A stretch of 64,000 nucleotides of DNA from Mayamaea pseudoterrestris. Its lineage: Eukaryota. This document shows, piece by piece, positions 1 to 64,000 of this stretch. The notes under the pieces are model-generated. The model saw only the letters and a list, made by a program, of their open reading frames with translations. It was not told where the DNA came from and searched no databases. Where the stretch lies: positions 558,001 to 622,000 of the forward strand of contig BROI01000013.1 in the NCBI GenBank assembly GCA_027923505.1, in the 5' to 3' direction. Position 1 is the first letter of the stretch, and the number at the start of each line of letters is the position of its first letter. The position numbers were made by a program, and so were the translations under genes.

Positions 1-2
1 CA

Positions 3-1976
3 GACGACGCAACTTACGATTCTGATGCATACCCAAGCAGTCAAAGTTACGGATCAGACTCCTTCACTTACGAAGGCTATCAAGCTTTTCTTCAAGCATG
101 GGATCACCGCAATCAAGCGCCTGAGCATGTCGTTTCTCGAGCGCGCTACGAAACCACCATCCAGCAAATAAAGAAAGATGAGCAAGACATCGAGACAAAC
201 CCTGCAAGCGCCGCACGACTGTGCATGCTAGAACGTTTCAGCCAAAGGCGTTTCCTCAAGGATCTCATCTTCTGGTTCAAAGAAATCAATGAAGAAGACG
301 AAGAAGCACTGTTTGACGAACGTTTAAAGGTTGTCATCGATCATGCAATTGCCAAGGAAGTCAAAAGACGAGCACTCGAAGGAACATTGCGAACGCGCAG
401 CATACTAGAAGAAGACCTCTGCAACGTCGGCTTGGAATTCAGCAAAGACTTAACGACTTTCAACTACCTCGACCAATTTCCAGAAAGCGAGAGAGAAGCA
501 GAACGACAGGAACTACTAGACCTTCTTGCAGAACGCGAGGCAAGAGACGCACGCGAAGCAGCAGAGCAGCGCGCACGCAGATACCAGCCTCCAGCTCGCA
601 ATTCAAATCAACTGCAACATGAAAGCCCAAATCCATTCAATGCATTGAGATACAACGTAAGCGCCAATGCCTACGCGGTTCGAAGAAACAACAACAACAA
701 CAACGAATTCGCCCTTGCAACTATCCATGAATCCATTACGTGTCCAACCAACTTGGATATACTGAAGCATCCCGAAATCTTCATTGGCGATACTGCAGCA
801 ACCGTCGACTGCACACCTCATCCAGAAGGCCTATTCGATGCCCGCCAGATAAGGAACGAAGGCATTACAATGGGAAATCAAACAGTTGCAGACATTCAAA
901 CCATGGCAAAACTACGAGTCGACGCATGCGATCGATTTGGCAATCCTCTCTATCAAGGAGTCCTCAACAACATTGCTTACGCGCCCGACTGCGCCTTCAA
1001 TCTGTTCAGCATCACTCAACGTTTAGCGACAGGATGGAACCTCCGCAGCGGCAACAAGAAGATTTGGTTGGAGAAAGAAAACCAACACTCCATCGTCTTT
1101 GATTTGCTGATTCTTACCAAGCGAGGTCATCTTTACTGCATGTACTTGAGACGAGTCATTCCAATGCCATTAGTTCAAGCGCCTCGTAACGAGTTCGCCA
1201 TGATTGCAGCCAACTTGCTTCCGACACGCCGTCTCTCCTACAAACAAATGCACGAACTGTGCGGACACCAAAGCCCCCAAATGACACTCGCAATTGCCAA
1301 GCACTTCAAATGGGAAATACATGGATCGTCCAAGAACAAGTGTGTTGCCTGCGCAATAGGAAAAGCCAAGAAACAACCGGTTCCTCAAATATCGCCGCGC
1401 ATCCGAGCCACAGAGCCAGGCGAGCGACTCTACATGGACCTTTCTTCATTCAGAGTCATGAAGAGCAAATCAGAACTTGGATTCTCCTCCATTCAACCGC
1501 AATGGCAACTCATCGTCGACGAAGCGACGGGCTACAAACATAGTGCCATGTACCGCACCAAAGGGGAAATCGTCGAGCCGACATGCCAGATGCTCTACTA
1601 TCTCATCCAACGCGGCATTACAGTCAAATACCTTCGAATGGACAACGCCGGAGAGAACCAAGCATTAGCCAAGTCAATGAAGAGCTCCGCTTGGAAATTG
1701 CCGATCGAGATCGAATGGACTGCAAGAGACACCCCGCAGCAGAACAGTCTTGTCGAGATTGGATTCCCGACGCTTACCAACCGCACGCGCGCCATATTCA
1801 CAGCCCAAAACATTCCACCTTCAATTCGGTTTCATTTGGCACCATCTGCCTTCGAATACTCAACTGACATGGACAATCTTGCTATCGTCGAGCACAAGGG
1901 CACTCTAGCAACAACCACATCGCCAACGACGACACACATCGAGCGCACCGCAGTCACGGGCCGATATCCGGATTAA
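3..1976 (+). pseudogene. Copia polyprotein, first segment: aspartic protease, HHCC zinc finger and DDE integrase core
   Basis: Frame 3 is open from base 3. Motifs: FIGDTAAT (protease D-S/T-G-A-T-like); MHELCGH...CVAC (HHCC); LYMDL, LRMDNAGEN and TPQQNSLVE (D,D,E). Similarity is lost after about 1910 and the frame ends at TAA 1974-1976. Confidence 0.88.
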
Positions 1977-2628
1977 AGTCTCACAAAAGTTCCAAGGCAT
2001 CTTTGTCGGCTACAGCAAAAGTGTCACGAACTCCACCGACCAATTCGCGCAATGGCGTAGTCCCCAGACGATTCCTTCACCGACCGAGCACTTCCAACCT
2101 AAGCCCCGCGCACGAAATCGTCACTCACAACATTGCCGCATTTCCTGCACTCAACCTCTTTCCTCACCGCATCACCATGGGAATTTGCCGCCGCCACCCG
2201 CGAAATCTCCAGACGACAAGAACAAGAAGAAACCAACGTTCCATACAAAGCGCATCTTGACACGATCTACCTCGCTGATTGATCTGACTGACCATGACAC
2301 TCCAGAAGCATCGGAAGCCTCACCAACAAACTCAATCCAATCAGCACCCGACACCTTCAATCCAACTGCACTTACAATATACCACCCAAATGCGAATGCA
2401 CCAACAAGCGCGCAAGAAGAAGGAACAGACATTCTCAATACGCCTCAATCTCCAAGAGCGCATACTACAATCGCCGATCGCCAAGCAAACGCAATTCAAA
2501 GACACATCGCTCGATTCTCATCAAATCACTCACGAGGATCGCAAAGCTCAAGATCATCTACACGCTCCACACGATCAAATCCTGGTGGCCTGCGTCGCAC
2601 TACACGAGAAACAAGAACACCAACTTGA
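1912..2628 (+). pseudogene. Copia polyprotein, frameshifted middle segment (integrase C-terminal SH3-like motif and low-complexity linker)
   Basis: Frame 1 encodes KFQGIFVGYS (the typical copia C/G-IFVGYS motif) and LRRTTRETRTPT (RRSTR-like motif). It ends at an in-frame TGA at 2626-2628. The start coordinate is approximate. Confidence 0.7.
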
Positions 2629-5600
2629 TTCGATCCGACCAACCCTGCAACATTCGCCGCCATACTGGCCGCACTCGACGAACGATTCGGCAATCGCACA
2701 ACACTATACAACGCACGCGACAACGGCTATGACAGTGACCGATCAGCTGAATCAGAATATGACAAGTACTGCGAGTCTGACGAGCAAGAATTCCACCGCC
2801 GACCATATGACGACCAGCAAGACGAAGAATCAGTCTCATCGAGCGGGTCCATACCTCCTCTGGTACCTCGAAATGACGACTACAGCAGCGCAGGTGACAG
2901 CGAAGCTCCTGAACTATGGGGCAACGAAGACAGTTTCTGTTTGCCTACACAAGATCAACGTTACGAAGCTGCCTACGAGCCATCACACGAGCGCGACGAC
3001 GACTCCGTATCATTAAATGATTCCATACCCGACTTAGTCCCAAGAGCCGACGACCATAGCAGTGCAGGAGACAGTCAAGTAATCGAGCTGTGGGACATTA
3101 ATGCAGACGACGATGAATATGAAGAAGAGCTCACCCGAGCAAATGGACGTCCTGCACCTCAACCAGCCGCCCCTCAAGCGTCTATCGAAACAGTGATCAC
3201 GACTCGAGTCTCCAACGTTTGCAGCCCGACTCTTCAACTCGGGAAGGGTTTCAATCCAGATGACCATGAAGATAAAACATCTATACTAGTCACCGAGACA
3301 CAAGACGAAAGCGACGAGTCGACAAACCAGCAAATCGATCTACCGCCAGAACAACTTGCCATCATGGCCGATCTCCTACACGTTCCCTCTTCAACGATTC
3401 TCGACGACACACATACATCCGTCCATGATTCGCCATACCAACAAGAAAACGACCATGAAGATCAACAAAGCTTCCATAGCGCCGACTTGATCCCTGCAGA
3501 AATCCATTTAAACCTCGACGAGACAAGCGAACCACCGAACGAGCCCACGAATTCCACCTTTGAATACTTCTTCCGCGACATGCCCAGCGTGCCGTCTAGT
3601 GCAAGCATCTTTTACGACGCGTCTCCCATTCCCACACTCGGAGAGTTTGCGTGCGTTGGAGCAGGCATTGGAGGCGGATTCATCAACACAGAAGAGTTGC
3701 ACACGATCAAGTTCAAGCAAGCCATGGGCAGTCCAGAGCGTCCCGAATGGATCAAGGCAATTCGCAAAGAGAAGGACAACCTCATCAAGCACGGCACATT
3801 CCAAGTCGTTTCACGCAGCATGATACCACCTCGAACAAAGTGCATGACAAGCAAGTGGGTGCTCAAGAAGAAGTCAAACGGCACATACAAAGCACGAATC
3901 ACAGCAAGAGGCTACGAACAAGAAGACGGAATCCATTACGACAGCAACAAGATCTCATCTCCAGTAGCATCGCCAACGTCCATCAAGATTGTCACAACTC
4001 TTGCCATCATGATGGGATACGAGCCACACATCTTCGATATAAGCGGAGCATTCCTCTACGGCACGTTTGACGAAGGCCACGAGTGTTACATGCACATACC
4101 TGAAGGTTTCCAAGACGACTATCCACCCAATCACGTTTGGCTACTCAAGCGCACGCTATACGGAACTAAACAAGCTGCGCGAGCGTTCTGGGACCAACTG
4201 GTCAAAGCACTTCGACAAATAGGATTTGAACGGAGCGTTGCCGACCCTTGCCTGTTTTACAAACAAGATGGCGACCGCCACATGCACATCGTCTCACACA
4301 TCGACGATCTCCTGTTAAGCGGCCCTCCGGACATGATTGAAGACACTAAGAAACAACTTCTACAGCACTTTGACGGCGAAGACGGCGGACCAATGGACGA
4401 GTACATCGGTTGCAAGATTGAACGAGGCGAAAACTACATGCGATGGACGCAACCAGTCCTCCTACAAAGCTTACAAGACGAGTTTACAATCCCTCCGCCG
4501 AAACGCCAAGAGGCATGCGTTCCTGCTCAACCCGGGACGGTGCTACCATGCATCAAAGAAGGCGATCCTTCCGCTCTGAGCAACAACAAACAGACGATTC
4601 TTCGACAAGGCCTAGGCAAACTACTTTACCTCGCCCGATGGTCTCGACCAGAGACACTCTACGCCATAAATGACTTATGCCGAGCCATGAAGACGGGAGA
4701 AGAAGCCCACGAGAAAGCCATGTACCGAGCCATCCGCTACATGTGTGCAACACCAAAGAGAGGCAGACTGTTCCTCCCAAACCGCGAGTATACCGGCCCA
4801 AACCACGTCTTTATCATTAGCGCCAGAAGCGACTCAGATTACGCCAAGGATCCCGACAAGCACAAGAGCCATTCCGGTGGCATCACCTACCTTGAAGGCG
4901 TTCCCGTCGCCGAAGTTTGCCGCCTACAGAAACACGTCTCCCTTTCAGTAACTGAGTCCGAAATGTCCGCAGGTACCGACGTCATACAAGACATGCTTCA
5001 CACACATGCCATTCTTCAGTCAATAGGCCTCAAAGTCCAACTACCAATGGTCCTGGAAATGGACAACAGCGGGGCAATCGACATCATCAACAGCTGGAAG
5101 ACAGGAGGGCGCACACGCCATGTTGACGTACGCCACAACTTCGCTCGAGAGCTCAAAGAACACGGCATCCTCCTCGTCAAGTACATTGAAACCAAGAAGA
5201 ACACTGCCGACATCTTCACCAAGAACTTGGACCTTTCCACCTTCAATCGCCATGCACGGATCCTAGTTGGAGAGGATGAGTACTACAAGATGGATTCAAT
5301 GCCTGAAGCCATCGCTCTCCAAGGGAAGGGTGCTGGGATCCCCGTTTTGGCCGACGAACAAAGCAACATTGAAAAGGACATCGACACGGTCTCAGCGGCA
5401 CCAAGACACGGAACATCCCGTTCACGACCACACTCCTACGACGGCGAGAGTAGAAAGTCAGCCACTGGCCCAAACCCTACACACTTCACCGTACCCGAAG
5501 AATTCACGACTGACAACCGTAGAAAGACTACCGCAGGTACATCAAATACCGGAACCGGCGTACACAGCGAATGTTCGGCCTCTACAGAGCGAAGCTGTGC

Positions 5601-5721
5601 AAACACTACCAGCAGTGAAGACTATACTGCCAATTCTGTAGACGGACGAGAGCCATCCCGCCTACGGGATGGCCAGTACAAAATGACACGACCGGTAGAC
5701 AATACACATACGTATGAATGA
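2629..5721 (+). CDS. Copia reverse transcriptase (RVT_2-type) and RNase H; remnant of the polyprotein
   Basis: Frame 1 is open from 2629 to TGA 5719-5721. RT motifs: KWVLKKK, YKARITARGYEQ, DISGAFLYG, LYGTKQAAR, HIDDLL. RNase H motifs: SDSDYA, SVTESE, MDNSGA, RTRHVDVRHNFARE, ADIFTKNL. Confidence 0.93.
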   Translation, partial: FDPTNPATFAAILAALDERFGNRTTLYNARDNGYDSDRSAESEYDKYCESDEQEFHRRPYDDQQDEESVSSSGSIPPLVPRNDDYSSAGDSEAPELWGNEDSFCLPTQDQRYEAAYEPSHERDDDSVSLNDSIPDLVPRADDHSSAGDSQVIELWDINADDDEYEEELTRANGRPAPQPAAPQASIETVITTRVSNVCSPTLQLGKGFNPDDHEDKTSILVTETQDESDESTNQQIDLPPEQLAIMADLLHVPSSTILDDTHTSVHDSPYQQENDHEDQQSFHSADLIPAEIHLNLDETSEPPNEPTNSTFEYFFRDMPSVPSSASIFYDASPIPTLGEFACVGAGIGGGFINTEELHTIKFKQAMGSPERPEWIKAIRKEKDNLIKHGTFQVVSRSMIPPRTKCMTSKWVLKKKSNGTYKARITARGYEQEDGIHYDSNKISSPVASPTSIKIVTTLAIMMGYEPHIFDISGAFLYGTFDEGHECYMHIPEGFQDDYPPNHVWLLKRTLYGTKQAARAFWDQLVKALRQIGFERSVADPCLFYKQDGDRHMHIVSHIDDLLLSGPPDMIEDTKKQLLQHFDGEDGGPMDEYIGCKIERGENYMRWTQPVLLQSLQDEFTIPPPKRQEACVPAQPGTVLPCIKEGDPSALSNNKQTILRQGLGKLLYLARWSRPETLYAINDLCRAMKTGEEAHEKAMYRAIRYMCATPKRGRLFLPNREYTGPNHVFIISARSDSDYAKDPDKHKSHSGGITYLEGVPVAEVCRLQKHVSLSVTESEMSAGTDVIQDMLHTHAILQSIGLKVQLPMVLEMDNSGAIDIINSWKTGGRTRHVDVRHNFARELKEHGILLVKYIETKKNTADIFTKNLDLSTFNRHARILVGEDEYYKMDSMPEAIALQGKGAGIPVLADEQSNIEKDIDTVSAAPRHGTSRSRPHSYDGESRKSATGPNPTHFTVPEEFTTDNRRKTTAGTSNTGTGVHSECSASTERSCANTTSSEDYTANSVDGREPSRLRDGQYKMTRPVDNTHTYE
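5321..5330 (+). promoter_or_regulatory. Polypurine tract (plus-strand primer)
   Basis: AAGGGAAGGG lies just downstream of the RNase H core and immediately precedes TGCTG. Confidence 0.8.
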
Positions 5722-5885
5722 GAAGACACTCTTGGATGCGAAATCGACCGCTTCACTTTCGTCTCATTCTAGAGGATCTACTAACAATAGATTCAATTTA
5801 AAACACCCCCCGCCAAACGCAAGTCCCAATTAGCGTTCAAACCGTCTTCCCTCACATGGGTACGCCTCCATCTTGGGTCTCAGCA
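5331..5885 (+). repeat. 3' LTR, about 555 bp
   Basis: Starts TGCTGGGATCCC right after the PPT and ends GGGTCTCAGCA (reverse complement TGCTGAGACCC), so it has TG...CA ends with an imperfect terminal inverted repeat. The 5' LTR is not in the window, so the boundary cannot be confirmed by pairing. Confidence 0.75.
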
Positions 5886-8800
5886 AACACCACAAATTGT
5901 CAATTCTTCCCTGTCAAACGCCCCATGCCCTGGCCACCCAAATACCCAATGAGTCAGGCCAAACATGTCCAGGGTATGCCATTGACTGGTGCAGAGTCTC
6001 AAATGGTGCAAAAAGGACTGCCTGGAGGCTGACACCATGGGTACGGCCTCCACGGTGGGTATGGCCAACACCACAAGTTGTCAATTCTTCCCTGTCAAAC
6101 GCCCCATGCCCTGGCCACCCAAATACCCAATGAGTCAGGCAAAACATGTCCAGGGTATGCCATTGACAGGTGCAGAGTCTCAAATGGTGCAAAAAGGACT
6201 GCCTGGAGGCTGACACCATGGGTACGGCCTCCACGGTGGGTATGGCCAACACCACAAGTTGCAGATTCTTACCTGTCAAACGCCCCATGCCCTGGCCACC
6301 CAAATACCCAATGAGTCAGGCAAAACATGTCCAGGGGATGCCATTGACAGGTGCAGAGTCTCAAATGGTGCAAAAAGGACTGCCTGGAGGCTGAAACCAT
6401 GGGTACGGCCTCCACGGTGGGTATGGCCAACACCACAAGTTGTAGATTCTGCCCTGTCAAACGCCCCATGCCCTGGCCACCCAAATACCCAATGAGTCAG
6501 GCAAAACATGTCCAGGGTATTCCATTGACAGGTGCATAGTCTCAAATGGTGCAAAAAGGACTGCCTGGAGGCTGACACCATGGGTACGGCCTCCACGGTG
6601 GGTATGCCAACACCACAAGTTGTCGATTCTTACCTGTCAAACGCCCCATGCCCTGGCCACCCAAATACCCAATGAGTCAGGCCAAACATGTCCAGGGTAG
6701 GCCATTGACAGGTGCATAGTCTCAAATGGTGCAAAAAGGACTGCCTGGAGGCTGACACCATGGGTACGGCCTCCACTGTGGGTATGGCCAACACCACAAG
6801 TTGCCGATTCTGACCTGTCAAACGCCCCATGCCCTGGCCACCCAAATACCCAATGAGTCAGGCAAAACATGTCCAGGGTATGCCATTGACAGGTGCAGAG
6901 TCTCAAATGGTGCAAAAAGGACTGCCTGGAGGCTGACAACATGGGTACGGCCTCCACTGTGGGTATGGCCAACACCACAAGTTGTCGATTCTTCCCTGTC
7001 AAACGCCCCATGCCCTGGCCACCCAAATACCCAATGAGTCAGGCAAAACATGTCCAGGGTAGGCCATTGACAGGTGCAGAGTCTCAAATGGTGCAAAAAG
7101 GACTGCCTGGAGGCTGACACCATGGGTACGGCCTCCACGGTGGGTATGGCCAACACCACAAGTTGTCGATTCTGACCTGTCAAACGCCCCATGCCCTGGC
7201 CACCCAAATACCCAATGAGTCAGGCAAAACATGTCCAGGGTATGCCATTGACAGGTGCAGAGTCTCAAATGGTGCAAAAAGGACTGCCTGGAGGCTGAGA
7301 ACATGGGTACGGCCTTAAGTATGGCCAACACCACAAGTTGCAGATTCTTCCCTGTCAAACGCCCCATGCCCTGGCCACCCAAATACCCAATGAGTCAGGC
7401 CAAACATGTCCAGGGTATGCCATTGACAGGTGCAGAGTCTCAAATGGTGCAAAAAAGGACTGCCTGGAGGCTGACACCATGGGTACGGCCTCCACTGTGG
7501 GTATGGCCAACACCACAAGTTGCAGATTCTGACCTGTCAAACGCCCCATGCCCTGGCCACCCAAATACCCAATGAGTCAGGCAAAACATGTCCAGGGTAT
7601 GCCATTGACAGGTGCAGAGTCTCAAATGGTGCAAAAAGGACTGCCTGGAGGCTGACACCATGGGTACGACCTCCACTGTGGGTATGGCCAACACCACAAG
7701 TTGCAGATTCTTCCCTGTCAAGCGCCCCATGCCCTGGCCACCCAAATACCCAATGAGTCAGGCAAAACATGTCCAGGGGATGCCATTGACAGGTGCAGAG
7801 TCTCAAATGGTGCAAAAAGGACTGCCTGGAGGCTGAAAACATGGGTACGGCCTCCACTGTGGGTATGGCCAACACCACAAGTTGCAGATTCTTCCCTGTC
7901 AAACGCCCCATGCCCTGGCCACCCAAATACCCAATGAGTCAGGCAAAACATGTCCAGGGTATGCCATTGACAGGTGCATAGTCTCAAATGGTGCAAAAAG
8001 GACTGCCTGGAGGCTGAAACCATGGGTACGGCCTCCACTGTGGGTATGCCAACACCACAAGTTGCAGAATCTTCCCTGTCAAACGCCCCACGCCCTGGCC
8101 ACCCAAATACCCAATGAGTCAGGCAAAACATGTCCAGGGTATGCCATTGACAGGTGCATAGTCTCAAATGGTGCAAAAGGACTGCCTGGAGGCTGAAAAC
8201 ATGGGTACGGCCTCCACTGTGGGTATGGCCAACACCACAAGTTGCAGATTCTTCCCTGTCAAACGCCCCATGCCCTGGCCACCCAAATACCCAATGAGTC
8301 AGGCAAAACATGTCCAGGGATGCCATTGACAGGTGCATAGTCTCAAATGGTGCAAAAAGGACTGCCTGGAGGCTGACACCATGGGTACGGCCTCCACTGT
8401 GGGTATGGCCAACACCACAAGTTGCAGATTCTTCCCTGTCAAACGCCCCATGCCCTGGCCACCCAAATACCCAATGAGTCAGGCAAAACATGTCCAGGGT
8501 ATGCCATTGACAGGTGCATAGTCTCAAATGGTGCAAAAAGGACTGCCTGGAGGCTGACACCATGGGTACGGCCTCCACTGTGGGTATGCCAACACCACAA
8601 GTTGCAGATTCTTCCCTGTCAAACGCCCCATGCCCTGGCCACCCAAATACCCAATGAGTCAGGCAAAACATGTCCAGGGTATGCCATTGACAGGTGCATA
8701 GTCTCAAATGGTGCAAAAAGGACTGCCTGGAGGCTGACAACATGGGTACGGCCTCCACTGTGGGTATGGCCAACACCACAAGTTGCAGATTCTTCCCTGT

Positions 8801-11800
8801 CAAACGCCCCATGCCCTGGCCACCCAAATACCCAATGAGTCAGGCAAAACATGTCCAGGGTATGCCATTGACAGGTGCATAGTCTCAAATGGTGCAAAAA
8901 GGACTGCCTGGAGGCTGACAACATGGGTACGGCCTTCACTGTGGGTATGGCCAACACCACAAGTTGCAGATTTTTCCCTGTCAAACGCCCCATGCCCTGG
9001 CCACCCAAATACCCAATGAGTCAGGCAAAACATGTCCAGGGTATGCCATTGACAGGTGCAGAGTCTCAAATGGTGCAAAAAGGACTGCCTGGAGGCCGAA
9101 AACATGGGTACGGCCTTCACTGTGGGTATGGCCAACACCACAAGTTGCAGATTCTTCCCTGTCAAACGCCCCATGCCCTGGCCACCCAAATACCCAATGA
9201 GTCAGGCAAAACATGTCCAGGGTATGCCATTGACAGGTGCATAGTCTCAAATGGTGCAAAAAGGACTGCCTGGAGGCTGAAAACATGGGTACGGCCTCCA
9301 CTGTGGGTATGGCCAACACCACAAGTTGCAGATTCTTCCCTGTCAAACGCCCCATGCCCTGGCCACCCAAATACCCAATGAGTCAGGCAAAACATGTCCA
9401 GGGTATGCCATTGACAGGTGCATAGTCTCAAATGGTGCAAAAGGACTGCCTGGAGGCTGACACCATGGGTACGGCCTCCACTGTGGGTATGGCCAACACC
9501 ACAAGTTGCAGATTCTTCCCTGTCAAACGCCCCATGCCCTGGCCACCCAAATACCCAATGAGTCAGGCAAAACATGTCCAGGGGATGCCATTGACAGGTG
9601 CATAGTCTCAAATGGTGCAAAAGGACTGCCTGGAGGCTGAAAACATGGGTACGGCCTCCACTGTGGGTATGGCCAACACCACAAGTTGCAGATTCTTCCC
9701 TGTCAAACGCCCCATGCCCTGGCCACCCAAATACCCAATGAGTCAGGCAAAACATGTCCAGGGTATGCCATTGACAGGTGCAGAGTCTCAAATGGTGCAA
9801 AAGGACTGCCTGGAGGCTGACAACATGGGTACGGCCTCCACTGTGGGTACGGCCTCCACTGTGGGTATGCCAACACCACAAGTTGCAGAATCTTCCCTGT
9901 CAAACGCCCCACGCCCTGGCCACCCAAATACCCAATGAGTCAGGCAAAACATGTCCAGGGTATGCCATTGACAGGTGCATAGTCTCAAATGGTGCAAAAG
10001 GACTGCCTGGAGGCTGAAAACATGGGTACGGCCTCCACTGTGGGTATGGCCAACACCACAAGTTGCAGATTCTTCCCTGTCAAACGCCCCATGCCCTGGC
10101 CACCCAAATACCCAATGAGTCAGGCAAAACATGTCCAGGGATGCCATTGACAGGTGCATAGTCTCAAATGGTGCAAAAAGGACTGCCTGGAGGCTGACAC
10201 CATGGGTACGGCCTCCACTGTGGGTATGGCCAACACCACAAGTTGCAGATTCTTCCCTGTCAAACGCCCCATGCCCTGGCCACCCAAATACCCAATGAGT
10301 CAGGCAAAACATGTCCAGGGTATGCCATTGACAGGTGCATAGTCTCAAATGGTGCAAAAAGGACTGCCTGGAGGCTGACACCATGGGTACGGCCTCCACT
10401 GTGGGTATGCCAACACCACAAGTTGCAGATTCTTCCCTGTCAAACGCCCCATGCCCTGGCCACCCAAATACCCAATGAGTCAGGCAAAACATGTCCAGGG
10501 TATGCCATTGACAGGTGCATAGTCTCAAATGGTGCAAAAAGGACTGCCTGGAGGCTGACAACATGGGTACGGCCTCCACTGTGGGTATGGCCAACACCAC
10601 AAGTTGCAGATTCTTCCCTGTCAAACGCCCCATGCCCTGGCCACCCAAATACCCAATGAGTCAGGCAAAACATGTCCAGGGTATGCCATTGACAGGTGCA
10701 TAGTCTCAAATGGTGCAAAAAGGACTGCCTGGAGGCTGACAACATGGGTACGGCCTTCACTGTGGGTATGGCCAACACCACAAGTTGCAGATTTTTCCCT
10801 GTCAAACGCCCCATGCCCTGGCCACCCAAATACCCAATGAGTCAGGCAAAACATGTCCAGGGTATGCCATTGACAGGTGCAGAGTCTCAAATGGTGCAAA
10901 AAGGACTGCCTGGAGGCCGAAAACATGGGTACGGCCTTCACTGTGGGTATGGCCAACACCACAAGTTGCAGATTCTTCCCTGTCAAACGCCCCATGCCCT
11001 GGCCACCCAAATACCCAATGAGTCAGGCAAAACATGTCCAGGGTATGCCATTGACAGGTGCATAGTCTCAAATGGTGCAAAAAGGACTGCCTGGAGGCTG
11101 AAAACATGGGTACGGCCTCCACTGTGGGTATGGCCAACACCACAAGTTGCAGATTCTTCCCTGTCAAACGCCCCATGCCCTGGCCACCCAAATACCCAAT
11201 GAGTCAGGCAAAACATGTCCAGGGTATGCCATTGACAGGTGCATAGTCTCAAATGGTGCAAAAGGACTGCCTGGAGGCTGACACCATGGGTACGGCCTCC
11301 ACTGTGGGTATGGCCAACACCACAAGTTGCAGATTCTTCCCTGTCAAACGCCCCATGCCCTGGCCACCCAAATACCCAATGAGTCAGGCAAAACATGTCC
11401 AGGGGATGCCATTGACAGGTGCATAGTCTCAAATGGTGCAAAAGGACTGCCTGGAGGCTGAAAACATGGGTACGGCCTCCACTGTGGGTATGGCCAACAC
11501 CACAAGTTGCAGATTCTTCCCTGTCAAACGCCCCATGCCCTGGCCACCCAAATACCCAATGAGTCAGGCAAAACATGTCCAGGGTATGCCATTGACAGGT
11601 GCAGAGTCTCAAATGGTGCAAAAGGACTGCCTGGAGGCTGACAACATGGGTACGGCCTCCACTGTGGGTATAGCCAACACCACAAGTTGCAGATTCTTCC
11701 CTGTCAAACGCCCCATGCCCTGGCCACCCAAATACCCAATGAGTCAGGCAAAACATGTCCAGGGGATGCCATTGACAGGTGCAGAGTCTCAAATGGTGCA

Positions 11801-14800
11801 AAAGGACTGCCTGAGGCTGACAACATGGGTACGGCCTCCACTGTGGGTATGGCCAACACCACAAGTTGCAGATTCTTCCCTGTCAAACGCCCCATGCCCT
11901 GGCCACCCAAATACCCAATGAGTCAGGCAAAACATGTCCAGGGGATGCCATTGACAGGTGCAGAGTCTCAAATGGTGCAAAAAGGACTGCCTGGAGGCTG
12001 ACAACATGGGTACGGCCTCCACTGTGGGTATGGCCAACACCACAAGTTGCAGATTCTTCCCTGTCAAACGCCCCATGCCCTGGCCACCCAAATACCCAAT
12101 GAGTCAGGCAAAACATGTCCAGGGTATGCCATTGACAGGTGCATAGTCTCAAATGGTGCAAAAAGGACTGCCTGGAGGCTGAACACATGGGTACGGCCTC
12201 CACTGTGGGTATGGCCAACACCACAAGTTGCAGATTCTTCCCTGTCAAACGCCCCATGCCCTGGCCACCCAGATACCCAATGAGTCAGGCAAAACATGTC
12301 CAGGGTATGCCATTGACAGGTGCATAGTCTCAAATGGTGCAAAAGGACTGCCTGGAGGCTGACAACATGGGTACGGCCTCCACTGTGGGTATGGCCAACA
12401 CCACAAGTTGCAGATTCTTCCCTGTCAAACGCCCCATGCCCTGGCCACCCAAATACCCAATGAGTCAGGCAAAAACATGTCCAGGGGATGCCATTGACAG
12501 GTGCATAGTCTCAAATGGTGCAAAAGGACTGCCTGGAGGCTGAACAACATGGGTACGGCCTCCACTGTGGGTATGGCCAACACCACAAGTTGCAGATTCT
12601 TCCCTGTCAAACGCCCCATGCCCTGGCCACCCAAATACCCAATGAGTCAGGCAAAACATGTCCAGGGTATGCCATTGACAGGTGCATAGTCTCAAATGGT
12701 GCAAAAGGACTGCCTGGAGGCTGACAACATGGGTACGGCCTCCACTGTGGGTATGGCCAACACCACAAGTTGCAGATTCTTCCCTGTCAAACGCCCCATG
12801 CCCTGGCCACCCAAATACCCAATGAGTCAGGCAAAACATGTCCAGGGTATGCCATTGACAGGTGCATAGTCTCAAATGGTGCAAAAGGACTGCCTGGAGG
12901 CTGACAACATGGGTACGGCCTCCACTGTGGGTATGGCCAACACCACAAGTTGCAGATTCTTCCCTGTCAAACGCCCCATGCCCTGGCCACCCAAATACCC
13001 AATGAGTCAGGCCAAACATGTCCAGGCGATGCCATTGACAGGTGCAGAGTCTCAAATGAGTGAAAAAGGACTGCCTGAGGCGAAAACCAGTGGGTATGGC
13101 CAACACCACAAGTTGCAGATTCTTCCCTGTCAAACGCCATCGGACCACCCAATACCCAATGAGTCAGGCAAAACATGTCCAGGGTTTGCCATTGACAGGT
13201 GCAGAGTCTCAAATGGTGCAAAAAGGACTGCCTGGAGGCTGACACCCGACGGTCCACTGTGGGTATGGCAACACCACAAGTTGCAGATTCTTCCCTGTCA
13301 AACGCCCCATGCCCTGGCCACCCAAATACCCAATGAGTCAGGCAAAACATGTCCAGGGGATGCCATTGACAGGTGCAGAGTCTCAAATGGTGATACCCAA
13401 TGAGTCAGGCAAAACATGTCCAGGGTATGCCATTGACAGGTGCATAGTCTCAAATGGTGCAAAAGGACTGCCTGGAGGCTGACAACATGGGTACGGCCTC
13501 CACTGTGGGTATGGCCAACACCACAAGTTGCAGATTCTTCCCTGTCAAACGCCCCATGCCCTGGCCACCCAAATACCCAATGAGTCAGGCAAAAACATGT
13601 CCAGGGGATGCCATTGACAGGTGCATAGTCTCAAATGGTGCAAAAGGACTGCCTGGAGGCTTAACAACATGGGTACGGCCTCCACTGTGGGTATGGCCAA
13701 CACCACAAGTTGCAGATTCTTCCCTGTCAAACGCCCCATGCCCTGGCCACCCAAATACCCAATGAGTCAGGCAAAACATGTCCAGGGTATGCCATTGACA
13801 GGTGCATAGTCTCAAATGGTGCAAAAGGACTGCCTGGAGGCTGACAACATGGGTACGGCCTCCACTGTGGGTATGGCCAACACCACAAGTTGCAGATTCT
13901 TCCCTGTCAAACGCCCCATGCCCTGGCCACCCAAATACCCAATGAGTCAGGCAAAACATGTCCAGGGTATGCCATTGACAGGTGCATAGTCTCAAATGGT
14001 GCAAAAGGACTGCCTGGAGGCTGACAACATGGGTACGGCCTCCACTGTGGGTATGGCCAACACCACAAGTTGCAGATTCTTCCCTGTCAAACGCCCCATG
14101 CCCTGGCCACCCAAATACCCAATGAGTCAGGCCAAACATGTCCAGGCGATGCCATTGACAGGTGCAGAGTCTCAAATGGGTGAAAAAGGACTGCCTGAGG
14201 CGAAAACCAGTGGGTATGGCCAACACCACAAGTTGCAGATTCTTCCCTGTCAAACGCCATCGGACCACCCAATACCCAATGAGTCAGGCAAAACATGTCC
14301 AGGGTTTGCCATTGACAGGTGCAGAGTCTCAAATGGTGCAAAAAGGACTGCCTGGAGGCTGACACCCGACGGTCCACTGTGGGTATGGCAACACCACAAG
14401 TTGCAGATTCTTCCCTGTCAAACGCCCCATGCCCTGGCCACCCAAATACCCAATGAGTCAGGCAAAACATGTCCAGGGGATGCCATTGACAGGTGCAGAG
14501 TCTCAAATGGTGGTGTTGGCCAACACCACAAGTTGCAGATTCTTCCCTGTCAAACGCCCCATGCCCTGGCCACCCAAATACCCAATGAGTCAGGCAAAAC
14601 ATGTCCAGGGTAGGCCATTGACAGGTGCAGAGCCTCAAATGGGAAAAAAAGGACTGCCTGGAGGCTGACAACTGGGTACGCCTCCACTGTGGGTATACCA
14701 ACAAGTTGCAGATTCTTCCCTGTCAACATGCCCTGGCCACCCAAATACCCAATGAGTCAGGCAAAACATGTCCAGGTGATGCCATTGACAGGTGCAGAGT

Positions 14801-17800
14801 CTCAAAGGTGAAAGATGGAGGCTGACAACATGGGAGCCTCCAGTGGGTATGGCCAACACCACAAGTTGCAGATTCTTCCCGTCAAACGCCCCATGCGGCC
14901 ACCCAAATACCCAATGAGTCAGGCAAAACATGTCCAGGGTATGCCATTGACAGGTGCATAGTCTCAAATGGTCAAAAAGGATGCCTGAGGCTGACAACTT
15001 AGCTCCACTGTGGGTATGGCCAACACCACAAGTTGCAGATTCTCCTGTCAAACGCCCCATGCCTGGCCACCCAAATACCCAATGAGTCAGGCAAAACATG
15101 TCCAGGGTATGCTATTGGCAGGTGCATAGTCCAAATGGTGCAAAAGGAGCCTGAGGCTGAACCATGGGTACGGCCCACTGTGGGTATGCCAACACACTGC
15201 AGATTCTTCCCAAACCCCATGCCCTGGCCACCCAAATACCCAATGAGTCAGGCAAAACATGTCCAGGGTAGGCCAGACAGGTGCATAGTCTCAAATGGTG
15301 AAAGGACCGTCTAGAGGTGACAACATGGGTACCTAGTGGGATGGCAAACACAAGTTGCAGATTCTTCCCTGTCAAACGCCCCATGCCCTGGCCACCCAAA
15401 TACCCAATGAGTCAAGCAAAACATGTCCAGGGATACCATGACAGGTGCAGAGTCTCAAATGGTGCAAAGCTGTGCTGGAGGCCGACAACATGACGGCTCC
15501 ACTGGGGTATGGCCAACACCACAAGTTGCAGATTCTTCCTGTCAAACGCCCCATGCCCGGCCACCCAAATACCCAATGAGTCAGGCAAAACAGTCCAGGG
15601 TGCCACACAGGTGCAGAGTCTCAAATGGCGCAAAAGGACTGTGAGGCTGGAAAAACTCCACTGGGTAGGCCACACCACAAGTTGAGATTCTTCTGTCAAA
15701 CGCATGCCTGGCCACCCAAATACCCAACGAGTCAGGCAAAACATGTCCAGGGTATGCCATTGACAGGTGCATAGTCTCAAATGGTGCAAAAGGACTGCTG
15801 AGGACACAGGGTCCCTCCATGGGTATGGCAACACCACAAGTTGCAGATTCTTCCCTGTCAAACGCCCCATGCCCTGGCCACCCAAAACCCAATGAGTCAG
15901 GCAAAACATGTCCAGGGGAGGTGAGGTGCATAGTCTCAAATGGTGAGGGAGGTGAACCGGGTACGCTCCATGGGTATGGCCAACACCACAATTGAGATCT
16001 CCTGTCAAAGCATGCTGGCACCCAACCAATGAGTCAGTAAAACATGTCCAGGGTATGCATTGAGTCTCATGGTGCAAAAGGAAAGACACAAGTTGTCGAC
16101 GGACTGTCAAACGCCGCCCTGCCACCCAAATACCTGATGAGTCATGTCCAGGGTATGCCATTGACAGGTGCAGAGTCTCAAATGGTGCAAAGGAGGAGGT
16201 GACACAGATCCCCACACCGCAGCCGTTGGCCAAACCACAAGTTTTTCAAAATGCTGGCCACCCAAATGCAAACATGTCCAGGGTATGCATTGACAGGTGC
16301 AGAGTCTCAACGGTGCAAAAAGGACTGTGGAGGCTGACACCATGGGTACGGCCCCACCGTGGGTGTAAGGGCCAAACACAAGCTGTCAAACCATGCCTGG
16401 CCACCCAAATACCAATGATCAGGCCAAACATGTCCAGGGTATGCCATTGACAGGTGCAGAGTCTCAAATGGTGCAAAAGGACTGCCTGAGGCACACCATG
16501 GGGTAGCCCAGTGGGTATGGCCAACACCACAAGTTGACGATTTTCTGTCAAAGCCCCATGCCTGGCCACCAAATACCCAATGAGTCAGGCCAAACATGTC
16601 CAGGGTATGCCATGACAGCAGCGTCTCAAATGGTTGGCAAAAGGATGGGAACGGGTGGTCCATGGGTATGGCCAACACCACAAGTTGCCGATTCTTCCTG
16701 TCAAACGCCCCATGCCCTGGCCACCCAAATACCCAATGAGTCAGGCAAAACACCCAGGGTATGCCATTGACAGGTGCAGAGTCTCAAATGGTGCAAAAAG
16801 GACCGCCTGGAGGTTGACACCATGGGTACGGCCCCACTGTGGGTTGGCCAAACAAGTTGTCGATTCCCCTGTCAAACCCCCTGCGGCCACAAATACCATG
16901 AGTAAAACATGTCCAGGGTATGCCAATGACAGGTGTAGTCCGGTGCAAAAGGACTGTGGAGGCTGACACCAGGCGGGAACACAAGTTGCGATTCCTGTCA
17001 AACCATGCCCTGGCCACCCAAATACCAATGAGTCAGGCCAAACATGTCCAGGGAGGATACAGCATAGTCTCATGGTGCAAAAGGACTGCCTGGAGGCTGA
17101 ACATACGCCCACTGTGGGTATGGGCCAACACCCGCAAGTGTCGATTATGTCAAGCATGTGGCCACCCAAATACCCAATGAGTCAGGCAAAACATGTCCAG
17201 GGATGCCATTGACAGGTGCAGAGTCTCAAATGGTGCAAAGGACTGCCGAGGCTGAACAGGGGCCTCCATGGGTATGGCCAACACCACAAGTTGTCGACTG
17301 CTGTCAAACCCCATGCCTGGCCACCCAAAAACCCAATGAGTCAGGCAAAATGTCCAGGGGAGGATTGAAGGTGCATAGTCTCAATGGTGCAAAAGGACTG
17401 CTGGAGGTGACACCATGGAGCCCCACGGTGGGTATGGCCAACACCACAAGTTGTCGATTCCCCGTCAAACGCCCCATGCCCTGGCCACAAATACCCAATG
17501 AGTCAGGCCACAAATGTCCAGGGTATGCCATTGACAGGTGCAAGTCTCAAATGGTGCAAAAGGACTGCCTGGAGGCTGACAATCCATGTTATGGCAACAC
17601 ACAAGTTGTCATCCTGTCAAACGCCCCATGCCCTGGCCACCCAAATACAATGAGTCGGGCAAAACATGTCCAGGGTAGGCCATTGACAGGTGCAAGTCTC
17701 AAATGGTGCAAAAGGAGCTGAGGCTGACACAGGGTACGGCCTCCAGTGGGTTGAAACACAAGTTGCCGAATTTCCTGTCAAAGCCATGCTGGCCACCAAA

Positions 17801-18945
17801 ACCAATGAGTCAGGCAAAACATGTCCAGGGATGCCATTGACAGGTGCAGAGTCTCTGTGCAAAAAGGACTGCTGAGGCTGACAACATGGGTACGGTCTCC
17901 ACTGTGGGTTGGCCAACACCACAGGTTGCAGATTCTCCTGTCAAATGCCCCTGGCCACCAAAACCCAATGAGTCAGAAAAATCAGGGTGTGAGTGATACT
18001 CAAATGTGCAAAAAGGACTGTGAGGCTGACAACATGGGTACGGCCCCACTGTGGGTATGGCCAACACCACAAGTTGGATTCCCTGTCAAACGCCCCATGC
18101 CCTGGCCACCCAAATACCCAATGAGTCAGGCAAACATGTTCAGGGTAGGCCATTGACAGGTGACAGAGTCTCAAATGGAGCGGAGAGGTAACCACGGTCC
18201 CACTGACCAAGTGTGTCAAACGCCCCATGCCCTGCACCCAAAATGAGTCAAACATCCAGGAGGTGCATTGCAAAAGGACTGCCTAGAGGCTGACACCATG
18301 GGTACGGCCTCCACGGTGGGTATGGCCAACACCACAAGTTGTCGATTCCACAAACGCCCATGCCCACACAAATACCAATGAGTCAGGCCAAACATGTCCA
18401 GGGGATGCCATTGACAGGTGCATAGTCTCAAATGGTGTAAAAGGACTGCCTGGGAGTACGACAACATGGGTATGGCTCCACGGTGGTTGTGGCCAACATT
18501 TCACAAGTTGTCGATTCTTCCGTCAAACATCAAACAAAATACCCAATGAATCAGACAATCCAGGGGATACCATTAAAGGAGAGTCTCAAAAGCAAAAAGG
18601 ACTGCCTGAGGCTGACACCATGGGTACCGTCATTGGGTGTGGTTGGCAACACAAGTTTTCAAACGCCCATGCCTGGCCACCCAAATACCGATGAGTCAGG
18701 CAAAAACATCCAGGGCTGACGGGGTGCTCGGGCAAGGGTAAGTTGCAATCCCTCATGCCCAAATACCCAATGAGTCAGGCCAAACATGTCCAGGGGATGC
18801 CATTGACAGGTGCATAGTCTGGTGAAAAGGACTGCCTGGAGGCTGAGCCACCAGGTACGGACTCCACGGTATGGCCAATGACCACAAGTTGTCGATTCTG
18901 ACTCAAACGCCCATGCCTGCCGCCCACAATACCCGATGAGTGATT
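5886..18945 (+). repeat. 181-bp tandem satellite (family A), left arm, roughly 72-75 copies
   Basis: Head-to-tail unit ...CCCTGTCAAACGCCCCATGCCCTGGCCACCCAAATACCCAATGAGTCAGG... with period 180-181. Increasingly indel-ridden from about 13000 onward. Confidence 0.97.
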
Positions 18946-21900
18946 TCAGGGTATTTTGACAGGGAGAGTGCGACAAATTTGGTGTTGGCCACGCCGGAGG
19001 CGGACCTGGTGTCAGCTCCGGCAGTCCTTTTTGCACCATTTGAGACTCTGCACCTGTCAATGGCATACCCTGGACATGTTTTGCCTGACTCATTGGGTAT
19101 TTGGGTGGCCAGGGCATGGGGCGTTTGACAGGTCAGAATCGACAACTTGTGGTGTTGGCCATACCCACCGTGGAGGCCGTGTGTGTCAGCCTCCAGGCAG
19201 TCCTTTTTGCACCATTTGAGACTCTGCACCTGTCAATGGCATACCCTGGACATGTTTGGCCTGACTCATTGGGTATTTGGGTGGCCAGGGCATGGGGCGT
19301 TTGACAGGTCAGAATCGACAACTTGTGGTGTTGGCCATACCCACCGTGGAGGCCGTACCCATGGTGTCAGCCTCCAGGCAGTCCTTTTGCACCATTTGAG
19401 ACTCTGCACCTGTCAATGGCATACCCTGACATGTTGCCCTGTCATTGGGTGTGGTGTGGCCGGGCATGGGCGTTTGACAGGTCAGAATCGACAACTTGTG
19501 GTGTTGGCCATACCCACCGTGGAGGCCGTGGTGTCAGCCTCCAGGCAGTCCTTTTTGCACCATTTGAGACTCTGCACCTGTCAATGGCAAACCCTGGACA
19601 TGTTTAGCCTGACTCATTGGGTATTTGGGTGGCCAGGGGCGGGTTGCGGCAGAATCGCAATGTGGTGTTGGCCATACCCACCGTGGAGGCCGTACCCACG
19701 TGTCAGCCTCCAGGCAGTCCTCTTTGCACCATTTGAGACTCTGCACCTGTCAATGGCATACCCTGGACATGTTTGGCCTGACTCATTGGGTATTTGGGTG
19801 GCCAGGGCATGGGGCGTTTGACAGGTCAGAATCGACAACTTGTGGTGTTGGCCATACCCACCGTGGAGGCCGTACCCATGGTGTCAGCCTCCAGGCAGTC
19901 CTTTTTGCACCATTTGAGACTCTGCACCTGTCAATGGCATACCCTGGACATGTTTGGCCTGACTCATTGGGTATTTGGGTGGCCAGGGCATGGGGCGTTT
20001 GACAGGTCAGAATCGACAACTTGTGGTGTTGGCCATACCCACCGTGGAGGCCGTACCCATGGTGTCAGCCTCCAGGCAGTCCTTTTTGCACCATTTGAGA
20101 CTCTGCACCTGTCAATGGCATACCCTGGACATGTTTGGCCTGACTCATTGGGTATTTGGGTGGCCAGGGCATGGGGCGTTTGACAGGTCAGAATCGACAA
20201 CTTGTGGTGTTGGCCATACCCACCGTGGAGGCCGTACCCATGGTGTCAGCCTCCAGGCAGTCCTTTTGCACCATTTGAGACTCTGCACCTGTCAATGGCA
20301 TACCCTGGACATGTTTGGCCTGACTCATTGGGTATTTGGGTGGCCAGGGCATGGGGCGTTTGACAGGTCAGAATCGACAACTTGTGGTGTTGGCCATACC
20401 CACCGTGGAGGCCGCACCCATGGTGTCAGCCTCCAGGCAGTCCTTTTGCACCATTTGAGACTCTGCACCTGTCAATGGCATACCCTGGACATGTTTGGCC
20501 TGACTCATTGGGTATTTGGGTGGCCAGGGCATGGGGCGTTTGACAGGTCAGAATCGACAACTTGTGGTGTTGGCCATACCCACCGTGGAGGCCGTACCCA
20601 TGGTGTCAGCCTCCAGGCAGTCCTTTTGCACCATTTGAGACTCTGCACCTGTCAATGGCATACCCTGGACATGTTTGGCCTGACTCATTGGGTATTTGGG
20701 TGGCCAGGGATGGGGCGTTTGACAGGTCAGAATCGACAACTTGTGGTGTTGGCCATACCCACCGTGGAGGCCGTACCCATGGTGTCAGCCTCCAGGCAGT
20801 CCTTTTGCACCATTTGAGACTCTGCACCTGTCAATGGCATACCCTGGACATGTTTGGCCTGACTCATTGGGTATTTGGGTGGCCAGGGCATGGGGCGTTT
20901 GACAGGTCAGAATCGACAACTTGTGGTGTTGGCCATACCCACCGTGGAGGCCGTACCCATGGTGTCAGCCTCCAGGCAGTCCTTTTTGCACCATTTGAGA
21001 CTCTGCACCTGTCAATGGCATACCCTGGACATGTTTGGCCTGACTCATTGGGTATTTGGGTGGCCAGGGCATGGGGCGTTTGACAGGTCAGAATCGACAA
21101 CTTGTGGTGTTGGCCATACCCACCGTGGAGGCCGTACCCATGGTGTCAGCCTCCAGGCAGTCCTTTTTGCACCATTTGAGACTCTGCACCTGTCAATGGC
21201 ATACCCTGGACATGTTTGGCCTGACTCATTGGGTATTTGGGTGGCCAGGGCATGGGGCGTTTGACAGGTCAGAATCGACAACTTGTGGTGTTGGCCATAC
21301 CCACCGTGGAGGCCGTACCCATGGTGTCAGCCTCCAGGCAGTCCTTTTTGCACCATTTGAGACTCTGCACCTGTCAATGGCATACCCTGGACATGTTTGG
21401 CCTGACTCATTGGGTATTTGGGTGGCCAGGGCATGGGGCGTTTGACAGGTCAGAATCGACAACTTGTGGTGTTGGCCATACCCACCGTGGAGGCCGTACC
21501 CATGGTGTCAGCCTCCAGGCAGTCCTTTTTGCACCATTTGAGACTCTGCACCTGTCAATGGCATACCCTGGACATGTTTGGCCTGACTCATTGGGTATTT
21601 GGGTGGCCAGGGCATGGGGCGTTTGACAGGTCAGAATCGACAACTTGTGGTGTTGGCCATACCCACCGTGGAGGCCGTACCCATGGTGTCAGCCTCCAGG
21701 CAGTCCTTTTGCACCATTTGAGACTCTGCACCTGTCAATGGCATACCCTGGACATGTTTGGCCTGACTCATTGGGTATTTGGGTGGCCAGGGCATGGGGC
21801 GTTTGACAGGTCAGAATCGACAACTTGTGGTGTTGGCCATACCCACCGTGGAGGCCGTACCCATGGTGTCAGCCTCCAGGCAGTCCTTTTTGCACCATTT

Positions 21901-24900
21901 GAGACTCTGCACCTGTCAATGGCATACCCTGGACATGTTTGGCCTGACTCATTGGGTATTTGGGTGGCCAGGGCATGGGGCGTTTGACAGGTCAGAATCG
22001 ACAACTTGTGGTGTTGGCCATACCCACCGTGGAGGCCGTACCCATGGTGTCAGCCTCCAGGCAGTCCTTTTTGCACCATTTGAGACTCTGCACCTGTCAA
22101 TGGCATACCCTGGACATGTTTGGCCTGACTCATTGGGTATTTGGGTGGCCAGGGCATGGGGCGTTTGACAGGTCAGAATCGACAACTTGTGGTGTTGGCC
22201 ATACCCACCGTGGAGGCCGTACCCCATGGTGTCAGCCTCCAGGCAGTCCTTTTGCACCATTTGAGACTCTGCACCTGTCAATGGCATACCCTGGACATGT
22301 TTGGCCTGACTCATTGGGTATTTGGGTGGCCAGGGCATGGGGCGTTTGACAGGTCAGAATCGACAACTTGTGGTGTTGGCCATACCCACCGTGGAGGCCG
22401 TACCCCATGGTGTCAGCCTCCAGGCAGTCTTTTTGCACCATTTGAGACTCTGCACCTGTCAATGGCATACCCTGGACATGTTTGGCCTGACTCATTGGGT
22501 ATTTGGGTGGCCAGGGCATGGGGCGTTTGACAGGTCAGAATCGACAACTTGTGGTGTTGGCCATACCCACCGTGGAGGCCGTACCCATGGTGTCAGCCTC
22601 CAGGCAGTCCTTTTGCACCATTTGAGACTCTGCACCTGTCAATGGCATACCCTGGACATGTTTGGCCTGACTCATTGGGTATTTGGGTGGCCAGGGCATG
22701 GGGCGTTTGACAGGTCAGAATCGACAACTTGTGGTGTTGGCCATACCCACCGTGGAGGCCGTACCCATGGTGTCAGCCTCCAGGCAGTCCTTTTTGCACC
22801 ATTTGAGACTCTGCACCTGTCAATGGCATACCCTGGACATGTTTGGCCTGACTCATTGGGTATTTGGGTGGCCAGGGCATGGGGCGTTTGACAGGTCAGA
22901 ATCGACAACTTGTGGTGTTGGCCATACCCACCGTGGAGGCCGTACCCATGGTGTCAGCCTCCAGGCAGTCCTTTTTGCACCATTTGAGACTCTGCACCTG
23001 TCAATGGCATACCCTGGACATGTTTGGCCTGACTCATTGGGTATTTGGGTGGCCAGGGCATGGGGCGTTTGACAGGTCAGAATCGACAACTTGTGGTGTT
23101 GGCCATACCCACCGTGGAGGCCGTACCCATGGTGTCAGCCTCCAGGCAGTCCTTTTTGCACCATTTGAGACTCTGCACCTGTCAATGGCATACCCTGGAC
23201 ATGTTTGGCCTGACTCATTGGGTATTTGGGTGGCCAGGGCATGGGGCGTTTGACAGGTCAGAATCGACAACTTGTGGTGTTGGCCATACCCACCGTGGAG
23301 GCCGTACCCATGGTGTCAGCCTCCAGGCAGTCCTTTTTGCACCATTTGAGACTCTGCACCTGTCAATGGCATACCCTGGACATGTTTGGCCTGACTCATT
23401 GGGTATTTGGGTGGCCAGGGCATGGGGCGTTTGACAGGTCAGAATCGACAACTTGTGGTGTTGGCCATACCCACCGTGGAGGCCGTACCCCATGGTGTCA
23501 GCCTCCAGGCAGTCCTTTTTGCACCATTTGAGACTCTGCACCTGTCAATGGCATACCCTGGACATGTTTGGCCTGACTCATTGGGTATTTGGGTGGCCAG
23601 GGCATGGGGCGTTTGACAGGTCAGAATCGACAACTTGTGGTGTTGGCCATACCCACCGTGGAGGCCGTACCCATGGTGTCAGCCTCCAGGCAGTCCTTTT
23701 TGCACCATTTGAGACTCTGCACCTGTCAATGGCATACCCTGGACATGTTTGGCCTGACTCATTGGGTATTTGGGTGGCCAGGGCATGGGGCGTTTGACAG
23801 GTCAGAATCGACAACTTGTGGTGTTGGCCATACCCACCGTGGAGGCCGTACCCCATGGTGTCAGCCTCCAGGCAGTCCTTTTTGCACCATTTGAGACTCT
23901 GCACCTGTCAATGGCATACCCTGGACATGTTTGGCCTGACTCATTGGGTATTTGGGTGGCCAGGGCATGGGGCGTTTGACAGGTCAGAATCGACAACTTG
24001 TGGTGTTGGCCATACCCACCGTGGAGGCCGTACCCATGGTGTCAGCCTCCAGGCAGTCCTTTTTGCACCATTTGAGACTCTGCACCTGTCAATGGCATAC
24101 CCTGGACATGTTTGGCCTGACTCATTGGGTATTTGGGTGGCCAGGGCATGGGGCGTTTGACAGGTCAGAATCGACAACTTGTGGTGTTGGCCATACCCAC
24201 CGTGGAGGCCGTACCCATGGTGTCAGCCTCCAGGCAGTCCTTTTGCACCATTTGAGACTCTGCACCTGTCAATGGCATACCCTGGACATGTTTGGCCTGA
24301 CTCATTGGGTATTTGGGTGGCCAGGGCATGGGGCGTTTGACAGGTCAGAATCGACAACTTGTGGTGTTGGCCATACCCACCGTGGAGGCCGTACCCATGG
24401 TGTCAGCCTCCAGGCAGTCCTTTTGCACCATTTGAGACTCTGCACCTGTCAATGGCATACCCTGGACATGTTTGGCCTGACTCATTGGGTATTTGGGTGG
24501 CCAGGGCATGGGGCGTTTGACAGGTCAGAATCGACAACTTGTGGTGTTGGCCATACCCACCGTGGAGGCCGTACCCATGGTGTCAGCCTCCAGGCAGTCC
24601 TTTTGCACCATTTGAGACTCTGCACCTGTCAATGGCATACCCTGGACATGTTTGGCCTGACTCATTGGGTATTTGGGTGGCCAGGGCATGGGGCGTTTGA
24701 CAGGTCAGAATCGACAACTTGTGGTGTTGGCCATACCCACCGTGGAGGCCGTACCCATGGTGTCAGCCTCCAGGCAGTCCTTTTTGCACCATTTGAGACT
24801 CTGCACCTGTCAATGGCATACCCTGGACATGTTTGGCCTGACTCATTGGGTATTTGGGTGGCCAGGGCATGGGGCGTTTGACAGGTCAGAATCGACAACT

Positions 24901-27900
24901 TGTGGTGTTGGCCATACCCACCGTGGAGGCCGTACCCCATGGTGTCAGCCTCCAGGCAGTCCTTTTTGCACCATTTGAGACTCTGCACCTGTCAATGGCA
25001 TACCCTGGACATGTTTGGCCTGACTCATTGGGTATTTGGGTGGCCAGGGCATGGGGCGTTTGACAGGTCAGAATCGACAACTTGTGGTGTTGGCCATACC
25101 CACCGTGGAGGCCGTACCCCATGGTGTCAGCCTCCAGGCAGTCCTTTTGCACCATTTGAGACTCTGCACCTGTCAATGGCATACCCTGGACATGTTTGGC
25201 CTGACTCATTGGGTATTTGGGTGGCCAGGGCATGGGGCGTTTGACAGGTCAGAATCGACAACTTGTGGTGTTGGCCATACCCACCGTGGAGGCCGTACCC
25301 ATGGTGTCAGCCTCCAGGCAGTCCTTTTGCACCATTTGAGACTCTGCACCTGTCAATGGCATACCCTGGACATGTTTGGCCTGACTCATTGGGTATTTGG
25401 GTGGCCAGGGCATGGGGCGTTTGACAGGTCAGAATCGACAACTTGTGGTGTTGGCCATACCCACCGTGGAGGCCGTACCCATGGTGTCAGCCTCCAGGCA
25501 GTCCTTTTTGCACCATTTGAGACTCTGCACCTGTCAATGGCATACCCTGGACATGTTTGGCCTGACTCATTGGGTATTTGGGTGGCCAGGGCATGGGGCG
25601 TTTGACAGGTCAGAATCGACAACTTGTGGTGTTGGCCATACCCACCGTGGAGGCCGTACCCATGGTGTCAGCCTCCAGGCAGTCCTTTTTGCACCATTTG
25701 AGACTCTGCACCTGTCAATGGCATACCCTGGACATGTTTGGCCTGACTCATTGGGTATTTGGGTGGCCAGGGCATGGGGCGTTTGACAGGTCAGAATCGA
25801 CAACTTGTGGTGTTGGCCATACCCACCGTGGAGGCCGTACCCATGGTGTCAGCCTCCAGGCAGTCCTTTTTGCACCATTTGAGACTCTGCACCTGTCAAT
25901 GGCATACCCTGGACATGTTTGGCCTGACTCATTGGGTATTTGGGTGGCCAGGGCATGGGGCGTTTGACAGGTCAGAATCGACAACTTGTGGTGTTGGCCA
26001 TACCCACCGTGGAGGCCGTACCCATGGTGTCAGCCTCCAGGCAGTCCATTTGCACCATTTGAGACTCTGCACCTGTCAATGGCATACCCTGGACATGTTT
26101 GGCCTGACTCATTGGGTATTTGGGTGGCCAGGGCATGGGGCGTTTGACAGGTCAGAATCGACAACTTGTGGTGTTGGCCATACCCACCGTGGAGGCCGTA
26201 CCCCATGGTGTCAGCCTCCAGGCAGTCCTTTTTGCACCATTTGAGACTCTGCACCTGTCAATGGCATACCCTGGACATGTTTGGCCTGACTCATTGGGTA
26301 TTTGGGTGGCCAGGGCATGGGGCGTTTGACAGGTCAGAATCGACAACTTGTGGTGTTGGCCATACCCACCGTGGAGGCCGTACCCCATGGTGTCAGCCTC
26401 CAGGCAGTCCTTTTTGCACCATTTGAGACTCTGCACCTGTCAATGGCATACCCTGGACATGTTTGGCCTGACTCATTGGGTATTTGGGTGGCCAGGGCAT
26501 GGGGCGTTTGACAGGTCAGAATCGACAACTTGTGGTGTTGGCCATACCCACCGTGGAGGCCGTACCCATGGTGTCAGCCTCCAGGCAGTCCTTTTTGCAC
26601 CATTTGAGACTCTGCACCTGTCAATGGCATACCCTGGACATGTTTGGCCTGACTCATTGGGTATTTGGGTGGCCAGGGCATGGGGCGTTTGACAGGTCAG
26701 AATCGACAACTTGTGGTGTTGGCCATACCCACCGTGGAGGCCGTACCCATGGTGTCAGCCTCCAGGCAGTCCTTTTGCACCATTTGAGACTCTGCACCTG
26801 TCAATGGCATACCCTGGACATGTTTGGCCTGACTCATTGGGTATTTGGGTGGCCAGGGCATGGGGCGTTTGACAGGTCAGAATCGACAACTTGTGGTGTT
26901 GGCCATACCCACCGTGGAGGCCGTACCCATGGTGTCAGCCTCCAGGCAGTCCTTTTTGCACCATTTGAGACTCTGCACCTGTCAATGGCATACCCTGGAC
27001 ATGTTTGGCCTGACTCATTGGGTATTTGGGTGGCCAGGGCATGGGGCGTTTGACAGGTCAGAATCGACAACTTGTGGTGTTGGCCATACCCACCGTGGAG
27101 GCCGTACCCATGGTGTCAGCCTCCAGGCAGTCCTTTTGCACCATTTGAGACTCTGCACCTGTCAATGGCATACCCTGGACATGTTTGGCCTGACTCATTG
27201 GGTATTTGGGTGGCCAGGGCATGGGGCGTTTGACAGGTCAGAATCGACAACTTGTGGTGTTGGCCATACCCACCGTGGAGGCCGTACCCCATGGTGTCAG
27301 CCTCCAGGCAGTCCTTTTTGCACCATTTGAGACTCTGCACCTGTCAATGGCATACCCTGGACATGTTTGGCCTGACTCATTGGGTATTTGGGTGGCCAGG
27401 GCATGGGGCGTTTGACAGGTCAGAATCGACAACTTGTGGTGTTGGCCATACCCACCGTGGAGGCCGTACCCATGGTGTCAGCCTCCAGGCAGTCCTTTTT
27501 GCACCATTTGAGACTCTGCACCTGTCAATGGCATACCCTGGACATGTTTGGCCTGACTCATTGGGTATTTGGGTGGCCAGGGCATGGGGCGTTTGACAGG
27601 TCAGAATCGACAACTTGTGGTGTTGGCCATACCCACCGTGGAGGCCGTACCCATGGTGTCAGCCTCCAGGCAGTCCTTTTTGCACCATTTGAGACTCTGC
27701 ACCTGTCAATGGCATACCCTGGACATGTTTGGCCTGACTCATTGGGTATTTGGGTGGCCAGGGCATGGGGCGTTTGACAGGTCAGAATCGACAACTTGTG
27801 GTGTTGGCCATAGTTTGACAGGTCAGAATCGACAACTTGTGGTGTTGGCCATACCCACCGTGGAGGCCGTACCCATGGTGTCAGCCTCCAGGCAGTCCTT

Positions 27901-30900
27901 TTGCACCATTTGAGACTCTGCACCTGTCAATGGCATACCCTGGACATGTTTGGCCTGACTCATTGGGTATTTGGGTGGCCAGGGCATGGGGCGTTTGACA
28001 GGTCAGAATCGACAACTTGTGGTGTTGGCCATACCCACCGTGGAGGCCGTACCCATGGTGTCAGCCTCCAGGCAGTCCTTTTGCACCATTTGAGACTCTG
28101 CACCTGTCAATGGCATACCCTGGACATGTTTGGCCTGACTCATTGGGTATTTGGGTGGCCAGGGCATGGGGCGTTTGACAGGTCAGAATCGACAACTTGT
28201 GGTGTTGGCCATACCCACCGTGGAGGCCGTACCCATGGTGTCAGCCTCCAGGCAGTCCTTTTTGCACCATTTGAGACTCTGCACCTGTCAATGGCATACC
28301 CTGGACATGTTTGGCCTGACTCATTGGGTATTTGGGTGGCCAGGGCATGGGGCGTTTGACAGGTCAGAATCGACAACTTGTGGTGTTGGCCATACCCACC
28401 GTGGAGGCCGTACCCCATGGTGTCAGCCTCCAGGCAGTCCTTTTTGCACCATTTGAGACTCTGCACCTGTCAATGGCATACCCTGGACATGTTTGGCCTG
28501 ACTCATTGGGTATTTGGGTGGCCAGGGCATGGGGCGTTTGACAGGTCAGAATCGACAACTTGTGGTGTTGGCCATACCCACCGTGGAGGCCGTACCCCAT
28601 GGTGTCAGCCTCCAGGCAGTCCTTTTGCACCATTTGAGACTCTGCACCTGTCAATGGCATACCCTGGACATGTTTGGCCTGACTCATTGGGTATTTGGGT
28701 GGCCAGGGCATGGGGCGTTTGACAGGTCAGAATCGACAACTTGTGGTGTTGGCCATACCCACCGTGGAGGCCGTACCCATGGTGTCAGCCTCCAGGCAGT
28801 CCTTTTGCACCATTTGAGACTCTGCACCTGTCAATGGCATACCCTGGACATGTTTGGCCTGACTCATTGGGTATTTGGGTGGCCAGGGCATGGGGCGTTT
28901 GACAGGTCAGAATCGACAACTTGTGGTGTTGGCCATACCCACCGTGGAGGCCGTACCCATGGTGTCAGCCTCCAGGCAGTCCTTTTTGCACCATTTGAGA
29001 CTCTGCACCTGTCAATGGCATACCCTGGACATGTTTGGCCTGACTCATTGGGTATTTGGGTGGCCAGGGCATGGGGCGTTTGACAGGTCAGAATCGACAA
29101 CTTGTGGTGTTGGCCATACCCACCGTGGAGGCCGTACCCATGGTGTCAGCCTCCAGGCAGTCCTTTTTGCACCATTTGAGACTCTGCACCTGTCAATGGC
29201 ATACCCTGGACATGTTTGGCCTGACTCATTGGGTATTTGGGTGGCCAGGGCATGGGGCGTTTGACAGGTCAGAATCGACAACTTGTGGTGTTGGCCATAC
29301 CCACCGTGGAGGCCGTACCCATGGTGTCAGCCTCCAGGCAGTCCTTTTTGCACCATTTGAGACTCTGCACCTGTCAATGGCATACCCTGGACATGTTTGG
29401 CCTGACTCATTGGGTATTTGGGTGGCCAGGGCATGGGGCGTTTGACAGGTCAGAATCGACAACTTGTGGTGTTGGCCATACCCACCGTGGAGGCCGTACC
29501 CATGGTGTCAGCCTCCAGGCAGTCCATTTGCACCATTTGAGACTCTGCACCTGTCAATGGCATACCCTGGACATGTTTGGCCTGACTCATTGGGTATTTG
29601 GGTGGCCAGGGCATGGGGCGTTTGACAGGTCAGAATCGACAACTTGTGGTGTTGGCCATACCCACCGTGGAGGCCGTACCCCATGGTGTCAGCCTCCAGG
29701 CAGTCCTTTTTGCACCATTTGAGACTCTGCACCTGTCAATGGCATACCCTGGACATGTTTGGCCTGACTCATTGGGTATTTGGGTGGCCAGGGCATGGGG
29801 CGTTTGACAGGTCAGAATCGACAACTTGTGGTGTTGGCCATACCCACCGTGGAGGCCGTACCCCATGGTGTCAGCCTCCAGGCAGTCCTTTTTGCACCAT
29901 TTGAGACTCTGCACCTGTCAATGGCATACCCTGGACATGTTTGGCCTGACTCATTGGGTATTTGGGTGGCCAGGGCATGGGGCGTTTGACAGGTCAGAAT
30001 CGACAACTTGTGGTGTTGGCCATACCCACCGTGGAGGCCGTACCCATGGTGTCAGCCTCCAGGCAGTCCTTTTTGCACCATTTGAGACTCTGCACCTGTC
30101 AATGGCATACCCTGGACATGTTTGGCCTGACTCATTGGGTATTTGGGTGGCCAGGGCATGGGGCGTTTGACAGGTCAGAATCGACAACTTGTGGTGTTGG
30201 CCATACCCACCGTGGAGGCCGTACCCATGGTGTCAGCCTCCAGGCAGTCCTTTTGCACCATTTGAGACTCTGCACCTGTCAATGGCATACCCTGGACATG
30301 TTTGGCCTGACTCATTGGGTATTTGGGTGGCCAGGGCATGGGGCGTTTGACAGGTCAGAATCGACAACTTGTGGTGTTGGCCATACCCACCGTGGAGGCC
30401 GTACCCATGGTGTCAGCCTCCAGGCAGTCCTTTTTGCACCATTTGAGACTCTGCACCTGTCAATGGCATACCCTGGACATGTTTGGCCTGACTCATTGGG
30501 TATTTGGGTGGCCAGGGCATGGGGCGTTTGACAGGTCAGAATCGACAACTTGTGGTGTTGGCCATACCCACCGTGGAGGCCGTACCCATGGTGTCAGCCT
30601 CCAGGCAGTCCTTTTGCACCATTTGAGACTCTGCACCTGTCAATGGCATACCCTGGACATGTTTGGCCTGACTCATTGGGTATTTGGGTGGCCAGGGCAT
30701 GGGGCGTTTGACAGGTCAGAATCGACAACTTGTGGTGTTGGCCATACCCACCGTGGAGGCCGTACCCCATGGTGTCAGCCTCCAGGCAGTCCTTTTTGCA
30801 CCATTTGAGACTCTGCACCTGTCAATGGCATACCCTGGACATGTTTGGCCTGACTCATTGGGTATTTGGGTGGCCAGGGCATGGGGCGTTTGACAGGTCA

Positions 30901-33900
30901 GAATCGACAACTTGTGGTGTTGGCCATACCCACCGTGGAGGCCGTACCCATGGTGTCAGCCTCCAGGCAGTCCTTTTTGCACCATTTGAGACTCTGCACC
31001 TGTCAATGGCATACCCTGGACATGTTTGGCCTGACTCATTGGGTATTTGGGTGGCCAGGGCATGGGGCGTTTGACAGGTCAGAATCGACAACTTGTGGTG
31101 TTGGCCATACCCACCGTGGAGGCCGTACCCATGGTGTCAGCCTCCAGGCAGTCCTTTTTGCACCATTTGAGACTCTGCACCTGTCAATGGCATACCCTGG
31201 ACATGTTTGGCCTGACTCATTGGGTATTTGGGTGGCCAGGGCATGGGGCGTTTGACAGGTCAGAATCGACAACTTGTGGTGTTGGCCATACCCACCGTGG
31301 AGGCCGTACCCATGGTGTCAGCCTCCAGGCAGTCCTTTTGCACCATTTGAGACTCTGCACCTGTCAATGGCATACCCTGGACATGTTTGGCCTGACTCAT
31401 TGGGTATTTGGGTGGCCAGGGCATGGGGCGTTTGACAGGTCAGAATCGACAACTTGTGGTGTTGGCCATACCCACCGTGGAGGCCGTACCCCATGGTGTC
31501 AGCCTCCAGGCAGTCCTTTTTGCACCATTTGAGACTCTGCACCTGTCAATGGCATACCCTGGACATGTTTGGCCTGACTCATTGGGTATTTGGGTGGCCA
31601 GGGCATGGGGCGTTTGACAGGTCAGAATCGACAACTTGTGGTGTTGGCCATACCCACCGTGGAGGCCGTACCCATGGTGTCAGCCTCCAGGCAGTCCTTT
31701 TTGCACCATTTGAGACTCTGCACCTGTCAATGGCATACCCTGGACATGTTTGGCCTGACTCATTGGGTATTTGGGTGGCCAGGGCATGGGGCGTTTGACA
31801 GGTCAGAATCGACAACTTGTGGTGTTGGCCATACCCACCGTGGAGGCCGTACCCATGGTGTCAGCCTCCAGGCAGTCCTTTTTGCACCATTTGAGACTCT
31901 GCACCTGTCAATGGCATACCCTGGACATGTTTGGCCTGACTCATTGGGTATTTGGGTGGCCAGGGCATGGGGCGTTTGACAGGTCAGAATCGACAACTTG
32001 TGGTGTTGGCCATACCCACCGTGGAGGCCGTACCCATGGTGTCAGCCTCCAGGCAGTCCTTTTTGCACCATTTGAGACTCTGCACCTGTCAATGGCATAC
32101 CCTGGACATGTTTGGCCTGACTCATTGGGTATTTGGGTGGCCAGGGCATGGGGCGTTTGACAGGTCAGAATCGACAACTTGTGGTGTTGGCCATACCCAC
32201 CGTGGAGGCCGTACCCATGGTGTCAGCCTCCAGGCAGTCCTTTTGCACCATTTGAGACTCTGCACCTGTCAATGGCATACCCTGGACATGTTTGGCCTGA
32301 CTCATTGGGTATTTGGGTGGCCAGGGCATGGGGCGTTTGACAGGTCAGAATCGACAACTTGTGGTGTTGGCCATACCCACCGTGGAGGCCGTACCCCATG
32401 GTGTCAGCCTCCAGGCAGTCCTTTTTGCACCATTTGAGACTCTGCACCTGTCAATGGCATACCCTGGACATGTTTGGCCTGACTCATTGGGTATTTGGGT
32501 GGCCAGGGCATGGGGCGTTTGACAGGTCAGAATCGACAACTTGTGGTGTTGGCCATACCCACCGTGGAGGCCGTACCCATGGTGTCAGCCTCCAGGCAGT
32601 CCTTTTGCACCATTTGAGACTCTGCACCTGTCAATGGCATACCCTGGACATGTTTGGCCTGACTCATTGGGTATTTGGGTGGCCAGGGCATGGGGCGTTT
32701 GACAGGTCAGAATCGACAACTTGTGGTGTTGGCCATACCCACCGTGGAGGCCGTACCCCATGGTGTCAGCCTCCAGGCAGTCCTTTTTGCACCATTTGAG
32801 ACTCTGCACCTGTCAATGGCATACCCTGGACATGTTTGGCCTGACTCATTGGGTATTTGGGTGGCCAGGGCATGGGGCGTTTGACAGGTCAGAATCGACA
32901 ACTTGTGGTGTTGGCCATACCCACCGTGGAGGCCGTACCCATGGTGTCAGCCTCCAGGCAGTCCTTTTTGCACCATTTGAGACTCTGCACCTGTCAATGG
33001 CATACCCTGGACATGTTTGGCCTGACTCATTGGGTATTTGGGTGGCCAGGGCATGGGGCGTTTGACAGGTCAGAATCGACAACTTGTGGTGTTGGCCATA
33101 CCCACCGTGGAGGCCGTACCCATGGTGTCAGCCTCCAGGCAGTCCTTTTTGCACCATTTGAGACTCTGCACCTGTCAATGGCATACCCTGGACATGTTTG
33201 GCCTGACTCATTGGGTATTTGGGTGGCCAGGGCATGGGGCGTTTGACAGGTCAGAATCGACAACTTGTGGTGTTGGCCATACCCACCGTGGAGGCCGTAC
33301 CCATGGTGTCAGCCTCCAGGCAGTCCTTTTTGCACCATTTGAGACTCTGCACCTGTCAATGGCATACCCTGGACATGTTTGGCCTGACTCATTGGGTATT
33401 TGGGTGGCCAGGGCATGGGGCGTTTGACAGGTCAGAATCGACAACTTGTGGTGTTGGCCATACCCACCGTGGAGGCCGTACCCATGGTGTCAGCCTCCAG
33501 GCAGTCCTTTTTGCACCATTTGAGACTCTGCACCTGTCAATGGCATACCCTGGACATGTTTGGCCTGACTCATTGGGTATTTGGGTGGCCAGGGCATGGG
33601 GCGTTTGACAGGTCAGAATCGACAACTTGTGGTGTTGGCCATACCCACCGTGGAGGCCGTACCCATGGTGTCAGCCTCCAGGCAGTCCTTTTTGCACCAT
33701 TTGAGACTCTGCACCTGTCAATGGCATACCCTGGACATGTTTGGCCTGACTCATTGGGTATTTGGGTGGCCAGGGCATGGGGCGTTTGACAGGTCAGAAT
33801 CGACAACTTGTGGTGTTGGCCATACCCACCGTGGAGGCCGTACCCCATGGTGTCAGCCTCCAGGCAGTCCTTTTTGCACCATTTGAGACTCTGCACCTGT

Positions 33901-36900
33901 CAATGGCATACCCTGGACATGTTTGGCCTGACTCATTGGGTATTTGGGTGGCCAGGGCATGGGGCGTTTGACAGGTCAGAATCGACAACTTGTGGTGTTG
34001 GCCATACCCACCGTGGAGGCCGTACCCATGGTGTCAGCCTCCAGGCAGTCCTTTTGCACCATTTGAGACTCTGCACCTGTCAATGGCATACCCTGGACAT
34101 GTTTGGCCTGACTCATTGGGTATTTGGGTGGCCAGGGCATGGGGCGTTTGACAGGTCAGAATCGACAACTTGTGGTGTTGGCCATACCCACCGTGGAGGC
34201 CGTACTCATGGTGTCAGCCTCCAGGCAGTCCTTTTTGCACCATTTGAGACTCTGCACCTGTCAATGGCATACCCTGGACATGTTTGGCCTGACTCATTGG
34301 GTATTTGGGTGGCCAGGGCATGGGGCGTTTGACAGGTCAGAATCGACAACTTGTGGTGTTGGCCATACCCACCGTGGAGGCCGTACCCATGGTGTCAGCC
34401 TCCAGGCAGTCCTTTTTGCACCATTTGAGACTCTGCACCTGTCAATGGCATACCCTGGACATGTTTGGCCTGACTCATTGGGTATTTGGGTGGCCAGGGC
34501 ATGGGGCGTTTGACAGGTCAGAATCGACAACTTGTGGTGTTGGCCATACCCACCGTGGAGGCCGTACCCATGGTGTCAGCCTCCAGGCAGTCCTTTTTGC
34601 ACCATTTGAGACTCTGCACCTGTCAATGGCATACCCTGGACATGTTTGGCCTGACTCATTGGGTATTTGGGTGGCCAGGGCATGGGGCGTTTGACAGGTC
34701 AGAATCGACAACTTGTGGTGTTGGCCATACCCACCGTGGAGGCCGTACCCATGGTGTCAGCCTCCAGGCAGTCCTTTTGCACCATTTGAGACTCTGCACC
34801 TGTCAATGGCATACCCTGGACATGTTTGGCCTGACTCATTGGGTATTTGGGTGGCCAGGGCATGGGGCGTTTGACAGGTCAGAATCGACAACTTGTGGTG
34901 TTGGCCATACCCACCGTGGAGGCCGTACCCCATGGTGTCAGCCTCCAGGCAGTCCTTTTTGCACCATTTGAGACTCTGCACCTGTCAATGGCATACCCTG
35001 GACATGTTTGGCCTGACTCATTGGGTATTTGGGTGGCCAGGGCATGGGGCGTTTGACAGGTCAGAATCGACAACTTGTGGTGTTGGCCATACCCACCGTG
35101 GAGGCCGTACCCATGGTGTCAGCCTCCAGGCAGTCCTTTTGCACCATTTGAGACTCTGCACCTGTCAATGGCATACCCTGGACATGTTTGGCCTGACTCA
35201 TTGGGTATTTGGGTGGCCAGGGCATGGGGCGTTTGACAGGTCAGAATCGACAACTTGTGGTGTTGGCCATACCCACCGTGGAGGCCGTACCCCATGGTGT
35301 CAGCCTCCAGGCAGTCCTTTTTGCACCATTTGAGACTCTGCACCTGTCAATGGCATACCCTGGACATGTTTGGCCTGACTCATTGGGTATTTGGGTGGCC
35401 AGGGCATGGGGCGTTTGACAGGTCAGAATCGACAACTTGTGGTGTTGGCCATACCCACCGTGGAGGCCGTACCCCATGGTGTCAGCCTCCAGGCAGTCCT
35501 TTTTGCACCATTTGAGACTCTGCACCTGTCAATGGCATACCCTGGACATGTTTGGCCTGACTCATTGGGTATTTGGGTGGCCAGGGCATGGGGCGTTTGA
35601 CAGGTCAGAATCGACAACTTGTGGTGTTGGCCATACCCACCGTGGAGGCCGTACCCATGGTGTCAGCCTCCAGGCAGTCCTTTTGCACCATTTGAGACTC
35701 TGCACCTGTCAATGGCATACCCTGGACATGTTTGGCCTGACTCATTGGGTATTTGGGTGGCCAGGGCATGGGGCGTTTGACAGGTCAGAATCGACAACTT
35801 GTGGTGTTGGCCATACCCACCGTGGAGGCCGTACCCATGGTGTCAGCCTCCAGGCAGTCCTTTTTGCACCATTTGAGACTCTGCACCTGTCAATGGCATA
35901 CCCTGGACATGTTTGGCCTGACTCATTGGGTATTTGGGTGGCCAGGGCATGGGGCGTTTGACAGGTCAGAATCGACAACTTGTGGTGTTGGCCATACCCA
36001 CCGTGGAGGCCGTACCCATGGTGTCAGCCTCCAGGCAGTCCTTTTGCACCATTTGAGACTCTGCACCTGTCAATGGCATACCCTGGACATGTTTGGCCTG
36101 ACTCATTGGGTATTTGGGTGGCCAGGGCATGGGGCGTTTGACAGGTCAGAATCGACAACTTGTGGTGTTGGCCATACCCACCGTGGAGGCCGTACCCATG
36201 GTGTCAGCCTCCAGGCAGTCCTTTTTGCACCATTTGAGACTCTGCACCTGTCAATGGCATACCCTGGACATGTTTGGCCTGACTCATTGGGTATTTGGGT
36301 GGCCAGGGCATGGGGCGTTTGACAGGTCAGAATCGACAACTTGTGGTGTTGGCCATACCCACCGTGGAGGCCGTACCCATGGTGTCAGCCTCCAGGCAGT
36401 CCTTTTGCACCATTTGAGACTCTGCACCTGTCAATGGCATACCCTGGACATGTTTGGCCTGACTCATTGGGTATTTGGGTGGCCAGGGCATGGGGCGTTT
36501 GACAGGTCAGAATCGACAACTTGTGGTGTTGGCCATACCCACCGTGGAGGCCGTACCCATGGTGTCAGCCTCCAGGCAGTCCTTTTGCACCATTTGAGAC
36601 TCTGCACCTGTCAATGGCATACCCTGGACATGTTTGGCCTGACTCATTGGGTATTTGGGTGGCCAGGGCATGGGGCGTTTGACAGGTCAGAATCGACAAC
36701 TTGTGGTGTTGGCCATACCCACCGTGGAGGCCGTACCCATGGTGTCAGCCTCCAGGCAGTCCTTTTGCACCATTTGAGACTCTGCACCTGTCAATGGCAT
36801 ACCCTGGACATGTTTGGCCTGACTCATTGGGTATTTGGGTGGCCAGGGCATGGGGCGTTTGACAGGTCAGAATCGACAACTTGTGGTGTTGGCCATACCC

Positions 36901-39900
36901 ACCGTGGAGGCCGTACCCATGGTGTCAGCCTCCAGGCAGTCCTTTTTGCACCATTTGAGACTCTGCACCTGTCAATGGCATACCCTGGACATGTTTGGCC
37001 TGACTCATTGGGTATTTGGGTGGCCAGGGCATGGGGCGTTTGACAGGTCAGAATCGACAACTTGTGGTGTTGGCCATACCCACCGTGGAGGCCGTACCCA
37101 TGGTGTCAGCCTCCAGGCAGTCCTTTTGCACCATTTGAGACTCTGCACCTGTCAATGGCATACCCTGGACATGTTTGGCCTGACTCATTGGGTATTTGGG
37201 TGGCCAGGGCATGGGGCGTTTGACAGGTCAGAATCGACAACTTGTGGTGTTGGCCATACCCACCGTGGAGGCCGTACCCATGGTGTCAGCCTCCAGGCAG
37301 TCCTTTTTGCACCATTTGAGACTCTGCACCTGTCAATGGCATACCCTGGACATGTTTGGCCTGACTCATTGGGTATTTGGGTGGCCAGGGCATGGGGCGT
37401 TTGACAGGTCAGAATCGACAACTTGTGGTGTTGGCCATACCCACCGTGGAGGCCGTACCCATGGTGTCAGCCTCCAGGCAGTCCTTTTTGCACCATTTGA
37501 GACTCTGCACCTGTCAATGGCATACCCTGGACATGTTTGGCCTGACTCATTGGGTATTTGGGTGGCCAGGGCATGGGGCGTTTGACAGGTCAGAATCGAC
37601 AACTTGTGGTGTTGGCCATACCCACCGTGGAGGCCGTACCCATGGTGTCAGCCTCCAGGCAGTCCTTTTGCACCATTTGAGACTCTGCACCTGTCAATGG
37701 CATACCCTGGACATGTTTGGCCTGACTCATTGGGTATTTGGGTGGCCAGGGCATGGGGCGTTTGACAGGTCAGAATCGACAACTTGTGGTGTTGGCCATA
37801 CCCACCGTGGAGGCCGTACCCATGGTGTCAGCCTCCAGGCAGTCCTTTTTGCACCATTTGAGACTCTGCACCTGTCAATGGCATACCCTGGACATGTTTG
37901 GCCTGACTCATTGGGTATTTGGGTGGCCAGGGCATGGGGCGTTTGACAGGTCAGAATCGACAACTTGTGGTGTTGGCCATACCCACCGTGGAGGCCGTAC
38001 CCATGGTGTCAGCCTCCAGGCAGTCCTTTTGCACCATTTGAGACTCTGCACCTGTCAATGGCATACCCTGGACATGTTTGGCCTGACTCATTGGGTATTT
38101 GGGTGGCCAGGGCATGGGGCGTTTGACAGGTCAGAATCGACAACTTGTGGTGTTGGCCATACCCACCGTGGAGGCCGTACCCATGGTGTCAGCCTCCAGG
38201 CAGTCCTTTTTGCACCATTTGAGACTCTGCACCTGTCAATGGCATACCCTGGACATGTTTGGCCTGACTCATTGGGTATTTGGGTGGCCAGGGCATGGGG
38301 CGTTTGACAGGTCAGAATCGACAACTTGTGGTGTTGGCCATACCCACCGTGGAGGCCGTACCCATGGTGTCAGCCTCCAGGCAGTCCTTTTTGCACCATT
38401 TGAGACTCTGCACCTGTCAATGGCATACCCTGGACATGTTTGGCCTGACTCATTGGGTATTTGGGTGGCCAGGGCATGGGGCGTTTGACAGGTCAGAATC
38501 GACAACTTGTGGTGTTGGCCATACCCACCGTGGAGGCCGTACCCATGGTGTCAGCCTCCAGGCAGTCCTTTTTGCACCATTTGAGACTCTGCACCTGTCA
38601 ATGGCATACCCTGGACATGTTTGGCCTGACTCATTGGGTATTTGGGTGGCCAGGGCATGGGGCGTTTGACAGGTCAGAATCGACAACTTGTGGTGTTGGC
38701 CATACCCACCGTGGAGGCCGTACCCATGGTGTCAGCCTCCAGGCAGTCCTTTTGCACCATTTGAGACTCTGCACCTGTCAATGGCATACCCTGGACATGT
38801 TTGGCCTGACTCATTGGGTATTTGGGTGGCCAGGGCATGGGGCGTTTGACAGGTCAGAATCGACAACTTGTGGTGTTGGCCATACCCACCGTGGAGGCCG
38901 TACCCATGGTGTCAGCCTCCAGGCAGTCCTTTTTGCACCATTTGAGACTCTGCACCTGTCAATGGCATACCCATGACATGTTTGGCCTGACTCATTGGGT
39001 ATTTGGGTGGCCAGGGCATGGGGCGTTTGACAGGTCAGAATCGACAACTTGTGGTGTTGGCCATACCCATGGTGTCAGCCTCCAGGCAGTCCTTTTTGCA
39101 CCATTTGAGACTCTGCACCTGTCAATGGCATACCCTGGACATGTTTGGCCTGACTCATTGGGTATTTGGGTGGCCAGGGCATGGGGCGTTTGACAGGTCA
39201 GAATCGACAACTTGTGGTGTTGGCCATACCCACCGTGGAGGCCGTACACATGGTGTCAGCCTCCAGGCAGTCCTTTTTGCACCATTTGAGACGCGCAGGA
39301 CTGTCCGCACCTGCACCCAGCCGTAGCTATTTGAAGACATGTTTGGCCTGACTCATTGGGTATTTGGGTGGCCAGGGCATGGGGCGTTTGACAGGTCAGA
39401 ATCGACAACTTGTGGTGTTGGCCATACCCACCGTGGAGGCCGTACCCATGGTGTCAGCCTCCAGGCAGTCCTTTTTGCACCATTTGAGACTCTGCACCTG
39501 TCAATGGCATACCCTGGACATGTTTGGCCTGACTCATTGGGTATTTGGGTGGCCAGGGCATGGGGCGTTTGACAGGTCAGAATCGACAACTTGTGGTGTT
39601 GGCCATACCCACCGTGGAGGCCGTACCCATGGTGTCAGCCTCCAGGCAGTCCTTTTGCACCATTTGAGACTCTGCACCTGTCAATGGCATTACCCGACAG
39701 TTTTGGCCTGACTCATTGGGTATTTGGGTGGCCAGGGCATGGGGCGGTTGACAGGTCAGAATCGACAACTTGTGGTGTTGGCCATACCCACCGTGGAGGC
39801 CGTACCCATGGTGTCAGCCTCCAGGCAGTCCTTTTTGCACCATTTGAGACTCTGCACCTGTCAATGGCATACCCTGGACATGTTTGGCCTGACTCATTGG

Positions 39901-42900
39901 GTATTTGGGTGGCCAGGGCATGGGGCGTTTGACAGGTAAGAATCGACAACTTGTGGTGTTGGCCATACCCACCGTGGAGGCCGTACCCATGGTGTCAGCC
40001 TCCAGGCAGTCCATTTTGCACCATTTGAGACTCTGCACCTGCCGGGCGCCCGGACAGTTTGGCCTGACTCATTGGGTATTTGGGTGGCCAGGGCATGGGG
40101 CGTTTGACAGGTCAGAATCGACAACTTGTGGTGTTGGCCATACCCACGGTGGAGGCCGAGCCACGAGGTTAACCTCCAGACAGTGCCTTTTGCACCATTT
40201 GAGACTCTGCACCTGTCAATGGCATACCCTGGACATGTTTGGCCTGACTCATTGGGTATTTGGGTGGCCAGGGCATGGGGCGTTTGACAGGTCAGAATCG
40301 ACAACTTGTGGTGTTGGCCATACCCACCGTGGAGGCCGTACCCATGGTGTCAGCCTCCAGGCAGTCCTTTTTGCACCATTTGAGACTCTGCACCTGTCAA
40401 TGGCATACCCTGGACATGTTTGGCCTGACTCATTGGGTATTTGGGTGGCCAGGGCATGGGGCGTTTGACAGGTCAGAATCGACAACTTGTGGTGTTGGCC
40501 ATACCCACCGTGGAGGCCGTACCCATGGTGTCAGCCTCCAGGCAGTCCTTTTTGCACCATTTGAGACTCTGCACCTGTCAATGGCATACCCTGGACATGT
40601 TTGGCCTGACTCATTGGGTATTTGGGTGGCCAGGGCATGGGGCGTTTGACAGGTCAGAATCGACAACTTGTGGTGTTGGCCATACCCACCGTGGAGGCCG
40701 TACCCATGGTGTCAGCCTCCAGGCAGTCCTTTTTGCACCATTTGAGACTCTGCACCTGTCAATGGCATACCCTGGACATGTTTGGCCTGACTCATTGGGT
40801 ATTTGGGTGGCCAGGGCATGGGGCGTTTGACAGGTCAGAATCGACACCGTGTGTGTCAGCCTCCAGGCAGTCAGTTTTGCACCATTTGAGACTCTGCACC
40901 TGTCAATACCATACCCTGGACATGTTTGGCCTGACTCATTGGGTATTTGGGTGGCCAGGGCATGGGGCGTTTGACAGGTCAGAATCGACAACTTGTGGTG
41001 TTGGCCATACCCACCGTGGAGGCCGTACCCATGGTGTCAGCCTCCAGGCAGTCTATTTGAGACTCTGCACCTGTCAATGGCATACCCTGGACATGTTTGG
41101 CCTGACTCATTGGGTATTTGGGTGGCCAGGGCATGGGGCGTTTGACAGGTCAGAATCGACAACTTGTGGTGTTGGCCATACCCACCGGGGAGGCCGAACC
41201 CATGGTGTCAGCCTCCAGGCAGTCCTTTTTGCACCATTTGAGACTCTGCACCTGTCAATGGCATACCCTGGACATGTTTGGCCTGACTCATTGGGTATTT
41301 GGGTGGCCAGGGCATGGGGCGTTTGACAGGTCAGAATCGACAACTTGTGGTGTTGGCCATACCCACCGTGGAGGCCGTACCCATGGTGTCAGCCTCTGTC
41401 AATGGCATACCCTGGACATGTTTGGCCTGACTCATTGGGTATTTGGGTGGCCAGGGCATGGGGCGTTTGACAGGTCAGAATCGACAACTTGTGGTGTTGG
41501 CCATACCCACCGTGGAGGCCGTACCCATGGTGTCAGCCTCCAGGCAGTCCTTTTTGCACCATTTGAGACTCTGCACCTGTCAATGGCATACCCTGGACAT
41601 GTTTGGCCTGACTCATTGGGTATTTGGGTGGCCAGGGCATGGGGCGTTTGACAGGTCAGAATCGACAACTTGTGGTGTTGGCCATACCCACCGTGGAGGC
41701 CGTACCCATGGTGTCAGCCTCCAGGCAGTCCTTTTTGCACCATTTGAGACTCTGCACCTGTCAATGGCATACCCTGGACATAATTGGCCTGACTCATTGG
41801 GTATTTGGGTGGCCAGGGCATGGGGCGTTTGACAGGTCAGAAGAGCAACTTGTGGTGTTGGCCATACCCACCGTGGAGGCCGTACACATGGTGTCAGCCT
41901 CCAGGCAGTCCTTTTTGCACCATTTGAGACTATGCACCTGTCAATGGCATACCCTGGACATGTTTGGCCTGACTCATTGGGTATTTGGGTGGCCAGGGCA
42001 TGGGGCGTTTGACAGGGCAGAATCGACAACTTGTGGTGTGTGTCAGCCTCCAGGCAGTCCTTTTTGCACCATTTGAGACTCTGCACCTGTCAATGGCATA
42101 CCCTGGACATGTTTGGCCTGACTCATTGGGTATTTGGGTGGCCAGGGCATGGGGCGTTTGACAGGTAAGAATCGACAACTTGTGGTGTTGGCCATACCCA
42201 CCGTGGAGGCCGTACCCATGGTGTCAGCCTCCAGGCAGTCCTTTTGCACCATTTGAGACTCTGCACCTGTCAATGGCATACCCTGGACATGTTTGGCCTG
42301 ACTCATTGGGTATTTGGGTGGCCAGGGCATGGGGCGTTTGACAGGTCAGAATCGACAACTTGTGGTGTTGGCCATACCCACCGTGGAGGCCGTACCCATG
42401 GTGTCAGCCTCCAGGCAGTCCTTTTTGCACCATTTGAGACTCTGCACCTGTCAATGGCATACCCTGGACATGTTTGGCCTGACTCATTGGGTATTTGGGT
42501 GGCCAGGGCATGGGGCGCTTGACAGGTCAGAATCGACAACTTGTGGTGTTGGCCATACCCACCGTGGAGGCCGTGTGTGTCAGCCTCCAGGCAGTCCTTT
42601 TTGCACCATTTGAGACTCTGCACCTGTCAATGGCATACCCTGGACATGTTTGGCCTGACTCATTGGGTATTTGGGTGGCCAGGGCATGGGGCGTTTGACA
42701 GGTCAGAATCGACAACTTGTGGTGTTGGCCATACCCACCGTGGAGGCCGCACCCATGGTGTCAGCCTCCAGGCAGTCCTTTTTGCACCATTTGAGACTCT
42801 GCACCTGTCAATGGCATACCCTGGACATGTTTGGCCTGACTCATTGGGTATTTGGGTGGCCAGGGCATGGGGCGTTTGACAGGTCAGAATCGACAACTTG

Positions 42901-45900
42901 TGGTGTTGGCCATACCCACCGTGGAGGCCGTACCCATGGTGTCAGCCTCCAGGCAGTCCTTTTTGCACCATTTGAGACTCTGCACCTGTCAATGGCAACC
43001 CTGGACATGTTTGGCCTGACTCATTGGGTATTTGGGTGGCCAGGGCATGGGGCGTTTGACAGGTCAGAATCGACAACTTGTGGTGTTGGCCATACCCACC
43101 GTGGAGGCCGTACCCATGGTGTCAGCCTCCAGGCAGTCCTTTTTGCACCATTTGAGACTCTGCACCTGTCAATGGCATACCCTGGACATGTTTGGCCTGA
43201 CTCATTGGGTATTTGGGTGGCCAGGGCATGGGGCGTTTGACAGGTCAGAATCGACAACTTGTGGTGTTGGCCATACCCACCGTGGAGGCCGTACCCATGG
43301 TGTCAGCCTCCAGGCAGTCCTTTTGCACCATTTGAGACTCTGCACCTGTCAATGGCATACCCTGGACATGTTTGGCCTGACTCATTGGGTATTTGGGTGG
43401 CCAGGGCAGGGGCGTTTGACAGGGCAGAATCGACAACTTGTGGTGTTGGCCATACCCACCGTGGAGGCCGTACCCATGGTGTCAGCCTCCAGGCAGTCCT
43501 TTTTGCACCATTTGAGACTCTGCACCTGTCAATGGCATACCCTGGACATGTTTGGCCTGACTCATTGGGTATTTGGGTGGCCAGGGCATGGGGCGACAAC
43601 TTGTGGTGTTGGCCATACCCACCGTGGAGGCCGTACCCATGGTGTCAGCCTCCAGGCAGTCCTTTTTGCACCATTTGAGACTCTGCACCTGTCAATGGCA
43701 TACCCCTGACATGTTTGGCCTGACTCATTGGGTATTTGGGTGGCCAGGGCAGGGCGTTGACAGGGCAAATACGCAACTCTGGTGTTGGCAACAAGGAGCC
43801 GTACCCATGGTGTCAGCCTCCAGGCAGTCCTTTTTGCACCATTTGAGACTCTGCACCTGTCAATGGCATACCCTGGACATGTTTGGCCTGACTCATTGGG
43901 TATTTGGGTGGCCAGGGCATGGGGCGTTTGACAGGTCAGAATCGACAACTTGTGGTGTTGGCCATACCCACCGTGGAGGCCGTACCCATGGTGTCAGCCT
44001 CCAGGCAGTCCTTTTGCACCATTTGAGACTCTGCACCTGTCAATGGCATACCCTGGACATGTTTGGCCTGACTCATTGGGTATTTGGGTGGCCAGGGCAT
44101 GGGGCGTTTGACAGGTCAGAATCGACAACTTGTGGTGTTGGCCATACCCACCGTGGAGGCCGTACCCATGGTGTCAGCCTCCAGGCAGTCCTTTTGCACC
44201 ATTTGAGACTCTGCACCTGTCAATGGCATACCCTGGACATGTTTGGCCTGACTCATTGGGTATTTGGGTGGCCAGGGCATGGGGCGTTTGACAGGTCAGA
44301 ATCGACAACTTGTGGTGTTGGCCATACCCACCGTGGAGGCCGTACCCATGGTGTCAGCCTCCAGGCAGTCCTTTTTGCACCATTTGAGACTCTGCACCTG
44401 TCAATGGCATACCCTGGACATGTTTGGCCTGACTCATCGGGTATTTGGGTGGCCAGGGCATGGGGCGTTTGACAGGTCAGAATCGACAACTTGTGGTGTT
44501 GGCCATACCCACCGTGGAGGCCGTGTGTGTCAGCCTCCAGGCAGTCCTTTTTGCACCATTTGAGACTCTGCACCTGATGTTTGGCCTGACTCATTGGGTA
44601 TTTGGGTGGCCAGGGCATGGGGCGTTTGACAGGTCAGAATCGACAACTTGTGGTGTTGGCCATACCCACCGTGGAGGCCATGTGTGTCAGCCTCCAGGCA
44701 GTCCTTTTTGCACCATTTGAGACTCTGCACCTGTCAATGGCATACCCTGGACATGTTTGGCCTGACTCATTGGGTATTTGGGTGGCCAGGGCATGGGGCG
44801 TTTGACAGGTCAGAATCGACAACTTGTGGTGTTGGCCATACCCACCGTGGAGGCCGCACCCATGGTGTCAGCCTCCAGGCAGTCCTTTTTGCACCATTTG
44901 AGACTCTGCACCTGTCAATGGCATATGACTCATTGGGTATTTGGGTGGCCGGGGCATGGGGCGTTTGAGGGCAGAATCACAACTTGTGGTGTTGGCCAAC
45001 CGTGGAGGCCGTACCCATGGTGTCAGCCTCCAGGCAGTCCATTTTGCACCATTTGAGACTCTGCACCTGTCAATGGCATACCCTGGACATGTTTGGCCTG
45101 ACTCATTGGGTATTTGGGTGGCCAGGGCATGGGGCGTTTGACAGGTCAGAATCGACAACTTGTGGTGTTGGCCATACCCACCGTGGAGGCCGTACCCATG
45201 GTGTCAGCCTCCAGGCAGTCCTTTTTGCACCATTTGTGCGATACCCAGGACATGTTTGGCCTGACTCATTGGGTATTTGGGTGGCCAGGGCATGGGGCGT
45301 TTGACAGGTCAGAATCGACAACTTGTGGTGTTGGCCATACCCACCGTGGAGGCCGTACCCATGGTGTCAGCCTCCAGGCAGTCCTTTTTGCACCATTTGA
45401 GACTCTGCACCTGTCAATGGCATACCCTGGACATGTTTGCCTGACTCATTGGGTATTTGGGTGGCCAGGGCATGGGGCGTTTGACAGGTCAGAATCGACA
45501 ACTTGTGGTGTTGGCCATACCCACCGTGGAGGCCGTACCCATGGTGTCAGCCTCCAGGCAGTCCTTTTTGCACCATTTGAGACTCTGCACCTGTCAATGG
45601 CATACCCTGGACATGTTTGGCCTGACTCATTGGGTATTTGGGTGGCCAGGGCATGGGGCGTTTGACAGGTCAGAATCGACAACTTGTGGTGTTGGCCATA
45701 CCCACCGTGGAGGCCGCACCCATGGTGTCAGCCTCCAGGCAGTCCTTTTTGCACCATTTGAGACTCTGCACCTGTCAATGGCATACCCCTGACATGTTTG
45801 GCCTGACTCATTGGGTATTTGGGTGGCCAGGCATGGGGGGCTTGACAGGGCAGAATCGACAACTTGTGGTGTTGGAAGTGGAGCGTACCTGGTGTCAGCC

Positions 45901-48355
45901 TCCAGGCAGTCCTTTTGCACATTTGAGACTCTGCACCTGTCAATGGCAACCCTGGACATGTTTGGCCGGTGGGGTGGGGCGCTTGACAGGCAGAACGACA
46001 ACTGTGGTGTTGGCCAACCCAGACCGGTGTCAGCCTCCGGCAGTCCTTTTTGCACCATTTGAGACTCTGCACTGTCAATGGCATACCCTGGACATGTTTG
46101 GCCTGATCATTGGGTATGGGGGCCAGGGCAGGCGCGCGGTTTTTGCAATTTGAGACTCTGACTGTCAATGGTACCCACATGTTTGGCCTGACTCATTGGG
46201 TATTTGGGTGGCCAGGGCATGGGGCAGCCTCCAGGCAGTCCTTTTTGCACCATTTGAGACTCTGCACCTGTCAATGGCATACCCTGGACATGTTTGGCCT
46301 GACTCATTGGGTATTTGGGTGGCCAGGGCATGGGGCGTTTGACAGGTCAGAATCGACAACTTGTGGTGTTGGCCATACCCACCGTGGAGGCCGTACCCAT
46401 GGTGTCAGCCTCCAGGCAGTCCTTTTGCACCATTTGCGACACTGCACCTGTCAATGGCATACCCTGGACATGTTTTGCCTGACTCATTGGGTATTTGGGT
46501 GGCCAGGGCATGGGGCGTTTGACAGGTCAGAATCTACAACTTGTAATGTTGGCCATACCCACAGGGGAGGCCGTACCCATGGTGTCAGCCTCCAGGCAGT
46601 TCTGTTTGCACCATTTGAGACTCTGCACCTGTCAATGGCATAACCGGGACATGTTTTGCCTGACTCATTGGGTATTTGGGTGGCCAGGGCATGGGGCGTT
46701 TGACAGGTCAGAATCTACAACTTGTGGTGTTGGCCATACCCACAGTGGAGGCCGTACCCATGGTGTCAGCCTCCAGGCAGTCCTTTTTGCACCATTTGAG
46801 ACTCTGCACCTGTCAATGGCATACCCTGGACATGTTTTGCCTGACTCATTGGGTATTTGGGTGGCCAGGGCATGGGGCGTTTGACAGGTCAGAATCGACA
46901 ACTTGTAGTGTTGGCCATACCCACAGGGGAGGCCGTACCCATGGTGTCAGCCTCCAGGCAGTTCTGTTTGCACCATTTGAGACTCTGCACCTGTCAATGG
47001 CATACCCTGGACATGTTTTGCCTGACTCATTGGGTATTTGGGTGGCCAGGGCATGGGGCGTTTGACAGGTCAGAATCGACAACTTGTGGTGTTGGCCATA
47101 CCCACAGTGGAGGCCGTACCCATGGTGTCAGCCTCCAGGCAGTCCTTTTAGCACCATTTGAGACTCTGCACCTGACAATGGCATACCCTGGACATGTTTT
47201 GCCTGACTCATTGGGTTGTTGGGTGGCCAGGGCATGGGGCGTCTGACAGGTCAGAATCTACAACTTGTAATGTTGGCCATACCCACAGGGGAGGCCGTAC
47301 CCATGGTGTCAGCCTCCAGGCAGTCCTTTTTGCACCATTTGAGACTCTGCACCTGTCAATGACACACCCTGGACATGTTTTGCCTGACGCATTGGGTATT
47401 TGGGTGGCCAGGGCATGGGGCATTTGACAGGTCAGAATCTACAACTTGTGGTGTTGGCCATACCCACAGTGGAGGCCGTACCCATGGTGCCAGCCTCCAG
47501 GCAGTCCTTTTTGCACCATTTGAGACTCTGCACCTGTCAATGGCATACCCTGGACATGTTTTGCCTGACTCATTGGGTATTTGGGTGGCCAGGGCATGGG
47601 GCGTTTGACAGGGAAGAATCTGCAACTTGTGGTGTTGGCCATACCCACAGTGGAGGCCGTACCCATGGTGTCAGCCTCCAGGCAGTCCTTTTAGCACCAT
47701 TTGAGACTCTGCACCTGACAATGGCATACCCTGGACATGTTTTGCTTGACTCATTGGGTTGTTGGGTGGCCAGGGCATGGGGCGTCTGACAGGTCAGAAT
47801 CTACAACTTGTAATGTTGGCCATACCCACAGGGGAGGCCGTACCCATGGTGTCAGCCTCCAGGCAGTCCTTTTTGCACCATTTGAGACTCTGCACCTGTC
47901 AATGACACACCCTGGACATGATTTGCCTGACTCATTGGGTATTTGGGTGGCCAGGGCATGGGGCGTTTGACAGGTCAGAATCTACAACTTGTGATGCTGG
48001 CCATACCCACAGTGGAGGTGGGCCGTACACATGGTGTCAGCCTCCAGGCAGTCCTTTTTGCATCATTTGAGACTCTGCACCTGTCAATGGCATTCCCTGG
48101 ACATGTTTTGCTTGACTCATTGTGTATTAGGGTGGCCAGGGCATGTTGCGTTTGACAGGTCAGAATCTACAACTTGTGGTGTTGGCCATACCCACAGTGG
48201 AGGCCATACCCATGGTGTCAGCCTCCAGGCATTCCTTTTGCACCATTTGAGACTCTGCACCTATCAATGGCATACCCTGGGGAATGTTTTGCCTGACTCA
48301 TTGGGTATTTGGGTAGCCAGGGCATTGGGCATTTTACAGGTCAATGACAACTTGT
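18946..48355 (-). repeat. 181-bp tandem satellite (family A), right arm in the opposite orientation, roughly 162 copies
   Basis: Reverse complement of the left-arm unit. Near-identical copies from about 19700 to 39000 differ almost only in T4/T5 and C3/C4 homopolymer length. The monomer has 100 G+C in 181 bases (55%). Confidence 0.97.
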
Positions 48356-51300
48356 TTCAGGGGATGGAAAGGTATTTGGTGACAACTTGTCACCAGTCTC
48401 AGCCCGCAGATGCCGTGACATTCAAATGCCCCTACAGCAAGCCCTGTAGGTGCCCAAATTTACACCAGAATGGTGCCAACATCATTAATCAGGCTGCGCT
48501 ACAAGATGGTAGGCTTGGCTGGTGTCTCACGGGATGGCAATGGATTTGGTGACAACTTGTCACCAGTCTCAGCCCACAGATGCCGTGACATTCAAATGCC
48601 CCTACAGCAAGCCCTGTAGGTGCCCAAAATACTCCAGAATGGTGCCAACATTTTATTCAGGCTGCGCCACAAGAAGGTAGTCTTGGCTGGTGTCTCAGGG
48701 GATGGCAATGTGTTTGGTGACAACTTGTCACCAGTCAGCCCGCTGATGCCGCGACATTCAAATGCCCCTACAGCAAGCCCTGTAGGTGCCCAAAATACAC
48801 CAGAATGGTGTCAACATCATTATTCAGGCTGCGCTACAAGATGGTAGGCTTGGATGGTGTCTCAGGGGATGGCAATGTGTTTGGTGACAACTTGTCACCA
48901 GTCAGCCCGCAGATGCCGTGACATTCAAATGCCCCTACAGCAAGCCCTGTAGGTGCCCAAAATACACCAGAATGGTGCCAACATCATTATTCAGGCTGCG
49001 CTACAAGATGGTAGGCTTGGATGGTGTCTCAGGGGATGGCAATGTATTTGGTGACAACTTGTCACCAGTCAGCCCGCTGATGCCGCGACATTCAAATGCC
49101 CCTACAGCAAGCCCTGTAGGTGCCCAAAATACACCAGAATGGTGCCAACATCATTATTCAGGCTGCGCTACAAGATGGTAGGCTTGGATGGTGTCTCAGG
49201 GGATGGCAATGTATTTGGTGACAACTTGTCACCAGTCTCAGCCCGCAGATGCCGTGACATTCAAATGCCCCTACAGCAAGCCCTGTAGGTGCCCAAAATA
49301 CACCAGAATGGTGCCAACATCATTATTCAGGCTGCGCTACAAGATGGTAGGCTTGGATGGTGTCTCAGGGGATGGCAATGTATTTGGTGACAACTTGTCA
49401 CCAGTCTCAGCCCACAGATGCTGTGACATTCAAATGCCCCTACAGCAAGCCCTGTAGGTGCCCAAAATACACCAGAATGGTGCCAACATCATTATTCAGG
49501 CTGCGCTACAAGATGGTAGGCTTGGATGGTGTCTCAGGGGATGGCAATGTATTTGGTGACAACTTGTCACCAGTCTCAGCCCGCAGATGCCGTGACATTC
49601 AAATGCCCCTACAGCAAGCCCTGTAGGTGCCCAAAATACACCAGAATGGTGCCAACATCATTATTCAGGCTGCGCTACAAGATGGTAGTCTTGGCTGGTG
49701 TCTCAGGGGATGGCAATGTATTTGGTGACAACTTGTCACCAGTCTCAGCCCGCAGATGCCGTGACATTCAAATGCCCCTACAGCAAGCCCTGTAGGTGCC
49801 CAAAATACACCAGAATGGTGCCAACATCATTATTCAGGCTGCGCTACAAGATGGTAGGCTTGGATGGTGTCTCAGGGGATGGCAATGTATTTGGTGACAA
49901 CTTGTCACCAGTCTCAGCTTGCAGATGCTGTGACATTCAAATGCCCCTACAGCAAGCCCTGTAGGTGCCCAAAATACACCAGAATGGTGCCAACATCATT
50001 ATTCAGGCTGCGCTACAAGATGGTAGGCTTGGCTGGTGTCTCAGGGGATGGCAATGTATTTGGTGACAACTTGTCACCAGTCTCAGCCCGCAGATGCCGT
50101 GACATTCAAATGCCCCTACAGCAAGCCCTGTAGGTGCCCAAAATACACCAGAATGGTGCCAACATCATTATTCAGGCTGCGCTACAAGATGGTAGTCTTG
50201 GCTGGTGTCTCAGGGGATGGCAATGTATTTGGTGACAACTTGTCACCAGTCTCAGCCCGCAGATGCCGTGACATTCAAATGCCCCTACAGCAAGCCCTGT
50301 AGGTGCCCAAAATACACCAGAATGGTGCCAACATCATTATTCAGGCTGCGCTACAAGATGGTAGGCTTGGATGGTGTCTCAGGGGATGGCAATGTATTTG
50401 GTGACAACTTGTCACCAGTCAGCCCGCAGATGCCGCGACATTCAAATGCCCCTACAGCAAGCCCTGTAGGTGCCCAAAATACACCAGAATGGTGCCAACA
50501 TCATTCTTTAAGCTGAGCTACAAGATGGTAGTCTTGGCTGGCGACTCAGGGGATGGCAATGTATTTGGTGACAACTTGTCACCAGTCTCAGCTTGCAGAT
50601 GCTGTGACATTCAAATGCCCCTACAGCAAGCCCTGTAGGTGCCCAAAATACACCAGAATGGTGCCAACATCATTATTCAGGCTGCGCTACAAGATGGTAG
50701 GCTTGGATGGTGTCTCAGGGGATGGCAATGTATTTGGTGACAACTTGTCACCAGTCTCAGCCCGCAGATGCCGTGACATTCAAATGCCCCTACAGCAAGC
50801 CCTGTAGGTGCCCAAAATACTCCAGAATGGTGCCAACATCCTTTTTCAGGCTGCGCTACAAGATGGTAGGCTTGGCTGGTGTCTCAGGGGATGGCAATGT
50901 ATTTGGTGACAACTTGTCACCAGTCTCAGCCCGCAGATGCCGTGACATTCAAACACCCCTACAGCAAGCCCTGTAGGTGCCCAAAATACACCAGAATGGT
51001 GCCAACATCATTATTCAGGCTGCGCTACAAGATGGTAGGCTTGGCTGGTGTCTCAGGGGATGGCAATGTATTTGGTGACAACTTGTCACCAGTCTCAGCC
51101 CACAGATGCCGTGACATTCAAATGCCCCTACAGCAAGCCCTGTAGGTGCCCAAAATACACCAATCAAAATGGTGCCAACATCTATTCAGGCTGCGCTTCA
51201 AGATGGTAGTTTTGGCTGGTGACTCAGGGGATGGCAATGTATTTGATGACAACTTGTCACCAGTCTCAGCCCGCAGATGCCGTGACATTCAAATGCCCCT

Positions 51301-53647
51301 ACAGCAAGCCCTGTAGGTGCCCAAAATACACCAGAATGGTGCCAACATCATTATTCAGGCTGCGCTACAAGATGGTAGGCTTGGATGGTGTCTCAGGGGA
51401 TGGCAATGTATTTGGTGACAACTTGTCACCAGTCTCAGCCCGCAGATGCCGCGACATTCAAATGCCCCTACAGCAAGCCCTGTAGGTGCCCAAAATACAC
51501 CAGAATGGTGCCAACATCATTATTCAGGCTGCGCTACAAGATGGTAGGCTTGGCTGGTGTCTCAGGGGATGGCAATGTATTTGGTGACAACTTGTCACCA
51601 GTTCAAGCCCTGTAGGTGCCCACTCACGCTACAACGGATGCTGTGACAATTCAAATGCCCCTACAGCAAGCCCTGTAGGTGCCCAAAATACACCAGAATG
51701 GTGCCAACATCATGCTCAGTCCCAGCAGCAGGCTGATGATGGTGTGCTCAGAATGGTGCACATCAGTATTCAGGTGTGTGACAACTTGTCACCAGTCTCA
51801 GCCCGCAGATGCCGTGACATTTAAATGCCCCTACAGCAAGCCCTGTAGGTGCCCAAAATACTCCAGAATGGTGCCAACATCCTTTTTCAGGCTGCGCTAC
51901 AAGATGGTAGGCTTGGCTGGTGACTCAGGGGATGGCAATGTATTTGGTGACAACTTGTCACCAGTCTCAGCCCGCAGATGCCGTGACATTCAAACACACC
52001 TACAGCAAGCCCTGTAGGTGCCCAAAATACACCAGAATGGTGTCAACATCATTATTCAGGCTGCGCTACAAGATGGTAGGCTTGGATGGTGTCTCAGGGG
52101 ATGGCAATGTATTTGGTGACAACTTGTCACCAGTCTCAGCCCGCAGATGCCGTGACATTCAAATGCCCCTACAGCAAGCCCTGTAGGTGCCCAAAATACA
52201 CCAGATTGGTGTCAACATCATTATTCAGGCTGCGCTACAAGATGGTAGGCTTGGATGGTGTCTCAGGGGATGGCAATGTGTTTGGTGACAACTTGTCACC
52301 AGTCTCAGCCCGCAGATGCCGTGACATTCAAATGCCCCTACAGCAAGCCCTGTAGGTGCCCAAATTACACCAGATTTGTGTCAACATCATTATTCAGGCT
52401 GCGCTACAAGATGGTAGGCTTGGCTGGTGTCTCAGGGGATGGCAATGTATTTGATGACAACTTGTCACCAGTCTCAGCCCGCAGATGCCGTGACATTCAA
52501 ATGCCCCTACAGCAAGCCCTGTAGGTGCCCAAAATACTCCAGAATGGTGCCAACATCCTTTTTCAGGCTGCGCTACAAGATGGTAGGCTTGGATGGTGAC
52601 TCAGGGGATGGCAATGTATTTGGTGACAACTTGTCACCAGTCTCAGCCCGAAGATGCCGTGACATTCAAATGCCCCTACAGCAAGCACCATAGGTGCCCA
52701 AAATACACCAGATTGGTGTCAACATCATTATTCAGGCTGCGCTACAAGATGGTAGGCTTGGCTGGTGACTCAGGGGATGGCAATGTATTTGGTGACAACT
52801 AGTCTCAGCCCGCAGATGCCGTGACATTCAAACACACCTACAGCAAGCCCTGTAGGTGCCCAAAATACACCAGAATGGTGTCAACATCATTATTCAGGCT
52901 GCGCTACAAGATGGTAGGCTTGGATGGTGTCTCAGGGGATGGCAATGTGTTTGGTGACAACTTGTCACCAGTCAGCCCGCAGATGCCGCGACATTCAAAT
53001 GCCCCTACAGCAAGCCCTGTAGGTGCCCAAAATACACCAGAATGGTGCCAACATCATTCTTTAAGCTGAGCTACAAGATGGTAGTCTTGGCTGGCGACTC
53101 AGGGGATGGCAATGTATTTGGTGACAACTTGTCACCAGTCTCAGCTTGCAGATGCTGTGACATTCAAATGCCCCTACAGCAAGCCCTGTAGGTGCCCAAA
53201 ATACACCAGAATGGTGCCAACATCATTATTCAGGCTGCGCTACAAGATGGTAGGCTTGGATGGTGTCTCAGGGGATGGCAATGTATTTGGTGACAACTTG
53301 TCACCAGTCTCAGCCCGCAGATGCCGTGACATTCAAATGCCCCTACAGCAAGCCCTGTAGGTGCCCAAAATACTCCAGAATGGTGCCAACATCCTTTTTC
53401 AGGCTGCGCTACAAGATGGTAGGCTTGGCTGGTGACTCAGGGGATGGCAATGTATTTGGTGACAACTTTCTCCAGTCTCAGCCCGCAGATGCCGTGACAT
53501 TCAAATGCCCCTACAGCAAGCACCGTAGGTGCCCAAAATACACCAGATTGGTGTCAACATCATTATTCAGGCTGCGCTACAAGATGGTAGGCTTGGATGG
53601 TGTCTCAGGGGATGGCAATGTATTTGGTGACAACTTGTCACCAGTCT
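48356..53647 (+). repeat. 169-bp tandem satellite (family B), about 31 copies
   Basis: Unit GGTGACAACTTGTCACCAGTCTCAGCCCGCAGATGCCGTGACATTCAAATGCCCCTACAGCAAGCCCTGTAGG... with period 169 (167 in some copies). Confidence 0.97.
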
Positions 53648-54663
53648 TATAATTTAGGGTGTTGGCCACCTCCATCCTGCAGACCATTCCGTGGTGTAGG
53701 CCTCCAGGCAGTCCGTTTTGCACCATGCCAGACCATCCTCATGTCAATGGCACACTCTGGCCATGTTTTGCTTGACTCATTGGGTTGTTGGGTGACCAGG
53801 GCACAGGGAATTGTAGTGGTATGATTCCATAATTTGGGTTGTTGGCCACAACTAGCCTGCAGACCATTCCGTGGTGTAGGCCTCCATGCAGTCGTTTTGC
53901 ACCATGTCAGACCATCCTCATGTCAATGGCACACCCTGGACATGTTTTGCATGACTCATTGGGTTGTTGGGTGATCAGGGCACGGGGCATTGTAGTGGTA
54001 TGATTCCATAATTTGGGGTGTTGGCCACACCCAGCACGCAGACCATGCCATGGTGTAGGCCTCCCGGCAGTCCAAATTTCACCATTTCAGACCATCCTCA
54101 TGTCAATGGCACACCCTGGACGTGTTTTGTCTGACTCATTGGGTTGTTGGGTGGCCAGGGCACGGGGCATTGTAGTGGTATGATTCCATAATTTGGGGTG
54201 TTGGCCACACCCAGCACGCAGACCATGCCATGGTGTAGGCCTCCCGGCAGTCCAAATTTCACCATTTCAGACCATCCTCATGTCAATGGCACACCCTGGA
54301 CATGTTTTGCATGACTCATTAGGTTGTTGGGTGGCCAGGGCACGGGGCATTGTAGTGGTATGATTCCATAATTTGGGGTGTTGGCCAAACCCAGCCTGCA
54401 GACCATTCCAGGGTGTAGGCCTCCAAGCAGTCCGTTTTGCACCATTTCAGTTCATCCTCATGTCAATGGCACACCCTGGACATGTTTTGCCTGACTCATA
54501 GGGTTGTTGGGGGGCCAGGGCATCGGGCATTGTAATGGTATGATTCCATAATTTGGGGTGTTGGCCACCCCCAGCCTGCAGAACATTCCATGGTGTAGGT
54601 CTCCAGGCAGTCCATTTTGCACCATTTCAGACCATCCTAATGTTAATGGCACACCCTGGACAT
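53648..54663 (-). repeat. Diverged 180-bp variant of satellite family A, about 5.6 copies
   Basis: Period is 179-180. It shares GTGTTGGCCA, GCCTCCAGGCAGTCC, GCACCATTT, TGTCAATGGCA, CCCTGGACATGTTTTG, TGACTCATTGGG and GGTGGCCAGGGCA in the same order as the right arm. Confidence 0.92.
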
Positions 54664-55300
54664 ATGGGCCAAATAGAACAAGAGTGTTGTCTATGAATCC
54701 GAACCAATCAAACGATGGCCCTGATTGTCTGTTAGCCATTGCCACCTTTAGACAAGGTACTTGAGGTACTATGACACACACAATGTTGGACAACTCCTTT
54801 TCTCCTGGAAAAACAGGAGTAGATACGCTGTATTCCGTGCGACTGTTTGCCATGTAGCAGCAGCGGCAGCACCCACAGAACTTTGGCCATTTCCATCACT
54901 TGAAGCATTCCCACCTTTCACCTAGCTTTTGGTGAGGTCAATCATAATCTACAACATTGGTGGTCATACAAATCCTTCAAGTTTTGGGAAAAGACATGCT
55001 AGCTTCCACATAGGTAAGTATCCTGTATGTTGCCACACCACACCACAAGGTCCACTGGGAATCCCCATCAATGACAAACATTGCTACCATGGGCCAAACT
55101 ATCAATGAGGCCAAGAAACCCAAAGAAACCTGGCAAGTTTACGTTTTGGGAAAGCTGTGGGAGTAGATGACCAAATAGAACAAAAAAACTCAGTCTTTGG
55201 ATCCAAACCAGTTAAAACGTACCCCTAATTGTAGTCTTGTTCCATCAACCCTGTTTGGCTATGCTTGGAAACATGCTTGCAGTGAGATTGCCCAAAAGTA

Positions 55301-56005
55301 ATGGTTCATAAAACAATGAAATGGAGACTATACCGCGCCATGGCGCCATTCCACTACCATGGCAGGACAGCATTGGTCTATTTGACTGATCAATGATGCA
55401 CTGGAGCCTCCTTCATCAAGTGGTGGGAATCTGGATGGTGTTTGGCAGTCAGCTGATGTGGTTGTTTCCACACATTCTCTGGAGCATTGGCCAGAGCTTG
55501 GCCAGAGCTTGGTGCCTGAAATCCATTATTGGCATGTAGAACAGATACTTACATATATGTTTGGGTTTCTGCGCAAGAATGGATCATTCCAAGTGCTTGT
55601 GGGTGCCAGAGCAAGTGGCATATAGCAGGAACAATGGCTAGGCCCATCATTTTATGGTTCATAAAACAATGAAATGGAGACTATACCAATCCATGGCGCC
55701 CTTCCACTACCATGGCAGGACAGCAGAGGCTTTTTTGACTGATCAATGATGCACTGAAGCCTCCTTCGGCAAGTGGTGGGAGCCTGGTTGGTGTTTTGCA
55801 GTCAGCTGGTGTGGTCGTTTTCAAACTGTCTCAGGAGCATTGGCCAGAGCCTGGCCAGAGCATGGAGCCTGAAATCCATTCTTGGGATGTAGAACAATCA
55901 CTAACATTTATATTTTGGGTTTCTGCGCAAGAGTGGATCATTCCATGTGCTTCTGGGGTGCCAGAGCAGGTGGCAAATAGCAGGAACAATGGCTAGGCCA
56001 ATCAT
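55301..56005. repeat. Diverged tandem duplication, 2 x about 353 bp
   Basis: ATGGTTCATAAAACAATGAAATGGAGACTATACC occurs at 55301 and 55654. The copies are colinear through GCAGGAACAATGGCTAGGCC. Confidence 0.9.
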
Positions 56006-56571
56006 AGGACCATCTGCCTAGAAGGCGCCCCTGGTGCACTAGTGGAGCATTTTATGAGCACCTGCATGGCCAAACCCTTGTCCCGTATGTTCATTTGGCG
56101 TGGTGAAACCCCTCCATGGCATCCAAGAAGCTCAGTGATGATGAGAAGGAAAAACCTTCTGAGCGCCGCTTGAAGGGTCATCTGCCTACTTGTAGAAGGT
56201 GCCAGTGACCTATTCTACAAAGTTTGGCTGCTCTGATGGTAGGAGTGGCAATAAGGCCAGACATTATGGTAGCTTTGTCGGCATACATGTTATCGTGATA
56301 CCAGGTGACGGTAGGTACACCCCTCGTTGATCGTTGCGGCGTCTCGTGCCATCGTTTTCACCCTCGTGGTGCATCTGTTCGTGACGTCCTTTCGTGTCGC
56401 TCCGTGACACAAGTGTGACGTTTTCAGTGGTGGCTTCCGGGTCTGTAAGTACGTAATCGACTGACGTTGGACGGCCACCAATGGCACGCAATCTTTTGAC
56501 GACGCCATCGATTACAAGCATCTTTCGTCTTGCTATCAACGTTGCGCATCATACATTCTGTAGCAACGACC

Positions 56572-58005
56572 ATGAAGATTGTCCTTGCAGTTTCATTCCT
56601 GGCTTCGGCCAGTGCCTTCGCACCCAGTGCGAGCAAGCCTGCTTTTGCGTAAGTCTCGAGCAGCGATGGATGGATGGATGTAGGCAGAGGCGAGGAATAT
56701 GAGGCAAACGACTAGTCGTCGAGAGCCCCATTCACCAGTTGTTGCTGTATAATGGTAGCAAATGAAGAAACGAATAGTATCGCTCGAGAAAGAGCGCAAC
56801 TCGTTCCAGCCGCTGTGCAGCCGCTGCTTGCCTTTCGCGCGATCGTTTGATCTTTGGCACTCATGCGACGAAGGACGAGTCAACTTTACCCCCTCGTCGA
56901 TTCTTTTAAACGAATGTTTGAACGAGGAAGGCTTTGACAGCTTTGCATCCTTACCTGATCGCGTTCTGCATACGTACTGAATACAGAAATGGTTGTATCT
57001 GCGTCGGCCATCGGATCATTCACTCACTCCATTCATTTAATTCACTGTTATTCATACAGAACATCGCTCGCCGGCAAACAAAACTTTCTCGAGGCTGAGC
57101 CATACTATGACCAGAGCACTGTTCCAGTGAACGTTTACAAGAACAAGGCTCCCTTCACCGGCAAGGTTGTTTCCACCAAGCGCATCGTAGGACCAACGGC
57201 GACGGGAGAAACCTGTCACATTATCATTGACCACAATGGTGATTTCCCATACTGGGAGGGCCAATCATGGGGAGTCATTCCTCCTGGTACTCGCGAGAAG
57301 GACGGCAAGCCGCATTCGGTGCGCCTCTACTCGATTGCCTCCTCGCGTTACGGAGACGACATGACGGGCAAGACTGGCAGCCTCTGCGTCCGACGCGCCA
57401 CCTACTGGTGCCCAGAGCTCAAGGCTGACGACCCAGCCAAGAAGGGTATCTGCAGTAACTTTCTCTGCGACACGCAGCCTGGTGATTCCGTCGACATGAC
57501 TGGACCGGCTGGAAAGGTCATGCTCATGCCCGAGGAAGACCCCAAGACGGACTACATTATGGTTGCCACTGGTACTGGTATTGCTCCGTACCGTGGCTTC
57601 ATTCGCCGCTTGTTTGTCGAAGATACTCCGGCCGGAAATGTGTACAAGGGACAAGCTTGGTTATTCCTTGGAGTCGCCAACAGTGACGCCTTGCTTTACG
57701 ACGACGAGTGGCAATCGGTCAAGTCAAAGTACCCGGACAACTTTCGCCTCGACTACGCACTGAGTCGCGAGCAGGAGAACAAGAAGGGCGGCAAAATGTA
57801 CATTCAGGACAAGGTGGAGGAGTATTCTGATGAAATCTTTGAAAAGCTTTCCAACGGAGCGCACATTTACTTTTGCGGTTTGAAGGGTATGATGCCTGGC
57901 ATTCAAGACATGCTCAAGGGCGTTGCCGAGGCCAAGGGCCTTGACTATGATGAGTGGTTGAAGGGACTCAAGACCAAGAAGCAGTGGCATGTGGAAGTGT
58001 ACTAG
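56572..58005 (+). CDS. petH: Plastid ferredoxin-NADP+ reductase (FNR), 2 exons: 56572-56648 and 57060-58005, 340 aa
   Basis: Exon 1 encodes [25 protein letters not shown] (signal peptide plus ASAFAP). The intron 56649-57059 (GTAAGT...CAG) joins in frame. Exon 2 has [20 protein letters not shown] and the C-terminal WHVEVY of plant-type FNR. Confidence 0.96.
56649..57059 (+). other. Spliceosomal intron of petH, 411 bp, phase 2
   Basis: GTAAGT donor, CTCAC branch-like site near 57023 and TACAG acceptor. Splicing restores the frame (GC+A = Ala). Confidence 0.88.
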
Positions 58006-58408
58006 AATTGTAATCAATAGTTGCGCATGTTGAACTTGCTAGCGTGTTGCTTTGTAGAATGTCGTGCCGTATTGATGGCTGACAATAGTATACTACAGTG
58101 TCGTCGAGAAAGGGGCGTTTGATAGACTGCAAGCTTCTAAATAGTAGGTCGCCTTTGCAACAGTATAAAATAACTGGGAATGAATTTGACGGCTGGTCTG
58201 CTTGCGTCTACCGTAGTTGATCTGGTTGCGCAACGGAATTGCACCATACCTACCGACGACTAGCGCCTGTCACTCACTCTCTACGATTAGAAAAAACATT
58301 CACATCGAACTCTAGGTTTAAAAAAATATGGATCCTATTCTTTTACTAGTCACAGGCAGCTTCGTCGTGTCAACGTTTTGTCGGCGACATATAGCACCAA
58401 GCCATCAA

Positions 58409-60067
58409 CTAGCTGCCGCTCGTCCCATCAAGCGCCTTGCGTTTTCGAGTTTCCTTTCCACTGCAATCAGATATAGAGACTGTAGCAGTATTGCGCAATA
58501 GCAATAATGGATATTCGCGGACATGGTAATACACACATTCAATGTCGTCCGAGACGGCGCCGAGTAATGCGCTGCCAGCAATTGCGTCGGTGGGATTCTT
58601 TTGGACGTATCCTCTCCCCTCTTTGTTCAAGCGACATATAATATTAGCAATGGCTTGAAGTTGGGGGCTCCAGGGTCTCCGTTTATACCTCAAGTTGAGA
58701 TTGCACAATGAAAAGTTCTGATTGAGGGCTTCGAGCAGGGGTTGGCAATCGTACGATGGAGAACCATTGGGCACGCCCCAACAACAAATATCGATATCTT
58801 CGAGCGTGGTGTTGACTGCAATACCTTCCGCCAAGGCTTGGTTTAAAGCTTCCGAATGCGGCTGCGCCTGAGGCTCCAATTTTAGCCGCTTCAACGTCGG
58901 GCAAAGCATGGCACTTCGAACAAGCTCGACGAATAAATCTTGTGGAATGGCGTAATCATCATTGGACGTATCGTTGTAGACGTGATTGTCATCCCTGGGA
59001 TCCGGGATTTCAAAATAGACATCTTCCAAACGTCCCATGTTTGACATCCTGGCTGCGAATATGGCAAGAAACGAAGCAAAAGTGCCTTTGAACTCGACTC
59101 CGTATCGGAGATGAATCGTTTTGATTTGGCTCACTGCCAAGGCTTTGGCAAACATGGAAGGCGAGCCAAGGAAACATGAGCCAATCTCGAGGTGCTCCAC
59201 TGTAGCTCTCGCAAGACATTCGTAAAACGTTTGGCGCTCATCACGACTCTCCTCGCTTTCTGAATCATCGTGGCCATGAATATCTTCAGACAACTTGACT
59301 GATGCGTCTTCTTCTTCAGAGGAATTCTCGTCGTACATGACTATGTTTTCCAACTTTAGATACTCGAGACGTGCATCCGATGTAATCATGGCAGCAATGG
59401 CTCCAATGTCGTCATCCTCAAGTTCATGCTCCTCATACTGGCTGCTAAAATGCATCTTCACCGAAGCTCGACGAAGCGTCTGGATCGTTTTCAAGACTGA
59501 CAGCATAATGTGACAGCAGAGATGCTCTGTAAAATTCAGGCTTGCCGATTCAAGACTCGGATGGTCCTTGAGCCCCGCGACAACGGCATGCGCCGCGTTA
59601 ATGTGAATGTCTCGATTGGCATAATTACCTTCATGTTCATGTTGTCCAAAATGACCACGAAACTCGAGCGACTTGATCTGCCGCAGATATAAAAAGGCGT
59701 ACTTGAGGACAACCCATGTAATGCCATGTTCTGCACATATATAAAGGTCATGAAAACTCGGAATCTTTCCCATCTCCGCAAATAAATGACGTAACTGGGC
59801 GTCGTGACCATCCGAATTCAGCTCACGCCCTAGAGGTTCAATGACAAGCTTCATTGGCGGAAGCTGGGAAATGCTAGATACGACTTGCTCGCGCTTTGAA
59901 TCGTCCTCTAGTTGTAAATATGCCATTATGAACAGGTAATCAATGTGGAACTCAAGGCGTTCGTCGCTCTGCTGCGCGACGCCGTCTTGTTTCGGCTTGA
60001 TGCTCGCCAACAACTCCATAAATTGGCAATGGCTCATTGATTGCTTCCAGCGTATAATTGTAGTCAT
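58409..60067 (-). CDS. 552-aa protein of unknown function, probably LRR/RNI-like
   Basis: Long intact ORF with repeated LxxLxL segments (LEYLKL, LKRLKL, LEDIDI, LCNLNL), an acidic insert and a basic C-terminal RKRK. The RLNxxGR...VSDD...YYH tail resembles an expanded diatom family (recalled, not searched). Confidence 0.75.
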   Translation of the reverse strand: MTTIIRWKQSMSHCQFMELLASIKPKQDGVAQQSDERLEFHIDYLFIMAYLQLEDDSKREQVVSSISQLPPMKLVIEPLGRELNSDGHDAQLRHLFAEMGKIPSFHDLYICAEHGITWVVLKYAFLYLRQIKSLEFRGHFGQHEHEGNYANRDIHINAAHAVVAGLKDHPSLESASLNFTEHLCCHIMLSVLKTIQTLRRASVKMHFSSQYEEHELEDDDIGAIAAMITSDARLEYLKLENIVMYDENSSEEEDASVKLSEDIHGHDDSESEESRDERQTFYECLARATVEHLEIGSCFLGSPSMFAKALAVSQIKTIHLRYGVEFKGTFASFLAIFAARMSNMGRLEDVYFEIPDPRDDNHVYNDTSNDDYAIPQDLFVELVRSAMLCPTLKRLKLEPQAQPHSEALNQALAEGIAVNTTLEDIDICCWGVPNGSPSYDCQPLLEALNQNFSLCNLNLRYKRRPWSPQLQAIANIICRLNKEGRGYVQKNPTDAIAGSALLGAVSDDIECVYYHVREYPLLLLRNTATVSISDCSGKETRKRKALDGTSGS

Positions 60068-62424
60068 GGTAGGTATGTGAAAGGATATATATATATGTCA
60101 AGCTAGGCGGATTGCTGATGGCGGATGTGTGATTTCGATGCAAAATCGAGCAATGGATGGTGCTGGGAGGCGGGGACGCTCCGGTACTCACGAGATCTGA
60201 CATTTCAGCTATCCGGCTGGTACATATGTCGTCATTATTGCTGCTTTATGTCTACCGTGACCAAGACGGTTCCGCAACCAAGCCAACCAATAATAACAAG
60301 CCACTTCTAAAAGCCCTATAGAACAATGAAACACTAGAGTGGTACCAGTATGCTCACCGGCTTGGTCGTACGTTTCTTCGAAAGAGAATCAGCACGCATC
60401 AAAGCAAACTAAGGACAAGAGGCCATGTTCAGCCAGCCAAGCGAGCGACTAGATTCATGCGACACTCGTTACTTTATAAAAGTACCTAGTCCACTATTAG
60501 CGTATTCGACGAATCAGGCTCCCTTGCTCGCCCAAGTCTCTGAATGCCTAGCTTTACCGATAGCCTCGGCGGCTCGCGCAGGCATTTCCAATCGGCACCG
60601 CATCCTACAACTTGACACAAGCGTTCGCGACGAATCAGAGTGGTATAAAAAATGTATAATGCAATGGCTAGCGCATGCTCCGCGAGATGAGCCGCCATAT
60701 TCCAAACAGTTGCAACCATAACGCAGTGCGTGTAGGTAGTAGTGACTAAACAGTGACGTCCTCCAGCTCGAACGCAAATGCAACTCGAATTCATCGACGC
60801 TTGATATAAATGGCACGCTCCTTCGTCTCTTCAATATTCATTGCGTCCATCGTGATCCATCCCTTTTCTGCTTCGGCGCATCTGTCCACTGACAAAGCAT
60901 CGGAGCAAAACGGTAGGTGGTCACATGGCATCCTTGGCACTCAAACATTTTTAGAACGAGCAGCTGCTCGTGACAGAAGCTCGATTACCTGCAGCATTGC
61001 CATTTTAGCAATCAAACCGCAGCGGCAAGTGATGCGTTTGCGGAAACAGAGTCAAAGCGTCGCATTCGATTGCAATGAGACTTTACAGCGAGCGATGGAG
61101 GGGCAGAGACAGAATCATGCATGATGACAATCGTGATTGTCGTCGTAGGGAGCTTTAGGGGTTTCGTTGGAATAAAGTCGTTCTGGCCATGCTGCTTGCT
61201 GATTGCTTGGCCAGTGGCGCAAAGCGTTTTTGCCAACGATTCATCGCCCGTCGCGCTCAAGATAACACCACGAGCATGAGCGGGCAATCTATCTTGACTG
61301 TTTCCATAAAGTACAGCGTGAATGCCGCAAGTGATCAAGCCCGAGCTCTCTGTATAAATCGCTACCCGTCCGGAAAAGTCGTTGAGAAATCGTCCTTGTC
61401 GCTCGTAGCAACAGCTCCTGAAGCAACCACCATGATTGCAAGTGAACAAGTCGGCAAAAGATCGCTTATTATCAAAGTCTTGATTTTTCTTGAATTGTAC
61501 TAGAAGGGATACCGCTCGTTGCGTTATAGCAATGTGATGCATGCAGCAAGTGTAGCGAGCCACCGACAGTCTTGGCCAAATAAATCTGACTCCCGATGTT
61601 CCGAAGCATTGCGATGCGTCCAATGTGACAATCATCGAGAAAATGATCAGCTGCCTTGACATCCTTGGCGTCCTTGTTCAGCTTGGTGGCGACGGTCGAC
61701 GAGGACTTGTTGACGGATGAAGAGGTTCTTGGCGAACGCATCCAAAAGCTTGGCGGCGACGATGACGCCGACGTCCTCATCACCATTCATCGCAGCAGTC
61801 TCCTGGCAAAACGCTGCTCCGGCTGCACTATTGGAAAATCCATGTTTTGAAAAAAAATACTTTGCATGCCTTCCTCATGGCGGAACGCTCTTCAAAATAA
61901 ACGAATGAACGAAAGAATCGGTCGTCAACACGCGCGTCGGCTGACGTATCGGTACTCATCTAGCTATGTGAGCGAAAGCAGTTTGATCGGTCGATGGCTG
62001 CGGTTTCGCATCGCTCTCACTTCATCCAAGCCGCAAATGTTTTATACAGCAACGACGATACAAAACACGACAAGATAGATATATATGAGGAACATTGTGA
62101 GCAGAATCTACTCTCAATGGCGCTACAATGGAATGTTTTGGACGACGCAGTTCATATGGTAGAGATTGCGCCGGGAAAGCAATGGTCCGTGGCCGTGTCC
62201 GTGTCGGTCGCAGCTTGTATTTCTGCTCGATTGCCAAGCGACTACAGCAAGTGCAACAAATCTAAAGTGAGCTGCGTAGCAAGAGCCTGCGTGCACGCGA
62301 ATCAGAGCGTGAAATGCTAAGCTACTGCTACTGCCCCAATTCCATCGCCCATCGCAGACGCGTCTCATAATAAAACCATACAACAATTGCTCAACTAAAC
62401 AACCTTATAGTAATATCAATTTGT

Positions 62425-62845
62425 TTATCTCAATCGTCTTGCCTCTCGCTCCCACTCCAATAGACAAAGAATGTCTCCTTCCCGGACTGGTCCCTTGACG
62501 TTGCGGACAATGGATCGGCCGGTCGTTCCGCCACCTTCGGCATCCATAAACTCCACGCGCACCTGCGTGACGTTACCCGTGTTTCCCGTACGTCCGAGGA
62601 CGCGATTCACCTTGGCGAGCTTGACTGGTTGATCCTGTGATATTGAATGAAGATGGAGGAGGAAATACGTTTAGTAAGCAGTGGTAAGAGGTAACCATGA
62701 GCATCAAGGCCGGACGCGTTTCGCAATACAACAAGCATTCCAAATCAATCCAGCAATTCTAGCAGTTCATACACTCGCATGCACCGAATGTAAAAGCGCA
62801 AACGATCAAAAGACTTTGTTGCAGCGACCGTCGGCAACGCACCAT
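62425..62845 (-). CDS. RPS28: 40S ribosomal protein S28 (eS28), 2 exons: ATG at 62845-62843 and 62634-62425, 70 aa
   Basis: Exon 2 encodes [17 protein letters not shown]...[26 protein letters not shown]. The CAG acceptor is at 62637-62635. The best first exon is CACC-ATG followed by the donor GTGCGT (208-bp intron); this choice of exon 1 is inferred. Confidence 0.93.
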
Positions 62846-63192
62846 GGTGAAGGCTGTGATTTGATTTTGTGCGAGAGCTTCGCGTCGAGTCGGTGTTGAA
62901 CGAGCGGCGGAGGGTCGTCGAGTGGAGCGTCGGACAGACCTTTGTCGCACTACGACAATCACGTGCAGTCGTGCGATTCGCATCCGTGACTCGTTCCCAC
63001 GTCATCCGTCGCGGCAAACGCTTGCCTCCGATCCTTTCGTCGTTCCAAACTTCCATCACAAAACAATACACCAATGGAGGGAGCTGAGTGAAGGATTTCG
63101 CTTTCTAGCCGTACCGCCCTCTCATTGTAAGCTCTTGACGAGTCTACTGTAATACCATACAAAATCCTCTACCCCTTTCGTTTCGCGCTCTT
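62846..63192. promoter_or_regulatory. Probable bidirectional promoter region between RPS28 and nadB
   Basis: The start codons are divergent and only 347 bp apart. No specific element was identified. Confidence 0.5.
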
Positions 63193-64000
63193 ATGCTCAA
63201 GGTTGCGCAACGAGTCTCATTGGCAGTTTCTGCGTCAGTAAGATTGAAATCAGCGACTGCGACTGCTACTGCTGCTCGGGTTGGTAGATCATTGTCAACT
63301 GCCTCGCATCGTCATGTGATTCGTTCCGATTCATCAATCTCGAAAACGACAAACGATCAGCATGAGGACCGCTTGCTGGTGATTGGATCGGGCGTCGCCG
63401 GCAGTGCCGCTGCTCTCATTGCGGCGGAGCAGTACCAAATCCCAGTCACTCTGCTCTTTGCCGGTCATCTTTCCACCGACTGCAACTCGTACTGGGCGCA
63501 GGGAGGCATCATTTACCGCAACCACGACGTCAATAGTGGAGATTCCGCGGCGAGTCTGGCGCAAGACATTCAGCGCGCCGGTGCCGGCCTTTGCGAACAT
63601 GGTGCCGTTTGGAAGGTTGCCAATGAAGGACCGGATCGAGTGAGACAACTTCTGTTGAACAATGAGCATGGTAGTAACGTGAACAATCCGTACTGTCAGG
63701 TTCCGTTTGAGCGCAGTGCGAGCGACTCGTCCGAGTATGCGCTCTGTTTGGAGGCGTCGCACGCCGCACCTCGCATTCTCTTCACGGCCGATCACACGGG
63801 TCGAAGCATTACGGAATGCTTGTCGGAAGCCTTGATCAAACATCCGCTCATTACGTTGCAGCCGCATACGGTAGTGACGGATCTCATTGTCATGGAGTCA
63901 AACGAAAGTAGCAGCAGCAGCAAGCACTGCCTGGGCGTGACGACACTCAATCGCACCACTGGAGCAACTGGCTACGAACTAGCCAATCACGGAACGGTCC
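63193..64000 (+). CDS. nadB: L-aspartate oxidase (NadB family flavoprotein), 3' end outside the window
   Basis: Open from ATG 63193 to the window end. Motifs: LLVIGSGVAG (FAD binding), NSYWAQGGI, AGAGLC and LEASHAAPRILFTADHTG. There is an N-terminal Arg/Ser/Ala-rich extension. The ORF track misses it because there is no stop codon in the window. Confidence 0.9.
   Translation, partial: MLKVAQRVSLAVSASVRLKSATATATAARVGRSLSTASHRHVIRSDSSISKTTNDQHEDRLLVIGSGVAGSAAALIAAEQYQIPVTLLFAGHLSTDCNSYWAQGGIIYRNHDVNSGDSAASLAQDIQRAGAGLCEHGAVWKVANEGPDRVRQLLLNNEHGSNVNNPYCQVPFERSASDSSEYALCLEASHAAPRILFTADHTGRSITECLSEALIKHPLITLQPHTVVTDLIVMESNESSSSSKHCLGVTTLNRTTGATGYELANHGTV

Follow-up and report, generated by a model that had tools for sequence, protein, structure and literature searches.

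The question raised by this locus is whether a long block of tandem repeats in the nuclear genome of a diatom is the centromere of its chromosome or a domain of silent satellite heterochromatin, two possibilities that the initial annotation had put forward side by side. The window, i.e., the whole stretch of 64 kb that was analyzed, holds a non-coding tandem-repeat block of ~49 kb at 5,854–54,663 as delimited by Tandem Repeats Finder (TRF), the place where it had been claimed to lie. Three parts can be recognized in it, a 181-bp satellite of ~245 units, an unrelated 169-bp satellite of 31 units and 5.6 units of a 180-bp relative of the first, so that two unrelated monomer families (181/180 bp and 169 bp) make up the block. 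Long head-to-tail arrays with a constant monomer length were found, as expected of satellite DNA, and the block is genuine nuclear satellite DNA of a diatom and a new satellite family.

Two satellite families and their surroundings

From left to right, TRF reported period 181 at 5,854–13,392 (41.9 copies, 96% matches) followed by degenerate rows that reach 18,178, period 181 again at 19,007–40,853 (120.8 copies, 97% matches), period 180 at 41,396–45,967 (26.2 copies), period 181 at 46,218–48,343 (11.7 copies), period 169 at 48,353–53,647 (31.3 copies, 92% matches) and period 180 at 53,649–54,663 (5.6 copies, 91% matches), with a maximum score of 47,953. A profile of the 181-bp unit, built on 123 core monomers, gave 252 matches (173 on the plus and 79 on the minus strand), 212 of which cover at least 170 of the 181 positions; one weak plus-strand match (14,405–14,528, score 18) was later discarded from the 252. 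Both counts agree with the ~270 monomers of 181, 169 and 180 bp described before. Satellite word patterns occurred 132, 177 and 27 times vs. 0 in 100 shuffles. The GC content was 0.53–0.555 in the 181-bp part, in keeping with the ~55% first attributed to the satellite, 0.51 in the 169-bp part and 0.47–0.52 in the flanks, over which the block stands out by its higher GC. There is no evidence of coding, since the 181-bp period does not divide by three and the one satellite ORF compared, of 189 aa, had no relative at E <= 0.001 among proteins of 103–331 residues. An origin of the satellite from an RNA gene was rejected, as Rfam gave no match anywhere in the 64-kb window.

The 181-bp units fall into subfamilies that follow each other along the block. 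The left arm (subfamily L; 5,854–14,540, minus strand) differs from the core at 8 consensus positions and is continued on the same strand by a deletion-riddled stretch (14,541–18,968) that is dealt with below. The homogeneous core (19,008–39,251, plus strand) is followed, always on the plus strand, by core-type monomers with larger deletions (39,252–46,219, mean 12 bp per monomer), among which there are small error-like deletion patches (39,991–40,345; 43,641–43,808; 45,724–46,219), and by the outer right monomers (subfamily R; 46,220–48,355), which stand between L and the core. Beyond the 169-bp satellite, the 5.6 copies of the old 180-bp relative (subfamily D) are found at 53,649–54,663, also on the plus strand. 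The consensus sequences of core and R differ at 3 positions, those of L and R at 5, and D differs at ~35. The mean pairwise identity was highest among the 107 core units (0.984), followed by the 38 units of the left arm (0.967), the 10 of the right outer part (0.940) and the 5 of the old edge (0.903), which bears out the homogeneous core with diverged edges that had been noticed from the start. A homogenized core between older monomers is therefore present, though consensus building may supply part of its uniformity. The plus arm (19,008–48,213) comprises 165 start-to-start units, and 108 of them fall into four types, told apart solely by the run length of T4/T5 and C3/C4; variation in the core is almost wholly of homopolymer length. 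In the 181-bp array, isolated block copies were seen but no higher-order repeat of several monomers with a regular period. The D and core consensus sequences are ~81% identical, and this conservation is uneven, 87% over positions 1–110 and 70% over 111–181 (Fisher P = 0.007).

The 169-bp satellite (48,353–53,647, plus strand; 31.3 copies, 94% mean pairwise identity) varies chiefly by substitutions, 4.96 per monomer vs. 0.8 indel bases, and lacks a higher-order period at lags 1–11. Its comparison with the 181-bp unit gave nothing past a 10-base match (E = 0.18). These 10 bases were tried as a box common to both units and were attributed to chance, as they are not kept in D either.

A copia-type retroelement coding region lies at the left edge of the window (1–5,721, plus strand), distributed over at least three frames (ORFs 3–1,976, 2,294–3,016 and 2,941–5,721) and with its 5' part off the window edge. 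Pfam matches identify Pol_BBD in ORF 3–1,976 (E = 2.4e-06) and a copia-type RVT_2 in ORF 2,941–5,721 (E = 8e-43), and the distance from the pol stop to the first satellite monomer is ~130 bp. The initial annotation had seen an LTR element at this end; its copia-type Pol_BBD and RVT_2 domains are there, but we found neither an LTR pair inside 1–5,900 nor an integrase domain at E <= 0.1 in Pfam. At the other end, a 354-bp unit present twice in tandem (55,301–56,005, plus strand, copies 87–94% alike) stands between the array and a plastid-type ferredoxin-NADP reductase (FNR) gene at 56,572–58,005 on the plus strand, in which an intron separates a short exon from the main ORF (56,989–58,005). The first exon, starting at 56,572, encodes a signal peptide with an ASAFAP motif (the splice sites are approximate), and the protein, which matches NAD_binding_1 (E = 4.2e-27), is plastid-targeted. 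With this gene 1.9 kb to the right of the array, normal genes do resume about 2 kb from the block, as had been stated. The best named relatives of the FNR are all from diatoms (87–94% identity) and, together with the ASAFAP presequence, they confirm the diatom host, although the FNR is too conserved for a finer placement among diatoms; a protein atlas returned FNR clusters only. The 552-aa protein of the neighbouring gene had no relative but itself, and this protein and a 216-aa neighbour are assigned to a single contig of 922,795 bp.

We have also compared the contigs of several sequencing runs with the stretch 16,000–19,400. Runs X3 and X4 come from one sample of a second study and X1 may be the source of the window itself. 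The contigs falling on the stretch were 71,816 of 555,133 in X1, 9,870 of 182,933 in X3, 39,631 of 560,787 in X4 and 7 of 63,006 in X5, a number taken as uninformative on strain differences. Over the clean monomers at 19,078–19,400, summed word depth reached 5–6 million in X1 and ~0.5–0.7 million in X3 and X4, an uncalibrated quantity that is not a copy number; as arithmetic only, a total of ~250 copies would imply ~20,000 (X1) or ~2,000 (X3 and X4) in depth for each copy. The family is thus present in the contigs of the second study, and as tens of thousands of variant pieces over the runs of the two studies. Some satellite contigs end in sequence that is absent from the window (27 letters in X1 and, in X5, two contigs with 255 letters each), and X3 contains a D-like variant word that is nowhere matched exactly in the window. 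Exact-word scans of metagenome contigs with 28 letters from the 181-bp unit and 31 letters from the 169-bp unit gave 0 matches, as did those with a 27-letter satellite word in viral contigs and in prokaryote genome contigs.

CpG depletion and probable silent chromatin

The dinucleotide CpG is strongly depleted all along the block. Its observed/expected ratio ranged from 0.20 in the 180-bp array to 0.29 in one arm of the 181-bp satellite, with 0.21 in the other arm and 0.26 in the 169-bp array, against 1.12 in the flank on the copia side and 1.02 on the gene side, while GpC remained at 0.8–1.2 throughout. With 20,000 shuffles per consensus, the probability of a CpG count as low as the observed one was 0.0001, 0.0004 and 0/20,000. 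As the 169-bp family is unrelated in sequence, these are two independent cases of depletion, and the effective sample is two families, not 280 units, because for each family CpG depletion goes back to the history of a single amplified monomer. Two CpG sites kept in the core are missing from L and R, one being CpA in both and the other CpT.

Such a depletion next to flanks with ratios of ~1.0 is the composition expected of cytosine-methylated heterochromatin and points to long-term cytosine methylation. Judging from sequence composition, the best explanation of the block would be silent, methylated satellite heterochromatin, to which we give a probability of roughly 0.6. The array would be packaged as cytosine-methylated, silent chromatin in which methylated CpGs decay to TpG/CpA, and unequal exchange, together with the local duplication of blocks, would make the block grow and homogenize it. 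The genome may hold many more arrays of this kind, or the block may belong to a far larger total. Most likely it would not be the site where the kinetochore forms; if active at all, it would act as a heterochromatic domain, and this domain could be pericentric. The satellite and heterochromatic side of the initial proposal is supported by a block that is tandem, non-coding, CpG-depleted, with a young core and an adjoining retroelement. The centromere side gained no support from these analyses, and the low GC of mapped diatom centromeres is missing here. Methylated satellites are also known at real centromeres, e.g., Arabidopsis CEN178, so methylation of the satellite does not by itself exclude a centromere.

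Layout of the array and possible assembly errors

The 181-bp array switches orientation head to head at ~18,960–19,008, the last minus-strand match ending at 18,977 and the first plus-strand match starting at 19,008, and AT and GC skew reverse sign at this point. Besides, several blocks are duplicated. A perfect tandem duplication of 3,478 bp (24,335–27,812 = 27,813–31,290, plus strand) has a junction that is 39 bp out of monomer register, with anomalous monomers at 27,655–27,876 and TRF rows of period 41 and 221; it may have arisen very recently or else have been introduced by the assembly. In the minus arm, we found a perfect copy of a 1,827-bp block with an offset of 1,821 (8,023–9,849 = 9,844–11,670) and a 1.1-kb block copy (12,367–13,486, similar to 13,487–14,540). 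The deletions at 14.5–19.0 kb are mostly private to single monomers and come with few extra substitutions. In the 16–19 kb zone there are 5.7 substitutions vs. 37.6 deleted bases per monomer, and since this zone is dominated by deletions whereas the 169-bp array is dominated by substitutions, part of the array probably reflects error and not age. The stretch 14,541–18,968 is probably a low-quality long-read consensus. These marks of noisy long reads, namely the switch, the deletion-riddled 4.5 kb, the homopolymer variation and the perfect out-of-register duplications, make array length and fine layout provisional; provisional are thus the switch, the deletion-riddled 4.5 kb, the out-of-register duplications and the exact copy number, and users of the assembly are cautioned about the layout of the 181-bp region. 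The initial annotation had mentioned neither the switch nor the deletion-riddled zone, the homopolymer-only variation of the core, the perfect duplications or the CpG depletion.

A real satellite could have been assembled into a wrong layout, the head-to-head arrangement being a misjoin of different arrays, array ends or haplotypes, bridged by one or a few error-rich and possibly chimeric long reads. This is a structural and not a functional alternative and is compatible with silent satellite chromatin, but in that case the element on the left and the FNR gene on the right could flank different arrays. We consider it a serious possibility, with odds somewhat below even. It is favoured by the 7–12 unshared deletion events (25–38 deleted bases) with few substitutions that each monomer shows in the 4.5 kb before the switch, in a block where real divergence, as in the 169-bp array, looks substitutional, and by the contigs of three runs, which restore letters before the switch (extra letters at 17,871, 18,045, 18,606–18,608, 18,671 and 18,688). 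The core that differs in homopolymer length only and the two perfect block duplications with out-of-register junctions also suggest a regional consensus that is not fully trustworthy. No contig piece crosses the switch among the pieces listed of ~61,500, although short contigs are not expected to bridge such a junction and those listed are few; the depth in the bin 18,850–18,963 was 0, 0, 3.3 and 0 in X1, X3, X4 and X5, and a cover of zero is uninformative here. On the other hand, natural satellite arrays commonly contain inversions, and the two arms are different subfamilies and not mirror images. A simple fold-back read was rejected as the source of the whole left arm, because 5.9–14.5 kb is a distinct subfamily and the monomers at 16–19 kb show mixed marker types instead of the core type throughout. 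A more radical error, the expansion by the assembler of a handful of copies where no long array exists, might likewise appeal to the perfect duplications of 3,478 and 1,821 bp and to the homopolymer-only variation of the core. It is highly improbable, since variant contigs by the tens of thousands and very large summed word depths are seen in three runs from two studies, four distinct subfamilies lie in ordered blocks, and the 169-bp and D arrays have diverged by substitutions.

Centromere or heterochromatin, and known systems

That the block is the functional centromere of its chromosome, with CENH3 on the 181-bp core and with the older monomers and the 169-bp satellite as pericentric sequence, appears unlikely to us. 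Every chromosome would then carry one such array. The units of 181, 169 and 180 bp, the young uniform core between older variants, the retroelement at one edge and the genes that resume within 2 kb of the other are all in line with such a role. The abundance of the family in the run contigs and its junctions to sequence outside the window would fit many arrays, and the uneven conservation between core and D might point to a bound segment. A search for the canonical telomere hexamer, as three units with 1 mismatch allowed, found nothing in the window; with a retroelement and genes as flanks, the array shows no sign of being subtelomeric, and a chromosome-end array within ~6–9 kb is discounted. 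In most of the plants and animals surveyed, the centromere repeat is a dominant satellite of ~180 bp (PMC4053949). The composition argues otherwise, as the array has 53–55% GC and the 64 kb contain 0 windows of 100 bp with <=32% GC, the minimum being 34% at 62,363, outside the array, and 37–46% inside the arrays. The cluster of such windows within 3 kb that is typical of P. tricornutum is thus missing, and in place of a short, repeat-free sequence we find 49 kb of tandem repeats. Monomers of ~180 bp with a homogenized core are general to satellite arrays and not specific of centromeres, and every architectural feature in favour is common to non-centromeric satellites. Excess dyad symmetry, considered as a further hint of a centromere, was dropped, since the monomers show none (DNA folding z of +0.60 for the 181-bp and -0.84 for the 169-bp unit, neither significant). 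The diatom centromeres that have been mapped are short, low-GC and repeat-free, and episome maintenance needed low-GC inserts (10.1101/096016). This low-GC rule was established in one diatom species (10.1101/096016), and the indications for two others come only from GC profiles or from a vector assay of preliminary nature (10.1101/096016, 10.1101/2021.11.10.468027), so the species studied here could differ from it. The wider proposal that this diatom uses GC-rich arrays of ~181 bp as regional centromeres, one of ~50 kb per ~1-Mb chromosome, is comparably unlikely; if true, it would represent a centromere type undescribed in diatoms and a switch of centromere architecture within the group.

Silent satellite heterochromatin, the reading that we prefer, can be placed among known systems. 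Arabidopsis CEN178/180 and the 171-bp human alpha satellite have the same near-nucleosomal unit, long head-to-tail arrays and young core between older monomers, and plant and primate centromeric satellites share the block duplications, orientation switches and edge retroelements. Still, there is no sequence relation with CEN178/180 or alpha satellite, the GC content is 55% vs. AT-rich in those, and a regular higher-order repeat is lacking here. Phaeodactylum tricornutum is closer as an organism, belonging to the same group and with the nuclear chromosome also in the range of ~1 Mb, and its centromeres are reportedly of the order of a few kb. Unlike these, described as short, low-GC and not made of repeats (10.1101/096016), the block is 49 kb long, has 51–55% GC and is purely repetitive. 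The same source indicates that 500-bp low-GC pieces sufficed for episome maintenance in P. tricornutum and that low-GC regions were suggested as centromeres in Thalassiosira pseudonana (10.1101/096016), as they were suggested or predicted for Fistulifera solaris (10.1101/2021.11.10.468027).

Among other stramenopiles, the oomycete Phytophthora parasitica also has two unrelated satellite families in one genome, PpSat1 and PpSat2, which differ in length, conservation and dynamics, with a function that is unproven and discussed in relation to centromeres or telomeres (PMC7290008). The likeness is one of description, as the lineage is different and here the two families adjoin in a single block. 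The centromeres of Phytophthora sojae, again a stramenopile, are associated with retroelements, being long transposon clusters bound by CENP-A (PMC7082073). Satellite arrays are not described in the consulted part of that report, while in our block one copia-type element borders the satellite array, and the resemblance is again by description (PMC7082073). In the open-access and preprint literature, we found no account of large nuclear satellite arrays, of a satellite-type centromere or of a 181-bp satellite in diatoms. A 49-kb GC-rich block with what looks like a methylation scar suggests that classical satellite heterochromatin occurs in at least one diatom, and it provides a concrete sequence for asking if all diatoms share the low-GC type of centromere. 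The maize knob and similar satellites are heterochromatic and not the site of the kinetochore. With a unit of ~180 bp in a large array, the 180-bp knob repeat resembles our block, a likeness that implies no neocentromere or drive behaviour in the diatom, and the knob it forms is heterochromatic without being a kinetochore.

Structure of the repeat block and its flanks

A tandem satellite block is present in the window, far above chance expectation, and the claim of the initial annotation at this place was both borne out and extended by Tandem Repeats Finder and by 252 profile matches. The period of 181 bp was found at 5,854-13,392 (41.9 copies, 96% matches), followed by degenerate repeat rows reaching 18,178, and again at 19,007-40,853 (120.8 copies, 97% matches) and 46,218-48,343 (11.7 copies). 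A period of 180 bp was found at 41,396-45,967 (26.2 copies, 83% matches) and at the right edge, 53,649-54,663 (5.6 copies, 91% matches), and one of 169 bp at 48,353-53,647 (31.3 copies, 92% matches). The profile with which the window was searched was made from 123 core monomers of the 181-bp unit, and 212 of its 252 matches spanned at least 170 of the 181 positions (one weak wrong-strand match was later removed from the set). The GC content was 0.53-0.555 across the 181-bp part and 0.51 across the 169-bp part, with the flanks at 0.47-0.52. Within the array at 5,854-48,355 the ORF list has about 120 entries of 120-369 aa, a consequence of most frames of the 181-bp unit being open; these are not genes but could be mistaken for them in annotation.

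Left of the array, ORFs spread over at least three frames match Pol_BBD (2.4e-06) and a copia-type reverse transcriptase, RVT_2 (8e-43), with no integrase match among them and only about 130 bp between the pol stop and the first monomer. A search for LTR pairs (not for a lone LTR) within 1-5,900 gave none. On the right, a 1.9-kb spacer separates the array from a plastid-type ferredoxin-NADP reductase (FNR) gene and holds a 354-bp unit in two tandem copies (55,301-56,005, 87-94% alike), which may be a nascent repeat and gave no match to the 181-bp profile. At 56,572-56,988 the FNR gene has a short first exon, which encodes a signal peptide with the ASAFAP motif, a diatom plastid-import signal, and then an intron of about 340 bp; splicing at the evident GT and AG sites leaves this exon out of frame with the main ORF at 56,989. 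The main ORF shares 87-94% identity with diatom FNRs, diatoms being all the named matches examined, and two neighbouring proteins are recorded on a single 922,795-bp contig. Therefore the host is a diatom, as the initial annotation had supposed from the ASAFAP-FNR, and the contig is chromosome-sized. Beyond the FNR gene, a 552-aa ORF on the minus strand (58,409-60,067), recorded in NCBI nr on that contig, is an orphan gene beside the block, with no Pfam family and its own record as sole relative among proteins of 303-966 residues. A partial ORF with a FAD_binding_2 domain (63,193-63,999, 1.3e-19) extends beyond the right window end.

Arms, subfamilies and marks of the assembly

The profile search resolved the 181-bp array into two arms of opposite orientation, with 79 minus-strand matches from 5,857 to 18,977 and plus-strand matches from 19,008 to 48,355, plus six within the 180-bp edge; AT and GC skew flip sign where the orientation switches. 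The units fall into four subfamilies arranged as ordered blocks: L in the left arm (38 units with a mean pairwise identity of 0.967), C in the core (107 units, 0.984), R in the outer right at 46.2-48.4 kb (10 units, 0.940) and D in the 180-bp edge (5 units, 0.903). Their consensus sequences differ at 3 positions between C and R, 5 between L and R and 8 between L and C, with about 35 for D. Older types therefore flank a young core on both sides. Conservation between core and D is uneven (87% vs. 70%, P = 0.007), the better-kept part being positions 1-110, which is a mild hint of constraint there and nothing more. Between the R and D blocks lies the 169-bp satellite, without sequence relation to the 181-bp unit (best match 10 bases, E = 0.18). 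It is 94% uniform, lacks higher-order periodicity at lags 1-11 and varies chiefly by substitution (4.96 substitutions vs. 0.8 indel bases per monomer). Each of its units at 48,353-53,647 has two short palindromes in the DNA fold (7-bp and 8-bp stems), the overall folding energy of the unit being not unusual (z = -0.84).

Several features bear the mark of the assembly method. In the plus arm, 108 of 165 start-to-start units belong to four types (62, 27, 11 and 8 units) distinguished solely by T4/T5 and C3/C4 runs, and homopolymer-length variation is the typical error class of nanopore-type reads. Beside the orientation switch, at 14.5-19.0 kb, every monomer has 7-12 deletion events (25-38 bases), mostly absent from its neighbours, and hardly any extra substitutions; similar but smaller patches lie at 19,363-19,698, 39,991-40,345, 43,641-43,808 and 45,724-46,219. 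At several places of the 14.5-19.0 kb zone the missing letters are present in contigs of three sequencing runs, which may come from other repeat copies. There are also two exact duplications with junctions out of monomer register, one of 3,478 bp at the same offset (24,335-27,812 = 27,813-31,290) and one of 1,827 bp at an offset of 1,821 (8,023-9,849 = 9,844-11,670), which may stem from very recent events or from pasted consensus. The array length, the extreme uniformity of the core and the orientation switch are thus taken as provisional. A simple fold-back read as origin of the whole left arm was rejected, since the arm forms a subfamily of its own, and the mixed marker types in the 16-19 kb monomers also oppose it.

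That the block is an assembly product only was rejected as well, the satellite being present in contigs of public runs. Compared with the stretch 16,000-19,400, contigs of four runs matched in 71,816 of 555,133 cases (X1, possibly the window's own source), 9,870 of 182,933 (X3), 39,631 of 560,787 (X4) and 7 of 63,006 (X5); X3 and X4 are one sample from a second study with another organism label. The uncalibrated word depth summed over clean monomers, which is not a copy number, was 5-6 million in X1 and about 0.5-0.7 million in X3 and X4, and by plain arithmetic the approximately 250 window copies alone imply a per-copy depth of about 20,000 and 2,000, respectively. This suggests, short of proof, that the genome holds many more satellite copies than the window. 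Satellite-bearing contig ends absent from the window (27 letters in X1, 255 letters in each of two X5 contigs) and a D-like variant word of X3 that has no identical counterpart in the window hint weakly at further arrays or fragments elsewhere.

CpG depletion and the centromere question

The observed/expected ratio of CpG was 0.21 and 0.29 for the arms of the 181-bp array, 0.26 for the 169-bp array and 0.20 for the 180-bp edge, against 1.12 in the flank on the copia side and 1.02 on the gene side, with GpC unremarkable in all parts of the window. Shuffling the consensus sequences gave P values for so few CpGs of 0.0001, 0.0004 and 0 of 20,000. At two positions a CpG kept in the core is absent in L and R, one being CpA in both and the other CpT. 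A selective loss of CpG is what cytosine methylation usually leaves behind in the long term, and diatoms methylate repeats. In other eukaryotes, cytosine methylation is described as silencing transposable elements (PMC9998398). We infer from this composition that the block would be methylated, silent chromatin. The adjoining copia-type element (1-5,853), in contrast to the satellites, has no CpG depletion (1.12), which points to a more recent insertion or to another chromatin history.

The initial annotation had proposed a satellite-type centromere or a heterochromatic knob. In print, diatom centromeres have a single sequence criterion, clustered 100-bp windows with GC at or below 32%, and the account that gives it describes those centromeres as short and not made of repeats, with episome maintenance obtained from low-GC inserts of at least 500 bp and from all tested sequences below 28% GC (10.1101/096016). 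For Fistulifera solaris, putative low-GC centromeres of 36-42% GC have been proposed (10.1101/2021.11.10.468027). Not a single 100-bp window at or below 32% GC was found in the 64 kb, nor any excess of dyad symmetry in the monomers, and the unit size, the young core and the adjoining retroelement are common to centromeric and non-centromeric satellites. A centromere here is disfavoured by composition and seems unlikely. The heterochromatic half of the proposal is supported, and methylated satellite heterochromatin, of unproven role and possibly pericentric, is our preferred reading (probability about 0.6).

The block behaves as classical satellite DNA, of a family that appears undescribed: exact-word scans found no copies in metagenome, viral and prokaryote collections, nor was there any account of it in the open-access and preprint literature searched. 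The nearest parallels described in stramenopiles are two satellite families in Phytophthora parasitica (PMC7290008) and the centromeres of P. sojae, which are rich in transposons (PMC7082073).
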